Origin: Candidatus Latescibacterota bacterium
GTDB taxonomy: Bacteria; Latescibacterota; UBA2968; UBA8231
DNA: 64,000 bases
Assembly (NCBI GenBank): GCA_965204725.1
Contig: OZ242005.1
Location: 2,816,001-2,880,000, forward strand
Direction of reading: 5' to 3'
Both the position numbers and the translations under genes were made by a program. Positions 1 to 64,000 of the stretch are shown here, piece after piece. The notes below the pieces were generated by a model, which was not told the DNA's origin, did not search any database, and saw only the letters and a list, made by a program, of their open reading frames with translations. Position 1 is the first letter of the stretch; each line of letters begins with the position of its first letter.

Positions 1-852
1 GGCCAGCAAACGGTCGTAGTGCTTGCAGTGCAAGCCGCAGCCACCGGCGTTGACGACGATTGCGTCCAGATTTTCAGCGTCAAACGCATCGATATTGATC
101 CGCGCCTGCTGCCGCGCCTGTTCAACCGCGCCGTTGTGCGCGTGCAGCGAGCCGCAACACGCCTGTCCATCCGGCAGCAGCACTTGGCAGCCGTTGTGCT
201 GCAACACGCATATCGTATCGGCGTTTACCTCGGCAAAGGATACGTCTTGGACGCAGCCGGCCAACAGCGCGACCCGGTAGCGCGGTGCGGGCGGATTCGC
301 CTGCTGCAAACCTCGGCGATACAGCTGGTCGGTAAAGCGCGGAGAAATCTGCGGCGCCAGCGGCTCTAGGGCACCTAAGCCAAAGGGCAGCAGCCTGAGA
401 AGGCCGCTGCGGCGCGCTAGGGTTTGCAGGCCGCTGCGTTGGAAGGCACGCAACAAGCGCGCCGCGACCCGCAGGCGCGTCTGGTTGGCAAAGAGCCAGC
501 CGAGGACCCAACGGCGCACAAAATTCCGCACAGTGCCGTCGAGCAAGCCCTGCCGCTCCACTTCGGCGCGCGCATTTTCAAATAGCGCGGCGTAATCCAC
601 GCCAGCCGGGCACGCCGTCTGACAGGCGAGGCAGCCTAGGCAGAAGTACATCTCGTCGGCAAAGGTCGCACTCGCCTCCAGCTCGCCATCGGCGATGGCC
701 CGCATCATGGCGATCCGCCCTCTGGGCGAAGAGCGCTCGTGCAGGGTTGCGTCGTACGTCGGGCAGGTCGGCAAGCAGAGGCCGCAGTGCATGCACTGCT
801 GGAGTGCGGAGTAATCCAGACCGCGCAGTAGGTTGAGACCGTCGTCGCTCAA
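1..852 (-). CDS. glcF: Glycolate oxidase iron-sulfur subunit / (Fe-S)-binding protein, 3' end outside the window
   Basis: Translated by hand from TTG at 852, overlapping the glcD stop: LSDDGLNLLRGLDYSALQQCMHCGLCLPTCPTY...SPRGRI...CLGCLACQTACPAGV, two CxxCxxCxxxCP 4Fe-4S motifs. Absent from the ORF track because it runs off the window edge. Confidence 0.88.
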   Translation of the reverse strand, partial: MSDDGLNLLRGLDYSALQQCMHCGLCLPTCPTYDATLHERSSPRGRIAMMRAIADGELEASATFADEMYFCLGCLACQTACPAGVDYAALFENARAEVERQGLLDGTVRNFVRRWVLGWLFANQTRLRVAARLLRAFQRSGLQTLARRSGLLRLLPFGLGALEPLAPQISPRFTDQLYRRGLQQANPPAPRYRVALLAGCVQDVSFAEVNADTICVLQHNGCQVLLPDGQACCGSLHAHNGAVEQARQQARINIDAFDAENLDAIVVNAGGCGLHCKHYDRLLA

Positions 853-2228
853 TCGAACATGTTCCCCGGGTTTAGGATGCCCTTGGGGTCAAAGGCGGCC
901 TTGACGCGCTTGATAATTTCCAGCCCCACCGGCCCGACTTGCCGCGGCAAATAGGGCTTTTTGGCCAAGCCAACCCCGTGCTCACCCGTGATGGTTCCGC
1001 CCAATTTTACGGCATGGGCAAAAACCTCGGCCATGGCCTTTTCGACGCTGGCCATTTCGTCCGAGTCGCGCTCGTCGCACAAAAAGGTGGGGTGTAGGTT
1101 GCCGTCGCCGAAGTGGCCGAAGGTCCCCACCCGCACTTGGTGCCGCTGGCCGACCTCCTGTAGGTAGGCCACCATGGCCGCTAGCTCGCTGCGCGGTACT
1201 GTGACGTCCTCCAACACCACTGTCGGAGCACGCCGCGCCAGCGCACTAAAGGCCGTGCGCCGAGCTGCTGCGAGCTGCTGAGCCTCGGCGGCCGATTCGG
1301 CGAGTCGCACCGAGCGGGCACCGCCCTCGCGGGCAATGGCCTCAATTTGGGCGGCCTGCTCGGCGACCTGTGCCGGGTGTCCATCTACCTCCATCAGCAG
1401 CACGGCCGCGCAATCCGTCGGCAGGCCAATGCCGGCGTGGGCCTCCACGCACTCGATAGTGGTGCGGTCGAGGAATTCGAGGGTGCAGGGGATGATTTTG
1501 TGCGCGATAATCGCCGAGACCGTGGCCGCAGCCTGCGTCATCTCGTCGTACAGGCCGAGCAAGGTTTTCTTGCTCGCGGGTGCTGGGACCAACTTGAGCG
1601 CGATCTGGGTAATGACCCCGAGCATGCCCTCGGAGCCGACGAACAGATCTTTGAGCGTGAAACCAGCCACGTCCTTGACGCATTTGTTGCCGGTCTCCAA
1701 CACCTGCCCATCGGCTAGGACCACCTCCAGCCCCATCACGTAGTCGCGTGTCACGCCGTATTTTAACCCGCGCAGTCCGCCGGAATTGTTGGCCACATTG
1801 CCGCCGATAGTCGAAATCTTGATCGAACCGGGGTCCGGGGGATAAAATAGGCCGGCGGCTTGGGCCGCGTCGGCGATTTGCTGAGTGAGAACCCCCGGCT
1901 GGACGACCATGACTAGGTTGGCCGCGTCCAGCTCTAAGATCTGGTTGAGCCGGACCAAGCAGAGCGCGACCCCCCCTTGCGAGGGCACCGATCCTCCGGC
2001 CAACCCAGTGCCCGAGCCGCGCGGCACTACGGGGACCCCTCGCTGGTTGCACCGGGCCAAGAGTTGGACGACCTCCTCCCGGCTCTCCGGCAGGGCCACG
2101 CAACAGGGTCGCTGGTGCAGCAGGGCGGTCCCGTCGAACGCATAAACGCTGCAATCCTCGGCCGAGGTCAACAACTGGTCCGGGCGTAGGAAGGTGCTGA
2201 GATCGCCTATTAGGGCGGCGTGATCCAT
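849..2228 (-). CDS. glcD: FAD-linked oxidase, glycolate oxidase/D-lactate dehydrogenase subunit GlcD
   Basis: PRGSGTGLAGG, PPDPGS, TIGGNVANNSGG..LKYGVT, KDVAGF, GHFGDGNLH, GEHGVG, DPKGILNPG; adjacent to glcF. Start placed at MDHAAL. Confidence 0.9.
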   Translation of the reverse strand: MDHAALIGDLSTFLRPDQLLTSAEDCSVYAFDGTALLHQRPCCVALPESREEVVQLLARCNQRGVPVVPRGSGTGLAGGSVPSQGGVALCLVRLNQILELDAANLVMVVQPGVLTQQIADAAQAAGLFYPPDPGSIKISTIGGNVANNSGGLRGLKYGVTRDYVMGLEVVLADGQVLETGNKCVKDVAGFTLKDLFVGSEGMLGVITQIALKLVPAPASKKTLLGLYDEMTQAAATVSAIIAHKIIPCTLEFLDRTTIECVEAHAGIGLPTDCAAVLLMEVDGHPAQVAEQAAQIEAIAREGGARSVRLAESAAEAQQLAAARRTAFSALARRAPTVVLEDVTVPRSELAAMVAYLQEVGQRHQVRVGTFGHFGDGNLHPTFLCDERDSDEMASVEKAMAEVFAHAVKLGGTITGEHGVGLAKKPYLPRQVGPVGLEIIKRVKAAFDPKGILNPGNMFD

Positions 2229-2241
2229 GGCGGTGCGCCCC

Positions 2242-3003
2242 TTATGCGCTCGGCGGCTGGCGGCGCTGCAACTCGCTGGGCAGGTGCTCAGTGCGGTTGA
2301 CATATTGGATGGAGACCAAGGCGGGGTCGTGGCGCAGGGAGACGCGGGTGATGGCCGTGTTGTCGTGTTCGTAGTAAAAGCCCCCTTGTATCGCAGCGAA
2401 TTCGCTTTCGCGGTAAAAGCCTTCGCCTTTGCCCCGCAGCTTGTTGTCCAAGGCCCTCAGCAGCAGGCTCATAAAGCCGGCGTGAGTTACCAAGCCGATG
2501 CGCGTCCTTTCCCCCGCCCGCGCTAGCAAGGCGGTAGCGGCGTCGATAGCGCGGCACTGGACCTGCTGACTCGTTTCCACGCCCTCGCTCCACCACCCGT
2601 CCTCGCCGACTTCCGCTGGCACGACGCTGGCTGGAAAACGCGCAGCAATCTCCGCTCGCGTCAGCCCGGGATAGCCCACGACGCCCCGCTCGCCGCGGTC
2701 GAGATAAATGCCGCCGATCTCGTGAATGGCCACCCAGACCTCGGGGGCCGATTCCATGGCCCGTCCGATTTCTTGCGCTGTGTGCAGGGCGCGGATCATT
2801 GCACTGCAATAAAGCCGATCGAGAAAGGGCCGACCCGCTGTGCGCTCGGCCGGGGTCAGGTGCAACCCCTCTGCTAGATACGCCGCCACTCGTTTGGCCT
2901 GTGCCCGGCCGGTAGCGGTCAATTCGGGATCGGCGACGCGCTGGCTAGCATCGGCCAGCGCATTGTTGGTGGACTCGCCGTGGCGGATTAGAAATAGGTC
3001 CAT
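2242..3003 (-). CDS. Histidine phosphatase (phosphoglycerate mutase-like) family protein
   Basis: N-terminal LIRHGES, SAMIRALHTA, LVTHAG, DNTAIT, N..HL motifs. Confidence 0.9.
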   Translation of the reverse strand: MDLFLIRHGESTNNALADASQRVADPELTATGRAQAKRVAAYLAEGLHLTPAERTAGRPFLDRLYCSAMIRALHTAQEIGRAMESAPEVWVAIHEIGGIYLDRGERGVVGYPGLTRAEIAARFPASVVPAEVGEDGWWSEGVETSQQVQCRAIDAATALLARAGERTRIGLVTHAGFMSLLLRALDNKLRGKGEGFYRESEFAAIQGGFYYEHDNTAITRVSLRHDPALVSIQYVNRTEHLPSELQRRQPPSA

Positions 3004-3121
3004 ATAGTAGTCCTAAATGACCTGAAAGCATGGAATGTTCATCGGCACCGTCTTTTTGTTTATGAGGCGTCATTCCCGCGAAAGCGGGAATCCAGTCTTG
3101 AAGGATGTTAGGATTGCTATA
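3003..3121. mobile_element. MITE-like element, family A, with internal REP palindrome
   Basis: Ends TATAGTAGTCCTAAAT...TTAGGATTGCTATA are imperfect inverted repeats with TA termini. Internal GTCATTCCCGCGAAAGCGGGAATCCAG at 3069-3095. Arms match copies at ~11946, ~24791, ~56740 and ~59791. Confidence 0.8.
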
Positions 3122-3194
3122 GCATTCTTGACAGTAGTACGGATAGTGGTTAGTGGTTAATGCCCACGTACTTCCCACCACTTTCCTAAATGTT

Positions 3195-4682
3195 ATGGAC
3201 ATTAAAGTAATACAGGGAGCCATTCAAAAACAGGACGCGGACGTCCTCGTGGTCAATCTCTTTGCCGGAGCGCGTCCCGGCGGGGCTACGAGTGCGGTTG
3301 ACCAAGCCCTAGGCGGCCAAATCTCAGCGGCGATTGACTTGGGCGACTTCGAGGGCAAGGCCGGACAGACCCTGCTGCTGTACTCGCACGGCCAGATCCC
3401 AGCCCCGCGCATCCTCGTCGTCGGCTTGGGCGAGCAGGAGGGCTTTGATCTCGAAAGGGCGCGCCGCGCCGCGGGCACGGCTATCGGCACCCTCAGCCGC
3501 TTGGGTGCCAAAAGCGCGGCCACCATCCTTCACGGCACGGGCGCGGGCAACCTGCCCGTCGGGCCAGCCGCGCAAGCGGTGGCCGAAGCATCGCTGTTGG
3601 CAGCCTATCGCTTTGACGAGTACCGCTCGCAACCCCGCCCGCAGCCGCTGACCAAGCTGCGCATCGTAGAGTTCGACGCGACCAAGCTCAAAGAGGCGCG
3701 GCGCGGAATGCGGCGAGGCCGCGCCCTCGCGGAGGCCACCTGCCTTGCCCGCGACTTGGTGAATCACCCCGGCGACGAGGTTACACCGGCCTACTTGGCC
3801 CGCACGGCCCGCCGCCTAGCCAAAACCCACGATTTGCGCTGCCGGGTTTTCAGCGCGAAAGGCTTGGCCCAGCTAGGGATGGGCGCCCTGTTGGCCGTTG
3901 GCCAAGGCAGCGCCAACAAGCCGCGTTTCATCGTCCTCGAACACGGCCCCCACAAGGGAGAGCCGCTGGTGTTTGTCGGCAAGGGCATCACCTTTGACAG
4001 CGGCGGCCTATCGCTCAAGACCGTCGAGGGCATCCGCACGATGAAGACCGACATGTCCGGTGCGGCGGCCGTCTTGGGAGCTATGCAGGCGGTGGCCGCC
4101 CTCGGCCTCAAGCGGCGGGTCGTCGGCCTGATCGCCGCCGCTGAGAACATGCCCTCCAGCACCGCCTTTCGTCCCGACGACGTCCTGCGCACCCTCGCTG
4201 GCAAGACCATCGAGATCGTCAGCACAGACGCCGAGGGCCGCCTCGTCTTGGCCGACGCGCTCGCCTACGCCACCCGCTACGAACCGGCCGTGGTCATCGA
4301 TTTGGCTACCCTCACCGGCGCTTGTGTTACCGCGCTGGGGCACCATGCTTCGGGCCTGTTTGCCAACGACGACGACTTAGCAAATCGGCTGCTCGCGGCC
4401 GGCGAGCAAACCGGCGAGCGGCTCTGGCGGCTGCCGTTGTGGCCCGAGTACCGCGACCAGATCGACAGCGACATCGCCGACATGAAAAACTCAGGCGGTC
4501 GGCCCGCGGGTGCCAGTACGGCCGCCGCGCTCTTGGCCGAGTTTGCCCCCTACTCGTGGGCGCACCTCGACATCGCCGGCACCGCTTGGTGCGAAAAGGC
4601 CAAGCCTTACGTGCCGCGAGGCGGCGTCGGCATTGGTGTGCGCTTGTTGACCCAACTTGCCCTCGATTGGAGCTCATCATGA
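3195..4682 (+). CDS. pepA: Leucyl aminopeptidase (M17)
   Basis: VGKGITFDSGG, MKTDMSGAA, ENMPS, STDAEGRLVLADAL, DLATLTGA, WAHLDIAG. Confidence 0.95.
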   Translation: MDIKVIQGAIQKQDADVLVVNLFAGARPGGATSAVDQALGGQISAAIDLGDFEGKAGQTLLLYSHGQIPAPRILVVGLGEQEGFDLERARRAAGTAIGTLSRLGAKSAATILHGTGAGNLPVGPAAQAVAEASLLAAYRFDEYRSQPRPQPLTKLRIVEFDATKLKEARRGMRRGRALAEATCLARDLVNHPGDEVTPAYLARTARRLAKTHDLRCRVFSAKGLAQLGMGALLAVGQGSANKPRFIVLEHGPHKGEPLVFVGKGITFDSGGLSLKTVEGIRTMKTDMSGAAAVLGAMQAVAALGLKRRVVGLIAAAENMPSSTAFRPDDVLRTLAGKTIEIVSTDAEGRLVLADALAYATRYEPAVVIDLATLTGACVTALGHHASGLFANDDDLANRLLAAGEQTGERLWRLPLWPEYRDQIDSDIADMKNSGGRPAGASTAAALLAEFAPYSWAHLDIAGTAWCEKAKPYVPRGGVGIGVRLLTQLALDWSSS

Positions 4683-5671
4683 CTATTCGCACGATCCACC
4701 TAGGGGCCGGTGGCCGCGGCCGCTGGCCCCTAAACCGCTTCCGCGACCGCACGGACTTTGAGGCCGTCGCCTTAGTCGATGTTAGCGAGGAGAACCTCGC
4801 GGCCACACGCGAGACGACCCGCCTCGGTGAAGAAGCGTGTTTTTCTACGCTCGCCGATGCCCTGCAAGCCGTTGACGCGGACGCCGTAGTGGTCATTACG
4901 CCGCCCGATCTACACGCTGGCCAGTGCTTGGAGGCGGTCCGCGCTGGCAAGCACGTACTGGTGGAAAAGCCTTTTACCAAAGACCTCGGCCAAGCGCGGC
5001 AAATCGTCGCTGAGGCCACCGAGCGCGACCTCAAGGTCGCCGTCACCCAAAACGCCCGCTACTATCCGCCGGTCCTGACTATTCGCCGCTTGCTGCAAAG
5101 CGGCGAGTTGGGCCACCCTTCCTTTGGCTTGATGACCAAATACGGCTGGCGTCCGCGGGTGCATCATTCGGGTGCGGACCAGCACGCCTATTTGTGGGAG
5201 CGCGGCATCCACGACTTCGATCAACTGCGCCACCTGCTCGACGCCGAGCCGCGGCGGCTGTTCTGCCACAGCTTCAATCCGCCTTGGAGTCCGTACAGCG
5301 GCGGCGCGGCCATTGACGGCTGGATCGAGTTCCACAACGGCACCACGTTCAACTTCCAATGCACCTTCGCCACCCACAAAGGCGGCTCGAGCTGGCGGCT
5401 GGACTGCGAGCAGGGCACGGTTGAAGAAGTCGCTGGCGGCTTGGCGATCCGGCGTCCCGGAGCCGACAGCGACGAGATCATCCCCATGGACGAAAACCCC
5501 CATCCCGAAGAAGTCCTCTTAGACGGCTTCCGCGACTTCGTGCTCCACGGCGTGGAGCCGCCCTTCTCAGGCCGGCGCAACTTGGCGACTGTGGGCCTGA
5601 TCAACGCCTTAGGCTCCTCGTCAGAGCAAGGCGTTGTAATTGACTTCGACGAGTACATGGCTGCCGAATAG
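4679..5671 (+). CDS. Gfo/Idh/MocA family oxidoreductase
   Basis: MTIRTIHLGAGGRG Rossmann start (ATGA overlap with the pepA stop); GKHVLVEKP; GIHDFD. Confidence 0.9.
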   Translation: MTIRTIHLGAGGRGRWPLNRFRDRTDFEAVALVDVSEENLAATRETTRLGEEACFSTLADALQAVDADAVVVITPPDLHAGQCLEAVRAGKHVLVEKPFTKDLGQARQIVAEATERDLKVAVTQNARYYPPVLTIRRLLQSGELGHPSFGLMTKYGWRPRVHHSGADQHAYLWERGIHDFDQLRHLLDAEPRRLFCHSFNPPWSPYSGGAAIDGWIEFHNGTTFNFQCTFATHKGGSSWRLDCEQGTVEEVAGGLAIRRPGADSDEIIPMDENPHPEEVLLDGFRDFVLHGVEPPFSGRRNLATVGLINALGSSSEQGVVIDFDEYMAAE

Positions 5672-5689
5672 GCAAAAGTCCAAGCCTAC

Positions 5690-6075
5690 TTGGTTTTCGC
5701 GGACGAGCGATACCGCTTCTCTAGCAAGAAGCCCTCTACTCGTGCGCCATGGCGCGAAACAGGGGCCGGACATCTCGTTCCGCAACTAATATCGCGCCCG
5801 TTCTGTTTCGCTTGCAGGAATACGACAATAGGTGCTATCAGCGGATCGTAGATACCATTCGGCTGATCCTGCCTTTCTTTTTTAATTTCGCATTAGAGCC
5901 ACAGTACAATCGTCTTCTCCTGAACTGGCGCGAGCGCAACAGCGATCAGGTATTCAGCGTGGCGCAGGCGTCGGATAGCATGTTGCGAGTCTTATCGCTA
6001 GTCACTCTTCTCTTGCAGCCAGAACGGGATTTGCCGGACGTTCTGATCCTCGACGAACCAGAACTTGGATTGCAC
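5690..6075 (+). pseudogene. Fragmented AAA-family (AAA_21/RecF-like) ATPase remnant
   Basis: LVFADERYRFSS...WRETGAGH in one frame, then NIAPVLFRL...SDSMLRVLSLVTLLLQP...LILDEPELGLH (ABC signature and Walker B) in another. No Walker A; similarity stops after GLH. Confidence 0.7.
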
Positions 6076-6124
6076 CTGCAGGATCGGGTGTCGTTCTTGT
6101 GGCTGTTCAAAAAGGAGAATGACG

Positions 6125-7723
6125 ATGAGAGAATTTCCCATGGGCTTGCTTGCTGCTCGCAAAAAGCAGGAGGCAGAGTTGTATGCAAGCCGCTTGAATT
6201 GGATGGAGTGGCTAAAGCCACCCATTGATCTCAGCCTTGATCAAAATAAGTTCGACGTGCTCAGTTGGCTTGAGAGTACTGCGTATTTTATTGAGGCGTC
6301 AGCGAAGGCGTACTTGGTCTTGCAGTATGGGCCAAATTCATTTCCACGTACCCACAACATATGCGAAATAATGCGCCATCTCGAAGAAAAGAATGGTTCC
6401 CTGGTGGAGGACCTGTGCCTTGCAACAGACCTAATGACAGGAGGATCGATTCGCGGTGATATTGAGAGCCTTTCCAACTTGAACAATAAGGTGCAATATG
6501 AAGTTGTGAACCCCTCTGATTACAGCGACATGATGCTCCCCCTGCGAGTATTCTCCTTGTATTTGGGAGATGTCTTACAGGAAAAGCTAAAGTCCACGGG
6601 TAAAGATGGTAACATAATGAGGCATCTTGCGTGGGATAGGCGTTCCCCTCGAAAAGGTCATCCGCAAGGACTCCCGCTTATTGACGTGTATGAAGCTAGC
6701 GGTGCTTACCTGGGCATACCGTGGCGCACCCTTGATCCTCTGAGGAATTGTCAGCTCGATAAAGGAGAGTTGATATTTCGATTCCCCATGAATTGGATAT
6801 TCGGCAGTCCCTTGTCAGAATTGACGGTCTTGTTTTCGCATGATGATGCCAAGCGTTTCTATGAGGGCATGGAGAGTGATCCATCTGAAATCATCCGCTT
6901 TGGTAAATGCAAGCAGATCAGCACAGACACGAGGAGCATTTCTGTCCGGTGCGAAGGAATAGCCACTTACGGTTCCCGCGATCCGTCTCCGATTCATTTC
7001 AATCTCAAGGAACCTGAGCCCTCTCTGACAGGCCACAGAATTGTTGATGGCGAAAATCAGTTTGAGGCAATGGCAAAATTAAAGTCAATGGACATTTATA
7101 AGGGGCTAGACATGCCCGACTTATACTTAGCCATTGAGAGAGATTTTGACCATGTTGTGCAGCATTTGGTTAGATCGGGGTGTGACGTTAATGAGTCAAA
7201 TCCCGGTAGCTGGACTCCCCTAGGGTATGCGGCGGTCTTGGGGTCGTGCAATGCTGCCCGTATTTTGATAGGCGCAGGAGCAGAGATAGACAAAGGAGAT
7301 GGGGAAGGACACTCTACTCCTCTTCTCGAATCTATCCATGGTCCTGTGTCCAACGATCCAAACTTCAATACCTCAATGGCTATCCTTCTGATAGAGCACG
7401 GTGCCGATGTGCTAGCCAAGACTGATTCTGGCCTGACCGCGATACATCTTGCGTCTTTTTACGACAGCCAGTTGGATAGGTTACGCTTGTTTTTGGGCAA
7501 ATTTGAGGAATTGGGGAAACTCAAAGACAGCGTTAATGCTCAGGACGATCTAGGTCGAACCGCTCTGCACATTGCATGCGATCGTGAGGTGGCCAGGGGG
7601 TGTGTAGAGTTGTTGCTTGATCATGGGGCATCCAAGAGCATCAAGAATAACTTAGGGCAGTTCCCCATAGACGTGGCTAATAGACCAGTCGATCCCGGCC
7701 TTCTCAACTTACTATCCCCATAA
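6125..7723 (+). CDS. HEPN-domain / ankyrin-repeat fusion protein
   Basis: AGGAG 7 nt upstream of ATG 6125. N-terminal AYFIEASAKAYL...FPRTHNI is HEPN-like. C-terminal ankyrin repeats: WTPLGYAA, STPLLESI, LTAIHLAS, GRTALHIAC, LLLDHGA, GQFPIDVA. Visibly lower GC than the flanks. Confidence 0.75.
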   Translation: MREFPMGLLAARKKQEAELYASRLNWMEWLKPPIDLSLDQNKFDVLSWLESTAYFIEASAKAYLVLQYGPNSFPRTHNICEIMRHLEEKNGSLVEDLCLATDLMTGGSIRGDIESLSNLNNKVQYEVVNPSDYSDMMLPLRVFSLYLGDVLQEKLKSTGKDGNIMRHLAWDRRSPRKGHPQGLPLIDVYEASGAYLGIPWRTLDPLRNCQLDKGELIFRFPMNWIFGSPLSELTVLFSHDDAKRFYEGMESDPSEIIRFGKCKQISTDTRSISVRCEGIATYGSRDPSPIHFNLKEPEPSLTGHRIVDGENQFEAMAKLKSMDIYKGLDMPDLYLAIERDFDHVVQHLVRSGCDVNESNPGSWTPLGYAAVLGSCNAARILIGAGAEIDKGDGEGHSTPLLESIHGPVSNDPNFNTSMAILLIEHGADVLAKTDSGLTAIHLASFYDSQLDRLRLFLGKFEELGKLKDSVNAQDDLGRTALHIACDREVARGCVELLLDHGASKSIKNNLGQFPIDVANRPVDPGLLNLLSP

Positions 7724-7735
7724 AGGAGCGTCCTA

Positions 7736-9262
7736 ATGACTAACCCTAGCCCCACCCTCAACGTCGTCCCCGGCACGATCTTCCACATGGACAACATCTT
7801 GGCCCTGCGCGGCATCAACTCAGGGACCATCGACCTCATCGCCACCGACCCGCCGTTCAACACGGGCCGCAACCGCGAGGCCGTCGGCGGCCAGTACCCG
7901 GACCAGTGGCTATGGGACGAGGGAAAGAATGGCCCGTGGTTGGAGCAGATACGCGACCTGAACCGCGCCGTCGCCGAGGTCATCGAATCGGCGATGCACG
8001 CCCACACAAAGAACCTTGGTGCGTTCCTCTGCTTCTTGGCCGAGCGGCTGATTGAGTGCCATCGGATACTCAAGGACACCGGCAGCATCTATGTCCACTT
8101 GGACCAGACGGCGAGCCACTACGTCAAGGGTATCATGGACGCGATCTTCGGGGCGAAGAATTTTCGCAATGAGATCGTGTGGGCGTATGAGAAATGGACC
8201 AATGCGGCGTCCAGATTCCAGCGCAATCACGACGTGATTCTTTTCTATGCTATGAGCAGTAACAGCACGTTCAACAAAATCCGTGGGCCTAGAACAGCAC
8301 GGCAAGATTCCTTGATCGAGGCTGGGTACAATCTCGGAACAAGCGGGGATGGCAGTCCTATTGTTCGGATTTACAACCCCGATCACCCGAAAGTCGTTGA
8401 ACAGATAGATCGCTGGCGGGCAGAGGGACGGGCAATCTATCAAGTAAACCCGCAGGGCAAAGCACTGTCGTCAGTATGGGTACTACCTATGCTCAATGGA
8501 CAAGCCAAGGAGCGCACCGGCTACCCCGACCAAAAGCCCGTCGCCCTGTATGAGCGCATCGTCACCGCGTCCAGTAACGAAGGCGACCTCGTCCTCGATC
8601 CGTTCTGCGGCTGCGGCACTACCCTCGTCGCGGCCGGCAAGCTCGGTCGCCAGTTCATCGGCATTGACCGCAACGACGACGCCAAAGAGATGATCCTCTG
8701 CAGCCTCGCTGGCACGAAGAAGGCCGACCTAGAGATCATCCGCAAGAAGACCCGGCACACCGACCCGGGCTGGATCGACCGCCAGCTTGCCAATCACGAG
8801 GCCATCTTTACCACGGACCCACCGGAGCGCACCGACGACCTCGAAGAGGAGACGACGCCGGGCCTGCCGACGGTGCATCGCCACAAGGAGCGCACGATCT
8901 TTGATCCGCACACCATGAAGCGTATGCTCTATGAGAAGTTCGGCTCTCAGTGCTGGGGCTGCGACTTCCAAGCCCCCGCGGGCGACCGCGGCATCAAGTA
9001 TCTGGAGTTGGACCACATCAGCCCTCGGGCCGACGGCGGCTCCAACCAACTCACCAACCGCGCCTTGCTGTGCGGCCCGTGCAACAAGGAGAAGTCCGAC
9101 AATCTGACGCTGGGTGCGCTGCGTCGCCAAATCTATGGCAATCGCAAGAAGGCCAACCAGCACCCCATTGATCTCAAGGCGGCGGCCGCGTGGACGCGCC
9201 ACCAAGAGCTAGAGGAATTGCTCCGGCGCGAGGCGGAGGACAAGCCGCTGTTTGCCAAATAA
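7736..9262 (+). CDS. N4C/N6A DNA methyltransferase (beta class) fused to a C-terminal HNH endonuclease
   Basis: DLIATDPPFN, FRNEIVW, GYPDQKP, VLDPFCGCGTT; C-terminal CWGC...ELDHISPRADGGSNQLTNRALLCGPCNKEK. Confidence 0.9.
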   Translation: MTNPSPTLNVVPGTIFHMDNILALRGINSGTIDLIATDPPFNTGRNREAVGGQYPDQWLWDEGKNGPWLEQIRDLNRAVAEVIESAMHAHTKNLGAFLCFLAERLIECHRILKDTGSIYVHLDQTASHYVKGIMDAIFGAKNFRNEIVWAYEKWTNAASRFQRNHDVILFYAMSSNSTFNKIRGPRTARQDSLIEAGYNLGTSGDGSPIVRIYNPDHPKVVEQIDRWRAEGRAIYQVNPQGKALSSVWVLPMLNGQAKERTGYPDQKPVALYERIVTASSNEGDLVLDPFCGCGTTLVAAGKLGRQFIGIDRNDDAKEMILCSLAGTKKADLEIIRKKTRHTDPGWIDRQLANHEAIFTTDPPERTDDLEEETTPGLPTVHRHKERTIFDPHTMKRMLYEKFGSQCWGCDFQAPAGDRGIKYLELDHISPRADGGSNQLTNRALLCGPCNKEKSDNLTLGALRRQIYGNRKKANQHPIDLKAAAAWTRHQELEELLRREAEDKPLFAK

Positions 9263-9411
9263 CCTCAGAAAGGAGGCCCCATGACCATCCGACGCACCGA
9301 CACTGCCAAAAGAAATCCCAGCCCATCCGACGCCCGGAGAAGATCGGATTGCCTACATTTCGCCGAATGGCTTTGTAGGCTAGAGACGCTGAATAAGAGG
9401 AGAACGCAATA

Positions 9412-10440
9412 ATGCCAATGGACGAACAAACCGCCCGTCGCCTCCATCGCGACTCTTTGGTCATCGACGCGCACAACGACAGCATCGTCGCTCTGATCCG
9501 CCGGGGCATGTCTTTAGGCGGCGCACAGCGCGTTGACTTCCACCAGCGCGAGGGGGCGGTCGCTTATTTGCGCCAGTACCAGCCGCTCGGCGATGGCGTG
9601 CAACTCGACTTGCCCAAGGCGCGCGAAGGAGGGCTAGACGCGGCGTTTTTCGCTGTTGACTGCACCCGCCCTTGGGGCAATCACTTGCTCTACTGCATGG
9701 ACGCCTTGGGCTATTTTCTGCAAGAGGTGGAAGAACACAGCGAGGGCATTACCGTGGCTCACTGCTCGGCTGACATTGAGCGCGCCCACGCCGAGGGCCA
9801 ACTGGCGGCCATACTGGCGGTGGAAAACAGCGATGCGCTGGAGAAAAGCCCCCACGTTCTGCCGCTGCTCTATCGGCTGGGCGTCCGCGCCATGACCCTC
9901 ACCCACAGCACCCGCTCGTGGGCTGGCGATGGCTGCGAGGTCGCGGGAGGTGGCAGTCTGACCGGCTTTGGCCGTCAGCTACTCGCGCAGATGAACGAGC
10001 TAGGCATGGTCGTCGATGTCTCCCATCTCAACGAGCCGGGCTTTTGGGACGTGGTTCGAGCGGCCCAAGCACCCTTTATGGCGACCCATAGCTGCTGCCG
10101 CGCCCTCTGCGACCACCCGCGCAACCTCCGCGACGAGCAGCTGCGCGCCCTCGCCGAACAGGGCGGGGTCGTGAGCATCACCTTTGTCCCAGACTTTATC
10201 GACGCGCACAACCCCACCTTCGACGGCCTGCTCGACCACATCGACCACGCGGTCGCGGTCGCTGGCATCGACCACGTCGGCTTGGGATCGGATTTTGATG
10301 GCGGCGGCCTGCTCTTGCAAGACGCGACCTGCCTCCCAAGCATTGCGGTGGGCTTGGCCGCCCGCGGCTATGCCGCAGCCGATGTCCGCAAAATTCTCGG
10401 CGCGAACCAGCTCCGGTTCCTGCGGCAGGTCATCGGCTGA
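9412..10440 (+). CDS. Membrane dipeptidase (M19) family
   Basis: IDAHND, AVEN, VDVSHLN, ATHS, HPRNL, GLGSDFDG. Confidence 0.92.
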   Translation: MPMDEQTARRLHRDSLVIDAHNDSIVALIRRGMSLGGAQRVDFHQREGAVAYLRQYQPLGDGVQLDLPKAREGGLDAAFFAVDCTRPWGNHLLYCMDALGYFLQEVEEHSEGITVAHCSADIERAHAEGQLAAILAVENSDALEKSPHVLPLLYRLGVRAMTLTHSTRSWAGDGCEVAGGGSLTGFGRQLLAQMNELGMVVDVSHLNEPGFWDVVRAAQAPFMATHSCCRALCDHPRNLRDEQLRALAEQGGVVSITFVPDFIDAHNPTFDGLLDHIDHAVAVAGIDHVGLGSDFDGGGLLLQDATCLPSIAVGLAARGYAAADVRKILGANQLRFLRQVIG

Positions 10441-11929
10441 GGCCGTACAGCGCGCCGAACTTCTCCCGCAAATAGTCGATAAAGCAATCGGTCCTTAGTG
10501 CCGCGCCCGTCACCTCCTTGACCAATTCGCTGGCCGTCACCCGCGCGCCGCGAGCGTGGATCTTTTCGTTGAGCCAAGTCTTGAGCGGCCCGAATGCGCC
10601 CTGCGCGATCTGCGCTTCGAGGTCGGGCAAGTCTTGGTGGGCTTGGTGAAAAAACTGGGCCGCGTACAGGTTGCCCAGCGCGTAGGTCGGGAAATACCCC
10701 AGCAGGCCGCAGGACCAGTGCGTGTCTTGGAGCACGCCGCGGGCATCGTCGGGCGGGCGGATGCCCAAGTATTGCTCCATCCGCTCGTTCCACGTCATTG
10801 GCAACTCCGCCACGGCAACCCGCCCTTCAATTAGGTCGCACTCCAGCTCAAAACGCAGCAGAATGTGGAGGTTGTACGTCACCTCGTCGGCCTCGACCCG
10901 AATCAGCGAAGGCCCGACTTGGTTGACCGCAGCGTAAAAGGCGTCCAAATCGACTGCGCTGAGTTGCTGGGGAAAAAGCGCTCGCAGCTTGGGCAGGTAG
11001 TGAGTCCAAAAGGCTTTGCTGCGGCCGACCATATTCTCCCACAGCCGCGATTGCGACTCGTGGATCCCCAGCGAGATGCTCGCGCCGGCCGGCGTGCCGT
11101 TGGCGTCGGCCGGCAGGCCCTGCTCGTACAGCCCGTGCCCGGCCTCGTGGATGGTGCCAAAGAGCGCACCGGGCAGCCAATCGGCACTGTAGCGCGTCGT
11201 CAGCCGCACATCGTCGCGGGACGTGCCCGAGCAAAAGGGATGCACCGCCAAGTCGAGCCGCCCGGCCTGTAGGTCGAAGCCGAGGTCCGCTAACACCTGC
11301 TGGCCCAAAAGCTCCTGTTGCTCAATGGGGTATGCTTGGTCGAGTACGCCCCGCGCGGGGTGCTGCCCGGTGGCGACGATCTGCTCGACCAGCGGCACGA
11401 GCTGCGCTTTGAGCTGGTCAAAGACCGGGACGATCTCCTCGACTCTCGCATAAGGCTCGTACTCGTCGAGTAGCGCGTTGTACATCGCGCCTTCGTACCC
11501 GACTCGCTCGGCCACCTCCTTTTTGAGCGCGACTATTTTCTCCAGCCAAGGCCGGAAGAGCGCGAAGTCCGATTTTTTTCGCGCCTCGACCCACGCTTCG
11601 TGCCCCAAGGACTCGGTCTGGCTCAACTCGACGACCAGCTCCTTGGGCAACTTGAGCGAGCGGCTCTGCTGGCGGTCGATTTCGCGGACGTTGATGGCCG
11701 CGTCCCCTGTTAGCGCGGCGTCCTTGAGATCGGCTACCAGCGCGACCAACACTGGGGCCGTGAGCCGCTCGTGGTACAGACCGGCCAAGGTGCCCAACGC
11801 TCTGGCCCGCATGGCCGCGCCGCGCGGCGGCATGTAAGTCTCTTGGTCCCAGTGCATCAGCCCCTGCGCGTGGCTTATGTCGGCCAACTCGTGGAGGCGT
11901 TCTACAAAGGCTTTATACGTCTTGTTCAC
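10430..11929 (-). CDS. Carboxypeptidase M32 (Taq-like)
   Basis: HPFC, DVRLTTRY, HEAGHGLYEQG, HESQSRLWEN, IRVEADE, GYFPTYALG. Confidence 0.95.
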   Translation of the reverse strand: MNKTYKAFVERLHELADISHAQGLMHWDQETYMPPRGAAMRARALGTLAGLYHERLTAPVLVALVADLKDAALTGDAAINVREIDRQQSRSLKLPKELVVELSQTESLGHEAWVEARKKSDFALFRPWLEKIVALKKEVAERVGYEGAMYNALLDEYEPYARVEEIVPVFDQLKAQLVPLVEQIVATGQHPARGVLDQAYPIEQQELLGQQVLADLGFDLQAGRLDLAVHPFCSGTSRDDVRLTTRYSADWLPGALFGTIHEAGHGLYEQGLPADANGTPAGASISLGIHESQSRLWENMVGRSKAFWTHYLPKLRALFPQQLSAVDLDAFYAAVNQVGPSLIRVEADEVTYNLHILLRFELECDLIEGRVAVAELPMTWNERMEQYLGIRPPDDARGVLQDTHWSCGLLGYFPTYALGNLYAAQFFHQAHQDLPDLEAQIAQGAFGPLKTWLNEKIHARGARVTASELVKEVTGAALRTDCFIDYLREKFGALYGLSR

Positions 11930-11945
11930 AGCGTTACCTTTCTTT

Positions 11946-12093
11946 TATAGCAATCCTAAATGACTTGCAAGCATGTAGAGATGCTTCGCTGCGCTCAGCA
12001 TGACACACAGACGGCCAGCCCTTGTCATACTGAGCGCAGCGAAGTATCTCATACCCAAAACGCCATGCAGAACCGAATTTATTAGCGGTTGCT
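11946..12093. mobile_element. MITE-like element, family A, carrying an inverted pair of AGATGCTTCGCTGCGCTCAGCATGAC-type REPs
   Basis: Begins TATAGCAATCCTAAATGACTTGCAAGCATG; internal inverted REP pair; degenerate right end. Reverse-complement relative of 24791-24968. Confidence 0.75.
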
Positions 12094-12157
12094 CGCCAGC
12101 GCATTTTTGCATGTCTTATGTCCACTAGCCCATACCTCATCACCCTCGGAGGCCCCC

Positions 12158-13387
12158 ATGAAGATCACCCACGCAGAATCCATTGCCCTCAACATCCCCT
12201 TCTACGCCGAGCACGTCACCCGCGCCATGCACCGCGCCTCCACCCACGACGAGCGGGTATGGGTGGTGCGCTTGGAGACGGACAAGGACCTCGTGGGCTG
12301 GGCCGACAGCCACGGCCAGCCGTCGGTCGACGGCCTCGTCGGGCAAAATCCGGCCAGCCTGATAAATCGCGATGAGATTGGCTTTGGGCCGCAAGTCGCC
12401 TGTCTCGATTTAGTGGGCCAAGACAACGGCGTACCCGTCCACGAGCTACTCGGCGTCAAGCTCCGCGACCGCTGCCCCATATCTTGGTGGGATATAGATA
12501 TGCCGCCCCAAGACTGGGTCGCCGAGGCCGAAGAATCGCTAAGGCGCGGGTACACCTGCTTTAAGATGAAGGCCCGCCCGTGGCGCGACATCATCGCCCA
12601 AACCGAGGCGGTCGCCGCGGTCGTCCCGGCCGACTACAAGTTCGACGTCGACTTCAACGGCTTCTTGCTCAACCAAGCTAAGGCCGAAATCATCCTGCAA
12701 AAACTCGATGAAAACCCCAATGTCGGCATGTACGAAAGCCCGTTTTACCTGCACTCGGACGTAGATGGGGCGCGGATTTTGCGCGAGCGGGTGCGCAAAC
12801 CCATTGTCGAGCACTACCAAGACCAGTATTTGCGCAACAACTGCTGCGATGGTTTTGTCATCGGCAGCGGCGCGACCGAGACCCGGCGGTCGGCCACCCT
12901 TGCAGCCGCTCACAACAAGCCCTTTTGGCTCCAGCTCGTCGGCGCGGGCTTAACCACCGCTTATGCGGCTCACCTCGGCGCAGTGCTCTCGCACGCCCAA
13001 CTACCCTATATCACCTGCCACGAGCTGTGGGAGGACGACCTGCTGCAAGAGCCGATTGAGGTCCGCGATGGCTACATGCCGGTTTTGGACGCGCCCGGCT
13101 TGGGCGTCTCTGTGGATGAAAACGCGATTGAAACCTACCGAGTGGATCCCGCCGAGCCAACGCCCAAGCACCGCTACTTGGCCCAAAAGCGCATTCTTCG
13201 CGTGTCTTGGCCGAGCGGCGGCCAAGCGCGGGAGTGGGAATTTACCGCTGAAGACCGCTATCAGCGGGCCTTCTACGCGGGCAACATTCCCGGCTTTGAG
13301 CAGGGCGTTGACTTGCAGGTGATGGAAGACGACAACAGCGCGGCCTTCCAAAAGCGGCATGCCGAGCTGCTGGCGCAAGGGCGTTAG
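12158..13387 (+). CDS. Mandelate racemase/muconate lactonizing enzyme (enolase superfamily)
   Basis: FKMK, VDFN, ESP, VEH metal/catalytic pattern; PGLGVSVDE; GGAGG RBS upstream. Confidence 0.85.
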   Translation: MKITHAESIALNIPFYAEHVTRAMHRASTHDERVWVVRLETDKDLVGWADSHGQPSVDGLVGQNPASLINRDEIGFGPQVACLDLVGQDNGVPVHELLGVKLRDRCPISWWDIDMPPQDWVAEAEESLRRGYTCFKMKARPWRDIIAQTEAVAAVVPADYKFDVDFNGFLLNQAKAEIILQKLDENPNVGMYESPFYLHSDVDGARILRERVRKPIVEHYQDQYLRNNCCDGFVIGSGATETRRSATLAAAHNKPFWLQLVGAGLTTAYAAHLGAVLSHAQLPYITCHELWEDDLLQEPIEVRDGYMPVLDAPGLGVSVDENAIETYRVDPAEPTPKHRYLAQKRILRVSWPSGGQAREWEFTAEDRYQRAFYAGNIPGFEQGVDLQVMEDDNSAAFQKRHAELLAQGR

Positions 13388-14394
13388 TCCCGCTGCCGGG
13401 CGATGGCCTCGTAGTCCGCCAGCGCGTAGCCGATGCCCACGTAGTCGAGCAGGTTGAGCAAGGCCCGCAGCGCGACCCCAAACCCATCGACGCCGCTGAA
13501 GCCGCCAAACTGCCCGCCGCCCTTTAGGTGCGGCTCTAGGTCGAGGAACACGCCGGGGACTCCCTTTTGCTTTAGCTCGTGTTCTAGGGCCGGGATGCGG
13601 GAGCGGAAGTCGCGCAATATGGCCTCGTGCCCGGAGTCGCCTCGGTCGGCGGGCACAAAGTTTTTGAGCCGTTCCTCATCTACGACGCCCTCCCATTGGA
13701 GGGTCGGGTCGATCTTGTAGTCCTTGATGTGCATCCAGCCAATCCCCGTGCGCATGGCCCGATACTCGGCTAGGGTCTCGACCGCGGTGAAGTTTTGGCT
13801 CGACAGGTTGCCGCCGTCAAAAATCAGGCACAGGTTGGGGTGGGCCACCATTTCGTAGAGCTTTTGCAGGACCCGCCCGTTCTGGCCGACGAGATTGGCC
13901 TCGACCTCTAGGCCAAAAATGACCCCGCCCCGGCTGCAAACCTCGGCGATTCGCGCCAGCCGTTCGGCCGCCGGTTCCACGTAATCGGCTGGGGCTTCCC
14001 CGCGGGGATGGTAAAACGAGAACCCGCGGATCAGCCGCGTCTCGAACTCGCCGGCCAGATCCACGGCCCGCTGCACATCTTGTTGCAAGTATTGATCAAA
14101 CGGGATATAGGCGTTGGCCGAGCCGTCTTCCACATCGAGCAGCTTGACCTTGCCAATCGGCGAGCCGATCGAGGCCACCGCAATCCCAAATTCGCCGTGC
14201 AATTGTCGCAGCCGTGCGATCTCGGGTCGCGTTAGCTGCATCGCGTTTTTGACGCCCTGCCCCACATCCACAAAGCGCAAGCTATAGTGCGACATGCCCA
14301 GCGCCGCGAGCATGGTTAGCTGGGCTTCGGCCTTTTTGTCGGCCGGCCCCTCGTCGGCAAAGCCGCTGATGATCACCTTGGGTATTTCGCGCAT
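13384..14394 (-). CDS. Sugar phosphate isomerase/epimerase (TIM barrel)
   Basis: ISGFADE, IGSPIGK, IRGFSFY, FDGGN, HIKD, LEPHL; AGGAG RBS. Confidence 0.85.
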   Translation of the reverse strand: MREIPKVIISGFADEGPADKKAEAQLTMLAALGMSHYSLRFVDVGQGVKNAMQLTRPEIARLRQLHGEFGIAVASIGSPIGKVKLLDVEDGSANAYIPFDQYLQQDVQRAVDLAGEFETRLIRGFSFYHPRGEAPADYVEPAAERLARIAEVCSRGGVIFGLEVEANLVGQNGRVLQKLYEMVAHPNLCLIFDGGNLSSQNFTAVETLAEYRAMRTGIGWMHIKDYKIDPTLQWEGVVDEERLKNFVPADRGDSGHEAILRDFRSRIPALEHELKQKGVPGVFLDLEPHLKGGGQFGGFSGVDGFGVALRALLNLLDYVGIGYALADYEAIARQRD

Positions 14395-14504
14395 CACACA
14401 CTCCTGAAATTCTTCTAAGTATAGAGCTTGGACCGGCCTTGACAAAACGCCCGCTCGCTGCTGTCTTAGGGCGTCCTCCAAACTACATCTACATAGTGAA
14501 AACC

Positions 14505-17060
14505 ATGAAGCCTCTATATCGCCTTAATATCGTTCCGTCCCTGCCCGAGCAACTGACGCCGCTGTGGGAGTTGGGGCACAACCTCTGGTGGACTTGGAGC
14601 AAGGAAACCATCCGCACCCTCTACCAGATCGACCCAGAAACTTGGACCGAAAGCCAGCGCGATCCCCTGCGCTTTTGGGCCTCCCTGCGGCCGGACCAGC
14701 TCGATGCCCTAATCGACGACGCGCAACTGCGGAGCCGCGTCGAGCGCGTCGTCGAGCAATTCGAGGGCTATTTGTCTCAACCGACGTGGTTTGGCCAGAC
14801 GCACGGCGAGTGCCGGTTACAGGTTGCGTACTTCTCGGCGGAATTCGGCCTGACCGAGAGCCTCCGCATCTATTCGGGTGGCTTGGGCGTGCTCGCCGGC
14901 GATCACCTCAAGGCCGCTAGCGATCTAGGGGTCCCTCTCGTCGGGGTCGGCTTGCTCTACCGCGAGGGCTATTTCCGCCAAGCCCTCAACGCCGACGGCT
15001 GGCAGATAGAGCAAAACCCGGAAAACGACTTCTTCCAGATGCCCGTCCAGCCGGTCCACGCCCGCGACGGCGAGCACCTGACCATTGAGGTTCCCTTTGT
15101 CCACGGCTTGGTGCCGGCGCGGATATGGCAGGTGCAGGTGGGCCGGGTGCGGCTCTATTTGCTCGATACCAACCTCGACGAAAACGCCCCTGCAGACCGC
15201 GATATTACCGCCCGCCTCTACGGCGGCGACGCGGCCATGCGCCTCCGGCAGGAGATCCTCCTCGGCATCGGCGGCCTGCGCGCCCTTCAAGCCGTGGGCG
15301 TCGAACCCACCATCTGCCATATCAACGAGGGGCACTCGGCCTTTTTGGCCCTAGAGCGGATTCGCCGGCTAATGGCCGAGCACGGCTATTCGTTTGACAC
15401 GGCGCGCGAGGCCAGCATCGTGGGCAATGTGTTCACCACGCACACCCCGGTTGCAGCGGGCAACGACTGGTTTCCCGCAGACTTGGTCGAGGCGCACTTG
15501 GGCTACTTCCGCGAGTGGCTCGGCCTGTCGCACGAGGAATTTATCGGCTTGGGCCGCGTTGACCCCCGCGACCTCCATGCCGACTTCTGCATGACGGTCT
15601 TGGCGCTCAGGCTCTCGGGTCGGGCCAATGGCGTCAGCCGCCTGCACGGCGCGGTTAGCCGCCGTATATGGCAGGGCCTGTGGCCCGACTTTTCAGAGCA
15701 CGAGATCCCCATTGGCCACGTCACCAACGGCGTCCATCTCCACACGTGGGTTTCGCTGGAAATGGCCGAGCTGTTAGACCGCCATCTCGGCGACGTCTGG
15801 TGCTTTGCAGCGGCCGACGAGCGAGACTGGGCCCCGGTCTATCGCATCCCCGACCGCGAGTTGTGGGACACGCACCAGCACCGGCGCAAGCGGCTGATTG
15901 ACGTAACGAGCCATCACCTGCGCCAGCAGATGCAGGGCCAAGGGGTGCTGGCGGTCAAAATTGAACAGGCCCTCGCACGGCTCGACCCGGAGGTGCTGAC
16001 CATTGGCTTTGCTCGCCGCTTTGCCACCTACAAGCGCGGCAACCTGATCTTCCGCAATATCGAGCGGCTCAAGGCCCTGTTTTCCGACTCGCAACGGCCC
16101 GTGCAGATTCTCTTCGCCGGCAAGGCCCACCCCCGCGACGACGCTGGCAAGGAGCTGATCCGCCAAGTCGTTCACCTCGCACGGCAAACGCCCTTTAATG
16201 GCCGGATTTTCTTTTTGCAAGACTACGACATGAACCTCGCCCGCTACTTGGTGCAAGGGTGCGATGTTTGGCTCAACAACCCCCGCCGCCCCTTGGAGGC
16301 TTCGGGCACGTCTGGCATGAAGGCCGCGATCAACGGCGTGCTCAACGTCAGCGTATTCGACGGCTGGTGGGACGAAGCCTGCGACGAGCACGCTGGCTGG
16401 ACCATTGGCCGCGGCGAGGACTACGACGACGAACACTACCAAGACGAGGTCGAGTCCAACTCGCTCTACGACCTGCTAGAGACCGAGGTGATCCCGCTCT
16501 TTTACCAGCGCGATGCGGACGGATTGCCCGGCGGTTGGATCGCCCGCATGAAGGAGACCATCGCCCAACTCGCGCCGCAGTACAACACGCACCGCATGGT
16601 CCGCGAGTACGTCGAGCGGTTTTACTTGCCCGGGCAGGATCGCTTTGGGGAATTGGCGGCCGACCGCGAGCGAGTTCAGCGGCTGACGCATTGGAAGTCG
16701 CACGTGCGCTCCAAGTGGGCGCAAGTCCAGATAGGCGCGGTGGATGTTGAGTTTCCGCGGCAACTCAAGGTGGGGGTGCAGGTGCCGTTGCGCATCGCAG
16801 TGGCCTTGGGCGAGCTCGCGCCCGAGGATGTCCGCGTCGAGATTTACGCCGGCCGCCTCAACGCCCAGCACGAATTCGCCCAGACCGAAGTGTATCCGCT
16901 AAAATTGGCTGGGCGCAACGGCGACGGCACCTACCATTTCGCCGGCACCTTCACGTGCGCCGCGGCTGGCTCGTACGGCTACACGCTGCGCGTGGTGCCC
17001 TCGCATCCCGACTTGCAAAACCCCTTGGAAATGGGGTTGGTCCACTGGGCGAAGGGGTAG
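14505..17060 (+). CDS. glgP: Alpha-glucan (glycogen) phosphorylase
   Basis: YSGGLGVLAGDHLK, HINEGH, FTTHTPV, FARRFATYKR, EASGTSGMKAAING. Confidence 0.96.
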   Translation: MKPLYRLNIVPSLPEQLTPLWELGHNLWWTWSKETIRTLYQIDPETWTESQRDPLRFWASLRPDQLDALIDDAQLRSRVERVVEQFEGYLSQPTWFGQTHGECRLQVAYFSAEFGLTESLRIYSGGLGVLAGDHLKAASDLGVPLVGVGLLYREGYFRQALNADGWQIEQNPENDFFQMPVQPVHARDGEHLTIEVPFVHGLVPARIWQVQVGRVRLYLLDTNLDENAPADRDITARLYGGDAAMRLRQEILLGIGGLRALQAVGVEPTICHINEGHSAFLALERIRRLMAEHGYSFDTAREASIVGNVFTTHTPVAAGNDWFPADLVEAHLGYFREWLGLSHEEFIGLGRVDPRDLHADFCMTVLALRLSGRANGVSRLHGAVSRRIWQGLWPDFSEHEIPIGHVTNGVHLHTWVSLEMAELLDRHLGDVWCFAAADERDWAPVYRIPDRELWDTHQHRRKRLIDVTSHHLRQQMQGQGVLAVKIEQALARLDPEVLTIGFARRFATYKRGNLIFRNIERLKALFSDSQRPVQILFAGKAHPRDDAGKELIRQVVHLARQTPFNGRIFFLQDYDMNLARYLVQGCDVWLNNPRRPLEASGTSGMKAAINGVLNVSVFDGWWDEACDEHAGWTIGRGEDYDDEHYQDEVESNSLYDLLETEVIPLFYQRDADGLPGGWIARMKETIAQLAPQYNTHRMVREYVERFYLPGQDRFGELAADRERVQRLTHWKSHVRSKWAQVQIGAVDVEFPRQLKVGVQVPLRIAVALGELAPEDVRVEIYAGRLNAQHEFAQTEVYPLKLAGRNGDGTYHFAGTFTCAAAGSYGYTLRVVPSHPDLQNPLEMGLVHWAKG

Positions 17061-17132
17061 GGTTTGAGGTCGGCTGTCATTTGTTATTGGCTCCGATTCG
17101 TGTGCTCCCCTGCCTCTCCACCGCCGCCTTCC

Positions 17133-18704
17133 TCACATCCCCCAGATGTCGATCTCCGTCCCACGGTCCGACACGCGGCGATCCCGAAACACCTTGTCGT
17201 CCCAACGCCGACCTGTGCGCCGGTCGAAAATCACCAAATGACCCGCCTCTGCATCGCAGCGATCCATATACTCGGCGGTCTGCTCCAACCCCTCGGCGAT
17301 CGTCTGTTCCAAGCTCTTGTGGAGCACTTTGCACTCGATCACGAACTGGCGTGTGCGCTCGCCCTGCGGCCAGACGATGAGCAGATCGGTGCGTTTCCGA
17401 CCCAAGCCATACTCGCGCTCGATACGCCCGCCGCTGTTGACGAGCCGTTGCAAAAACGCCTGCAACAGCAACTGCGGACCGGCCTCTTGATACTGGAATC
17501 GCTTGACCCAATGCTCGGAGTGTTCGCGGAAGAACGTCTGGAACGCGGTCAGCAACTTGGCTACGTCTAAGTTGCCGTCGGCATGGACGTACCAAGCCGT
17601 GTCTTGGACGAGTCCCGATTGGGTGGCATAGGTCAATTCGCGCGGCACGATTTCCGCGTAGATGGGATTGGCGATGCGGAGCGGATCCTTCTGGGCGATC
17701 AAGCCCAAATCGCGGACGTATTCGAGGTCTGGGGTCGAGAACTCGCTCTTTTCGGCCCCGCTCAACAGCGGTTCGACGATGCGCCGCACGCGCTCCTCTT
17801 GGAGCTTGTCCGCCAATTGGTCGAGGTGCGTTTCGCGGCGGAGGATGAGCTGCTCTTGCGCCTCGACGATGGCCGCCGCCGTGATTGGATCGCGCCGGTC
17901 TGCGGCCCCATCGCGGAAGCAGGTTTGGTCTGCCAAGGCATTGACCAGCCACGGCTGCCCTTGGGTCTGCGTCCAGATCGTCGCCAATGCGTCTGGCGTG
18001 AACACCTGACCCGTTTCATCGGTGTGTTGGCCGAGCAGGGCCTGCACCTCGTCGGGCGAAAAGTCGCCCAAGCGCAACGATTGTGCCTTGATGTTGAACG
18101 CGCTACCCCCGGCGATAGTCGCGTTGGCCGCAGTGGAATGGATGCGGTAGTCGCGCACATCGCGCACACCGCATAGCACCACGCTTTGCGGAAACCCTTC
18201 TGGGCGCAGGTCATAGCCCGCCCGCAACTGTCGCAATACGGACAGGAGCGCGTCGCCGATCAGGGCATCGATCTCGTCGATGAGCAACACCAGCGGTTTC
18301 GGGGACGCCGCGGCCCAGCGCGTCAATGCCTCGGTCAAGGCAGCGTGCGGACCGTGTTTGGTTAAGATGTCGAGCCAAACTTCGTCCAGAAATTCGTCGC
18401 CTATTGAACGCGCCCGAGACGCCAACCCGGCCAAAATGGTGCGCGTCACTTGTTCCACATCTTCGCGTGCGGCTTGCCCACCTTCAACATTGACGTACAC
18501 GCAACGATAGACGCCCTCGGCGTTGAGCAGGTCGCGCAAGGCCAGCAAGGCCGAAGTCTTGCCCGTCTGCCGGGGCGCGTGCAGGACGAAATACTTCTCG
18601 TCCCGAATGAGGGCGAGTACATCGTCGAGGTCTAAGCGTTCCAGCGGCGGGATGCAATAATGCCTTGCCGGCTTGATGGGGCCGGCGGTGGTGAAAAAGC
18701 GCAT
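17133..18704 (-). CDS. AAA-like ATPase with C-terminal PD-(D/E)XK-like nuclease domain
   Basis: HAPRQTGKT (Walker A), LLIDEID (Walker B), GQPWLVN; C-terminal REY...RTDLLI...VIECK...QTAEYM. Confidence 0.82.
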   Translation of the reverse strand: MRFFTTAGPIKPARHYCIPPLERLDLDDVLALIRDEKYFVLHAPRQTGKTSALLALRDLLNAEGVYRCVYVNVEGGQAAREDVEQVTRTILAGLASRARSIGDEFLDEVWLDILTKHGPHAALTEALTRWAAASPKPLVLLIDEIDALIGDALLSVLRQLRAGYDLRPEGFPQSVVLCGVRDVRDYRIHSTAANATIAGGSAFNIKAQSLRLGDFSPDEVQALLGQHTDETGQVFTPDALATIWTQTQGQPWLVNALADQTCFRDGAADRRDPITAAAIVEAQEQLILRRETHLDQLADKLQEERVRRIVEPLLSGAEKSEFSTPDLEYVRDLGLIAQKDPLRIANPIYAEIVPRELTYATQSGLVQDTAWYVHADGNLDVAKLLTAFQTFFREHSEHWVKRFQYQEAGPQLLLQAFLQRLVNSGGRIEREYGLGRKRTDLLIVWPQGERTRQFVIECKVLHKSLEQTIAEGLEQTAEYMDRCDAEAGHLVIFDRRTGRRWDDKVFRDRRVSDRGTEIDIWGM

Positions 18705-18811
18705 GATTTAAGTCTCCCGTTCGATGTTGATGATACTTCTGCTATCGGCCCCGACGAGCGGAATGTACAGTATGTGCAGTATGCGACAAAACGCTACCCG
18801 GAGTGAGGACC

Positions 18812-18841
18812 TTGTTTAGCACCGCAGTAATCCGCTATCTT
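18812..18841 (+). promoter_or_regulatory. Putative sigma70 promoter of the lactonase gene
   Basis: TTGTTT-18-TATCTT upstream of the AAGGAG RBS. Confidence 0.35.
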
Positions 18842-18873
18842 AATCGCGCAAAACCTCAAAGGAGCAAACCGTA

Positions 18874-19896
18874 ATGACCGCACGAGAACAATCCGTCGTC
18901 CTAGTCTCGCTCACCGGCGACGAAGCCATCAAGCTCTACGACCTCGACCCCCAATCGGGCGCACTGGCCCTGCGCGCCACCAGCCCGGCACACGGCCCTT
19001 CGGGCGCGCTCTTTTTGCACCCATCGCGCCCGGTGCTCTACGACGCGCATGTCGGGGCCGCAACCCTCGCCAGCTTCCACCTCAACGCCGCGTCCGGGGT
19101 ATTGACCCTGATCAACAAGGTCGATACCGGCCTCGAAACCCCGGCTCACCTGATTACCGACCGCGCCGGCCGCTTTCTCCTCACCGCGTATTACACCGGC
19201 GGCGGCATCACAGTCCACCGCCTCGGCGACGACGGGGCCATCGGCGACCTCGTCCAGCGCATCGACACCGGCCCCAAGGCCCACGCCGTCTTGCTGACCG
19301 AGGACGAGCGCTTTGTCTTTGTGCCCCACGTCTGCCCCAACAACAAGACCAGCCAGTTCCGCTTCGACGCCCGCACCGGCCAGCTCGCCCCCAACGACCC
19401 GGCCGAGTTGGCCCCGCCAGCGGGCGAACCCGGCCCCCGGCACCTGTGCTTCCGCCCCCGCGGCGATGTCGCGTACATCGTCAACGAGCAGGGCAACACA
19501 GTAACCACCCACCGCTTCGACCCCGAGCGCGGCACCCTGTCTATCTTCCAAGACGTCTCGACCCTGCCGGCGGACTACGCCGATGGCGGGAACACCGCCC
19601 ACGTCGAAGTTCACCCCAATGGGCAATGGTGCTACGCATCCAATCGCGGCCACGACAGCATCGTCGGCTACCGCCTCGACGCGGAGGGTGCCCTCAGCCC
19701 ATTTGGGCACTACCCAGTGCCGGCCAGCCCGCGCTCGTTCAACATCGACCCGACTGGCGAGTACCTGTATTGCGCGGGAGAAGCCGCCGACCGCATGACC
19801 TGTTATCGGGTGGATGCAGCCAGCGGCGCGCTACAGGCCAGCGCTGATTACGAAGTGGGCCAGCAGCCGTTTTGGGTGATGGCGACGACCCTTTAG
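18874..19896 (+). CDS. Lactonase family (6-phosphogluconolactonase-like beta-propeller)
   Basis: KAHAV, GPRHL, NEQGNT, YASNRGHDSI, PRSFNIDP. Confidence 0.9.
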   Translation: MTAREQSVVLVSLTGDEAIKLYDLDPQSGALALRATSPAHGPSGALFLHPSRPVLYDAHVGAATLASFHLNAASGVLTLINKVDTGLETPAHLITDRAGRFLLTAYYTGGGITVHRLGDDGAIGDLVQRIDTGPKAHAVLLTEDERFVFVPHVCPNNKTSQFRFDARTGQLAPNDPAELAPPAGEPGPRHLCFRPRGDVAYIVNEQGNTVTTHRFDPERGTLSIFQDVSTLPADYADGGNTAHVEVHPNGQWCYASNRGHDSIVGYRLDAEGALSPFGHYPVPASPRSFNIDPTGEYLYCAGEAADRMTCYRVDAASGALQASADYEVGQQPFWVMATTL

Positions 19897-21149
19897 GCCA
19901 GCCCAAGGGCCTCGTCGATGTCTTGCTGGTAGGCCCGCACGGCCCCGCTTAGAATCTCCGCCATGGACAGCGAACGCCCGGCGCAGGCCGACTCATAAGC
20001 TCCCACAATCGCTGCGACAGCCTGCATCCCGCCTAGGCCATCCACTTCGGGCTGGCCGCCGGTGAGTATGGCTCGGGCAAAGTCGTAGTACTCAATGGCC
20101 AAGTGCCGAGAGTCGATCTCGTAGAAGGAGGTTGCGGACGGGTCGTATTCGACGCCGTCGGCACCGAAGAGACGCTCGGTGATCTCGTCAAGGTGAAAAT
20201 CCGGCAGGAGCGAGAGGATTTCGCGGCCTTTCAGCTCCTTGCCTTCCAAGCGCAGCACTACGGGCCGACCGTTGCGGTCGCCCGGGGAATAGAGCGCTCC
20301 CCAGCGACCGTGGACGCTGCGCTCCCACCCCCGACCACCGCGACCCGCCACCAGCACGAGTTGCGCCAGCGCACCGGACCGCATCCGGTAGAGCGCGACG
20401 ACCGAATCTTCGCCCGTGGCCTCTACGGTATCGGGATAGGTCTTGACCCGCTCGCGGTAGGATTCGAGGGGGTGATCGGCGTGGCCTTCTGGCTTGCGCC
20501 GCACCGGCTCGACGATGAAGCCGCCGCCAAAGACGTGCGCGTACTCTCCCATGTAGTATTGGATGATGTCGCCGTAGTGGACGCCCATGTCCAAACCAAT
20601 GGCCCCCTTTTCCTTGAGGTGCCGCCAAGGCGTGATGGCCATGGTATCGCTGCCGCCAGCCGAGGTCTGCATCATCAAAAAGGGGTCGCCGAGCAGGCCG
20701 GACTCGACGATGGCCCGCGCCAAGCGGTTGGGCGGGTCGCGGCGGTAGTTTTCGGCGGTGGCCAGCACCACACCGCCGGTGCGGGCCGCGTCGATCATGG
20801 CTTGGCAGGCGCGGATGGTAATGCCGAGGGGCTTTTCCACCAGCGCGTGCTTGCCGGCCAAGAGGGCCGGCACGGCGACTTGGTGGTGCATGGAGACGTC
20901 GGTAACCACGTCGATGGCTAGGATGTCGTTGCGGTTGAGCACTGAGTCCATATCGGTAAAGACCAGCGGCGCGCGCCCGAAGAGCCGCTGCACCTCGCGG
21001 GCGGCAAACTCGGCGTTTTCCCGGCGCACGTCGCAGACGGCCGTCAATTCGACATTGCCGATGCCGCTGTCTTCCAACACCTTATAGGCCATGATATGGC
21101 GATGGCCCATGCCGCCGCAGCCGACGACGCAAAGCGGTACTTTTTCCAT
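19893..21149 (-). CDS. Gfo/Idh/MocA family oxidoreductase
   Basis: VVGCGGMG, GKHALVEKP, AENYRRDP, DMGVH. Confidence 0.9.
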   Translation of the reverse strand: MEKVPLCVVGCGGMGHRHIMAYKVLEDSGIGNVELTAVCDVRRENAEFAAREVQRLFGRAPLVFTDMDSVLNRNDILAIDVVTDVSMHHQVAVPALLAGKHALVEKPLGITIRACQAMIDAARTGGVVLATAENYRRDPPNRLARAIVESGLLGDPFLMMQTSAGGSDTMAITPWRHLKEKGAIGLDMGVHYGDIIQYYMGEYAHVFGGGFIVEPVRRKPEGHADHPLESYRERVKTYPDTVEATGEDSVVALYRMRSGALAQLVLVAGRGGRGWERSVHGRWGALYSPGDRNGRPVVLRLEGKELKGREILSLLPDFHLDEITERLFGADGVEYDPSATSFYEIDSRHLAIEYYDFARAILTGGQPEVDGLGGMQAVAAIVGAYESACAGRSLSMAEILSGAVRAYQQDIDEALGLA

Positions 21150-21233
21150 AATAGAATCTCCTGTTAGGTATGCGGAAGGTTGGGCGCGGCTGTGGGCATT
21201 GTCAAGGGGAAGGCAAAACGCGGGAGGAACATT

Positions 21234-23177
21234 TTGCTAAAGCGTTCTCCACCAACGATAAAGGGCTGCACGCCCAAGGCCCTGCTCGTCGGGTTGCTCG
21301 GCGCTCTTTGCATCGGCCTCGGCTCGACCTACAACGATATGATCGTCAAAGGCTCTGGGCTGGCGGTGTGGAACCTGACCCCGGCGGCAACCTTTCTCTT
21401 TTTTGTGCTGGTCATCTTCTTAAACCCGCTCTTAAAGCGGCTGCATCCACACCTGCCCTTACAGCGCGGCGAATTAGCCGTGGCCTTCTTCCTGATCCTA
21501 CTGGCCAATACCCTGTCGAGCCGCGGCCTGCCGGCGCAACTCCTGCCGGTCATCACGGGGGCCTATTACTACGCCACCCCGGAAAACGGTTGGGCCGAGA
21601 TCGTCCAGCCCTATATGCCCGATTGGCCGGTGCCCCAAAACCGCGACGCCATCTGGGGCTTTTACGAAGGTGACCCCACGGGGTCTGTGCCGTGGGCGAT
21701 CTGGGCCGCGCCGCTGCTCTATTGGGCCATCTTTGGCTTGGCCCTCTTTTTGGCGATGGTCTGCTTAATGGTGATCGTGCGGCGGCAATGGGTAGAGCAC
21801 GAGCGTCTAGCCTATCCCATGGTCCAGCTCCCGTTGGCCCTGATCGCCGACGACCGCCAGCGGCTCGGGCGCAGCGGGTTGATGTGGCTGGGGTTTGCCA
21901 TCCCGTTTGTCTTAGGCTCGATCAACGCTTTGCACAACTACTTCCCAGCCGTTCCCACCGTCAGCGTGTCGCTCGATGGCTTGTCGGCGTTCCGCGGCGC
22001 GGTGTCGCTGAGCCTGTACCTGAGCCTGTCGATGGTGGGCTTTTCCTATTTCGTGCCGCAGAACGTCGCCTTGGGGTTGGTTTTTTTTCACCTCGTAAAC
22101 GTGGTGCAGCGCGGGTTGTTGGGGATGCTGGCTTGGGGGGGCAAGGACGAGACCATGGGCGCGTACAGCCAGTACACCGATCCGATCATCATCCACCAAT
22201 CCATGGGCGGCATGATCGTCTTGGTTGCGGGGTCCTTGTGGGTGGGCCGACGACATATCGGGAACGTGCTGCGCAAGGCTTTGGGCCGCGCCCCGGAGGT
22301 AGAGGACGCCGATGAAATTGCTTCCTATAGCGTGGCCGTGTGGGGGGCCGTGGCCAGCTTTGTGGTCATGGGCGTCTGGCTGTGGCAATCCGGCATCCCA
22401 CCGCTGTTGGTCCCCCTGCTGCTGTTGGGCGCATTTGTCGGGTTTATGACCATCGCCCGCGTCGTCGCGCAGGGCGGGGTGGCGGCGATGTTTCCGCCGA
22501 CCAACGGGCCGGACTTCGTCGTCGCCAATGTCGGGGGCTCCGTATTGGGTAGCAAGGGCATGGCCGGCATGGCCCTGAGCTATGCTTGGAGCGTAGATAC
22601 CTTGATCTTGCTGATGAGCGCGTGCGCCAATGGCCTAAAGCTGGTCGCGGAAATCAACCTGCCCCAGCGCCGCCGCCTCTTCGGGGCCACCATTGCCGTG
22701 ATCGTCCTGACGCTGGGCTGCGTCGTCGCCCTAACCCTCTATCTAGGCTATCAGTACGGGGCCATTAATTTGTCGCGATTTTACTTTGATAACGTCGCGC
22801 AATATCCCTATCGGTTCATGGAGAAGAGCATCCTCAATCCATTCGCGCCGCGCCCGAGTACGTGGATGCACATAGGCGTTGGCGCGGCGATCATGGGCGG
22901 GTTGATGGCGGCCCAGTATCGGTTTTTGTGGTGGCCCTTCCACTCGCTGGGGTTTCCGATTAGCTGCGTCTTTGGCAAGATGTGGTTCAGCGTGTTTATC
23001 GCTTGGCTCCTCAAGAGCGCGGTGCTCAAATACGGCGGGCTGACGCTGTTGAACCGCCTCAAGCCCTTCTTTCTGGGCTTGGTCTTGGGCGAGGCCGTCG
23101 TGGCCGGGACTTGGGTGCTCATTGACTATGTAACCGGCATGCAAAACAATCATCTGGGTGGGATTGTGTTTCAATAG
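21234..23177 (+). CDS. Polytopic membrane protein, DUF6785-like (putative transporter)
   Basis: About 15 or more hydrophobic segments; YYATPENGW, RRQWVEHERLAYP, WWPFHSLG, PFFLGLVLG. Paralog of 46338-48296. GGAGG RBS before TTG. Confidence 0.75.
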   Translation: MLKRSPPTIKGCTPKALLVGLLGALCIGLGSTYNDMIVKGSGLAVWNLTPAATFLFFVLVIFLNPLLKRLHPHLPLQRGELAVAFFLILLANTLSSRGLPAQLLPVITGAYYYATPENGWAEIVQPYMPDWPVPQNRDAIWGFYEGDPTGSVPWAIWAAPLLYWAIFGLALFLAMVCLMVIVRRQWVEHERLAYPMVQLPLALIADDRQRLGRSGLMWLGFAIPFVLGSINALHNYFPAVPTVSVSLDGLSAFRGAVSLSLYLSLSMVGFSYFVPQNVALGLVFFHLVNVVQRGLLGMLAWGGKDETMGAYSQYTDPIIIHQSMGGMIVLVAGSLWVGRRHIGNVLRKALGRAPEVEDADEIASYSVAVWGAVASFVVMGVWLWQSGIPPLLVPLLLLGAFVGFMTIARVVAQGGVAAMFPPTNGPDFVVANVGGSVLGSKGMAGMALSYAWSVDTLILLMSACANGLKLVAEINLPQRRRLFGATIAVIVLTLGCVVALTLYLGYQYGAINLSRFYFDNVAQYPYRFMEKSILNPFAPRPSTWMHIGVGAAIMGGLMAAQYRFLWWPFHSLGFPISCVFGKMWFSVFIAWLLKSAVLKYGGLTLLNRLKPFFLGLVLGEAVVAGTWVLIDYVTGMQNNHLGGIVFQ

Positions 23178-23190
23178 CAGGGGGTTATAA

Positions 23191-23304
23191 GTAGCGTTCT
23201 TACAATTAGGGTTCCAGTTTCTGATTCGGCTTGGTCCTTTTCTGGATTCCCGCTTTCGCGGGAATGACCCCTAGCGTCGTCGTGTAAGACTAGCCAAAGG
23301 CAAC
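23191..23304. mobile_element. MITE-like element, family B, right end truncated, with REP palindrome
   Basis: TAA followed by GTAGCGTTCTTACAA; colinear with 43666-43800; REP CTGGATTCCCGCTTTCGCGGGAATGAC at 23242-23268. Confidence 0.75.
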
Positions 23305-23306
23305 TC

Positions 23307-23335
23307 TTGAAAGGGGCCGTTGAAACGGCTATCTT
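23307..23335 (+). promoter_or_regulatory. Putative sigma70 promoter, probably leaderless mRNA
   Basis: TTGAAA-17-TATCTT ends 6 nt before ATG 23342; no Shine-Dalgarno sequence. Confidence 0.5.
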
Positions 23336-23341
23336 AGTCTC

Positions 23342-24175
23342 ATGATGACGCCCGACCAACGCTACTTCTTCGATTTGACCGGCTATCTCCACTTGCGCGG
23401 CGTGCTCAGCGCAGCCGAGCTCGCGCCCGCCCAAGCCGCGGCCGACCGCTACATCAACATGCCGCCCGAAGAGTGGCCCCCCGAATTTGGCGCGGATCGC
23501 ACGCGCCGCGACCTCACCCCCTATCAGCACGGCTTTGCCTTCGACAAAAGCCTCGAAGTGCTCACCCGGCATCCGGCGACTTGGCCCATCCTCATGGAAC
23601 TCACCGACCGCCGGCCGCGCTTCAACGGCGGCACCTTGGGCTACAACCGCCACGGCCACCGCTTCCACCGCTTGCACGCCGGATGGCAGCCCTCCAAGCG
23701 GCCCGACGTGCGGCGGTACTACCTCGAGGACGGCCAAGTCCGCTGTACGGACTTTATTTTCTTTTTTTACTTGACCGATGTGTTCCCCGGCGACGGCGGC
23801 CTCATCGTCTTGCCCGGCTCGCACAAGGCTCACTTCGACCGGCCCCAAGGGATGTTTTACCCCGGTGCCGAAGGCGACGCCGACTATGTTGCCGACGCGG
23901 TGCCCCCGGGCGTCCACAATGTCTGCGCCCGCGCCGGCGATGTCGTCATCATGCCCGAGCACCTCATGCACGGCGCGCTCACTTGGCAACCCCGCGACCG
24001 CGACCGCCGCTTCCTCATCCTGCGCTACAACGTCCAGCACATGCTCACCGGCCAGCGCCGCCCCTTTCCCGAGGCCATTCGCCAGCGGCTCGACCCCGAG
24101 ACGATTGACCTGCTCGAACTGGCCCCGTACTACGAGTACAAAAACATCGTCAAGAAGCGCGAAAACATCGCCTAG
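23342..24175 (+). CDS. Phytanoyl-CoA dioxygenase (Fe/2OG) family protein
   Basis: FFDLTGYL, LHAG, YLTDV..GDGG..VLPGSHK, AGDVVIM.E.L.HG. Confidence 0.88.
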   Translation: MMTPDQRYFFDLTGYLHLRGVLSAAELAPAQAAADRYINMPPEEWPPEFGADRTRRDLTPYQHGFAFDKSLEVLTRHPATWPILMELTDRRPRFNGGTLGYNRHGHRFHRLHAGWQPSKRPDVRRYYLEDGQVRCTDFIFFFYLTDVFPGDGGLIVLPGSHKAHFDRPQGMFYPGAEGDADYVADAVPPGVHNVCARAGDVVIMPEHLMHGALTWQPRDRDRRFLILRYNVQHMLTGQRRPFPEAIRQRLDPETIDLLELAPYYEYKNIVKKRENIA

Positions 24176-24216
24176 CCCCGTGCTGAGTCACAAGGGTTGA
24201 CAGGGCCCTTCTTGGA

Positions 24217-24795
24217 TTGAACATTTGTATAGGCCAATCAAACCGGAGGGCAGCCATGTGGAACAGGAGATTCACGGTCGATGTAGGGCGCGGGTGGGCC
24301 GATCTGCTCACGCCAATCAATTACTATCGCATCCACTGCAAGGCATTTCGCTTGGATGTGGTCGTGCAAACGGGGGCCGAGATCTTGCCGGGGGTCGTCA
24401 TCTACCCGCAGATCATGGCCGTCTGCGGCCTCACCGTAAAGACCCGGCGCGAGCGGGACATCTATCGCGGGGCCCCGAGCCTCGTAGCAGAGGTTTTCCC
24501 GCACGCCGAGCCGTCCGCCAACCTAATGGAAAAGTCGCAAGAGCTGTTGGCAGAAGCCGGCGTCATCGAGTACATCGCCTCCGGCGGCAGCGCGGGGAAT
24601 ACGACTTGGTTCCGATTGGCCGATGGGCGCTATCAGGAGGTCGCGCCCAGTGCCGATGGCTTCATTCGCAGCGCGGCCCTCCCGGGCTTTTGGATGGACC
24701 TAGAGGCGCAAAGAAAGGGTGCTTACCAGCGAGTATTCCATGGAATCCACCAAGGCATTGCGACCGACCTCGACGAGAAGTATCGGGCACTATAA
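24217..24795 (+). CDS. Uma2-family endonuclease-like protein, degenerate and probably N-terminally truncated
   Basis: YRGAPSLVAEV, AGVIEYI, LADGRYQEV.P..DG.IRS.ALPGFWMD. The PD catalytic position appears altered (YPQ). The stop codon lies in the adjacent MITE end. Confidence 0.6.
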   Translation: MNICIGQSNRRAAMWNRRFTVDVGRGWADLLTPINYYRIHCKAFRLDVVVQTGAEILPGVVIYPQIMAVCGLTVKTRRERDIYRGAPSLVAEVFPHAEPSANLMEKSQELLAEAGVIEYIASGGSAGNTTWFRLADGRYQEVAPSADGFIRSAALPGFWMDLEAQRKGAYQRVFHGIHQGIATDLDEKYRAL

Positions 24796-24968
24796 CCGTC
24801 CTACATCCTTCATACGGGATGTTGTGCATGGATTTTTGGGTATGAGATACTTCGCTGCGCTCAGTATGACAAGGTGTGGGGCACGCAGCCCTCGTCTGGG
24901 TGTCATGCTGAGCGTAGCGCAGCGCAGCGAAGCATCTCTACATGCTTTCGAGTCATAGGATTGCTATA
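24791..24968. mobile_element. MITE-like element, family A, with inverted REP pair
   Basis: TATAACCGTCCTACAT...TAGGATTGCTATA ends; AGATACTTCGCTGCGCTCAGTATGAC / GTCATGCTGAGCG...GAAGCATCT; reverse-complement match to 11946-12093. Confidence 0.78.
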
Positions 24969-24970
24969 GC

Positions 24971-25720
24971 ATGACGGCTCTCGATTTCCGCGCCCGCGTC
25001 CCGGTTTTCGACGCCAACATCGGCGTCGGCCATGCCCACGACCGGCCCTCGCCGGTTGCCGATGCGGCCGGCCTGCGGGCGGAGATGCAGCGCCACGGCG
25101 TGGAGCGCGGCTTGATCTACCACCGCCAAGGCGAAGCCATCAGCGCGATTGAGGGCAACGAGGCCCTGCGAGCTTGGCAAGGCGATGGGCTCGTCTGCCA
25201 ATGGGTTGCCGGGCCGAGCGCAGAATCGCTGGCGCAACTGCGGGCGCTCCACGCGGCCGGCGAGGTCCGCAGCGTCCGCCTACACAACACGCAGGCGTGC
25301 CGCGTCCCCTTTGTGGGTTGGATCTACGGCGAGTTGCTCGCTTGGCTGGCGGCTGAGCGCATCCCCCTGTGGGTCTCGCTGGCCGACACCCCGGTTGCCG
25401 AAGTCGCGGAGACCTTGCGTTGCTTCCCGGAGGTACAGGTAGTACTCCTCGGTGCTCACTACGTGCATTCCCTCGCCTTGCGCCCCCTGCTCAGGGCGCT
25501 GCCGCAAGCGGCCATGGAGCTAAGCCGCTTTGAGAATCTGGGCGGTATTGAGGCGCTGATCGGCGAATTTGGCGTGGAACGCTTCCTCTACGGCTCCTAC
25601 TATCCGCGCTACGCCATGGGGCCGATGCTCTTTTACCTGCACCACTTGGCTATTGACAACGCCGCGCTCGCAGCTTTGGCCGCGGGCAATCTAGCGCGCA
25701 TTCTCGGAGAGGTCGCGTGA
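24971..25720 (+). CDS. Amidohydrolase-fold protein with degenerate metal ligands
   Basis: FDANIGVG in place of DxHxH; G.ERFLYGSYYP; AAGNLARIL. Confidence 0.75.
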   Translation: MTALDFRARVPVFDANIGVGHAHDRPSPVADAAGLRAEMQRHGVERGLIYHRQGEAISAIEGNEALRAWQGDGLVCQWVAGPSAESLAQLRALHAAGEVRSVRLHNTQACRVPFVGWIYGELLAWLAAERIPLWVSLADTPVAEVAETLRCFPEVQVVLLGAHYVHSLALRPLLRALPQAAMELSRFENLGGIEALIGEFGVERFLYGSYYPRYAMGPMLFYLHHLAIDNAALAALAAGNLARILGEVA

Positions 25721-26451
25721 TCATCGACTTTCACGGCCACGTAGGCCGCTGGGATGGGCTCGACATGGTCGACGACCCGGTCGAGATGCTCCGCGCCATG
25801 GATGCGGTGGGGATCGACAAAAGCTGCGTCTTCAACATCTTCCATCCCGACGGCAAACCCGGCAACGACCAGACAGCGGCTTTTGTCGCCCGCCATCCCG
25901 ACCGCTTCATTGGCTTCGCGTACGTAGCCCCCACCTGCCCCGACACCGTGCGCCCCGAGTTGGAAAGAGCCATCGACGAGCTCGGGTTCCGGGCGATCAA
26001 AATCTACTCGCCCTACACGCCCTTTCCGCTCGACGACCCGGCTTGGGACCCAATCTACGGCTTTGCCGATGAGCGCGGCCTCGCCATCTTGGCGCACACG
26101 GGCGGCGAGGCAACGGCCGCACCTGCCCAATTTGGCCGCGCGGCCGCGCGCTTTCCCAACGCCCGCTTCGTCGCCGGCCACGCCGGCAACACCGAGCCGT
26201 ATCGCAGCCAAGCTATTGCCGCGGCCGTGCGCTTGCCCAACTACTTCCTCGAAACCTGTTCGACCTTTCGCACCCCGGGCGTCGTCGAAGAGTTGGTGGC
26301 CAAGGCCGGGGCCGACCGCGTTCTCTTTGGCTCGGATACGCCCTTGATGGACCCCCGCCCCCAGCTCGGCAAGATCATCACCGCAGCCATTGACCGCGAC
26401 GCCAAGCGCCTCATCCTCGGGGAGAATGCCCGGCGCCTGCTCGGGCTGTAA
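25717..26451 (+). CDS. Amidohydrolase_2 family protein
   Basis: IDFHGH, HPDRFIGF, LAHT, AGHAG, VLFGSDTP, ILGENARRLL; GTGA overlap with the upstream gene. Confidence 0.9.
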   Translation: MIIDFHGHVGRWDGLDMVDDPVEMLRAMDAVGIDKSCVFNIFHPDGKPGNDQTAAFVARHPDRFIGFAYVAPTCPDTVRPELERAIDELGFRAIKIYSPYTPFPLDDPAWDPIYGFADERGLAILAHTGGEATAAPAQFGRAAARFPNARFVAGHAGNTEPYRSQAIAAAVRLPNYFLETCSTFRTPGVVEELVAKAGADRVLFGSDTPLMDPRPQLGKIITAAIDRDAKRLILGENARRLLGL

Positions 26452-26463
26452 GCTGTAAGACGC

Positions 26464-26499
26464 AAAAAGCCCGCCTGCCACCGAGGGCAAGCGGGCTTT
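26464..26499. terminator. Intrinsic (probably bidirectional) terminator
   Basis: AAAAAGCCCGCCTGCC-loop-GGCAAGCGGGCTTT hairpin between convergent genes. Confidence 0.7.
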
Positions 26500-26521
26500 G
26501 CAAGCGGTGCGGAACCGGGTA

Positions 26522-27451
26522 TTACTGGTACTGATGCTTAATCCGGCCCCAACTCTGCGCTTCGACCGAGGTCGGCTCGCCCCAATCAATGGTGTCGTCC
26601 ATGGGGGAGATGAGCAGGTCCTGCGAAGAGTGACAACAGTTCGTCGGGGTCGTCGCCCACATGCCGACGCGGTTGTCGGCATCGCCGGCACTGTCATCGA
26701 CGTCGCTGACGAAAATCGAAAAGCCGATTATCTCGCCCGCCGTCAGGTCGTGCTCAATGACCTGATCTTCGGTGATGTTCTCCTCGGTCGGCTTGGGATA
26801 CGAATCAATGGCGATGGTGCGGAACTCGTAGATATACGTGCTCTCGCCATACTCCTCGCCCTCAAAGCTATAGGTGCAGTAGTACCAACGGCTGCCGTTG
26901 GACAGCAGCGTCGGGTTTTCGATGTCGGCAGAAGAGACGGCAGCCGTTTGCAGGGCCGGGCCGAAATTGCCGTTGAGCGGCGGGAACGCGAATGAGTACT
27001 TGTGGTGCGTCACCACGTCTTCGGGCTTGGGCAAGTAGTCGTGGCGCGGATTGAACTCGATCTCAATGCTGTCGTCCCACCAGTAGGAGCCTAAGTCTTG
27101 GCGGGTAATGGTGTGTTTGTTGTCGAACACCTTCGTCGTCACGTAGAGTTCATTGCGCGAGTCGTTCCAGCCCAAGATGTGGCGGATCTGCATAGAAGCC
27201 GGATCCATGCCGCCGCGTGGCACGTCGTCGCCAGCAAAGCCATGCACGGAAAAGAGCCTCGAACTGGGAATGGCGTACACATCGAGCGGCACCGCCGCCC
27301 AATCGTCGTCAAATCCGTCGATGACCGGCACATGGGAATCGGGGAACTGCACGGCGAGTTCAAACTCGCCCGGGGGCTCGTGCGCCCCGGCGGCGAGGGC
27401 AAAGGCCAAAAGGGCCATTGCCGTCAGGCTACAGGTGAAAAGACGCTTCAT
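26522..27451 (-). CDS. Secreted DOMON/CBM9-like protein with C-terminal TSVEAQSWGRIK motif
   Basis: AAGGAGG RBS; signal peptide MKRLFTCSLTAMALLAFALAAGA; PVIDG..DDW, LGWN, DDSIEI, L..GEIIGF...V.D.D. Paralog of 48485-49420. Confidence 0.65.
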   Translation of the reverse strand: MKRLFTCSLTAMALLAFALAAGAHEPPGEFELAVQFPDSHVPVIDGFDDDWAAVPLDVYAIPSSRLFSVHGFAGDDVPRGGMDPASMQIRHILGWNDSRNELYVTTKVFDNKHTITRQDLGSYWWDDSIEIEFNPRHDYLPKPEDVVTHHKYSFAFPPLNGNFGPALQTAAVSSADIENPTLLSNGSRWYYCTYSFEGEEYGESTYIYEFRTIAIDSYPKPTEENITEDQVIEHDLTAGEIIGFSIFVSDVDDSAGDADNRVGMWATTPTNCCHSSQDLLISPMDDTIDWGEPTSVEAQSWGRIKHQYQ

Positions 27452-27493
27452 AGCTACCTCCTTGGGTAGGTGGACGATGAACGAGGGATTGCA

Positions 27494-27522
27494 AATGTAG
27501 TCAAACGACCCGCCAAATACAA
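27494..27522 (-). promoter_or_regulatory. Putative sigma70 promoter
   Basis: TTGTAT-17-TACATT on the minus strand, ~40 nt upstream of ATG 27451. Confidence 0.45.
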
Positions 27523-27562
27523 CTATTGCGACTGCCAGCACCCCCCGCTACGGCCGGGATGA

Positions 27563-30250
27563 CTACTGCAAGCCGGCGTATAGCGTGACAAAGGTCTCGG
27601 TCGTGGTTGCGGGCGCGGCCTCCGCAAACGCTTTGCGCTCTACCACAAAGCCGGCCAACGCCGCGATCCGGTAGCCCAAATAGGCCGACTCAGTCTCCAA
27701 CTGCAAGGCCCAACTCAGGGAGTCGAAATTTTCCGCCTCGCGGTTGAAGTCCTTGAACAGCGCGTACTCAACGCCGGCTTGAAGGCGCGTGGCTTGCAAT
27801 AGTTGCGTTTCCAAAAGTAGCGAGAACAGCTCTATCAGCGTCGTGCGATTGTCTTGGTCAAACAGCGACCGGTTCTGCTGACGCCACTCGCTCTTCCAAC
27901 GCGGCGATAGGGTCAGCCCGCGCCAAGTGTGGCGATAGCTGGCCTTGTTGATCAAGCCAAAGAAAAAGTCCGTCGCATCGCGCTGCCGCTGCGCGAAGAA
28001 GACCCCGTGCAGCTTGCTCATCACCAACAGCGCGTCGCTCGTCAGGCTGTGGCCAGCGAACAGCTGGTGGACCCAAGCATCGCGGGCTAGGAGCGGATCG
28101 TCGATGGGGACGAGCTGGCCGCCGCGCAGCGTGTTGTCGGGTTGCCACTGCAAAATTGGATCGGGAATGTCGTCTTGCACCAACTGGCTCATCTCGAAAA
28201 GCCGCACCCGCCCCACCCGCGGCCACGCGCGCTCGTAGCTCAACTGCCAGTACGTGCTGTGGTTTTTGCGATCCGCCGAAATTTGCTCCTCGCGCAAGGC
28301 CCCCACCTTGAGTTGCCAATACCGACTCAGGTCGATGCCCCCATAGACATTGAACCCTTGCTGATCGCGGCGGTAGGGGTAGTCCGGCTCGGTGTCGTTT
28401 TCGTATAGATCGACCCAGAAGTTGTGGTTCATATCCACGCCGAAGAGGAACTCCGGCCGATCGACCAAGAAGCGGAGGAAAGGCTCCTCGTAATCTGGAA
28501 CGGCATTGGCCTTGACCCGGTTGTCGTTTTGGTTGAAGTCGGGCACTAAGTCGTTGTTGAGGTCCCAGCCGGGAAAGACTAAGCGGTCGTTGACCAAAAA
28601 ATCCGCGCGGAATCCATCGGGAAAGCGATCTTGATCGTCGTTGTCTTCCACTAAGTCAAAGCGGTTGCCCTGCCGGGCGTAATCGAGGCCCGAGGCGGTG
28701 GTGACAAAAGACTGGGTGTTGTAGCGCGGGTCAATCGAATACACTTCTCCGAACAGCGACAGCCGCCCCAAGTGCTTGCTCAGGTTCGCCATCCACGCTG
28801 GCGCGCTTTCGCGCCCGCCAATGCCCGCCGAGGAAGTGTGCGTCTCCTCGGCGACGTTGGGATACTTGCGGAAGCTCCAGCTCAGGTCGTATTCGCCATA
28901 TAGGTCAAAGCCGAGCACATTTTCCACCTTGATCGTGGCGCCGGCGACGGTCGTAGCCGTCGGCAGCCCGTAGGCAAAGCGGACCGTGCGCAGATTGGAT
29001 AGGTCCTGCACATTCCCCTCGGCCTGCGCCGTCAGCAAGAAGACCGGATCTTCTACATCCGCGCCGAAGACGTCGCCCAAGCTGATGGAGCGCTCGCCCG
29101 TCCGACTAAACGAGCTCGATGGCCGACCGACTGTTACAAAGCCGCCGCCCTCTCCCAACTGCTGGTCCGAACTCATCCATATCTGGTAGTCGTTGGCCAA
29201 GACGAGGCGAAATTCCACTGCCGAGATCTCGGACTTATCGGCCGAGGCGCGGTTGACAAACGACGGGCTGTCAAAGTCGTAGAGCAGGCTGATTTGCCCG
29301 TCGCCATCGGCGGTGAGAAACCCCTGCCGCTCTAGGCCGCCGCTGATCACCGGACCAAAGCGAATGTCGCGGCCCGACTCCACCGTGCCGTCGCGGTAGG
29401 TGATAATCACGTCCGAGGCGTCTGGGAAGTACGCTGCGCCGCCGCGGCCGTCTCCGGGCGAGTCGTCCCGCAAGGCGATTGCGATCTGGGATACGGTCGC
29501 GTTTTGCTGCTTGTTCAGCCCGCCTTTATACAGCGTTTCTACGAGCTGATCCGACTCGCTGTTGGTCTGATGGGCGTTGACCGCGTGTAGGCCCAACTCC
29601 ACGAAATCCCCGAGCTGGGCCGCAAACCGCCCTCCCACGAGGGAGGTCGCGTCCGTAAAGCGACTCTCTTCCTCCTGCAAGCCGCGCGGCCCGGTAATCA
29701 GCGAGTGGAGAAAGGTCAGTTGGTACTTGTCGGTGGCGAGGTCCATCTGCAAGCCGTTTAGGCGCGGCTTGGAAAACGACAGCGGCGTCAAGGTGGTCCG
29801 CAGGTTGTTGCTCACCGTCAGTGCGTAGTGGTATTGGCCCTTGTGGTCGCCGGCGATGACCAGTTCGTTGAACCACTGCGCGAACCGCTCGGTCTTGAAC
29901 AGGGAGCTACCGGCCTCTTGGGGCCGCGTCTGCGCCGTATTAAAAATGAGCCAGCCCTGAGTCAGGTAATTCCCGTACAGATCGTAGAAGTAATCGCCCT
30001 CCAAGTCGATGTTCACGTAGCGCTGATACGGCAGCCGCGCGCGGTTGGTGTACTCCCACTGCCGCCATGGGTATTCGGCGAACATCACCTGCGGCACGTA
30101 CCAGCGCCGCGTGGCCGGGTCGAGGGCGTCGAGGTACACCTCCGGGCTTCGCGCTACTTCCCGTTGCCATGCCCAGGCCCAGTCGGCAAAAACGAGGCCG
30201 AGCACTGCGACGCCGAGGAAGGTCCAAGGCTGTTTTGTCACGCCGCTCAT
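27563..30250 (-). CDS. Large secreted/outer-membrane protein, family A copy 1 (predicted beta-barrel, Asp-rich repeats)
   Basis: Signal peptide; conserved RRWYVPQ...WRQWEYTN...LEGDYFYDLYG; DNDDQDRFPD, DLNNDLVPDFNQND, DMNHNFWVD; amphipathic strands ending TFVTLYAGLQ. Confidence 0.7.
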   Translation of the reverse strand: MSGVTKQPWTFLGVAVLGLVFADWAWAWQREVARSPEVYLDALDPATRRWYVPQVMFAEYPWRQWEYTNRARLPYQRYVNIDLEGDYFYDLYGNYLTQGWLIFNTAQTRPQEAGSSLFKTERFAQWFNELVIAGDHKGQYHYALTVSNNLRTTLTPLSFSKPRLNGLQMDLATDKYQLTFLHSLITGPRGLQEEESRFTDATSLVGGRFAAQLGDFVELGLHAVNAHQTNSESDQLVETLYKGGLNKQQNATVSQIAIALRDDSPGDGRGGAAYFPDASDVIITYRDGTVESGRDIRFGPVISGGLERQGFLTADGDGQISLLYDFDSPSFVNRASADKSEISAVEFRLVLANDYQIWMSSDQQLGEGGGFVTVGRPSSSFSRTGERSISLGDVFGADVEDPVFLLTAQAEGNVQDLSNLRTVRFAYGLPTATTVAGATIKVENVLGFDLYGEYDLSWSFRKYPNVAEETHTSSAGIGGRESAPAWMANLSKHLGRLSLFGEVYSIDPRYNTQSFVTTASGLDYARQGNRFDLVEDNDDQDRFPDGFRADFLVNDRLVFPGWDLNNDLVPDFNQNDNRVKANAVPDYEEPFLRFLVDRPEFLFGVDMNHNFWVDLYENDTEPDYPYRRDQQGFNVYGGIDLSRYWQLKVGALREEQISADRKNHSTYWQLSYERAWPRVGRVRLFEMSQLVQDDIPDPILQWQPDNTLRGGQLVPIDDPLLARDAWVHQLFAGHSLTSDALLVMSKLHGVFFAQRQRDATDFFFGLINKASYRHTWRGLTLSPRWKSEWRQQNRSLFDQDNRTTLIELFSLLLETQLLQATRLQAGVEYALFKDFNREAENFDSLSWALQLETESAYLGYRIAALAGFVVERKAFAEAAPATTTETFVTLYAGLQ

Positions 30251-30265
30251 TGTAGCTAAGTCCGT

Positions 30266-30958
30266 CTAAAATTGGTACGAGTAATACAGTGCTATGCCTC
30301 GCTCTTGGGCATAAGCTGCAACATCGGGCGATGAAATCATGTGCGTGACCAAAACGGCAAATACATCCTCGAATAGCGGCTCGAGACGAGTGAGCCGGCC
30401 TTGGATGAAATGGTCGATGTTCTTGGCGGACAACTGGCTCTTGCTTTCGCCAATTACGACCACCGCGCGCCCATCCCTGCGCCCTCGACCGAAGATGTTG
30501 ACCTCAACGGGATACCCTCTGTCGGTTGTGAGGTACGTGCGAATGAGCCGGTCCTCCACCTCAATCCCATGATCGGTCTTGAGGAGTGCCGGCAGAGCGC
30601 GATAGGCTTCGTTTTCGAGGATGTACCCTACGGTATGCGAGAGGCCGCCGAGTTGTTTGCGCGTTTCGTCGTGCGCTTCTGTCAGTTTTTTGAGTGCCTC
30701 TTCGGTCCCCGCTTGGGCGGCCGCCAGTCGGTCGAGCGTGGCTTCGACCCGGTCCATGCGGTTTTCCACGCCTTCCAACCGCTCCTCTGCCCGCGCTTGG
30801 GCGACGGCGAGGGCTTTGACCGCATCCTTGAGGTCCTCCATGTCAACGGAGGTGGCCAAGCCGACGTGGAGCTCACTCAACAGGCCGGTGAGGACGTCGG
30901 CCTGCGCTTGGGTAAACGCCCCGCCTAATCTGCGTTTGACGTCGTCTGTGTTTAACAT
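30266..30958 (-). CDS. Coiled-coil protein with C-terminal PD-(D/E)XK-like domain (DUF3782-like)
   Basis: Heptads LAVAQARAEERL / LAAAQAGTEEAL; LGGLSHTVGYILE; EVNIFG...IGESKSQL. Confidence 0.7.
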   Translation of the reverse strand: MLNTDDVKRRLGGAFTQAQADVLTGLLSELHVGLATSVDMEDLKDAVKALAVAQARAEERLEGVENRMDRVEATLDRLAAAQAGTEEALKKLTEAHDETRKQLGGLSHTVGYILENEAYRALPALLKTDHGIEVEDRLIRTYLTTDRGYPVEVNIFGRGRRDGRAVVVIGESKSQLSAKNIDHFIQGRLTRLEPLFEDVFAVLVTHMISSPDVAAYAQERGIALYYSYQF

Positions 30959-31035
30959 GGCTTTTTCCTTGTGACACCGGGTATTCGGCTCTCAGTTATA
31001 CTTACAGGGCCGCTAGTCAATGTCAAGTCTCCAGC

Positions 31036-33075
31036 CTAGTACGCCACGCCTATCGCGCCGTTGGCTACTTCGCGGCCCTTGTCGGTGTCCCAATCGAGTT
31101 GATAGAGGTACAGGCCGGGCGGCACGAGTGCGCCCTCTGCGTCGAGCCCGTTCCAAGTTTGGGCAAAGCTGCCACTGCCGGCGTTCGCCGCGCTTTGGCG
31201 CACTAGGCGGCCGGATAGGTCGTAGATCCGCAAGCGGATCGGCCGCCGGCTTTCCAAATCGCGCAACTCATAAGCAATCGCGACGTGGTCGTTGACGCCG
31301 TCGCCGTTGGGCGTAAAGGTCGCGGGCGTGGCTTGGACGCTGCTGATGAGGCCGCCGCCCATGGGCGTGCGCACCGATACCACATCGCCGCCAAAGCGGA
31401 ACGTCGCGTTGCCCGGGGCGACCTGCTGCTTGAGCTCGGGTTCGGTGCTGTCGTACACCCAGCTTCTGAAGTCCGCGCCAAAGCGCAAGACCTTGGCGTC
31501 GAAGACGACCTCGATCCGCTTCTCGTTGTCGCGCGGCCCCACCAAGCGGTCGAAGCCGACGATCAGGCGGTCGTCTTGAATCTCGGGCGGGAAGCGGTCG
31601 CTGATCTCCGCGCCGTCAATGAGCACGGAATGCACCCGCTCGACCGGGATCTGGGTAAAAATTTCCAGCCGGTCAAAGCCCAAGTCGCGGGCGCGCAAGA
31701 CCGGGCGCACCACATAAGTAAAGGTCGTGGCCGCAAAGCTCTCCGTGGCAATGGGCCAGATCTCCCCAACCACCTCTTGGGCTACCGGGTCCTCGGAAAA
31801 CAGCAGGGACAGGTCGTCGATGCGCGGGGCCGCGTCGGCGCGGGCGAACAGGACGGCCTCTAGCTGGAAGTAGCGCGCCGGACTCGGCGAGAGGACGGGC
31901 GTACCGTCTTGCCACCGGTCGGCCGGCAGTTCGACCTGCCGCAGCCCCGCAGCGAACTCGTAGGGCGCCGACCAAAGGCTCCAATTTTCTAGGTCGTAGC
32001 CCAATTCCACGTCGTCCCACCGCCGGCGGCCGAGCTGGGTCAGGTATTCGTCGAGGGTCGATACTTCGAGGGTCCCGGTGGGGCCGATGGTGCGATAGAC
32101 GTTCGGCTGCGGCGTGTTGCCCGTGCGGGTGCGGAGCAAAAGCTGGGTTCCCGCGGGCACCTCGCCTTGCCAGCGAACCTTGCTCCACGCAACCTCGCGG
32201 CCAAAATCCAGAATCGGAGTGCGGTAAGTAGTCCGGGTCACAAAGCCCTCGCCATAGACTTCAAACTCGGCGATTTCCCAATCGCGCTCGGGGTCGAGCG
32301 GGCGAATGGCAATCCACTTGAGGTCGCGGGTGGGGAAGCGCAAATCCACCACCACGTCGAGGCTTTCGCGGTTGCGCGCCAAGATGTCAAAGGCCGGGTC
32401 ATTGGGTGCGCCCAAGGCCGCGTCGATAACCATGTACCAACGCTTGCCGCGCTGGCTGCGGTCGAAGTTGCTGTCCCAAAACGGCGCAGTGTGGTTGGCC
32501 ACGCCGATTTCGTACCAAGCCAAGTGGTTGTCCTCAAACCGAGGCCGGGGGAAGAAGCGGATGCGGTTGATGGGCAGCTCAGCCCCCAAGTGCATGACGT
32601 TGTTTTTGACCACGCCGGGGTTGTTGCGGCCGGCCAAGCGCGGCGGCTCGGGCACTCGCACCAGCATGGCGGTCGTCGGATCGCCGTCGATGAGAAACTG
32701 CAAGGGCTGGGAGTCGGTTACTAAGTGCGTACCGCCGTAGATACTGGCCGTGTAAAAGTGCCCTTGGCGTTCCTTGATTGACAGGGCCAAGTTCTCGCTC
32801 GGATCGATATACACCGGGCGCAGGCCGCCCGCGGCAAAGTCGATCAACGTATCGACGCCCGCGGTGTTGAAGCGCACGCTGACCTCTTCGGCTACCGCGC
32901 CAATGGTCACCTCCTCGACGATGCGGCCCTCGGCGTCGAGCAGCGCGTACGAAGCCGTCTGCTCGGCGATCAGTGCCTGCCAAGAATTGCCGTCCGCGCC
33001 GCCGAGGCGGAACTCACCGCGACCCCAAGCCCCGGTAGTTAGGACCGCTATTAGTAAGCCTAGCCGCTGGAACAT
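31036..33075 (-). CDS. Secreted protein with discoidin-like region and FlgD-Ig/CTD C-terminus (short type)
   Basis: Signal peptide; LIDGDPTT, IAEFEVYGEGF, W..WS.PY, SPSPARYFQ, GEIWP; FTPNGDGVND...IYDLSGRLVR...WNG...VPPGLY...GVAY-stop. Confidence 0.75.
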   Translation of the reverse strand: MFQRLGLLIAVLTTGAWGRGEFRLGGADGNSWQALIAEQTASYALLDAEGRIVEEVTIGAVAEEVSVRFNTAGVDTLIDFAAGGLRPVYIDPSENLALSIKERQGHFYTASIYGGTHLVTDSQPLQFLIDGDPTTAMLVRVPEPPRLAGRNNPGVVKNNVMHLGAELPINRIRFFPRPRFEDNHLAWYEIGVANHTAPFWDSNFDRSQRGKRWYMVIDAALGAPNDPAFDILARNRESLDVVVDLRFPTRDLKWIAIRPLDPERDWEIAEFEVYGEGFVTRTTYRTPILDFGREVAWSKVRWQGEVPAGTQLLLRTRTGNTPQPNVYRTIGPTGTLEVSTLDEYLTQLGRRRWDDVELGYDLENWSLWSAPYEFAAGLRQVELPADRWQDGTPVLSPSPARYFQLEAVLFARADAAPRIDDLSLLFSEDPVAQEVVGEIWPIATESFAATTFTYVVRPVLRARDLGFDRLEIFTQIPVERVHSVLIDGAEISDRFPPEIQDDRLIVGFDRLVGPRDNEKRIEVVFDAKVLRFGADFRSWVYDSTEPELKQQVAPGNATFRFGGDVVSVRTPMGGGLISSVQATPATFTPNGDGVNDHVAIAYELRDLESRRPIRLRIYDLSGRLVRQSAANAGSGSFAQTWNGLDAEGALVPPGLYLYQLDWDTDKGREVANGAIGVAY

Positions 33076-33088
33076 GATGGTCTCCTCC

Positions 33089-35137
33089 TTAGTACGCTAC
33101 GCATACGGGCCGCACCGTCTGCCCGCTGCGCGCGTCTCCGGCCACTTCGAGCCGCACCAAGTAGATGCCGGGGGCGACGCGCTGGCCCCGCTCGTCGGTG
33201 CCGTCCCAATGTACGGCGTCGTACACCCCGTTTTGTCCTTCGGCGTCGAAGAGGCGGCGCACCCGCCGGCCGCCTACATCCCACAGCTCAATCGCGATCC
33301 GCGCTTTGCCGATGACCGCCAGCACCTCAAAGCGCACGTCGAGGATGTCGTTCACTCCGTCCCCATTGGGCGTCAAGACGTTGCTGCCGAGGGCGAACCG
33401 GCCAATCAAGCTGCCTTCGTTCACCGCACGGCTCAGCACCGTCGTCCCCGATTCGGTCGGCACATCCCCTTCCGCCAAAAAGGCCGCGTCGCCCGGGGTA
33501 ATGCCCTGAAAGGCATCCTCTGCTAGCAGCAGGGCGCGGCCGCCAAAGCGGGTGCTAAAGGCCAGCACTCGGCTGACGAAGTGGATTTTCAGCACGGCGT
33601 CGTGCTGGTTGATGGCCGGGAAACGCACCGCAAAGCGCTGGTCGTCAATGGCGGTGATAGCGACCTCGCCTTCGGCTGTGACCCCATCGGTCACGGCAAA
33701 GGCGTGGTCGAGTACCGGTTGGCCGCTGGCGTCGATGATTTCGATTCGCTCGACGCGGCTGACGCGACTCGGAGTAAACACCTCAAAGCTGTTGAAGCCC
33801 TGCGCGTGATCGCTTTCCATCACCGCCCGCACTGCGTATGCAAAGGGCACGTCGGCGGCGGCCGGCACCTCGCGCGGGAAAATCTCGCCGATGAGGGCGT
33901 CGGCCAGCGGTGGCGAGGAAAATTCGAGGCCGATCTGCTCGATGATGTGGCTGGCTTCCAAGTGCTGGCTCTGAAATTCCACGCGAAATTGGAAGTAGCG
34001 GCTCGGGCCGGGCGAGAGAATCTGTGTGCCCGCAGCCAGATCCTCCAGCGAGTAAGGCGAGGTCCACGGACTCCAGTTTGCCAAGTCGTCGCGCACCGAG
34101 CCGCGCTCCCAATCGTCGCCCTGACGCCCGCGCTCGGGCAGCTTTAAGTACTCTCGGCGCAGCAACGGCTCGCCCGGGTCGCTCGCGGACGACGGGATCT
34201 CGGGGGCGTCTTGCAGGCCCACCTGCTTGCGGGTGTATGCCAAGGGACTGGGGTCGTGGCCGCTCCGGGTGCGCAACTGCATGTCGGCTAGGTCCGCCGC
34301 GCCTACTTGCTGCTGCAAGGTGCGGATGAGGCCCCAGTTGGCCGGGCTGCCCATGTCGATGATCGGCGAGATGTAGCGCGCTGTCGGGAAAAACCCCTCG
34401 CCAAAGACTTGGAGTTTTTCGATCTCAAAGGGAATGGCCGACGTGGCTCGCAGGCGGATGAAGCGAATGTAGCGCGGCGGGTTGATGGGCACTTGGGTGA
34501 TCGGGTCGCTGTTGTTGTTGAGCACGGTATAGGTTTCCCATATAGGGTTGCCCGAGCTGGTCAGCACCAAGCCGTCGTTGATCTCCACTTCAAAGTTTTT
34601 CAAAAAGTCGTTCTGAAAGGGGGTGCCGGGCGAGGAAAAGACCGTGTTGCGAGGAAAAAAGCGCAGCCGGTTGACCCCAAAGCGCGCGCCGAGGTCGAGA
34701 ATGAGTTGGGTCCCCGAGATGTCGTCCTCTTTGCGCTCGAATGCCTGCCCGGTCGGCTCGGCCGCGAGCATGTCCTCGAAAATCACCTGTAGCTGCAAGG
34801 CGGTCAGGTCAAAGACGGTCGGTGCGCGCAGCGAGCCGCCGCGCTCCAGTGCCTCGGTGGCCAAGTTCTGCTCGGCCCCCACTCGCCGCGGCAGGATGCT
34901 GCCCGGAAAATCCGCGCTGTCGAACTCGATTAAGTCGGCCGGCGCATGGCCGATTTCGGTGACGTTAGGGTCGAGAAAGGAGCGGTGCTCGGGCCGAATA
35001 GTCGAGATGCCCTCGGCCCCTTCGACGCGCCCGGTCCACGAGATTTGCCCGTCCTGCCCGATGAGCAAGACTTGTCGAGCCGCCAGCGGTTGCACCCAGC
35101 ACACCGTTAGGACTCCAATCAGTAGCGCGGCTTTCAT
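33089..35137 (-). CDS. Secreted protein with FlgD-Ig/CTD C-terminus (short type)
   Basis: Signal peptide; DLGARFGVNRLRFFP, QVFGEGF, SPGPSRYFQ, GEIFP, LTPNGDGVND...WDG...VAPGIY...CVAY-stop. Confidence 0.75.
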   Translation of the reverse strand: MKAALLIGVLTVCWVQPLAARQVLLIGQDGQISWTGRVEGAEGISTIRPEHRSFLDPNVTEIGHAPADLIEFDSADFPGSILPRRVGAEQNLATEALERGGSLRAPTVFDLTALQLQVIFEDMLAAEPTGQAFERKEDDISGTQLILDLGARFGVNRLRFFPRNTVFSSPGTPFQNDFLKNFEVEINDGLVLTSSGNPIWETYTVLNNNSDPITQVPINPPRYIRFIRLRATSAIPFEIEKLQVFGEGFFPTARYISPIIDMGSPANWGLIRTLQQQVGAADLADMQLRTRSGHDPSPLAYTRKQVGLQDAPEIPSSASDPGEPLLRREYLKLPERGRQGDDWERGSVRDDLANWSPWTSPYSLEDLAAGTQILSPGPSRYFQFRVEFQSQHLEASHIIEQIGLEFSSPPLADALIGEIFPREVPAAADVPFAYAVRAVMESDHAQGFNSFEVFTPSRVSRVERIEIIDASGQPVLDHAFAVTDGVTAEGEVAITAIDDQRFAVRFPAINQHDAVLKIHFVSRVLAFSTRFGGRALLLAEDAFQGITPGDAAFLAEGDVPTESGTTVLSRAVNEGSLIGRFALGSNVLTPNGDGVNDILDVRFEVLAVIGKARIAIELWDVGGRRVRRLFDAEGQNGVYDAVHWDGTDERGQRVAPGIYLVRLEVAGDARSGQTVRPVCVAY

Positions 35138-36180
35138 GGCATTTTCCCAGACAATTGTTTCAGCAAGACGTCCCGCTCGGTTTGGACGCGCGCGGCGATT
35201 GTGGCATGCTGCTTTTGGCGCTGGTACTGGGCAAACGCCGCCTGGGCGGCTCGTTCCTCACCTAGCAATCCGTGGAGCTTGCTGAGGAAGAAATGCACCC
35301 GGTAGTCATCCGGGGTGGCCTCGGCCAGCGCGGCAACGCGGGCGAGGGCCTCGCGGTAACGCCCCTGCCAGAACAGCAGCTTGCCCAGCCCCCACAAATC
35401 GGTGCTTGAATCGGGCCTTTCCGCGAGCGCGGCCGCGAGCTGCTCTTCCGCCTTTTGTATGGCTTCCTCCCCGACCAGCTTTTGCTGCCGCCACCAGCCC
35501 TCCACCCTTGCGCGGCCCAACTCGCCGCGGCGGCGGTCCATCTCAATGAGGAGATCCGCCAGCCCCAAGGCTGCTTGCCGCGCATAGTGCTTTTGTCCCA
35601 ACAGCTCGACGTAGGCCGCAATCGCTGGTTCGGCTTGGCCTTCGGCCTCGTACATGCGCGCTAGCTGATAACGAGCCCGGCTGCTGTCGGGACGCAGCAC
35701 TAGCAAGTCGCCGTAGGATTGGGCCGCGCTCTGCAAGTCGCCGCTCAGGCTCTGTGCGTCGCCCAACCGGCCGAGCAACGCGGCCGGGTCGCCACCTTGG
35801 TCGAGCAAGGTCCGGTAGAGGCTGACGGCAGCGGCTGGCTGCCCGGCATCTACATAGCGGGCCGCCAGCAACTCCTGCGCTCGACGCTCTTCGGGCCAGC
35901 GCGTCAACAATTCGCGGTACGCGGTAATGGCCTTGCCGGGTTCGTCCTTTTCGCCGTAGAGTGCTCCGAGCGCGTAATAGGCTGCGGGAAAATCAACCCC
36001 TGCGGCGACCGCACTCCTGAACTCGCGCAGGGCATTGGCCCGCATGCCCTGCTCTTGGTATGCGCGACCCGACCAGTAGTGCTGCTCTCCTTGCGACCTG
36101 CCATCGCAGGCGTTGAGACCAATACTGAGCGCGATTAGCCAGAGATACGCGACCCCACCAGCTATGGCTAGGGGGCGCAT
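35134..36180 (-). CDS. Tetratricopeptide repeat protein, probable lipoprotein
   Basis: Hydrophobic N-terminus ending LNAC; multiple TPR helices (AYYALGALY, ARYQLARMY, LWGLGKLL). Confidence 0.82.
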   Translation of the reverse strand: MRPLAIAGGVAYLWLIALSIGLNACDGRSQGEQHYWSGRAYQEQGMRANALREFRSAVAAGVDFPAAYYALGALYGEKDEPGKAITAYRELLTRWPEERRAQELLAARYVDAGQPAAAVSLYRTLLDQGGDPAALLGRLGDAQSLSGDLQSAAQSYGDLLVLRPDSSRARYQLARMYEAEGQAEPAIAAYVELLGQKHYARQAALGLADLLIEMDRRRGELGRARVEGWWRQQKLVGEEAIQKAEEQLAAALAERPDSSTDLWGLGKLLFWQGRYREALARVAALAEATPDDYRVHFFLSKLHGLLGEERAAQAAFAQYQRQKQHATIAARVQTERDVLLKQLSGKMP

Positions 36181-38843
36181 TAGTTCAGCCCCGCGTAAAT
36201 CGTCACAAAGGATTCGTTGGTCGTCCGCGCCTCCTGCCCGGTGAACTGCTTGCGCTCGATTTTCATGCCGGTCAGGGCGCGCAGCTTGTAGCCGAGGTAG
36301 TTGGACTCATTGCTAAACTGGACGGCTACGGTCACCGCGTTGAAGTCGTTGGCGTCGGTGTCGAAGTCGTTGAAAATCGCGTACTCCACGCCGGCCTGAA
36401 TTTTGGTCACCTGCAAGACCTGCGTCTCCACCAAACCTGAAAACAACTCCATCAGACTGGTGTGGCTGTCGAGCGAGAGGAGGCTGCGGCTCTGCTTGCG
36501 GAACTCGCTCTTCCAGCGCGGCTCCAAAGACCACGCCCCGAGCTGGAAGCGGTAGCTCGCTTTGTTGATCAGGCCGAAGAAGAAGTCGGAAGGGGCCAAG
36601 TCGTATTGCTGCCGCTGGGCCTTTTCCATCCGCTGGTGGAAGTAGAGCCAGTGCATCTTGGTCATTAAAAAGAGCGACGCCACCTGTAGGTTGTGGCCGA
36701 TAAAGAGCTGATTGACCCAAGTGTCGCGCGCCAACAGCGGGTCCTCGACCTTGGTCAACTCGCCGCCGCGTAGCGTATTGTCCGGCGCCCATTGCAACAG
36801 GGGGTTGGGAATGTCGTCGGCGACCAGCTTGCTCATCTCGAATACCCGGAAACGACCCAACCGCGGCGCATCGCGCTCGTACGTAAACATTAGGTAGGTG
36901 CTCTCGTTTTTGCGCGCCGAGGAAATCAGCCCCTCGCGCAACGCGCCCACCACCAAGCGCGCCCGCGGCGTGAGGTCGGCGCCGAGGTGGATGTTGAAGC
37001 CCCGGTGATCTCGGCGATACGGATAATCCGGCTCCTCGTCGTTTTCGTATTGATCGACCCAAAAGTTGTTGTTCATATCGACGCCAAAGAGAAACTCGGG
37101 CCGATCGACGTAAAACCGCAGAAACGCCTCCTCGTAGTCCGGCTCGGTATTCGAGCGGACGAACGTATCGTTTTGGTTGAAGTCGGGCACAAAGTCGTTG
37201 TTTTGATCCCAACCCGGAAAGACTTGCAAATCGCCGCTGAGAAAGTCGAAGCGCACGTTGTCCGGGAATTTGTCCTGATCGTCGTTGTCATCGACCAAAT
37301 CGACCAAGCCGCGCTCGTTGTCGTAGTCGAAGTCCCCGGTGCCCGAGGTGATAAAGGTCTGGGTGTTGTAGCGCGGGTCCATACTGTAAAACTCGCCGAA
37401 GGCAAAGTAGGGGGCGGCCTTTTTAGACACATTTACCATCCAAGCGGGGGCCGAGCGTCGGCCGCCGATCCCAGAGAATGCCTCGTGGGTCTCCTCGAGC
37501 ACGTTGGGGTACTTCCGATAGCTCCAGCTCAGATCGTACTCGCCGTATAGATCGAAGCCCCGCAGGTTTTGCAACTCGACGCTGCCGCCAAAGATGTGGG
37601 TCGCGGTGGGCAGGCCGTACTCAAAGCGGATGGTCTGCAAATTGGTGATGTCTTGGACGTTGCCCTCGGCTTGTGCGACGAGCAGCAAGACCTCTTGGCC
37701 GTCGAGGTTGATCTGGCGGTCCGAGGTCATCCAGACTTGGTAGTCGTTGCCCAGCGTCAGCAGGAATTCAACCTTGGCGATTTCGTCCTTGGCAAAGCGG
37801 GCCTGATCGACAAAGCTCGGGCTGTCGAAGTCGTACACGAGCCGCATCTCCTCCGGCCCGTTGGCTGCGACAAAGCCCTGCTGCAAGAAGCCGCCCTCGA
37901 CGATCGGCTCAAAGCCAATGGCCTTGCCCGATTCCTTTGAGCCGTCGCGATAGGTGATTTGCACGTCCGACGCATCGGGGAAAAAGGCCGCGCCGCCCAT
38001 GCCGTCTTCGGGCGAGTCGTCGCGCAGCACCAGCTTGATGAGCGAGATGGTCTTGTTTTGCCCGATGGTCAGCGAGCCGGCGAATGGGTTGCCGGCCTGC
38101 TTGTCGAGCAAGGTGTGCGACTGGTGGGCGTTGGCCGTGTGCAGCGCGACTTCGGCAAAGTCGCCGATCTGCGCCCCCAATCGCCCGCCCGCCAAGATGG
38201 TGTTGTTCGTCCGCAGGACCTCGCGGTCTCCGGTTGAGCCGCCGCCGGGGTTGCTCAGCCGCGAAAACAAAAAGGTGGCTTCGTAGCGGTCGGTGGCGAG
38301 GTCGAACTGCACGCCGTCCATGCGGGCCTTGGCAAACACCATCGGCGACAGCACCGAGCGCAGGCGGCTGCTCGCCGTCAAGGTGTAGAAGTATTGGCCC
38401 TTGTTGTCTTGCGCCACCACGACTTCGGAAAACCAACTCTGGAAGCGAGAGGACTTGAACAGCACGTTGCCGAACTGCTGGGGCTTGCTCTGCGAGTTGT
38501 TGAAAATCAGCCAACCGCGCGTGAGGAAATTGCCGTATAGATCGTAGAAGTAATCGCCCTCTAAGGTCGTTTCTACGTAGCGCTCGTAAGGGTTGCGCGC
38601 ATAGTTGGTGTATTCCCACTGCCGCCATTGGTACTCGCTGTACAGCTCTTGCGGCACGTACCAGCGCCGCACGGCCGGGTCGAGCGCGTTCAGAGCCACC
38701 CCGGGGCCTTGGGGCGCGAGACGGGTCTGGTCGCCGAGCTGCAAGCCCAAGCGCGTTCCGTACTGGTCTTGCGCCGCGCCCGGCGCACCGAGGGCACTCC
38801 ACAAAACTAGGAGACCGCAATACAGTTCGGTCTTTGGTCTCAC
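36180..38843 (-). CDS. Large secreted/outer-membrane protein, family A copy 2
   Basis: AAGGAGG before GTG 38843; signal peptide; same motif series as 27563-30250; ends ESFVTIYAGLN. Confidence 0.7.
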   Translation of the reverse strand: MRPKTELYCGLLVLWSALGAPGAAQDQYGTRLGLQLGDQTRLAPQGPGVALNALDPAVRRWYVPQELYSEYQWRQWEYTNYARNPYERYVETTLEGDYFYDLYGNFLTRGWLIFNNSQSKPQQFGNVLFKSSRFQSWFSEVVVAQDNKGQYFYTLTASSRLRSVLSPMVFAKARMDGVQFDLATDRYEATFLFSRLSNPGGGSTGDREVLRTNNTILAGGRLGAQIGDFAEVALHTANAHQSHTLLDKQAGNPFAGSLTIGQNKTISLIKLVLRDDSPEDGMGGAAFFPDASDVQITYRDGSKESGKAIGFEPIVEGGFLQQGFVAANGPEEMRLVYDFDSPSFVDQARFAKDEIAKVEFLLTLGNDYQVWMTSDRQINLDGQEVLLLVAQAEGNVQDITNLQTIRFEYGLPTATHIFGGSVELQNLRGFDLYGEYDLSWSYRKYPNVLEETHEAFSGIGGRRSAPAWMVNVSKKAAPYFAFGEFYSMDPRYNTQTFITSGTGDFDYDNERGLVDLVDDNDDQDKFPDNVRFDFLSGDLQVFPGWDQNNDFVPDFNQNDTFVRSNTEPDYEEAFLRFYVDRPEFLFGVDMNNNFWVDQYENDEEPDYPYRRDHRGFNIHLGADLTPRARLVVGALREGLISSARKNESTYLMFTYERDAPRLGRFRVFEMSKLVADDIPNPLLQWAPDNTLRGGELTKVEDPLLARDTWVNQLFIGHNLQVASLFLMTKMHWLYFHQRMEKAQRQQYDLAPSDFFFGLINKASYRFQLGAWSLEPRWKSEFRKQSRSLLSLDSHTSLMELFSGLVETQVLQVTKIQAGVEYAIFNDFDTDANDFNAVTVAVQFSNESNYLGYKLRALTGMKIERKQFTGQEARTTNESFVTIYAGLN

Positions 38844-38895
38844 AACAACCTCCTTTAGTGCCCGTAGGATTGCAGAGGACTGCCCACGAAGCACT

Positions 38896-41800
38896 TTAAT
38901 ATGCAACCGCGATGAGGCGGGTGCGGGTCGTCCCGCCGGCCCCTTCTGCATCGGCCTCCACTGCAATCTGACACAAGTATAACCCCGGCGGCACCACCTG
39001 CCCGGCCTCGTCTTGGCCGTCCCACCTAAATTGCTGCGGCCCGCCAGTCGCCAGCCCGGTTAGTTGTCGTACGCGCCGGCCGGCCAGCGTGTATAGATGA
39101 ATGGTCAACGGCCGCATAGCCTGCACTCGGAAGAGGGAAAAACCAATCTCAGCCGTTTCGTTGATCCCGTCGCCATTGGGGGTAAACGGATTGGGTGCGA
39201 TGGCAATATCGTCGATGGTGGCCCGCGCCCCTTGCGCGCCAATGGACAGGCCCTGCGAAGGACTCAAAGCGGTCGCGTCGCCCCCGTCGGCCCCCTGCCA
39301 AGGCGTCGCCGGCTGGCTCTGCCGCACGGCGACCTGCATCCGCGTCCCTTGGAGGTACACCCGCCCAGCAAAGCGCACGCGCAACAGCCGACCGCGACCC
39401 ACCACCCAACCCCGCTGACCGCCCAGCCGACCATAGCTTTGCTGGTCGAGGCTGTCGCCGGCCGCGTCAAAGGGCACCTGATCGCCCAACCCTAGCACCT
39501 TGCGGAAGTAGCGCACCGGCCCCTGCTCGTCTGCGCTGAGCGCGTCGTACGCGGCCGCTTCGACTTCGGCCAAGCGGCCAGTTACCAGCCGACGAAAGTA
39601 GCGCACGGCCCCCTGTTCGGCCTCTGGCAAGAGGCTGTGCGAGGTAAAGGTCAATAGGTTGCGGTCCAGTCCAGTGGGCACCTCGTCGCCGGGATGGACC
39701 GAGCGGTAGTACACGGGCGTGAGCACCTCGGCCGGGGCGCCCTGCACGGTCTGGGGAAATTCCAGCCAGAGGGAGTCGCCCTCGGCGCGGACTCTGACCT
39801 CGCCGTCCCACTCAAGCGGCGTTTCGGTTGACACCTCGGCCTCGGTGCCCAAGGCCGCATCGACGAACCTTAGAGCAAATGGCGGCTCCGCGTGTAAGAC
39901 CAATTGGTTGAAGCCCGGGCTGCGCACGGCGGCCGGCTGCTGCAAAAAGTTGGGCTGCACGTAGAGCGCGAAGGTGTCGAGCACCCCGGCTGCGGCCGCG
40001 GTCGGCCACACTTCGGCCCGCAGGTGCTGGGCCACCGGCTGGTGAAACGCGACCCCAATGCGGTGTAGGGCCGGTGCATTTTGGCTGCTGCTTTTGAGAC
40101 GCGCTTGGATCTGCATGAAGCGGCGCAGGCTCGGCGAAGTGGCCAAGTCCCCAGGCTGCAAGTAGCGCTGGCTCCACGGACTCCAGCCCGGCCCCACCAC
40201 GACGGTCGTGTCCGAAGGCCCCTTGAGAAAGCCGGCCAGCGTCTTGTACTCAGCCGCGGTCTTCTCGTTGCCGGTCTTGTCGAAATAGCGGATCTGCTGC
40301 AAGAGCTGGTCGCCGGTGCGAGTGCGAATCTCCACGTCCGTGCCCGGGGGCGTACTCGCCTCCCAGAGCACTTCGCCCAAGGCCACCAGTCCGGGCAACT
40401 CGATTAGATCCGATTCCAAGACCACCTCGGCCGGTGGCCCCTCGGCGAACAGCATGAGTTCGTGATGGAACGACCAGAACTGATTCATGTGCCCGGTGCC
40501 GCCGGGGCCGGTGGCCCTAAATCCCGGCGGCACGTGGCCGATGGTGATCATGTCGAGGAAGCGGGTCAGAACAGGCGGGTCCTGAATGTCGGCGATGTCG
40601 AGGAAGTGCCCAGCAAAGACGTTGCGTTCGCGCTCCTCTGGACTGATGCGCCGCCACTTGAGATTGCCTTGGGCGTCGCGCTCGCCCGTGGAGGCGCGCA
40701 TGATGTAGCCGCGCTCTCCACTGCCCACCAAGCGGATCTGAGCGAGGCGCACAACGCCCCCTATATCTATGGTTAGCACGTTGGCGGTGGGGTTTTTCGG
40801 GTTGCGAATCTGGTGTGAGAAGCCGGTGCTGGCGTCGCCGTCGAACAAAAGCAGCGTATTGGTCCCATCGGTCGTCAGCCCGTACGAGCCGCCGTTTTCA
40901 ATCAGGTTGATGGACAAGTTGTCGCCCCAGCCGTGCGCTTCGACCTCGGCTAGGCGCGGCAGCTCGCGGCGATAGTAATCCCGCCGCCCTTGGCGCTGCG
41001 CCTCCATCGCTTGATAGGTGGCCTCGTCAACAGGCTCTTCGCGGCCGGCTACGTCGCGGGCAAAATAGACTATATCCCCGCGCTCTGCTTCCGGCAGGGC
41101 CTCCCACGCCTCCTGCGAAATCGGTTCGGCCCGGCCGCCGCGCGTATCCGTGACGACGATGCGGATCGTCTCGATCTTCCGCCCGGTCCACGTTGGCGAG
41201 CGGCGCAAGCCCTCGGCGAGCTGCTTGTCGCTGACGACGCCCGTGGCCGGGGGGAGCTCGGGACTGGTGTGTTCGCTCTCGAAAATGTATTCGCGCTGTG
41301 TGGTATTGGGCGCGTCTTGCGGGATGAAAAGCTGAAAGCCGATGCGGTTGTTCGGCTCGTGCAGCAGCGCACTCTGCCGGTCCGACAGCAGCAGGATGAA
41401 GCGCAAAAAGGGATCCCCCAGCGACTCATCGACGAACTGGAGCTTGAGCCGCTCCACCGGCACCACCCGCCCCAAATCCACCTCGATCCACCACTGCTCG
41501 ATGGGGTCGCGCGGGTCTGGCTCCCAGAACGTGGTGGGGTCGCCGTCGAGAATGTTGGCCGCGAGGTGTGGGTTGGACCCCACCCGACTGATGCCGGGCC
41601 GCACCCAATAGTCAAAGACCAATTGGCTGAGCGTATTCCGTATCGGCTCGCCAAACACATCGAACTGCATGGTGCTGTCGATCGTGCCAATGCGCGGGTC
41701 GGGCTTGCTGATGACGATTGGCCGCTTGAACCCGGGATCGTCTAGGACATTAAAGACCGTCCGCAGCGCGTGTGCCCGCACCGAGCCGTCGTCGTGGATG

Positions 41801-41955
41801 CGCGCCAGATGGGTGGGAATGGACCACTGCTGCCAGTGGCTGGCCCGCTCGACTACGACTTCGTCGCCGACGATCTGATAGCCCGACTGGGCTTCGGCCC
41901 ATGCCCAACTTAGCATTAGGCCGACGAGGATCTGCACGACCGAGAGGCTCTTCAT
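38896..41955 (-). CDS. Secreted protein with two discoidin-like regions and FlgD-Ig/CTD C-terminus (long type)
   Basis: Signal peptide; DGDPTTFWEPD..DP..QWWIEVDLGR; second FDGD; WSPWS; PNPFTPNGDGINE...WDG...VPPGLY...AVAY-stop. Confidence 0.75.
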   Translation of the reverse strand: MKSLSVVQILVGLMLSWAWAEAQSGYQIVGDEVVVERASHWQQWSIPTHLARIHDDGSVRAHALRTVFNVLDDPGFKRPIVISKPDPRIGTIDSTMQFDVFGEPIRNTLSQLVFDYWVRPGISRVGSNPHLAANILDGDPTTFWEPDPRDPIEQWWIEVDLGRVVPVERLKLQFVDESLGDPFLRFILLLSDRQSALLHEPNNRIGFQLFIPQDAPNTTQREYIFESEHTSPELPPATGVVSDKQLAEGLRRSPTWTGRKIETIRIVVTDTRGGRAEPISQEAWEALPEAERGDIVYFARDVAGREEPVDEATYQAMEAQRQGRRDYYRRELPRLAEVEAHGWGDNLSINLIENGGSYGLTTDGTNTLLLFDGDASTGFSHQIRNPKNPTANVLTIDIGGVVRLAQIRLVGSGERGYIMRASTGERDAQGNLKWRRISPEERERNVFAGHFLDIADIQDPPVLTRFLDMITIGHVPPGFRATGPGGTGHMNQFWSFHHELMLFAEGPPAEVVLESDLIELPGLVALGEVLWEASTPPGTDVEIRTRTGDQLLQQIRYFDKTGNEKTAAEYKTLAGFLKGPSDTTVVVGPGWSPWSQRYLQPGDLATSPSLRRFMQIQARLKSSSQNAPALHRIGVAFHQPVAQHLRAEVWPTAAAAGVLDTFALYVQPNFLQQPAAVRSPGFNQLVLHAEPPFALRFVDAALGTEAEVSTETPLEWDGEVRVRAEGDSLWLEFPQTVQGAPAEVLTPVYYRSVHPGDEVPTGLDRNLLTFTSHSLLPEAEQGAVRYFRRLVTGRLAEVEAAAYDALSADEQGPVRYFRKVLGLGDQVPFDAAGDSLDQQSYGRLGGQRGWVVGRGRLLRVRFAGRVYLQGTRMQVAVRQSQPATPWQGADGGDATALSPSQGLSIGAQGARATIDDIAIAPNPFTPNGDGINETAEIGFSLFRVQAMRPLTIHLYTLAGRRVRQLTGLATGGPQQFRWDGQDEAGQVVPPGLYLCQIAVEADAEGAGGTTRTRLIAVAY

Positions 41956-42052
41956 GGTTTGGCGATCTCCTTCGCGCTGCATGAGTGGATGCAAAAACTA
42001 TTAGGTAGGGGGAAAACCTAGGGCTGTCAAGATGGCTGTGACCGGCTAGCCG

Positions 42053-43813
42053 CTACCAATCCACAAAGACGGCCACTTGGTCTTTGTACTGATCTCGCAA
42101 CTGGCCGATAAACGCGCCGATTCGCTCGTTTTCTCGCTGGCGGCGCAAGCTGGCGGCCACCCGGGGGTGCGCCTCGGCAAAGGGCTGGATCTGGCCGCCC
42201 TCTCGCCGCAGCACCCGGAACACCGCGTACCCGTCCATGCTCTCTAGCGGGCCGACGAGTGTCCCAACCTCAGCAGCAAAGGCCGCTCGCACCAGCTCGG
42301 GATAGCGCGGCTCATACAGGCGCAGCAGGCGCGTCTCCGAGCCGTGCTCGCGCACCCCGTGCCCTTCAATGCCAACGTGCGAGCGCACCCCGGGCCGGTC
42401 GAGCAGGTCGGCGATGGACACGCCAGCCTCCAACTCGGCGCGCAAAGCCGCCGCATCCGCTCGCTCAGCGGTCCACAGCTCGTGGACGACCACGGCCTCT
42501 TGGGTGCGGTAGCGGTCCTTGTGGGCCTCGTAATGTGCTCTGATCTCGTCCTCGCTCGGCGCGGCCCCAGCGGTGGCCCGTTGGAAGAGCTGATTGAGGA
42601 TCAGGGCACGACGCTGGTGTGCGCGCCATTCGACAAAAGCCGCCTCCGCGGTCCAGCCGCGCTGACGCGCCTCGGCCTCAAAAAGCCGCACCGGCAGCAG
42701 CAAACGCCCGATTCGCTCGGCGGCCTCGTCCGGCAACAGGCCCTGCGCTCCAACCGCCTGTAGGCTGCCCAGCCCCTCGGCCACGCTGATGACGCCGCCC
42801 TCATACACGTAGAAGGGATGGCTCAGTTCATCCGCCGTCAGGGGTTGGTCTGAGTGCCGGAGCAAAATGGCCTCGCCCGCTGGATCTTTCCGCACATCGT
42901 AGCGCAGGAGGAGGCGTTCAAACTCCTCTTCTTCCTTTTCTCGTATCCGCTCCTTGCGGAGCTGCTCGGCGACTTCCGTGCTGTAATCGGCAAGCGCGGC
43001 CGGGCGATCCTCAATAAAGCGAAAGACCTGATAGCCGCCGGCCAGCGCGACCGGCTCCGCGACCTGTCCAGCGGGCAAACCCGCAAAGATGGAGGGCGGG
43101 ATGGAGAACCGCCGCATGGCCTGCGTGCGCCCGATCCAGCCAACCACCCCGTCTTGCTGCGAGGCGAAGAGATCGTTGGCGGCAAAGCGGGCGGCTACTT
43201 GCTCAAAAGGCTGGCCGGCGCGCAGGTCGCGCCCAACCGCTGCTAGCTCCTCGCGGGTGCGCACCAAGATGCGACTGAAGAGCCGCTCGCGGTCAAACCC
43301 CATCTCGGCGAAGGCGCGCTCGACCTCTTCGGCTGTGATCGCCACCTGCGGCAGAATGACTTGGGCGCGATAGTGTTCTACGAGGCGTTGCCGCACCATT
43401 TCGCGGAGCGGGCGCTCAACCGCCGAGCTGGTGTCGATTCCAAGGGCGCGGGCCTCGGCGAACATCAGCTCTTCGTCGATCATCGACTGCAAGTGTTCCC
43501 GGTCGGCGGCCCGCCCTTCTTGGGGACTGCGCAACCCCGGCGGCAAGCGCTCGACAAAAGCCGCGAACTCGGCCTGCTCAATTTCCACCTCGCCGACCCG
43601 GGCGATGATGGAATCGTCCTCGCCGCACCCGGCCAGCAACACAGCTAGCACACTGAGAAACCTAAGAAGCGTTCTAAAAATCGGGATTTCAGTCTCTGAT
43701 TTGGCTTGGCTCTTTTCTGGATTCCCGCTTTCGCGGGAATGACGGCTAGAGTCGTCGGGCGAGACTAGGCCAAAAGCAACGTGAGTTTTAAGAACGCTTC
43801 TAAGATAGCGCAT
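42053..43813 (-). CDS. PpiC/parvulin-type peptidyl-prolyl isomerase lipoprotein (SurA/PrsA-like), with a MITE inserted in the signal peptide
   Basis: Lipobox LLAGC; IARVGEVEI; two parvulin-like domains (RILV...FEQVAARF...GVVGWI; AAF...G.LVGP...GYAVFRV). Confidence 0.85.
   Translation of the reverse strand: MRYLRSVLKTHVAFGLVSPDDSSRHSRESGNPEKSQAKSETEIPIFRTLLRFLSVLAVLLAGCGEDDSIIARVGEVEIEQAEFAAFVERLPPGLRSPQEGRAADREHLQSMIDEELMFAEARALGIDTSSAVERPLREMVRQRLVEHYRAQVILPQVAITAEEVERAFAEMGFDRERLFSRILVRTREELAAVGRDLRAGQPFEQVAARFAANDLFASQQDGVVGWIGRTQAMRRFSIPPSIFAGLPAGQVAEPVALAGGYQVFRFIEDRPAALADYSTEVAEQLRKERIREKEEEEFERLLLRYDVRKDPAGEAILLRHSDQPLTADELSHPFYVYEGGVISVAEGLGSLQAVGAQGLLPDEAAERIGRLLLPVRLFEAEARQRGWTAEAAFVEWRAHQRRALILNQLFQRATAGAAPSEDEIRAHYEAHKDRYRTQEAVVVHELWTAERADAAALRAELEAGVSIADLLDRPGVRSHVGIEGHGVREHGSETRLLRLYEPRYPELVRAAFAAEVGTLVGPLESMDGYAVFRVLRREGGQIQPFAEAHPRVAASLRRQRENERIGAFIGQLRDQYKDQVAVFVDW
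43666..43800. mobile_element. Complete MITE, family B (135 bp, 15-bp TIRs, TAA target duplication)
   Basis: TIRs GAAGCGTTCTAAAAA / TTTTAAGAACGCTTC (14 of 15 match), flanked by TAA on both sides; REP at 43717-43743. Confidence 0.88.
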
Positions 43814-43870
43814 CGACTTTCATCTTTCTAGGGCCGGCCTTGCAAGGGGGAATCCGCAAGCGAGCCGCCT

Positions 43871-43899
43871 TTGACCCCAGCCTCTGCTAGGGCTACATT
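43871..43899 (+). promoter_or_regulatory. Putative sigma70 promoter of the substrate-binding protein gene
   Basis: TTGACC-17-TACATT. Confidence 0.5.
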
Positions 43900-43962
43900 C
43901 GCGCCGTCCAGATCATAGAGGGCATTCCCCTATAGTACGGCCGTTTAGATATCGAGCTAAGT

Positions 43963-45699
43963 ATGAGAAAATTCTCGCAAAAGACAAAACTCGTCGCCTT
44001 GGGCTTGCTCGGCGGCTTGGCCCTCGCCGCCTGTGGCTCGGACGAGGGGGCCATAAAGCACGTCCCCCGCAACCGCACCCTCATCCTCGGCCTGCCGCAG
44101 ATGCGGGATTACGACTCGTTCAATCCCTTTATTGTCGGAACTCAATCTCCGGGGTTCGACTACCTGTTTGAGCCGCTCTATTTCTACAACGCGTACGTAG
44201 AAAAAGACCACGTCATACCTTGGATCGCCGAAAGCCACGAGTACAACGCAGACTATACGGAAGTGACGATCCGCATTCGCACGGGGGTGGCGTGGAGCGA
44301 CGGGCGGCCTTGGACCGCCCACGATATCAAGTTCACCGTTGACATGCTCAAGGCCCACGCCCCAGAGCTGGCCTTTTCCACCGACATGGACACTTGGGTC
44401 GCTGCGGTCGAAGTGCCGGATTCGCTGACGGCGCGGTTCGTACTCAAAGCACCCAACCCCCGCTTTGTGTTTTCCTATTTTACCTACAACTTTGGCAACG
44501 GCATCCACATCGTGCCCAAGCACATCTGGGAGGGCGAAGATCCCACCTCGTTCAAAAACCTCGACTTGGCCCTCGGCCTGCCGGTCGTTAGCGGCCCCTA
44601 TCGCTTGGCGCACTCTGGGCCCCAACAGCGGCTCTGGGATCGGCGCGAGGACTGGTGGGCGGCCCAAATCGGCTTTCAGCGGCTGCCGAGCGTGGAGCGG
44701 ATCATCTACCTAACCCAAGGCGACGAGAACAAGTGGGTCCAGCTCATTCTCGCCAACCAGATGGATCAGTGCATTGACTTGCGGCCCTCCAACATTAAGA
44801 CCCTCCTCGACCAAAACCCCAACGTCACCACGTGGTCGGGCCGCCAGCCGCCCTACGGCTATCGGGACTGGTGGCCGCCGGCCCTCGGCTTTAACAACCT
44901 AGAGCCGCCCTTCGACGATCCAGACATTCGCTGGGCCGTAAACCACGCGATTAACCGCGAACAACTCGTGGCCATCGGCTGGCAGGGTGCCGGCGAGTAC
45001 ACCCTTTTGCCGTTCCCCTATTTCCCGCCGCTGATGCACTATATAGACCAAGTTCAGGATTTGCTAGCCAAGTATCCGGTGGGGAAACACGACCTAGCCC
45101 AGACCGCCGTCATCATGGAGCGCAAAGGCTGGCGCAGGGATGCGGAAGGGATGTGGAACCGGGATGGCGAGCGGCTGAAAATTCCGGTCGTAGTCTTTCC
45201 CTCGCTCTTCCAAGACTTCACGCCCGTGCTCGTTGAGCAACTGCGCCGTGCGGGTTTCGACGCCTCCTTCCGCATGTTTTCCGACGCCTATACCCGCATG
45301 ACTCAGGGCACGGCCCGCGCCTTTGTCATGGGCAACGGCGGGTCCGTGCGCGACCCGTACTTCACCCTCCGGTTCTACCACAGCCGCTACATCCAGCCCA
45401 CCGGCACGGCCGCCCAGTACTTTTGGCGCTGGGGCAACGCAGACTTCGACCGCTTGGTCGATCGGATGGGCCAGACCTCGCCGGACGACCCGGCGCTGGT
45501 GCCGCTGTTTCGCCAAGCCCTCGAGATCTGGCTGGCCGAATTGCCCGCCATCCCCCTGCTCCAGTGGTTCCACCGCATCCCCCACAACCAGACCTATTGG
45601 AAAAACTGGCCCTCAGCGGAAAACCCTTACATGAACAGTGCCTATTGGGTGCGCTCGTTCTTGATCGTGCTGTTGGGATTGGAGCCGGCCCAGCCCTGA
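43963..45699 (+). CDS. ABC transporter substrate-binding lipoprotein, family 5 (peptide/oligosaccharide)
   Basis: Lipobox LAAC; FEPL, PWIAES, GVAWSDGRPWTAHDIKFT, SGPY, PFDDPDIRWAVNHAINR. Confidence 0.92.
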   Translation: MRKFSQKTKLVALGLLGGLALAACGSDEGAIKHVPRNRTLILGLPQMRDYDSFNPFIVGTQSPGFDYLFEPLYFYNAYVEKDHVIPWIAESHEYNADYTEVTIRIRTGVAWSDGRPWTAHDIKFTVDMLKAHAPELAFSTDMDTWVAAVEVPDSLTARFVLKAPNPRFVFSYFTYNFGNGIHIVPKHIWEGEDPTSFKNLDLALGLPVVSGPYRLAHSGPQQRLWDRREDWWAAQIGFQRLPSVERIIYLTQGDENKWVQLILANQMDQCIDLRPSNIKTLLDQNPNVTTWSGRQPPYGYRDWWPPALGFNNLEPPFDDPDIRWAVNHAINREQLVAIGWQGAGEYTLLPFPYFPPLMHYIDQVQDLLAKYPVGKHDLAQTAVIMERKGWRRDAEGMWNRDGERLKIPVVVFPSLFQDFTPVLVEQLRRAGFDASFRMFSDAYTRMTQGTARAFVMGNGGSVRDPYFTLRFYHSRYIQPTGTAAQYFWRWGNADFDRLVDRMGQTSPDDPALVPLFRQALEIWLAELPAIPLLQWFHRIPHNQTYWKNWPSAENPYMNSAYWVRSFLIVLLGLEPAQP

Positions 45700-45807
45700 G
45701 GCTGCTCTCAATTCAATAGCGACTTGAGAAACCGATGGGAGAGTAATCAGGATTTTGGGGTGGGCATAACGCTCTGGAGCGTCGTAGAGAGGTCTCAACG
45801 CTGTGAA

Positions 45808-46008
45808 TCATTCTAAATTCAATCTCGAATTTTTTAATAGTTTTCCGAGTGTTCCTTTTTTTAAGCTCCTGTTTCCGTGTACTGGTACTGTTAATATTTC
45901 CTCTCTGTCCGATTTTGTATAAATGTGATGACTGCCGCGAATGCGTTGCAGTATCCAACCATTCCGCTCCAACAGTTTACAAAAATTTTTCCCTGAGATC
46001 GCCTTCAC
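45808..46008 (-). CDS. hicA: Type II toxin-antitoxin toxin HicA
   Basis: LERNGW...RIRGSHHIY...TVPVHGNRSLKKGTL. Confidence 0.93.
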   Translation of the reverse strand: MKAISGKNFCKLLERNGWILQRIRGSHHIYTKSDREEILTVPVHGNRSLKKGTLGKLLKNSRLNLE

Positions 46009-46208
46009 AATTCCATTTCTACGAGGCGCACTTTTTCAATGGATTGATGCCTTTCAGACGCTGTTTCCAGCCAACCCAATGCGGCCTCTTTAATGTTCGT
46101 CAAGGTCTCGTCGAGTGTTTCGCCTTCTGATACACATCCTCGTAAAGCCGGCACTTCTGCCCAGTATCCACCTTCTTCGGCTTCATAAAGCAAAATTTTC
46201 AACTTCAT
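46005..46208 (-). CDS. hicB: Type II toxin-antitoxin antitoxin HicB (short form)
   Basis: EEGGYWAEVPAL.GC.SEGETLDE...NIKEA; GTGA overlap with hicA. Confidence 0.92.
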   Translation of the reverse strand: MKLKILLYEAEEGGYWAEVPALRGCVSEGETLDETLTNIKEAALGWLETASERHQSIEKVRLVEMEL

Positions 46209-46337
46209 ATCGAACTCCTAACGCCATTTATTCTGGGTGAGAAATGAACTGTTGGGCAACATAGCCGAAATTCAAAAGGGCGTCAACAAACACTGGCTAC
46301 CATCCGGGCCAAAAGCCAGTGTCCCGCCGAGTGGTTT

Positions 46338-48296
46338 TCAAAACATCCGAATCCTGTTCCCGGTCATGCCCGTAAATCCATCGACGACCATCCAGAATCC
46401 TCCGGCGACGAACTGCCCCAACACCATGCCGAGGAAAAACCACCGCGTCGCTTTGTAGCCATTTGGGCCGATATACTTGAGCACGAGGGCCTTGACCAGC
46501 CACGCGAGGAAGATGCTGAACCAGACGCTGTTGAGGATCCAAGTGCCGCTGGCCAGATAGCCCAGCGGATGGAAGGGCCACCACAAAAGGTGATGCCGCG
46601 CCCAGATCAACGAAGCCATAATCACCGCGCCGACCCCGTTCCACAACCAGCCATTCCAGTTGGGGCCGATCGGATTGAGGGCGAAGTTTTGGGCGACGCG
46701 AAACGGCTCCTTGGCAAACCACGCCCACGAGCCGTGATAGTTGTTCGCGCCGTAGTGGTAGCTCAGGACGAGAATCGTACCAACCCCGCCCACGAGGCCA
46801 ATGGCCATGGCCAGCCCAATCATCGCGAGGATGCGGTGCTTGTAGCGGCTCAGGCCGTGCAACATGCGAATGCCGTTGGCACAGGGGGCCATCATAAAGA
46901 CCAGCAGGTCGCCGGCCCAAGCGAGGGTCATGCCCGTGGCCAGCACCCCGGCCGTCCCGAGCGAGGAGGACCCGACGCTGGAGATGAGAAAGCCACAGCC
47001 CGACATGCCTTGGACGGCCGCGGCCAAGCCGGCTTCGACGATCATCCGCGTCAGGGCCAAAAAGATGACAAACGCCCCGAACAGATAGACGAAAACGGCC
47101 CACAGCGGCAGGCCCGAGCGCCACAGCCACACCGCCATGACGGCAAGGCCCAACGCGACGCCGAGGACCGCCGTGCGGTACGACAGCAGCTCCTCGCCGT
47201 CGGATCGGCCTTCCCGCCGCCAGAGGTGCTGCACAACGCGCCCTATATGGCCGCGCGCCGTCCACAGCCCCAAAAGCACCATGACGATCATGGCGCCCAT
47301 GGTCTGGTGGCTCAGCAGCCCCATGGTCGGCCCCTCAAAGGTGTGGCTGAAGATGTCGAGGTTTTCGGTGCTCAAGATGCCGATGCGCGTGAAGAGCACC
47401 TCCTCTGCTTTGACCAACAAGTAGAAGAACCACAGGCTAAAGGTGATGTTGGCATGGACCAAATAGGCCAGTCCCATCCACATGCAGTCGAAGCGCAGGT
47501 AAAACCGCACCGCGTCGTGGGCCAGCGGCAACGAGTGCGTAAAGTGGATGCGGCCGATGAACTCGTAGTAGTGGCTCAAGGCGTTGATCCCGTGCAGGAC
47601 AAACGGCACGGCTAGCCCCAGCCACATTGAGGGGTTCTTGAGGAAGGGCTTGACGGGCGCGGCCGTCGCCCCGTCCTCGACCATGCCCAGCGGCACCTGC
47701 GTTAGCGGGTAGAGCAGCCGCTCGTGGTCCATCCACTGCCGCCGCAAGATGACCATCGCGCACACGACGACCACGTAGAACGCAGCCATGAACAGGAGCC
47801 ACCACAAAAGCGGCTCCAGCCAAACGCCCCAAGGGATGGCCGCGCCCGCTGGCAGGCCCTCGTAAAAACCGCGCATGGCCTGAGCATCGTAGGGAATGAG
47901 CCAAGTGGGAAGGTGGGGCAGGAGCAGCTCCTCCCAGTTGTTTTCCGGCGTCGCAAAGTAGAAGACGCCGGTCAAAATCGGCACGGCAATGCTGACAAAA
48001 CCCCGTGCGGCAATGGCGGTGGTAATCATCATCATCACCGCGATGCTCAACAGCTCGGCGCGGCTGAAAAGCCAACTCGGCCGCACGAGGCCGAGCAGCG
48101 GCTGCACGAGGGCCACGAGCAAAAAGAGCAAGAAAAAGGCGGCTGGCGTCGAGGAATTCAGCCCGAGTTGGGTGCCGTTGAGGACGAATTCTCCGTATGG
48201 CAGGCCCACGGCAATCACACTGCACAGCACGGCCCCCACGAGCATGGCGCGCCCGCTGATTCCGGCGCGAGCCGCGGGTTTTTTCGAGGCGTTCAC
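46338..48296 (-). CDS. Polytopic membrane protein, DUF6785-like (putative transporter)
   Basis: YFATPENNW, RRQWMDHERLLYP, WWPFHPLG, FFLGMVLG; paralog of 21234-23177. Start at GTG after AAGGA is an estimate. Confidence 0.75.
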   Translation of the reverse strand: MNASKKPAARAGISGRAMLVGAVLCSVIAVGLPYGEFVLNGTQLGLNSSTPAAFFLLFLLVALVQPLLGLVRPSWLFSRAELLSIAVMMMITTAIAARGFVSIAVPILTGVFYFATPENNWEELLLPHLPTWLIPYDAQAMRGFYEGLPAGAAIPWGVWLEPLLWWLLFMAAFYVVVVCAMVILRRQWMDHERLLYPLTQVPLGMVEDGATAAPVKPFLKNPSMWLGLAVPFVLHGINALSHYYEFIGRIHFTHSLPLAHDAVRFYLRFDCMWMGLAYLVHANITFSLWFFYLLVKAEEVLFTRIGILSTENLDIFSHTFEGPTMGLLSHQTMGAMIVMVLLGLWTARGHIGRVVQHLWRREGRSDGEELLSYRTAVLGVALGLAVMAVWLWRSGLPLWAVFVYLFGAFVIFLALTRMIVEAGLAAAVQGMSGCGFLISSVGSSSLGTAGVLATGMTLAWAGDLLVFMMAPCANGIRMLHGLSRYKHRILAMIGLAMAIGLVGGVGTILVLSYHYGANNYHGSWAWFAKEPFRVAQNFALNPIGPNWNGWLWNGVGAVIMASLIWARHHLLWWPFHPLGYLASGTWILNSVWFSIFLAWLVKALVLKYIGPNGYKATRWFFLGMVLGQFVAGGFWMVVDGFTGMTGNRIRMF

Positions 48297-48484
48297 TTGC
48301 CAATTCCTTGCCAAATTTTCGGATTCTGACGGCCGTTCAAGTATGTCTCTTGGCTGGCTCCGTGTCCACCTAGGCCCCAAGTCGCAGTACTATTGTAATA
48401 TGTAGGGGGCAGTTGTATATTTGGCCCCGACCCATCAGCTTGCAAAGGTTGCAAGTTCGCTCAGACCACTGAAAGGAGAGCAGC

Positions 48485-49420
48485 ATGAAGTTACTGATCG
48501 CCTGCGGCTTTAGCCTAGCCCTAATCGGCGCGGCAAACGCCCAGTTCAACGATCCACCGGCCCTCGAAAATCGCAACGGCCGGCTCGGCTTTGAGTTTTA
48601 CATGCTCGAAGTGCCCGACCCCAGCGCCATGACGGCCGATGCCGACGCCAGCGACTGGGGCTGGTTCGACCCTGAGTACATCCTCACTATGGACGAGTGG
48701 CGCGACGAAGCCGACCGTCCTCTGCCCGAGCGCGACGACTACAACGTCACCACCCTCATGGGCTGGAAGGGCGGCGATGTCAACCGCTGGTACGTCCACA
48801 TGGAAATTGTCGATGACATCCTCTGCCACTGGGGCACCAACGTCGAGCAGTGGCACGCCGACATGATCGAGTTCAGCCTCGACCCGACGGATCACGGCCG
48901 CGAATTTGGCACCGGTTGGGTCATGGAATACATCGCCCGCCCGGGCGACATGGTGCCGCCCCAAAACGTGCGCTATCGCTGGACTCAGGAAGATAAGCCC
49001 CCGGCGTGGCAGGAAAACAACGAGGTCATCGAGTTCGCCGTCCGCGTCGATCCGCCCGAAGCCTGGGCCGCTGAAGTGTGGTCGGCCGGCGGAACCACGT
49101 ATTACGAGTGGAACTACGAGGTCAAGCGGTTCATGGAAGACGGCGGGCCATCGGTCAGCGAGACCTTCCAGTTGGACGAGGTTGCCGGGGAAGACGGCGC
49201 GGGCCTACCGTTCAACCTGTGGGCTGAGGACAGCGAGCCAACAGAGGAAGATGGCGACCGCGCCTCTTCAGTGGTCAACGACATGACCACGCGCGGCCCC
49301 GAAGCCTCGGCGCGGCAGTACTACGCTCATGCTCTGCTGCTGCGCATCGGCGAGTACTCCGCCCAAACGTCCATTGAAGAATCTACTTGGGCGCAGATCA
49401 AGAATTCCTTCCACCGCTAA
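48485..49420 (+). CDS. Secreted DOMON/CBM9-like protein with C-terminal TSIEESTWAQIK motif
   Basis: AAGGAG RBS; signal peptide; DADASDW, MGW, VDD, DMIEFSLD, YYEW; paralog of 26522-27451. Confidence 0.65.
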   Translation: MKLLIACGFSLALIGAANAQFNDPPALENRNGRLGFEFYMLEVPDPSAMTADADASDWGWFDPEYILTMDEWRDEADRPLPERDDYNVTTLMGWKGGDVNRWYVHMEIVDDILCHWGTNVEQWHADMIEFSLDPTDHGREFGTGWVMEYIARPGDMVPPQNVRYRWTQEDKPPAWQENNEVIEFAVRVDPPEAWAAEVWSAGGTTYYEWNYEVKRFMEDGGPSVSETFQLDEVAGEDGAGLPFNLWAEDSEPTEEDGDRASSVVNDMTTRGPEASARQYYAHALLLRIGEYSAQTSIEESTWAQIKNSFHR

Positions 49421-49508
49421 ACCCCTCGGAGCGGCTTCGCGGCCAAACGCGCCGTGGAGCCGCTCCACTTCATACCCAGCGTACCTTCCTCCGTTGCCAA
49501 GACGTACA

Positions 49509-50228
49509 ATGCGCGGATGCCTAGCGATCGCGGTGCTCATCTTCCTCGCAAGCGGCTGCGGGCGCTATTTCCCCCAGCCACTGCGCCCCGCTCCTCAACA
49601 AGCAGAGGGCATGACCATCAACGACGATGGCTCGGTCACCTACGCGCTAGAGCGGCTGGCCATTACCCTCAAGCCCATGACCGACGCCGAACTCAACCGG
49701 CAATTTCCCCAAGCCTCAACCGGCGGGGCCGCGGCCGTCAACCCCTATACCTTTGGCGATTGGGCCGCGCCCGGCGACACTTGGACGCCGCCGCGCTTTT
49801 TGGTGATGAAACTCGGCGTCGCCAACTACCAGTTCCCCAAGGTCGTCATCGATCCCCTCAAGGCCACGATCAAAGCGGCCAACAATCAAACCTACCGCGC
49901 CTTGAGCTACGCCGAGCTGTACGAATACTATCGATCGTATTGGCAGGCCAACTCCGGCCAAGGGCGGCTCGAATTCAGGGCGCGCACCGATATTCTCAAG
50001 CAAACCATGTTTACGGATGACTTCATCTTCAGTGGCCGCGACGAAGAAGGGTACATCGTCTTTCCCCGCTTGGACGACGAAATAAAGCGCGTCCAAGTGG
50101 AAATCGCCGACATCGCCATTCGCTTCAACTTTGAGAACGAACCCGTGGAAACCGTGGACCTCAACGTCTCTTTCGAGCGCGAGGTGCTCAAGGGGCACGC
50201 ACCCCATAGCGCGGTTCCATTGCAATAA
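49509..50228 (+). CDS. Hypothetical lipoprotein
   Basis: MRGCLAIAVLIFLASGC lipobox; beta-rich DUF4352-like C-terminal region (EGYIVF). Confidence 0.7.
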   Translation: MRGCLAIAVLIFLASGCGRYFPQPLRPAPQQAEGMTINDDGSVTYALERLAITLKPMTDAELNRQFPQASTGGAAAVNPYTFGDWAAPGDTWTPPRFLVMKLGVANYQFPKVVIDPLKATIKAANNQTYRALSYAELYEYYRSYWQANSGQGRLEFRARTDILKQTMFTDDFIFSGRDEEGYIVFPRLDDEIKRVQVEIADIAIRFNFENEPVETVDLNVSFEREVLKGHAPHSAVPLQ

Positions 50229-50230
50229 TC

Positions 50231-52240
50231 ATGCGGCCCCATTGCTCCCTTCCGCTTGGTCGCTTGGCTGCCGTCTGCATGATGGTCGGGCTGGGAACGC
50301 GGCTGGGGCTGGCCGAGGTAGAAACGTACCACATCGGCCGCGGCGGCTTGTCGTGGGCTTCTCAAGCGGATATCCAGAACGGAACCGTAGGAGTTGAGGG
50401 CGCGCTACAGCCGCTGGAGCTGCGCAGCGGCCAGAACCTGATGGAACTGCTGCGGGCCGCAGGTCAGACTTGGCTCAACGGCAGCCCCAGCGACTTTACC
50501 AAGCCCGGCCAGCCGCGCACTTGGTCCAACGACGGTCCCTTCAATCAGGTAAACGGTCCCTTGCAACTCGTTGACGGCGACCCTTCGAGTTCGTCAGAAG
50601 GCGCGTTCCGCACGGCGCGCAACCAAGCGGGGGCCACGTTTTTCTGGGATCTCGGTGCCCCTTTTCCAATAGACCGCGTGCGTTTCGCGCCCGCCTCTGG
50701 TGAGCTAGATTGGTTCATCAAGGCATTTGAACTGCAAGTGAGCGACGGCGAGCAGTTCGACGAGGTCAAGCGGCCCGTCTATCGCCTGCTGAGCCGCGTC
50801 GAGGACAACGACAACCCAGTGGTCGAGCTTTCCTTCAACGGGGTGCAGGGGCGCTTTCTCCGGCTCAAGGTGCTCTCGCGCAATCCCTTCAACCTCGCGG
50901 AATTTGAAGTGTACGGCGAGGGATTTGTGCCCGTGTCCAGCTACGTCTCCCAGCTCTATTCCTTTGGGCGGCCCGTGAATTTCGGGCGGCTCGCGGTGCA
51001 GGCCGAGCGGCTGAGCCGCAGCGCGGCCGGCGACACTGCGATCGCGCGCTTGCAGTTCCGCAGCGGCACGGACGACACGCCGGTAGCCTATTTTCGCCGT
51101 GACCGCGACACGGGCGTCCGCGAAGAAGTGCCCCTGTCCGAATACAACAATCTGCCCAGACGCGCCCTGTACCGCCGCGACCCCAACACCGAGGCCGTGC
51201 TAGAAGAAGTAACGAGAACCGAGTATCTCTCGCTGCCGTTGGCCGAGGTCGGCCCCGCTCGCGACTTTGTGCCGGCTGGCATCCGCGAAGACGTGGAGAA
51301 TTGGAGCACTTGGACCCCGCCGCTGCAACTCGATTCGTCGGGCACAGTGGTCCTGCCGTTGGACCTGCCAAGCCCGCGCGAATTTTTGCAGTTCCGCGTC
51401 TTTTTTAACGGACGCGCTGCGGCCACCATGCGCCTCGATAGCTTGGTCGTGGAGTTTGCTCCCGAATTGGTCAGCACGGCCGTCGGCGAAGTCGCGCTGG
51501 CCGCGGATCCCCATCCCCCGGCCGGCGTCTTGGCGGTTCCAAGCGGAGTCGATACCTCCTTTGTCTGCGACATCCGCACCGAGTTTGACCGCGACGATCT
51601 CGCGGGCTTTCGCGGCCTCCAGCTCACCGCCTTTCCGCCCCCCGTGTTTGAGCGGCTGCAAATGGGCGATCCCCTCGCGGACGTCGCGGACGTCGAAGTC
51701 GAGCCTATTGCCGAGGGCTTCCGCGTCTTTTTCCCGCCGGTGACGCGCCAAAACAACCAGCCCATGCGGCTGGCCTTTAGGCTGCGGCTGCTGGAGTACC
51801 ATACGCCGCTAAACGTCTTTTTGCTCGGCGCGGGCGCGGTGCCGCCGCACCCGGTTGTGGCCGGCAATGCCAGCGTCGAAGTGGGTACGGGGGCGATCCA
51901 CATCTTTGCCGCCAGTGCCACGCCCTCGGTCGAGGCCCGCCTCTCGACTGCTGTGCTTACGCCCAACGGCGATGGCGTCAACGACGGCGTCGAAGTCGTG
52001 GCCGTGCTGGCGCAATTTGCCGGCGAGGTGGCGCTGGCCATCGAAGTTTTTGATCTCTCCGGTCGCCGGGTGCGGGAGTTAATTGCCGCGCCGCGCGCTG
52101 CGGGGGTCTATCGCGAAACGTGGGATGGACGCAATCGGGCCGGTGAGCGGGTCGCGCCCGGCCTGTACCTATGTCGGATCGCGGTGCGCTCGGATGGCTC
52201 CCCAACGACCGCGACCCAGATCCTAGGAGTGGCGTATTGA
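50231..52240 (+). CDS. Secreted protein with FlgD-Ig/CTD C-terminus (short type)
   Basis: LVDGDPSS, WDLGAPFPIDRVRF, LAEFEVYGEGF, PSPREFLQFR, LTPNGDGVND...WDG...VAPGLY...GVAY-stop. Confidence 0.75.
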   Translation: MRPHCSLPLGRLAAVCMMVGLGTRLGLAEVETYHIGRGGLSWASQADIQNGTVGVEGALQPLELRSGQNLMELLRAAGQTWLNGSPSDFTKPGQPRTWSNDGPFNQVNGPLQLVDGDPSSSSEGAFRTARNQAGATFFWDLGAPFPIDRVRFAPASGELDWFIKAFELQVSDGEQFDEVKRPVYRLLSRVEDNDNPVVELSFNGVQGRFLRLKVLSRNPFNLAEFEVYGEGFVPVSSYVSQLYSFGRPVNFGRLAVQAERLSRSAAGDTAIARLQFRSGTDDTPVAYFRRDRDTGVREEVPLSEYNNLPRRALYRRDPNTEAVLEEVTRTEYLSLPLAEVGPARDFVPAGIREDVENWSTWTPPLQLDSSGTVVLPLDLPSPREFLQFRVFFNGRAAATMRLDSLVVEFAPELVSTAVGEVALAADPHPPAGVLAVPSGVDTSFVCDIRTEFDRDDLAGFRGLQLTAFPPPVFERLQMGDPLADVADVEVEPIAEGFRVFFPPVTRQNNQPMRLAFRLRLLEYHTPLNVFLLGAGAVPPHPVVAGNASVEVGTGAIHIFAASATPSVEARLSTAVLTPNGDGVNDGVEVVAVLAQFAGEVALAIEVFDLSGRRVRELIAAPRAAGVYRETWDGRNRAGERVAPGLYLCRIAVRSDGSPTTATQILGVAY

Positions 52241-54255
52241 CCGCTTTCTTGCTCGTGCTATTGGTCGCCGGGGCGGCTCGGGGGCAGGCGTCGGCCTGGG
52301 TCGTCGGCGCGAGTGGCGAACCGTGGGCCGAGGTCGCCGAGCGCTGGATTGCCCTCGACGACTCAGTGCGCCTCGGGGCTGTCCAGCCTCGGGCCGTGCC
52401 GCCGGGGCGCAACGCGCTGCGCGGATTGGTGCGGGCCACCGGGATTGCCTCTCTAGTCAACATCTTTGACTACTCCTATGCCTTTACCAAAGACCCGGAC
52501 CAGCTAGAGCGCGACGACCAAATCGTGGGCTGGAATCCGCGGATGTGGGGAAACAACGTAGCGGTAGCGGCAATGCGCGGCCTCATAGATGGCGACGAGT
52601 TGACCGCCACTTTCGTCCACCCCCCGCGCATCACCGGGCGGCCCAACGCCACGATTTTCTTTACGCTCGACCTGGGAGTGCCCATCGCCCTCGACAGCCT
52701 CGTCTTCTTCCCGCCCCAAAGCGGCTTTACCGACGACAACCGACGCCAGCGCAACCTCTTCCCGGTGGGCTACGAAGTGACGCGCACCAACACGCCGGCC
52801 GACTGGCTCATTTTCGAGGAGGAAGCTGTCGCCCTCGGGTCGCCCGGCTACCACCCGCTCGACGAGCTCATCGGCAGCACCTTTTCCAACAACGAGAGCG
52901 TTGTCTCGCTGCGGCCGCCCCTGCGCTTTACGCGCTTTTTGCGCTTTAAGTTCGGCGGCGTCACGTCGCTGGGCATCCTCGCCGAGATACAGGCTTTTGG
53001 GCGCGGCTATCCCCAAGTGGCCCGCTACTTGTCGCAAGTCAAGTCCTTTGGCGAGCCGGTGAGCCTCGGCCGGATTACTTGGCACTTCACCCGCTACCGG
53101 CAAACGAGTTCGGGCCGCATCGTCGAAGACCCAACGGTGCCGGTGCAGCTCGTCATCCAGACGCGCTCCGGCACGGACGACGATCCAACAGACCACTTTA
53201 TCTTTGACGAACTCAGCCGCCTCCTCAAAGTGGACCGCCCGACCTACGAGGACGCTCCGTCGGTCGTGTTCGCCGCGTACGAGCGAGCACCGGGGTTCCA
53301 AGCGCGTCGCGGCGAGGATACTGAAAATTGGACGCCTTGGTCCATTGCCTACGTGGAGTCGGGCGACGAAGTGCGCTCGGCCGACGGCGGATCGTTCTTC
53401 CAGTTTCGCTTTGAGATTGCCACCGAGCATCCCTTTGCCTTTGGCGTCTTGGACAGCGTGGCCTTTGAGGTCTCACCTCTGTTGGCCGACAGCGTACTGG
53501 CCGAAGTCTCGCTCGCCGGGCCGCTGACCGAGCCGAGGGTGCCGCTGGGCGCGGATACTGCGTTTGTCTATGACATTCGCACTGTTTTTGCCTCCAGCGA
53601 CCGCGTGGGGTTTGACGCGATTGAATTGGATGTGCCGCCGGGCGCACGCTTTCTCGGCTTGGAAATTGACGAAGTGCCCGCGCAAGAAGGCGTGGATTTT
53701 TCCTTCGTCGCCGCGCCCAACAAATTCAGCTTCACTTTTCCCCAGCCCTTTGTCGCCGACACGTCGTTTCGCGTCCGCTACCGCAGCGCGATCTACCAAG
53801 CGTCGCTCTTTTTAGAGGGCCAGTTGATCAACCGCGATCCCGAGGCCGCGCTCCTACCCCAGTCCATTGAAGCGGGCGATGCGCACCCAGAGGTCGCCAG
53901 CAACAGCATCCAAGTGGTCGCCAGCGAGGCCGAGCTGAGCGTCTTGGGCACCCTGCGGCTGTCCTCGCCGGTCTTAACGCCCAATGGAGACGGCGTCAAC
54001 GACCTCGTCGTCGCGACCTTTGATCTTTATGGCGTCAACGGAGCACCGACCACCGTAGAAGTCCGCGACCTCGCCGGACGCAGCATCGCCAACCTGCTCA
54101 ACACCTCGGGCCAAGCCGGCTCCTACGCGCCGACTTGGAGCGGCCGAGGCGCGGATGGAGAATTCGTCCCCCCCGGCCTCTACTTGGTGCAGATCGAGGT
54201 CCAGATCGACTTAGGCGCAGTGACCCAGACCCACGCGGTCGCGGTCGCCTACTGA
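52237..54255 (+). CDS. Secreted protein with FlgD-Ig/CTD C-terminus (short type)
   Basis: TTGA overlap with an AGGAG RBS; LIDGD, LDLG, AEIQAFGRGY, WTPWS, LTPNGDGVND...VPPGLY...AVAY-stop. Confidence 0.75.
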   Translation: MTAFLLVLLVAGAARGQASAWVVGASGEPWAEVAERWIALDDSVRLGAVQPRAVPPGRNALRGLVRATGIASLVNIFDYSYAFTKDPDQLERDDQIVGWNPRMWGNNVAVAAMRGLIDGDELTATFVHPPRITGRPNATIFFTLDLGVPIALDSLVFFPPQSGFTDDNRRQRNLFPVGYEVTRTNTPADWLIFEEEAVALGSPGYHPLDELIGSTFSNNESVVSLRPPLRFTRFLRFKFGGVTSLGILAEIQAFGRGYPQVARYLSQVKSFGEPVSLGRITWHFTRYRQTSSGRIVEDPTVPVQLVIQTRSGTDDDPTDHFIFDELSRLLKVDRPTYEDAPSVVFAAYERAPGFQARRGEDTENWTPWSIAYVESGDEVRSADGGSFFQFRFEIATEHPFAFGVLDSVAFEVSPLLADSVLAEVSLAGPLTEPRVPLGADTAFVYDIRTVFASSDRVGFDAIELDVPPGARFLGLEIDEVPAQEGVDFSFVAAPNKFSFTFPQPFVADTSFRVRYRSAIYQASLFLEGQLINRDPEAALLPQSIEAGDAHPEVASNSIQVVASEAELSVLGTLRLSSPVLTPNGDGVNDLVVATFDLYGVNGAPTTVEVRDLAGRSIANLLNTSGQAGSYAPTWSGRGADGEFVPPGLYLVQIEVQIDLGAVTQTHAVAVAY

Positions 54256-54267
54256 CGAGAAAAGCCC

Positions 54268-56739
54268 ATGCCTAGACGCAATTTCACCCCCCCCCTACCC
54301 TCTCAACGCGAACCCCGTATCACTCCCCCCCCCGGGGGGAGTAGCCGCCCTCGGCGGCGGTGGGGGGCCATCTCGGTGCTACTCTTACTCGTCGTTCCCC
54401 CGCCCCTACCCGCTCAGGACCTAGTTTTTGCGGGAGCGGATTTTGCGGCGTGGAATCATCCGGCCGGGCTCGTCCAGATCGGCACCACCGGAATCACTGT
54501 CAAGCGTTTTGGCACGACGTTCAATGCGGTCGCCAATGCCAGCGAATTTTCATCCGTTACCATTGGCGACTACGGCCTCTTGCCGGTGCGCGCTCCCTCC
54601 AATCAGGCCCAAGCCAGACTCGTGGCCGACCAAGACCCCAACACCTATTGGCAGCCCGACTTAGGCGATCCGCTCCAGCAGTGGTGGCTAGAGGTCGATT
54701 TGAAGCGTGCAGTCGTCGCTCGCAAAATTCGCGTGATCTTTCCCCAAACCGAGGACGCCCGGCCCTTTGAATTCTTTTCGCTCCACGTCAGCCCGGGCAT
54801 TCAGGTCGCGGGTGCGCCGGGCAAGCAGGTCGCGTTTGAGCGCGTTGGTCGCCCGGTCAACAACAACGCCGAGCAGGTGGTAGAGTTCGATCTCAAAACC
54901 GCCAACAAGGCTCCTGCGAGCGAAGTGCCCAAAGGGCAGTTCTTGGCAAAGAGCGACAGCTTGGATTTTTCCATCCTCCGCTTTGTGCGCTTTGAAGCGG
55001 CCGGCCAAACCGCTGGCGCGGCCCTCGCCGAAATCGAGGTGGATGGCATTGGCTTCAACCTCTCGACCCGGGTGTTTACCGAGGAGCGCGCGGAAAAGGG
55101 CGAGGAGTCATGGGGCGGCCGGACGTGGACTTCAAGGGCCCGCGATTGCGATGGCTGCGGCAAGGCCAGCGGCGCGGAATTCCTCGTGGATGCGGACTTG
55201 GGCCGGCGGCTGTGGAGCATCCAAGCCTCTTCGGGCGATCGCGATTGGCGCGACGATGGCGTCTGGTCGGTGATCGACTTTGGCAGCGTGTTCCGCATCG
55301 ACCGGATAATTTTCGTGCCGCTCATCGGCGGCCGCAGCCCGTGGCTGTACGGCTACCAGCAGGGCGCGGTGGGTGGCTTTCCCATGTTCGACCTCCTGAC
55401 CTCCGACGGCAGCCCGAGCAATACGGCCGACCCGCAGGCCGAGGGGCCGTTTGAATACGAGCTGTTGTCCGAAGTGCGTACCAGCTACCCCTTCAACGAC
55501 TTCCAATTTCCCACCCGCGACACGCGCCTCATCCTCTGGCGCGTGATCGGCTTCTATGGCCGCGACGCCAATGCCTTGCAGCTTTTTGCCTTTCACCGCG
55601 CGGGCTATCCCAAGCGCGTCGAGTTGGAGTCCGACGACCTCGACTTGGGGGCGGCGCGCAGCATCCGGCGCGTTGAGTGGGACGCCGACCTGCCGGCGGG
55701 AACGCGCTTAGAAGTGCAGACCCAAACGGGCAATGGCTTTACCGAGGTTACACGCTACTTTCTCAAAAACGGCAGTGAAGTCACCAAGGAAGCCTACGAA
55801 GCGGCGCGCAAGCGCTATCGCGGCGACATTGTGCAAGAACAGGTGCGCGATGCGACTTGGAGCACATGGAGCCGGCCGCATCGCTTTTCCGGGCAGGGCT
55901 TTCAGTCGCCTTCGCCGCGGCGCTACCTGCGGACGCGCATTCGCCTGTACAGCGACGACCTAGACGTGTCGCCGGTGCTGCGCTCGCTACGGATTGTCGC
56001 CAACGATCCGGTCATTTTTGCCGGCTTGAGCGGCTCGGTGTGGCCGCGCGAAGCCGCCCTCGATACGCGGACCGAGTTTCGCTATACCATTAAGCCGCAG
56101 GCGTTCAACAGCCGCGACCCCGGGTTCGACCAAGTGTTGATCGCCCTGCCGCCGGGCAGCGCGGATGCTCAGTTGCTTGCGGTGCGCGTGGGCGGGCAGC
56201 CGGTGGAGGCGAGCGGCTCGTTGCGCGGCGATTCCCTGTGGGTGCAGCTACCGCCGCCGGTGGTGCGGCGCGACTCGGTTGACATTGCGTTTGCAACGCG
56301 GGTTTTTGCCAGCCCAACGGTCTTTGAGACCTTCGTCTTTAACTCTGCTCAAGAGGACAACGGTCAGGGGGTCGTGCCGGCCGAGTTGGGGGCCGATCAA
56401 GTGTTTGTGCCCGAGGTGGTGCAGGGCGTCGCGCTCATCCGCAACGTGCGCCACGCCGCGCTCTTCACGCCCAATGGCGACGGAATCAACGACCAATACG
56501 ATCTGAGCTTCACGGTCGTCAAGACCGACAAGCAGCCGCGCGTGCGCGTCTTTTCCCTCGCTGGCCGCCTCATCGCCGAGTTGGCAAACGCCACGCCGCG
56601 CGGTGCTCGTGCGAAGTATGCTTGGGACGGCCAGAGCAACGGCGAGGTCGTGCCGCCGGGCATCTACCTAGTGCAGGTCGAATTGCAGACCGATCCGAAA
56701 GCCGAGGTCGTTCAGCGGAGTGTGCGCATCGTATATTAG
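54268..56739 (+). CDS. Secreted protein with FlgD-Ig/CTD C-terminus (long type)
   Basis: DQDPNTYWQPD..DP..QWWLEVDL; WSTWS, SPSPRRY, VWP; FTPNGDGIND...WDG...VPPGIY...RIVY-stop. Start codon uncertain. Confidence 0.72.
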   Translation: MPRRNFTPPLPSQREPRITPPPGGSSRPRRRWGAISVLLLLVVPPPLPAQDLVFAGADFAAWNHPAGLVQIGTTGITVKRFGTTFNAVANASEFSSVTIGDYGLLPVRAPSNQAQARLVADQDPNTYWQPDLGDPLQQWWLEVDLKRAVVARKIRVIFPQTEDARPFEFFSLHVSPGIQVAGAPGKQVAFERVGRPVNNNAEQVVEFDLKTANKAPASEVPKGQFLAKSDSLDFSILRFVRFEAAGQTAGAALAEIEVDGIGFNLSTRVFTEERAEKGEESWGGRTWTSRARDCDGCGKASGAEFLVDADLGRRLWSIQASSGDRDWRDDGVWSVIDFGSVFRIDRIIFVPLIGGRSPWLYGYQQGAVGGFPMFDLLTSDGSPSNTADPQAEGPFEYELLSEVRTSYPFNDFQFPTRDTRLILWRVIGFYGRDANALQLFAFHRAGYPKRVELESDDLDLGAARSIRRVEWDADLPAGTRLEVQTQTGNGFTEVTRYFLKNGSEVTKEAYEAARKRYRGDIVQEQVRDATWSTWSRPHRFSGQGFQSPSPRRYLRTRIRLYSDDLDVSPVLRSLRIVANDPVIFAGLSGSVWPREAALDTRTEFRYTIKPQAFNSRDPGFDQVLIALPPGSADAQLLAVRVGGQPVEASGSLRGDSLWVQLPPPVVRRDSVDIAFATRVFASPTVFETFVFNSAQEDNGQGVVPAELGADQVFVPEVVQGVALIRNVRHAALFTPNGDGINDQYDLSFTVVKTDKQPRVRVFSLAGRLIAELANATPRGARAKYAWDGQSNGEVVPPGIYLVQVELQTDPKAEVVQRSVRIVY

Positions 56740-56864
56740 AAGCGGTCTGGATTCCGCCCCGTGTCGGGGCACGGGGTGACGTTCTTTCGCGGGAATGACG
56801 CCTCTAGGGAAAAAAACGGTGCCGATCAACATTCCATGCTTTCGAGTCATTTAGGACTGCTATA
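56739..56864. mobile_element. Chimeric MITE/REP element
   Basis: Family-B-like start GAAGCGGTCT; REP interrupted by a CCCCGTGTCGGGGCACGGGG hairpin; then a family-A arm ending TTAGGACTGCTATA, the reverse complement of 3003-3070. Confidence 0.75.
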
Positions 56865-56865
56865 T

Positions 56866-56910
56866 CAGGCCATAACCGAACATCGCAACAGGTCATAACC
56901 AAACATCGCA
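56866..56910 (+). repeat. Tandem 22-bp direct repeat
   Basis: CAGGCCATAACCGAACATCGCA / CAGGTCATAACCAAACATCGCA, period 23, ending 2 nt before ATG 56913. Confidence 0.8.
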
Positions 56911-56912
56911 CT

Positions 56913-57119
56913 ATGAAAATCAACTACTTTGAAGATACGGACACCGCACTTATCGAATTCACAGAAAACCGCGTCGCCGAGACCCGCAAGCTGTGCGAGA
57001 ACATCTACATAGACCTCGATAAGCAAGGGAACCTCGTCGCCATGAAAGTTGAACGCGCCGAGCAGAGCGCCAACATTCTAGAGTTCACCTTCGAGCGTCA
57101 AGCAAAAGCGACCGATTAA
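56913..57119 (+). CDS. DUF2283 domain protein (putative antitoxin, orphan)
   Basis: MKINYFEDTDTALIEF...ENIYIDLD..GNLV pattern; 68 aa. Confidence 0.8.
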   Translation: MKINYFEDTDTALIEFTENRVAETRKLCENIYIDLDKQGNLVAMKVERAEQSANILEFTFERQAKATD

Positions 57120-57146
57120 CCACACCAACCCTGTGGGAGGGAGGAC

Positions 57147-59780
57147 GTGAGACGTCTAACGATACGATTGCTTTATTGCGGTTTGCTCCTCGCCACGCCG
57201 CTGCCATCCGCGGCTTGGCGCGCCACCGGATTTGACAACCCCTATTACACTTCAGCCACCGAAGTCGCGCCCTCAACCCTCGTTCCTTCGGTCCGCAAGT
57301 GGTATCAGCCGCAGCGCCTGTACGAACTCTACGACTGGCGGCAAGACCAGTACTCCAACTACGCGCGCAACCCCTACCAACGCTACAACGACGTCTTCTT
57401 GGAGGGGTCGCCCTTTTACGACATTTACGGCTCGTATATCAGCCAAGGTTGGCAGGTGTACAACTGGACTGAAAACTATCCCACGGCCAGTGGCAGCAGC
57501 ATCTTCAAAAGCCCGCGCTTTAGCTCGTGGTTCAGCAACGTCCTCATCTCCTCCAGCCACTCTGGGCAGTTCCACTCCTCCCTGATGGTGGGCGACGGCA
57601 TCCGCACAACCCTGACGCCGCTCACCTTTTCCAAGCCGCGCTTCGACGGCGTGCAGTGGGACATGATGTCGGACAAATACGCCCTGACCCTGCTGACCTC
57701 GCGCATCAACAACGCGGGCGTCGTCGCGGGCGTCGCGGGCGAAACGGGTGTGCGGTTCAGCACGTTCACCAACTTGTGGGCTGCGAAAGGCCAAGTCAGC
57801 ATCGGCGACTTTTCCGATATTGGCCTAACATTTGTCAATGCGGCCCATCTGAATTCCAACATTCCCTTTGGCGACAATTCGCTCAAAGGCCAACTCAGCG
57901 GACCGATGAACAACGACTTCGTGCGCTCGATCATCGTGCGGATTTCCGACGACTCGCCCGAAGACGGCGAAGGCGGTGCCCTGCTGTCGCGCTGGCGCGT
58001 TTTCGCCAATGGCGTGGAGCACACCGACGACATCGCGCCCGTGGTTGAAGGAGGCTTTCGCCGCCGCGGCGTGATTGAAGCGAGCGGCACCGATGTAATA
58101 ACCCTCACGTTCAACATCGAAGACTTCGCGCCCACCATCGACGACAAAATCGACGACTTCCGCGAGATTAAGCACGTGGAGATCGGCCTAGTACTGGCCA
58201 ACGACTACAAAGTAGAGGTCGCTTCCAACAAACAGACCAACCAACTCGGCACCCCGGTGTTCCTGACCGTGCTGCGCGCCCCGGGCAACGTCAAAGACGG
58301 CGCCAACCAAGCCTTTCACACCTTTCGCTACGGCCTGCCTACGGGCAACCGGCTGCTCGGCTTTGACCTGTCGATCAACGACGTTGCCGGTTTTGACCTA
58401 AAGGGAGAATACGTGCGGAACTTCCAGTACCGCCGCTTCCCCAACGAAAACTTCATCCGCGATCAAGCCCTAGCTACCAACACGGCCGAAGCCTTTTACC
58501 TAACAGCGCAGAAGCGGCATTATCCATGGACGATCTTTGCCGAAGCCTTTAGCATGGACGCTGAGTACTCGACCCAAGCCTTTATCCCGAACTCCGAGGG
58601 CGAGGTGTACTACGGCAACGAACAGCAAAGCGCGTACGAGTTCGTCGATGACAACGACGATCAAGACGAATTGCCCGACTGGACCCGGCGCTACCACGGC
58701 CCGCGCGTCAACACCCGCCAAGGGGTGGGGCTGTTGACCGACAGCGCGGTCTTTCCCGGAATCGACGAAAACAACGACGATCTCTCGGATTTCAACCGCA
58801 ACTTCAACCGCTTACCCGACTACGCCGAGCCTTTTCTGCGCTTTGAGGTGGATCCCCCCGATTTTCTCTTTGGCATGGACATGAACAACAACGGGGTCAT
58901 CGACCGCTTTGAAGACGACGCCGAAGCAGACTATCCCTACAAACGCGGGCACCGGGGATACAACACTTATCTAGGCGTTGAAATCGCGCCGGATGTAAAC
59001 CTCATGGTCGGTCGGCTCGACGAGCGCCTGCTGAAAACCGCCCGCGAAAACGCGACTACGTACCTGCTCTTGACTGCAAGCGAAAAGTTCCCGCGCTACA
59101 ACCTGCAAGTACGGCTGATTGTCAATCCGCGCAAGGTTGCAGACGACATTCGCGACGACGTCTTTTTGTGGGTCGATACGCCCGGCACATTCGGGGAAGC
59201 GCGCTTTATGCGCGACCCGCTCGGGGCGCGCGATGCGTTTGTCAATACGACATATTTAGACGTGCGCTACGACCGCTATATCTCGTTTACCACCAAGGTC
59301 AAGTACGATCAATACACCCAATTAGGGTCGGTTGCTGAAGAGTTGAACAACCAGCGCTTTCTCGGGGTGATCAACAAGGCCCAGTACCCGTTCCACCTGC
59401 GATCTTGGGATTTGACCCTGAACTGGAAACAGCTATACAGCAATCGAGTGCCGGCCGACAAGGACGCGCTGCAAACGTCTGACCTAACGGAGATTTTCTC
59501 GCTGCTGGCCGGCCGCGAGATCAACCGCAACATGAGCTTTACGGCCGGCGTTGAATACGAGATCGCCAACAATCTGGGCGAGCAGCCCGAGGGGTTGCTA
59601 GAAGACGGCACTACGCTGGTGCTGGCCGGCCAAATAGCCAACCAATCGGCCTATCAGGGGTATGCGCTGACGACCAACGTCGGGCTGCGCTGGACCCGCG
59701 AAGACCTCGACTCCGCTCCTTCGTCGGCCAAGCTGTTTACCTTTATCAGCGTCTTCGCCGGGCTGGGCAAGGACCTGTAA
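57147..59780 (+). CDS. Large secreted/outer-membrane protein, family A copy 3
   Basis: GGAGG RBS; signal peptide; RKWYQPQ...YARNPY.RY...LEG..FYD.YG; DDSPED; DDNDDQDELPD; DMNNNGVID; ends TFISVFAGLGKDL. Confidence 0.7.
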   Translation: MRRLTIRLLYCGLLLATPLPSAAWRATGFDNPYYTSATEVAPSTLVPSVRKWYQPQRLYELYDWRQDQYSNYARNPYQRYNDVFLEGSPFYDIYGSYISQGWQVYNWTENYPTASGSSIFKSPRFSSWFSNVLISSSHSGQFHSSLMVGDGIRTTLTPLTFSKPRFDGVQWDMMSDKYALTLLTSRINNAGVVAGVAGETGVRFSTFTNLWAAKGQVSIGDFSDIGLTFVNAAHLNSNIPFGDNSLKGQLSGPMNNDFVRSIIVRISDDSPEDGEGGALLSRWRVFANGVEHTDDIAPVVEGGFRRRGVIEASGTDVITLTFNIEDFAPTIDDKIDDFREIKHVEIGLVLANDYKVEVASNKQTNQLGTPVFLTVLRAPGNVKDGANQAFHTFRYGLPTGNRLLGFDLSINDVAGFDLKGEYVRNFQYRRFPNENFIRDQALATNTAEAFYLTAQKRHYPWTIFAEAFSMDAEYSTQAFIPNSEGEVYYGNEQQSAYEFVDDNDDQDELPDWTRRYHGPRVNTRQGVGLLTDSAVFPGIDENNDDLSDFNRNFNRLPDYAEPFLRFEVDPPDFLFGMDMNNNGVIDRFEDDAEADYPYKRGHRGYNTYLGVEIAPDVNLMVGRLDERLLKTARENATTYLLLTASEKFPRYNLQVRLIVNPRKVADDIRDDVFLWVDTPGTFGEARFMRDPLGARDAFVNTTYLDVRYDRYISFTTKVKYDQYTQLGSVAEELNNQRFLGVINKAQYPFHLRSWDLTLNWKQLYSNRVPADKDALQTSDLTEIFSLLAGREINRNMSFTAGVEYEIANNLGEQPEGLLEDGTTLVLAGQIANQSAYQGYALTTNVGLRWTREDLDSAPSSAKLFTFISVFAGLGKDL

Positions 59781-59790
59781 TGGATGTTTA

Positions 59791-59892
59791 GAAGCGGTCT
59801 GCAAACTCTGATGGTCGTCTCTTGGGTCTAACCGATACCGGCTGGATTCCCGCGAAAGCGGGAATGACTCCTCATAAGCAAAAAGACCGTGC
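59791..59892. mobile_element. Partial chimeric MITE/REP element
   Basis: TTA followed by GAAGCGGTCTGCAAA; REP CTGGATTCCCGCGAAAGCGGGAATGAC at 59842-59868; CCTCATAAGCAAAAAGAC matches the reverse complement of 3049-3067. Lies between convergent genes. Confidence 0.72.
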
Positions 59893-61248
59893 TCAAGGCC
59901 GGGGCGTTGCGGCCGGAAAAGCAACTTCGGCGAGTGCTGCGGTATTTATTTCAATATCCGCGCTGTACTGCTCGCGGAGCCGCGCAATGAAGGCGTCCAT
60001 GGCCGCGGTTGCCGCCCGCTGCCTCAGCAGGGTTCCGATGCTGTTATAGACCAAGGATAGATCGGTCACTTTGCCGTCACTGCGAGTAAACAGCTCGATG
60101 TTGGCGTCGTAGTACGCGCGAATGTCCTCTTCAGTGATGGCCTGCTGGCTCACCCCCTTTTGGCCCTCGGCGCGATAGAGCCAATCGACGATGAGCGCGT
60201 CGCGCTTGCGCTCCACCTGCTCGCGCACCTCGCGGTCGCGGTCGTATTGCAGCTTGCGGCCCTCGGCCATCATAATCTGCACCCCGGCCAAGTTCTCGGC
60301 CGTCTTGTGGCGAGCGGCGCTGTCGAGCCGGCTGCGGCTCGTCGCTAGGGCGGCCCAGTACGCGGCCGTGGTCAGTTGGCCGCCGCGCCAACTAAAGAGC
60401 ACTCGCTCCTCGCCCTCGGGATCGGGCGCGGCCAAGGCTTTTAGGCCCTCGGGGTGGGCTGCTAGCTGGTATTCGCGGCGCAGGCGATGGACGTATTGTT
60501 CCATGTCGTCGGCCCGCTTTTGCACCCGCGCTTTTTCTGTTAGCCATGCGCGCTGGGCCGCAAAATCCAAGTGCCGCCGGTCGTCGAGCCGGAAGACGTG
60601 AAAGCCCATTTGGGTCTTCACCGGCTGCGGATAGAGTTGCCCCGCGGCCATGGTCCGCAACGGTTCCTTCAGCTCGGGCAGCATGTTGCCCATCTTGAAC
60701 CACCCCAACCGGCCGGCCGGGCCAAAGCGCCGCTGGATGGTCGCGGTCGAATAGATGGGCACCAGCGACTCAAACGGAGTGCCCTCTTGCAGGGCCGCCA
60801 GCACCTCTTGGGCCTCTTCCTCGGTCGCGCAGACAATGTGCCGGCTCAAGACCTCGACATCGTATTCGCGCTCTTGGGCAAAAGCCCGCAATTCGTCCTC
60901 GGTTGATGTGTAATCGCCGCGCAGGGCCTCTTCCTCGTACAGCTTGTTCACCACGGCCTTTTGCTCGGTGCGCTCGACTTCGCGGGCAATGCTCGGCTCG
61001 CGGTCGAGGCCGCGACGCAGCCCTTCGCGCACCAACAGCTCGCGGGCGATCACGCCGTTGAGCAGCTCCAGCTTGGCGTCCGCATTCATTTCCTCGAGGT
61101 GCTTGTAGCCCGTTTGCATCAGTTTTTGCGCTCGCTCCCGAAAGTCTTCCGGCGATAGGGTCGTTTCGCCAATGCGGGCGACATACCTAGGCTCAGGTTC
61201 GGCGCCAGAAGCTACGAGTGCGAGCAAGGCGATTGTTCTCAGTTTCAT
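59893..61248 (-). CDS. PpiC/parvulin-type peptidyl-prolyl isomerase (SurA/PrsA-like)
   Basis: VARIG, RHIVC..EEEA, F..L...YS, GRLGWF, PVKTQMGFHVF. Confidence 0.87.
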   Translation of the reverse strand: MKLRTIALLALVASGAEPEPRYVARIGETTLSPEDFRERAQKLMQTGYKHLEEMNADAKLELLNGVIARELLVREGLRRGLDREPSIAREVERTEQKAVVNKLYEEEALRGDYTSTEDELRAFAQEREYDVEVLSRHIVCATEEEAQEVLAALQEGTPFESLVPIYSTATIQRRFGPAGRLGWFKMGNMLPELKEPLRTMAAGQLYPQPVKTQMGFHVFRLDDRRHLDFAAQRAWLTEKARVQKRADDMEQYVHRLRREYQLAAHPEGLKALAAPDPEGEERVLFSWRGGQLTTAAYWAALATSRSRLDSAARHKTAENLAGVQIMMAEGRKLQYDRDREVREQVERKRDALIVDWLYRAEGQKGVSQQAITEEDIRAYYDANIELFTRSDGKVTDLSLVYNSIGTLLRQRAATAAMDAFIARLREQYSADIEINTAALAEVAFPAATPRP

Positions 61249-61264
61249 GCGACAAAATTCTCCG

Positions 61265-62917
61265 TTATTTGGCAGTCCGGCCCGAGGTTCTATGCTCTAC
61301 TTCTTCAACGACAATGTGCTGATTGGCCGCGACGTTTAAGAGGGTCTGTACCGCGCCGCTAGGCCAAAAAATTTGCAGTGAATCTACGTGGGCATGGCGG
61401 CCCAAGCCGAGGGTTAGGCGCACGTCGCTGCTGCCCATGTACCCGTAGCTGCGGCGAATTTCGCGCTTTTGCACGAGATCTCCCGCCACGGCGCGGATTT
61501 TGGCCCCGAGTCCGTCGCGGTTGCTGTGGGTGCCTACGGCTTCGACCGTCAGGTAATTATGACCGCTGTGGTCGTTGCGCAACAAGGTGCAGTGGGGCGC
61601 GTCCGAATCCGAGACGAAGATGTCAACGTCGCCGTCGTTGTCGTAATCGCCCAAAGCGGCACCGTGGCTGACGCGCTCGACGAGCATGCCCGGACCGCTG
61701 TCGTTGCTCACGTCGGCAAAGGTGCCATCGCCCTGATTGCGGAACAGTTGGTTTTGCTGCGGATAGGTCGTGTCCGGGTCAAATTCGCGCACGTTTTCAT
61801 CGAGATGGCCGTTGGTGACCAAGATGTCGAGGAAGCCATCGTTGTCGCTGTCAAAAAAGATCGCGGCCATGCCCAAGTAGGGCACACTCGGCGCGCCGAG
61901 CTGGGCGGCAAACGTCAGGTCGCTGAAAAAGCCGCCACCGTCGTTGTGGTAGAGCGTATTGGGCAGCCATTGGAAGGTGGCGAGGATGATGTCGAGCCGG
62001 CCGTCGTTGTCGTAGTCGCCAAAGTCCGCGCCCATAGCGGACTCAGCGCGCCCTTCCTCGTTGTACGCCACCCCGGCGATGATACCATGCTCGGCAAAGG
62101 TGCCGTCGCCGTTGTTGAGGAAGAGAAAATTGGGCTGCCGGTCGTTGGCGATAAATAGGTCCGGGTCGCCATCGTCGTCGCAGTCGCCAAACACCGCAGC
62201 GAGTTGACGGCCCTCGTCGTTGGACAAGCCCGCTGCGTGCGTCGCATTGACAAACGCGAGGTCGCGGTCGTTGCGATAGAGCACTCCAGACTGGCCGGGG
62301 TATGCGAGGGGGCCGCATATAGAGCGCGCCGCGCCCGTAAAGCACTCCTTGTTCGCGTCCAAATCGAACGCCATGTAATTGGCGACGTAGAGGTCTAAGT
62401 CGCCATCGCGGTCGTAATCGGCAAAGGCCGCATGAGTGCCCCAACCCGGGTCGCCGAGGCCGGCCCGGGCCGTCACATCGGCAAAGGCTCGACCTTGGCC
62501 CGCGTTGTGATAGAGGACGTTAGGCCCGTAGTTGGTCACGTACAAATCGGGGTTGCCGTCGTTATCTACGTCGCCGACCGCCGCGCCCATGCCGTACCCC
62601 GCATCGCCAGTGCGCACCGCCTCGGTGACATCTGCGAAGGTGCCGTCGCCCTCGTTGCGGTAGTGGGCATTGGTGCCGGGCGGGCCGTCATAACCCGGCA
62701 GAGCCGTGCCGTTGACGATGTACAGGTCGAGGAAGCCATCGCCGTCGGCATCGAAGAACGCCGCGCCCGAGCCGATGGCCTCGGGCAGGTACTTGCGGCC
62801 ACTCGCGCCGTTTACATAGCGGAAGTCAAGGCCAGCGGCGAGGGTCACCTCGACGAAGTGCGGGACGGACTGGGCATGGACGCTGGCGGCTGCCAATGCG
62901 AGAAGTAGCAGGAGCAC
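61265..62917 (-). CDS. CRTAC1-family protein (FG-GAP repeats plus ASPIC/UnbV domain)
   Basis: Repeated DxDxDGxxDL motifs; SNRDGLGAKI, GLG...VDSLQIFWPSG. Confidence 0.92.
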   Translation of the reverse strand: MLLLLLALAAASVHAQSVPHFVEVTLAAGLDFRYVNGASGRKYLPEAIGSGAAFFDADGDGFLDLYIVNGTALPGYDGPPGTNAHYRNEGDGTFADVTEAVRTGDAGYGMGAAVGDVDNDGNPDLYVTNYGPNVLYHNAGQGRAFADVTARAGLGDPGWGTHAAFADYDRDGDLDLYVANYMAFDLDANKECFTGAARSICGPLAYPGQSGVLYRNDRDLAFVNATHAAGLSNDEGRQLAAVFGDCDDDGDPDLFIANDRQPNFLFLNNGDGTFAEHGIIAGVAYNEEGRAESAMGADFGDYDNDGRLDIILATFQWLPNTLYHNDGGGFFSDLTFAAQLGAPSVPYLGMAAIFFDSDNDGFLDILVTNGHLDENVREFDPDTTYPQQNQLFRNQGDGTFADVSNDSGPGMLVERVSHGAALGDYDNDGDVDIFVSDSDAPHCTLLRNDHSGHNYLTVEAVGTHSNRDGLGAKIRAVAGDLVQKREIRRSYGYMGSSDVRLTLGLGRHAHVDSLQIFWPSGAVQTLLNVAANQHIVVEEVEHRTSGRTAK

Positions 62918-62919
62918 GG

Positions 62920-64000
62920 TTAATCCCGCTTTTGGCTCGCGCCGCCGAACTTGCGGGCGAGGGCCGCGCCGCGCTGTAAGCGGGCATTGTCCGGCTCAAA
63001 GCGCAAGCCCCGCTGATAGCTTGCCAACGCTTGGACAAATTCTTTTTGCATCATCAGGGCATTGCCGAGCGCGAGATGCGCGAGGATATAGGTGGAGTCG
63101 GCGCGCAGGGCCGTGCGGAACAGGGACATGGCCTCGGGCACTTGGCCGCGGCGCAAATATAGATTGCCCAAGTTGTGGTACGAGGGCGCGAAATTGGGGT
63201 CGCGGTCGATGGCCTGTAAATAGTACAGACGTGCTTCTTCGTACTGCCCGCGCTGGCCGTATAGCGCGCCTATCTTGTGGTATAGCTCGGCCTTGTCGGG
63301 CGTGCGGAACAGGGTAGTACGCAGGCCGACGAGGAGCTTTTCCTGCTTTTCCAGTTCGTTGTACAGGGCCAACTGGCGGCGGCCCTCCTCCTGCTGGCCC
63401 CGGCGCAACAGGGCATTGCCGAGGGTAAAGCGGGCCGGCGCAAAGAGCGAGTCAAGGGCCACGGTGCGCTGTAATTCGACGATGGCCGCGTCGTACTCGC
63501 GGCGCTTGTACAAGGACGCGCCGAGGCCATAGCGGTACTTGGCCACGGTCGAATCGGCGGCTAGCGCACGGGTATAGGCCGCTTCGGCCGCGGCGTAGTC
63601 GTTGAGCTTGAGATGGGCCTCGCCGAGGTTGTACCATGCTTCGCCGTAGTCGTCTTGTAGGGCGACGGCGCGGCCATGCGCGGCAATGGCTTGCTCGTAC
63701 TGGGCTTGGCGGAAGTACAGCAGCCCGAGTGCCATCTGGGCCCAAGCGTAATCTGGGGTCGAGCGCGTGACCTCCTCTAACAGGGCGAGGGCCTCGGCGT
63801 GGCGATTGAGGCGGGTCAGCACAATGGCTAGTTCGGTCTGCGCTTTGGCGTAATCGGGTTGCAGCGCAATGGCCTGTCGATAGGCTGCGAGGGCTTGGGT
63901 CAACTTGCCGTCGCGGGTGTATGCGTCGGCCAGATTGCGATGGGCTACCGCAGAGTTCGGAGCGCGTTCTACGGCGCGTTTTGCGGCTGCTATGGCCGCG
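62920..64000 (-). CDS. Tetratricopeptide repeat protein, 5' end outside the window
   Basis: Many canonical TPRs (AWYNLG, SYHNLGNLY, AHLALGNAL); the frame stays open to the window edge. Confidence 0.9.
   Translation of the reverse strand, partial: AAIAAAKRAVERAPNSAVAHRNLADAYTRDGKLTQALAAYRQAIALQPDYAKAQTELAIVLTRLNRHAEALALLEEVTRSTPDYAWAQMALGLLYFRQAQYEQAIAAHGRAVALQDDYGEAWYNLGEAHLKLNDYAAAEAAYTRALAADSTVAKYRYGLGASLYKRREYDAAIVELQRTVALDSLFAPARFTLGNALLRRGQQEEGRRQLALYNELEKQEKLLVGLRTTLFRTPDKAELYHKIGALYGQRGQYEEARLYYLQAIDRDPNFAPSYHNLGNLYLRRGQVPEAMSLFRTALRADSTYILAHLALGNALMMQKEFVQALASYQRGLRFEPDNARLQRGAALARKFGGASQKRD

Follow-up and report, generated by a model that had tools for sequence, protein, structure and literature searches.

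Two divergent arms encode the same protein families

We analyzed a window of 64,000 nucleotides from the genome of a sponge-associated Latescibacterota (5.43 Mb, 94% complete), in which two divergent arms spanning positions 26522-61248 carry related sets of cell-envelope genes. An open reading frame (ORF) map together with Pfam confirmed the gene-by-gene parts list that an initial annotation had drawn up for both arms. The left arm lies entirely on the minus strand and starts with a SurA/PrsA-like peptidyl-prolyl isomerase of the PpiC/SurA type (586 aa, 42053-43813; Pfam Rotamase_2 9.5e-24, Rotamase and SurA_N_3), in which a lipobox-like LLAGC can be read by eye. It is followed by a long member, with a discoidin/CBM32 domain, of a family that we name after its C-terminal domain (CTD; 1032 aa, 38896-41994; F5_F8_type_C 5.9e-10; CHU_C 24.5 bits, cut-off 27; tail TPNGDGINE), and then by a gene of a family that we call A, a predicted outer-membrane β-barrel (A928, a 928-aa ORF, 36180-38966; family profile 1547 bits, no Pfam or NCBIfam match), whose true start probably lies downstream of the ORF start. 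Next come a TPR lipoprotein (348 aa, 35134-36180; TPR_19, TPR_14 and TPR_16; lipobox GLNAC as read by eye), which in orthologous loci is mostly about 647 aa long, and two short CTD proteins. The first of these (682 aa, 33089-35137) has, in its AlphaFold2 (AF2) model, an N-terminal domain, a CBM32 domain, a jelly roll, an Ig-like domain and a type-B-like CTD; the second (679 aa, 31036-33075) matches CHU_C at 39.4 bits (cut-off 27), FlgD_ig at 28.8 bits and TIGR04131 at 27.2 bits (cut-off 35). The arm ends with a second family-A protein (A895, 895 aa, the sequence that we modeled, 27563-30250) and a Wx (WxxIK) protein (26522-27541, or 26522-27451 from the likely start) with a signal peptide, a CBM9-like domain and the C-terminal tag TSVE..SWGRIK.

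The gene order given for this arm in the initial annotation was correct apart from one omission, a 230-aa ORF (30266-30958) that separates A895 from the second short CTD gene. The N-terminal part of its product appears to be a coiled coil by eye, and it has no Pfam match. It occurs once in the host genome; only the three closest loci (L001, L002 and L020) have homologs in the equivalent place, while elsewhere the gap between the CTD gene and the family-A gene is 7-9 bp. This ORF is an insertion within the left arm and does not represent a cassette family.

Two genes lie between the arms, encoding a family-5 solute-binding protein (SBP_bac_5 1.4e-48, 43963-45699, plus strand) and a polytopic membrane protein with DUF6785 and DUF6784 (3.2e-119 and 5.2e-29, 46338-48380, minus strand). 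The right arm, on the plus strand, opens with a Wx protein (311 aa, 48485-49420) that ends in the C-terminal tag ...TSIEESTWAQIK and a small lipoprotein (49329/49509-50228, about 239 aa from the likely start, lipobox LASGC by eye), which has no Pfam match and falls with lineage-specific lipoprotein clusters of Gemmatimonadota and Latescibacterota in the atlas (0.97-0.98). Three CTD genes follow, two short and one long. Third upstream of the barrel gene is a 669-aa protein (50231-52240; F5_F8_type_C 6.2e-9, FlgD_ig 33.2 bits; "up3" clade), second upstream a 694-aa protein (52171-54255; FlgD_ig as the only Pfam match, 25.8 bits; "up2" clade) with 29-31% identity to the other short CTD proteins (blastp), and directly upstream an 823-aa protein (54268-56739; CHU_C 34.1 bits; TIGR04131 34.4 bits, cut-off 35) that belongs in the tree to an "up1" clade of 770-823-aa proteins. 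The family-A gene itself (A877, 877 aa, 57147-59780; family profile 1069 bits) is preceded by a 407-bp gap with a terminator-like hairpin (56755-56778), a kind of site that is no commoner than in shuffled sequences. Facing the right arm on the minus strand are a second PpiC-type isomerase (451 aa, 59893-61248; Rotamase_2, Rotamase and Rotamase_3), an FG-GAP/UnbV_ASPIC (CRTAC1-like) protein (61265-62917; FG-GAP_3 8.1e-50, UnbV_ASPIC 1.3e-18) and, beyond it, a TPR protein (from 62920).

Paralogy between the arms was confirmed by blastp for three families. A895 shares 56% identity with A928 over 890 aa, and A877 is 35-36% identical to both (E 1e-155 to 1e-168). Identity among the six CTD proteins is 24-35% (E 1e-15 to 1e-61), and that between the two PpiC proteins is 25% (E 7e-17). 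The two Wx proteins are only weakly related: they do not match each other by blastp at 1e-3, and the right-arm protein scores 18.3 bits against a profile built without it, while an alignment shows the C-terminal tag and a CBM9-like pattern common to both. Five of 19 Wx members match CBM9_1 weakly (best E 0.0011), and the tag is confined to C-termini.

The arms are two copies of a widespread cassette

The host genome contains 36 full-length family-A genes spread over 26 loci, with a similar set of neighbors throughout. The two arms, initially described as a duplication, are thus two of about 26 copies of one previously undescribed gene cassette, and "duplicated" understates the case. Regions within 10 kb of any family-A gene amount to 12.1% of the genome, yet they contain 78 of the 107 CTD-body genes, 23/28 Wx genes, 10/12 small-lipoprotein genes, 26/35 PpiC genes and 16/23 TPR genes. 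The solute-binding protein gene, initially noted as an orphan between the arms, is a chance neighbor, with one of seven genome copies in these regions. The CRTAC1-like family is loosely associated (17/44 copies within 10 kb).

Cassette types differ in gene number and order. At least one CTD gene lies directly upstream of family A in 27 of the 36 cases, at least two in 13 and at least three in 10, so neither two short and one long CTD protein per arm nor a fixed set of three subunits per barrel is general. In other genomes, a CTD gene immediately precedes family A at 69 of the 74 loci that we retrieved. CTD proteins form position-specific clades in the tree (up1, up2 and up3), and the 1032-aa protein groups with proteins of 1020-1111 aa encoded directly upstream of family-A genes. 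Such clades are also expected from whole-cassette duplication alone.

Neighborhood conservation, which the initial annotation had proposed as a check, is seen in other genomes. The order A-TPR-CTD recurs in 50/74 related loci, and gene order is preserved at 50-57% family-A identity across many genomes. Among 81 genomes of the phylum, 39 encode both family A and the CTD family, 36 neither, one the CTD family only and five family A only, the last group having no CTD-family match at the thresholds used. These patterns bear on whether the proteins act together at all. Repeated segmental duplication of lineage-expanded envelope families, with no common complex, would account for the position-specific clades, and the variable number and order of genes between cassette types fits it as well. 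It is nevertheless highly improbable, in view of a gene order kept at such divergence in many genomes, families whose gains and losses coincide across the phylum, and a tail type, described below, that is exclusive to the family adjoining family A.

None of our searches turned up a named system of this composition, in agreement with the initial annotation. The cassette probably encodes a cell-surface capture complex made of a large unannotated outer-membrane barrel and sugar-binding surface proteins with a secretion tag.

Family A is predicted to form a very large barrel

Family-A proteins are about 900 aa long and fall into 990 clusters at 50% identity; the window proteins have no Pfam, NCBIfam or PDB sequence match. 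The AF2 model of A895 (pLDDT 63, pTM 0.60) is a large β-barrel of about 26 strands by count, with a β-sandwich insert at approximately residues 236-362 and a conserved acidic loop at 535-627, and structurally it most resembles generic large barrels. Going by this model, family A is predicted to be a new family of large outer-membrane β-barrels. A barrel of this size is far bigger than anchoring requires, which hints at a channel function. The top Foldseek match is the giant porin-like SlpA (8ae1_A, E 1.2e-9, but TM 0.25), and six of 18 divergent family-A relatives match SlpA_C (PF21620) weakly, at 16.7-19.8 bits, below the cut-off of 35. The likeness to the SlpA/SlpA_C barrels of Deinococcus-Thermus lies in these matches and in very large size, whereas family A has neither an SLH domain nor a coiled-coil stalk. 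Pfam returned no SlpA_C match on the window proteins, SlpA was absent from the VIA-align table, and a profile search of PDB sequences gave no SlpA match.

The model also raises the possibility of self-contained export independent of type IX secretion (T9SS), with family A as a translocator like an usher or two-partner pore, PpiC as a dedicated periplasmic chaperone, and the C-terminal β-sandwich of the passenger as the targeting or plug domain of the barrel. The insert of the model follows the sixth strand by count, the same topological place that the plug occupies in ushers; the structural matches include FimD and PapC; and a SurA/PrsA-like gene lies beside most cassettes. However, the usher matches (Z 9.8-11.1) sit among many generic ones, many unrelated barrels match at least as well, BamA/TamA-type barrels reach Z 14, and Pfam found no Usher, PapD-like or POTRA domain among the window proteins.

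The co-encoded proteins are predicted to be lectin-like and carry type-B-like tails

The model of the 682-aa CTD protein has a pLDDT of 91.4. A CBM32 domain (4a42_B) is matched by its residues 90-247 with Z 14.3 and an rmsd of 2.2 over 124 residues, and the CTD of PorU (6za2_B) by residues 574-682 with Z 11.7 and 100 residues aligned. The protein also resembles the SusE-like 7m1a (Z 10.9); no catalytic fold is found among the structural matches. On this model, CTD proteins are predicted to be non-enzymatic, lectin-like β-sandwich chains with a CBM32/discoidin domain, a second jelly roll and an Ig-like domain.

All six window CTD proteins carry a PNGDGxND-type motif. Across the genome, 76 ORFs have P[ND]GDGxN[DE] within their C-terminal 120 aa, and every one of the 76 is a member of the cassette family. 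The type-A-like NPFN tail occurs in 71 ORFs, one of which is in the cassette family, and 3 of 70 proteins with type-A-like tails are encoded within 10 kb of family A, compared with the 78/107 for cassette proteins. Three of the six window proteins exceed the CHU_C (PF13585) cut-off of 27 bits (39.4, 27.7 and 34.1), two fall below it (24.5 and 24.6) and one has no match. All six fall short of the NCBI type-B model TIGR04131 (maximum 34.4 bits, cut-off 35), and we hence grade the tails as type-B-like.

Parts of the T9SS are present in the host genome. SprA was found in one frame at 612 bits and PorU at 623 bits, with an adjoining PorV-like gene (150 bits, below the cut-off of 250), and SprA occurs in 76 of the 81 genomes, including families without cassettes. 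The GldL/GldM motor models (TIGR03513, TIGR03517 and PF12081) had no match in this 94% complete genome, although control genomes were also silent for TIGR03513 and TIGR03517 and divergent homologs are possible. PorP/SprF (PF11751) likewise had no match on the cassette proteins or in a six-frame search of the genome, with control genomes again silent. The T9SS link drawn in the initial annotation is supported by the tails, SprA, PorU and the PorV-like gene; its type-B signal stands as motif and fold, without a match to the PorP/SprF partner that it named as co-encoded. The unmatched GldL, GldM and PorP/SprF would suit export through the barrel itself, but the structural match of the tail is specific to T9SS CTDs, the genome encodes both SprA and PorU, and SprA extends to families without cassettes. 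We regard such T9SS-independent export as improbable.

In Bacteroidota, two reports describe type-B CTD proteins as binding PorP-like barrels (PMC9143113) and type-B CTD genes as genetically linked with their cognate PorP/SprF shuttles (PMC12618676). PorE is a further component of the PorP-PorE-PG1035 complex. PorE carries a TPR domain, and the A-TPR-CTD order would parallel this complex. As in the SprB-SprF and PG1035-PorP-PorE pairs, cassette cargo has a C-terminal β-sandwich with a PNGDGxND-type motif, its genes adjoin an outer-membrane barrel gene, many such pairs occur in a genome, a partner with TPRs, periplasmic or a lipoprotein, lies alongside, and SprA and PorU are encoded in the genome. 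The cassettes differ in that family A, at about 900 aa and 26 strands, has no sequence homology or PF11751 match to PorP/SprF, which we take to be about three times smaller; that one to three cargo genes accompany each barrel; that the cargo belongs to a single paralogous CBM32 family and is not a range of diverse adhesins; that GldL and GldM go undetected and TIGR04131 stays just under its cut-off; and that the host belongs to a Latescibacterota/Gemmatimonadota-like phylum rather than to Bacteroidota. By analogy, family A may be the cognate, PorP/SprF-like outer-membrane partner of T9SS-exported lectin-like proteins, forming diversified surface capture complexes; we judge this to be an even call.

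Neighboring genes and a possible role in uptake

Coupling of such complexes to uptake is plausible. The cassettes could instead be TonB-independent loci for nutrient capture and uptake, functional analogs of Sus systems and polysaccharide utilization loci (PULs), in which the CBM32 and CBM9-like proteins would catch glycans, glycopeptides or oligomers, family A would be a channel into the periplasm, and nearby genes for OPT-like DUF6785 permeases or ABC transporters would provide import. This is compatible with anchoring of CTD proteins on family A. Like Sus-type PULs, the cassettes are present in dozens of diverged copies per genome, and every copy combines a large barrel of the outer membrane with non-catalytic, multi-domain β-sandwich binding proteins; one cassette type has a TPR-type lipoprotein gene directly after the barrel gene. 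The 36 barrels at 26 loci outnumber the 20 Plug-domain matches in the genome, the CTD model resembles a SusE-like protein, and the barrel size, the SlpA match and the weak SlpA_C matches also favor a channel. Inner-membrane transporters and catabolic enzymes lie near cassettes: in the flanks we find ABC permeases, solute-binding proteins, enzymes of the GFO_IDH_MocA, MR_MLE, xylose-isomerase-like and PhyH families, and peptidases. The enzyme families may, however, simply be common throughout the genome. DUF6785 genes are enriched, since 11 of the 33 copies lie no more than 10 kb from family A where 12.1% would be expected, but the link is partial, as the other 22 lie farther away. The nearest named atlas clusters of the window protein are "peptide transporter"/OPT (0.77-0.79), a lead only, and judged from sequence, this loosely associated DUF6785+DUF6784 protein is possibly an OPT-like importer.

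Other parts of a Sus system are missing from what we surveyed. The three window family-A proteins have no Plug or TonB_dep_Rec match in Pfam, and none of the genomic Plug matches coincides with a family-A gene. No SusD family match was obtained for the TPR lipoprotein, the small lipoprotein or the other window cassette proteins (Pfam). We screened 143 unassigned ORFs, each 150 aa or longer and no more than 6 kb from one of 27 cassette regions; none matched a glycoside hydrolase, polysaccharide lyase or sulfatase family (Pfam, E cut-offs 1e-5 and 1e-8). Regulators, be they hybrid two-component, SusR or ECF, are not consistently found within cassettes, and the binding proteins have T9SS-type tails where Sus proteins have lipid anchors. 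The Sus analogy of the initial annotation holds for copy number, the large barrel and binding proteins, and not for its defining parts, the Plug/TonB domain, SusD, carbohydrate-active enzymes or sulfatases. We find the reading of the cassettes as TonB-independent uptake loci somewhat unlikely.

Discussion

The initial interpretation of the locus is supported in part; the fixed stoichiometry, the Sus components and the PorP/SprF partner found no support. Under the T9SS-based reading, each cassette would build a cell-surface complex around a family-A outer-membrane β-barrel. The one to three co-encoded CTD proteins, non-catalytic lectin-like chains of CBM32, jelly-roll and Ig-like β-sandwiches, would cross the inner membrane by Sec and, we infer, the outer membrane by the T9SS via their type-B-like CTD. 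They would then be retained on the surface by association with their cognate family-A barrel, as type-B cargo is by PorP/SprF-like barrels in Bacteroidota. The SurA/PrsA-like PpiC protein, the TPR lipoprotein, the small lipoprotein and the CBM9-like Wx protein may act as periplasmic chaperone and accessory subunits. With 26 diverged cassettes, the cell would have on its surface a varied set of binding specificities directed at glycans or glycoconjugates. In a known case, a CBM9-like domain is fused to a large outer-membrane barrel, the DUF5916 barrel. The cassettes differ from it, as their CBM9-like protein is a separate gene product with its own tag and family A has no DUF5916 match.

A broader reading, which we put forward as rather unlikely, is that Latescibacterota and their relatives have their own PUL equivalent, a modular TonB-independent capture-import machine in which family A would be both shuttle or anchor and channel, T9SS-delivered CBM32 lectins would supply it with substrate, and a CBM9-like subunit would be docked by its tag. 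If true, a new giant-barrel family would serve type-B-like T9SS cargo and substrate passage alike, the CBM9-like subunit would dock via a previously unrecognized C-terminal tag, TSVE..SWGxIK, and each genome would devote about 6% of its chromosome to some 26 specificities.

Two divergent arms carry copies of one cassette

An ORF map and domain scans reproduced the genes and coordinates of the initial annotation. The left arm is transcribed on the minus strand from 43813 down to 26522 and encodes a PpiC/SurA-like protein (586 aa), a long CTD protein (1032 aa, with F5/8 type C and CHU_C/FlgD_ig domains), a member of family A (928 aa), a TPR lipoprotein (348 aa, 35134-36180), two short CTD proteins (682 and 679 aa), a 230-aa ORF (30266-30958) that had been missed, a second family-A protein (895 aa) and, last, the CBM9-like protein Wx, whose C-terminus reads ...SWGRIK. 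Here, family A designates a large predicted outer-membrane beta-barrel, and CTD proteins are beta-sandwich proteins with a type-B-like tail for type IX secretion (T9SS). The right arm (48485-59780) carries on the plus strand Wx (311 aa), a small lipoprotein, a pair of short CTD proteins (669 and 694 aa), a long CTD protein (823 aa) and a family-A protein (877 aa); genes for PpiC, FG-GAP/UnbV_ASPIC and TPR proteins are convergent with it. The arms are separated by one gene with an SBP_bac_5 domain and one with DUF6785+DUF6784.

All-against-all blastp gave 35-56% identity over almost the full length for the family-A proteins of the window, 24-35% among its six CTD proteins and 25% between its two PpiC proteins. 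A WxxIK protein had been assigned to both arms: its C-terminal tag is conserved in both, but the kinship of the two proteins is weak (18.3 bits against a leave-one-out profile).

Several local features accompany this map. Downstream of the first barrel, the TPR gene (35134-36180, minus strand) is a short variant of 348 aa, with closest relatives of 340-355 aa and a length of about 647 aa at most orthologous loci. The 230-aa ORF (30266-30958, minus strand) sits between a CTD gene and a family-A gene, has a single copy in the genome and no Pfam match, and its N-terminal part appears by eye to be a coiled coil; homologs at this position are confined to the three closest loci (L001, L002 and L020), the other orthologous loci having a gap of 7-9 bp. 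In the right arm, a 407-bp gap (56739-57147) precedes the family-A gene. Of the terminator-like hairpins in the region, the strongest (56755-56778, a 10-bp stem with seven GC pairs) lies in this gap. Transcription or attenuation of the right-arm barrel may be separate from that of the CTD genes. Promoter-like sites (7, against 4.1 in shuffled sequences) and terminator-like sites (18, against 20.0) show no excess over the shuffled expectation.

The arms are two among many cassettes in the genome

The arms had been read as a duplicated module. They are indeed paralogous, but they are only two among many cassettes, which occupy 26 loci in this genome (5.43 Mb, 94% complete). A profile built from 26 family-A sequences (A1) returned 43 match pieces. 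We searched all ORFs with HMMs made from the window proteins and counted as family A those scoring above 300 bits, which gave 36 genes; 12.1% of the genome lies within 10 kb of any of them. Within that distance we found 78 of 107 genes of the CTD body family, 23 of 28 Wx genes, 10 of 12 small lipoprotein genes, 26 of 35 PpiC genes and 16 of 23 TPR genes, together with 17 of 44 CRTAC1-like genes and 11 of 33 DUF6785 genes. The SBP_bac_5 gene was rejected as a part of the module, as only one of its seven copies is near family A.

Gene orders recur across the 26 loci. One type, represented by the right arm, reads Wx, lipoprotein, three CTD genes, family A and optionally PpiC; a second, represented by the left arm, reads PpiC, long CTD, family A, TPR, two CTD genes, family A and Wx; a third has two tandem family-A genes after three CTD genes. 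The fixed stoichiometry of CTD genes per barrel that the initial annotation had deduced from the two arms does not extend to the genome, where numbers vary: at least one CTD gene lies directly upstream of 27 of the 36 family-A genes, at least two upstream of 13 and at least three upstream of 10. In a tree of the 107 CTD proteins, clades are position-specific, and cassettes have therefore been copied whole, each position being kept. Cassette cores total about 338 kb, or about 6% of the 5.4-Mb genome, a figure obtained from 662,040 bp of regions by subtracting 6-kb flanks on either side of 27 regions.

Cassettes and their gene order are conserved in related genomes

Family A has 647 relatives in a database clustered at 90% identity. 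Those named by their source are all "hypothetical protein" entries in Latescibacteria or Gemmatimonadota records, and none of the matches listed carries a Pfam domain. At 50% identity, we found 990 clusters (E≤1e-3), 331 of them at E≤1e-30. Species-representative genomes hold 469 relatives, and related genomes also carry dozens of cassette copies.

The neighborhood is conserved outside this genome. Among 74 loci retained from the 469 relatives, a set skewed to left-arm-like barrels in which several loci share a genome, 71 carry the CTD family and 69 have a CTD gene directly before family A. The order A-TPR-CTD is present in 50 of the 74, and in 28 family A immediately precedes Wx; all eight genes of the left arm follow one another in 8, and the 10-kb flanks truncate many loci. 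Of 81 genomes sampled evenly across the phylum, 44 have family A and 40 the CTD family: 39 have both, 36 neither, five family A only and one the CTD family only, which we present as a pattern rather than a statistic because related genomes are not independent. Both families are missing from two whole taxonomic families (0/24 and 0/6 genomes). Mere clustering of these families would be a very improbable account of such neighborhoods.

Family A is a large predicted barrel with no match to annotated families

The AlphaFold2 model computed on A1 is a large beta-barrel with about 26 strands, counted from the listed strands (pLDDT 63, pTM 0.60), and a confident beta-sandwich insert at approximately residues 236-362, after the sixth strand. 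An acidic loop (535-627) and the N-terminal 165 residues are strongly conserved and are both absent from the model. An attempt to identify family A from this structure was set aside, Foldseek and VIA-align returning only generic barrels (SlpA, MtrB, LptD, FimD and BamA/TamA). SlpA is the top Foldseek match (E 1.2e-9, TM 0.25), and SlpA_C gives sub-threshold matches in 6 of 18 divergent relatives. The SlpA likeness is no more than a lead, since searching PDB sequences with family-A profiles yielded nothing relevant: A1 has no match at E≤1, and a broader profile (A4) has chance-level matches only (E 0.021-0.36).

Family A has no annotation in Pfam, NCBIfam or PDB and, by the features tested, lies outside the PorP/SprF, SusC/D and usher families. 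That no named system has this composition, as first suspected, agrees with our searches of domain databases (Pfam and NCBIfam), PDB sequences and titles and abstracts in the literature, where we found no description of the module.

CTD proteins bear the only type-B-like tails of the genome

The model of the 682-aa CTD protein is a chain of beta-sandwich domains (pLDDT 91.4). In it, a CBM32/discoidin domain at about residues 88-250 (4a42_B, Z 14.3 over residues 90-247, rmsd 2.2, 124 aligned) is followed by another jelly roll and an Ig-like domain, and residues 574-682 match the CTD of PorU itself (6za2_B, Z 11.7). Structure comparison found no catalytic fold in this model. Within their last 120 residues, 76 ORFs of the genome have the motif P[ND]GDGxN[DE]; all 76 are from the cassette family, with tails ending in VAY, VVY or LAY. 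By curated sequence models, these tails are borderline type B: CHU_C scores above its cut-off in three of the six CTD proteins of the window, and the best of them reaches 34.4 bits with TIGR04131, against a cut-off of 35.

A further 70 proteins match the tail HMM outside the body family. They carry NPFN and basic C-terminal residues, a type-A-like pattern, and are located away from family A, with only three within 10 kb of it. NPFN-tailed paralogs of about 720 aa ending in KTTKLP form tandem arrays on contig C1 of this genome (positions 2170938-2193734 and 998128-1004735); these arrays are a second large expansion of T9SS-type cargo, without linkage to family A.

Of the T9SS components that the initial annotation had proposed to look for, the genome encodes SprA (612 bits) and PorU (623 bits); a PorV-like gene adjoins PorU (150 bits, under the cut-off). 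Models of GldL, GldM and PorP/SprF found no match in this 94% complete genome, in searches whose controls were silent in three of four cases. In this phylum, the component that energises the T9SS may have diverged or be of another kind. SprA occurs in 76 of the 81 genomes sampled and extends to families devoid of cassettes; the T9SS is therefore ancestral in the phylum and the cassettes an add-on. An export unit independent of the T9SS is, beside this core machinery and the PorU-like tails, an improbable explanation of the cassettes.

In Bacteroidota, two studies describe PorP-like barrels bound by type-B CTD proteins (PMC9143113) and a genetic link of type-B CTD proteins to cognate PorP/SprF shuttles, which their secretion and localization require (PMC12618676). 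In the present genome, the sole type-B-like tails belong to one protein family, which is syntenic and co-inherited with family A. By analogy, the most economical reading, to which we give even chances, is that family A is a functional counterpart of PorP/SprF, the cognate partner of T9SS-exported CBM32 proteins in many diverged surface binding complexes. CBM32-bearing proteins exported by the T9SS would be received and held at the outer membrane by family A, and the diverged cassettes would yield many such complexes.

Accessory proteins and a C-terminal tag

Wx combines a signal peptide with a CBM9-like pattern and carries an invariant tag at its extreme C-terminus. PF06452 (CBM9-like) matches 5 of 19 members weakly, and the Wx profile has a single match among PDB sequences (E 0.14). 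The tag, [ST][VI][EQDA]x(2-4)[ST]W[GAS]x[IVLM]K, is found in the last 24 residues of 34 of the 24,143 ORFs of the genome (in the window at 26522-26560 and 49380-49420) and is absent elsewhere. It is borne by 24 Wx proteins and by 10 other ORFs that are 216-450 aa long, the majority having a hydrophobic N-terminus; only three of these 10 are near family A. The tag has the look of a sorting or docking signal that has not been described before. The small lipoprotein belongs to a family confined to the lineage and without named relatives.

The nearest named clusters to DUF6785 are peptide/OPT transporters (scores 0.77-0.79), and we take a peptide/OPT-like transporter function as a lead only. Our literature search found nothing on DUF6785 or on a Latescibacter T9SS. 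One study invokes non-specific porins (PMC4454575).

Genomic surroundings and a possible role in uptake

Family A might also, or instead, be an uptake channel, a proposal we consider somewhat doubtful. The size of the barrel, a copy number like that of polysaccharide utilization loci (PULs) and the partial link to permeases speak for it, but Plug, SusD and CAZymes are absent: the genome has 20 Plug-domain receptors and two TonB_C matches, none at any family-A gene, and a Pfam scan of the 143 unassigned ORFs (150 aa or longer) lying up to 6 kb from the 27 cassette regions turned up no family of glycoside hydrolases, polysaccharide lyases or sulfatases. Families that recur in these flanks are ABC permeases and binding proteins, GFO_IDH_MocA, MR_MLE, xylose-isomerase-like TIM barrels, PhyH, FGE-sulfatase-like, GDSL lipase-like and TPR/PMT_2 proteins, along with some restriction-modification genes.

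Just left of the left arm lies a second DUF6785+DUF6784 gene (21180-23177, plus strand), and further left are M17, M19 and M32 peptidase genes (3153-11929); the left part of the window also encodes sugar-acid-type enzymes. The DUF6785 and peptidase genes fit weakly with a peptide or glycopeptide diet.

In a paralogous left-arm-type cassette, a restriction-modification pair (N6_N4_Mtase and RE_TdeIII) lies between the two short CTD genes (11605-13328 of locus L078, positions 417852-419575 of contig C1), and methylase and transposase genes flank other cassettes too; cassettes may be tolerated insertion sites. A low-GC island (6001-9262, GC 0.509 against about 0.62) encodes an ankyrin-repeat protein (6065-7723) and a DNA methylase-HNH nuclease fusion (7736-9262). 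Ankyrin-repeat proteins are typical of sponge symbionts. DNA nearly identical to 48400-58399 of the window was found in sponge and marine metagenome runs from eight studies, with no RNA run among those listed.

Implications for type IX secretion

The module would be akin to a T9SS type-B cargo with its dedicated partner barrel, set apart by a giant barrel that is not homologous, by copy numbers like those of PULs and by a host phylum new to such systems. With our results, thousands of metagenome genes now labelled "hypothetical" can be annotated by a ready-made rule. If family A does partner the type-B-like cargo, the cargo-specific shuttle principle of the T9SS would reach beyond Bacteroidota, and the PorP/SprF role would be open to a non-homologous barrel. 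Should the barrel conduct substrates as well, it would represent a new route of nutrient acquisition in an uncultured, widespread lineage.
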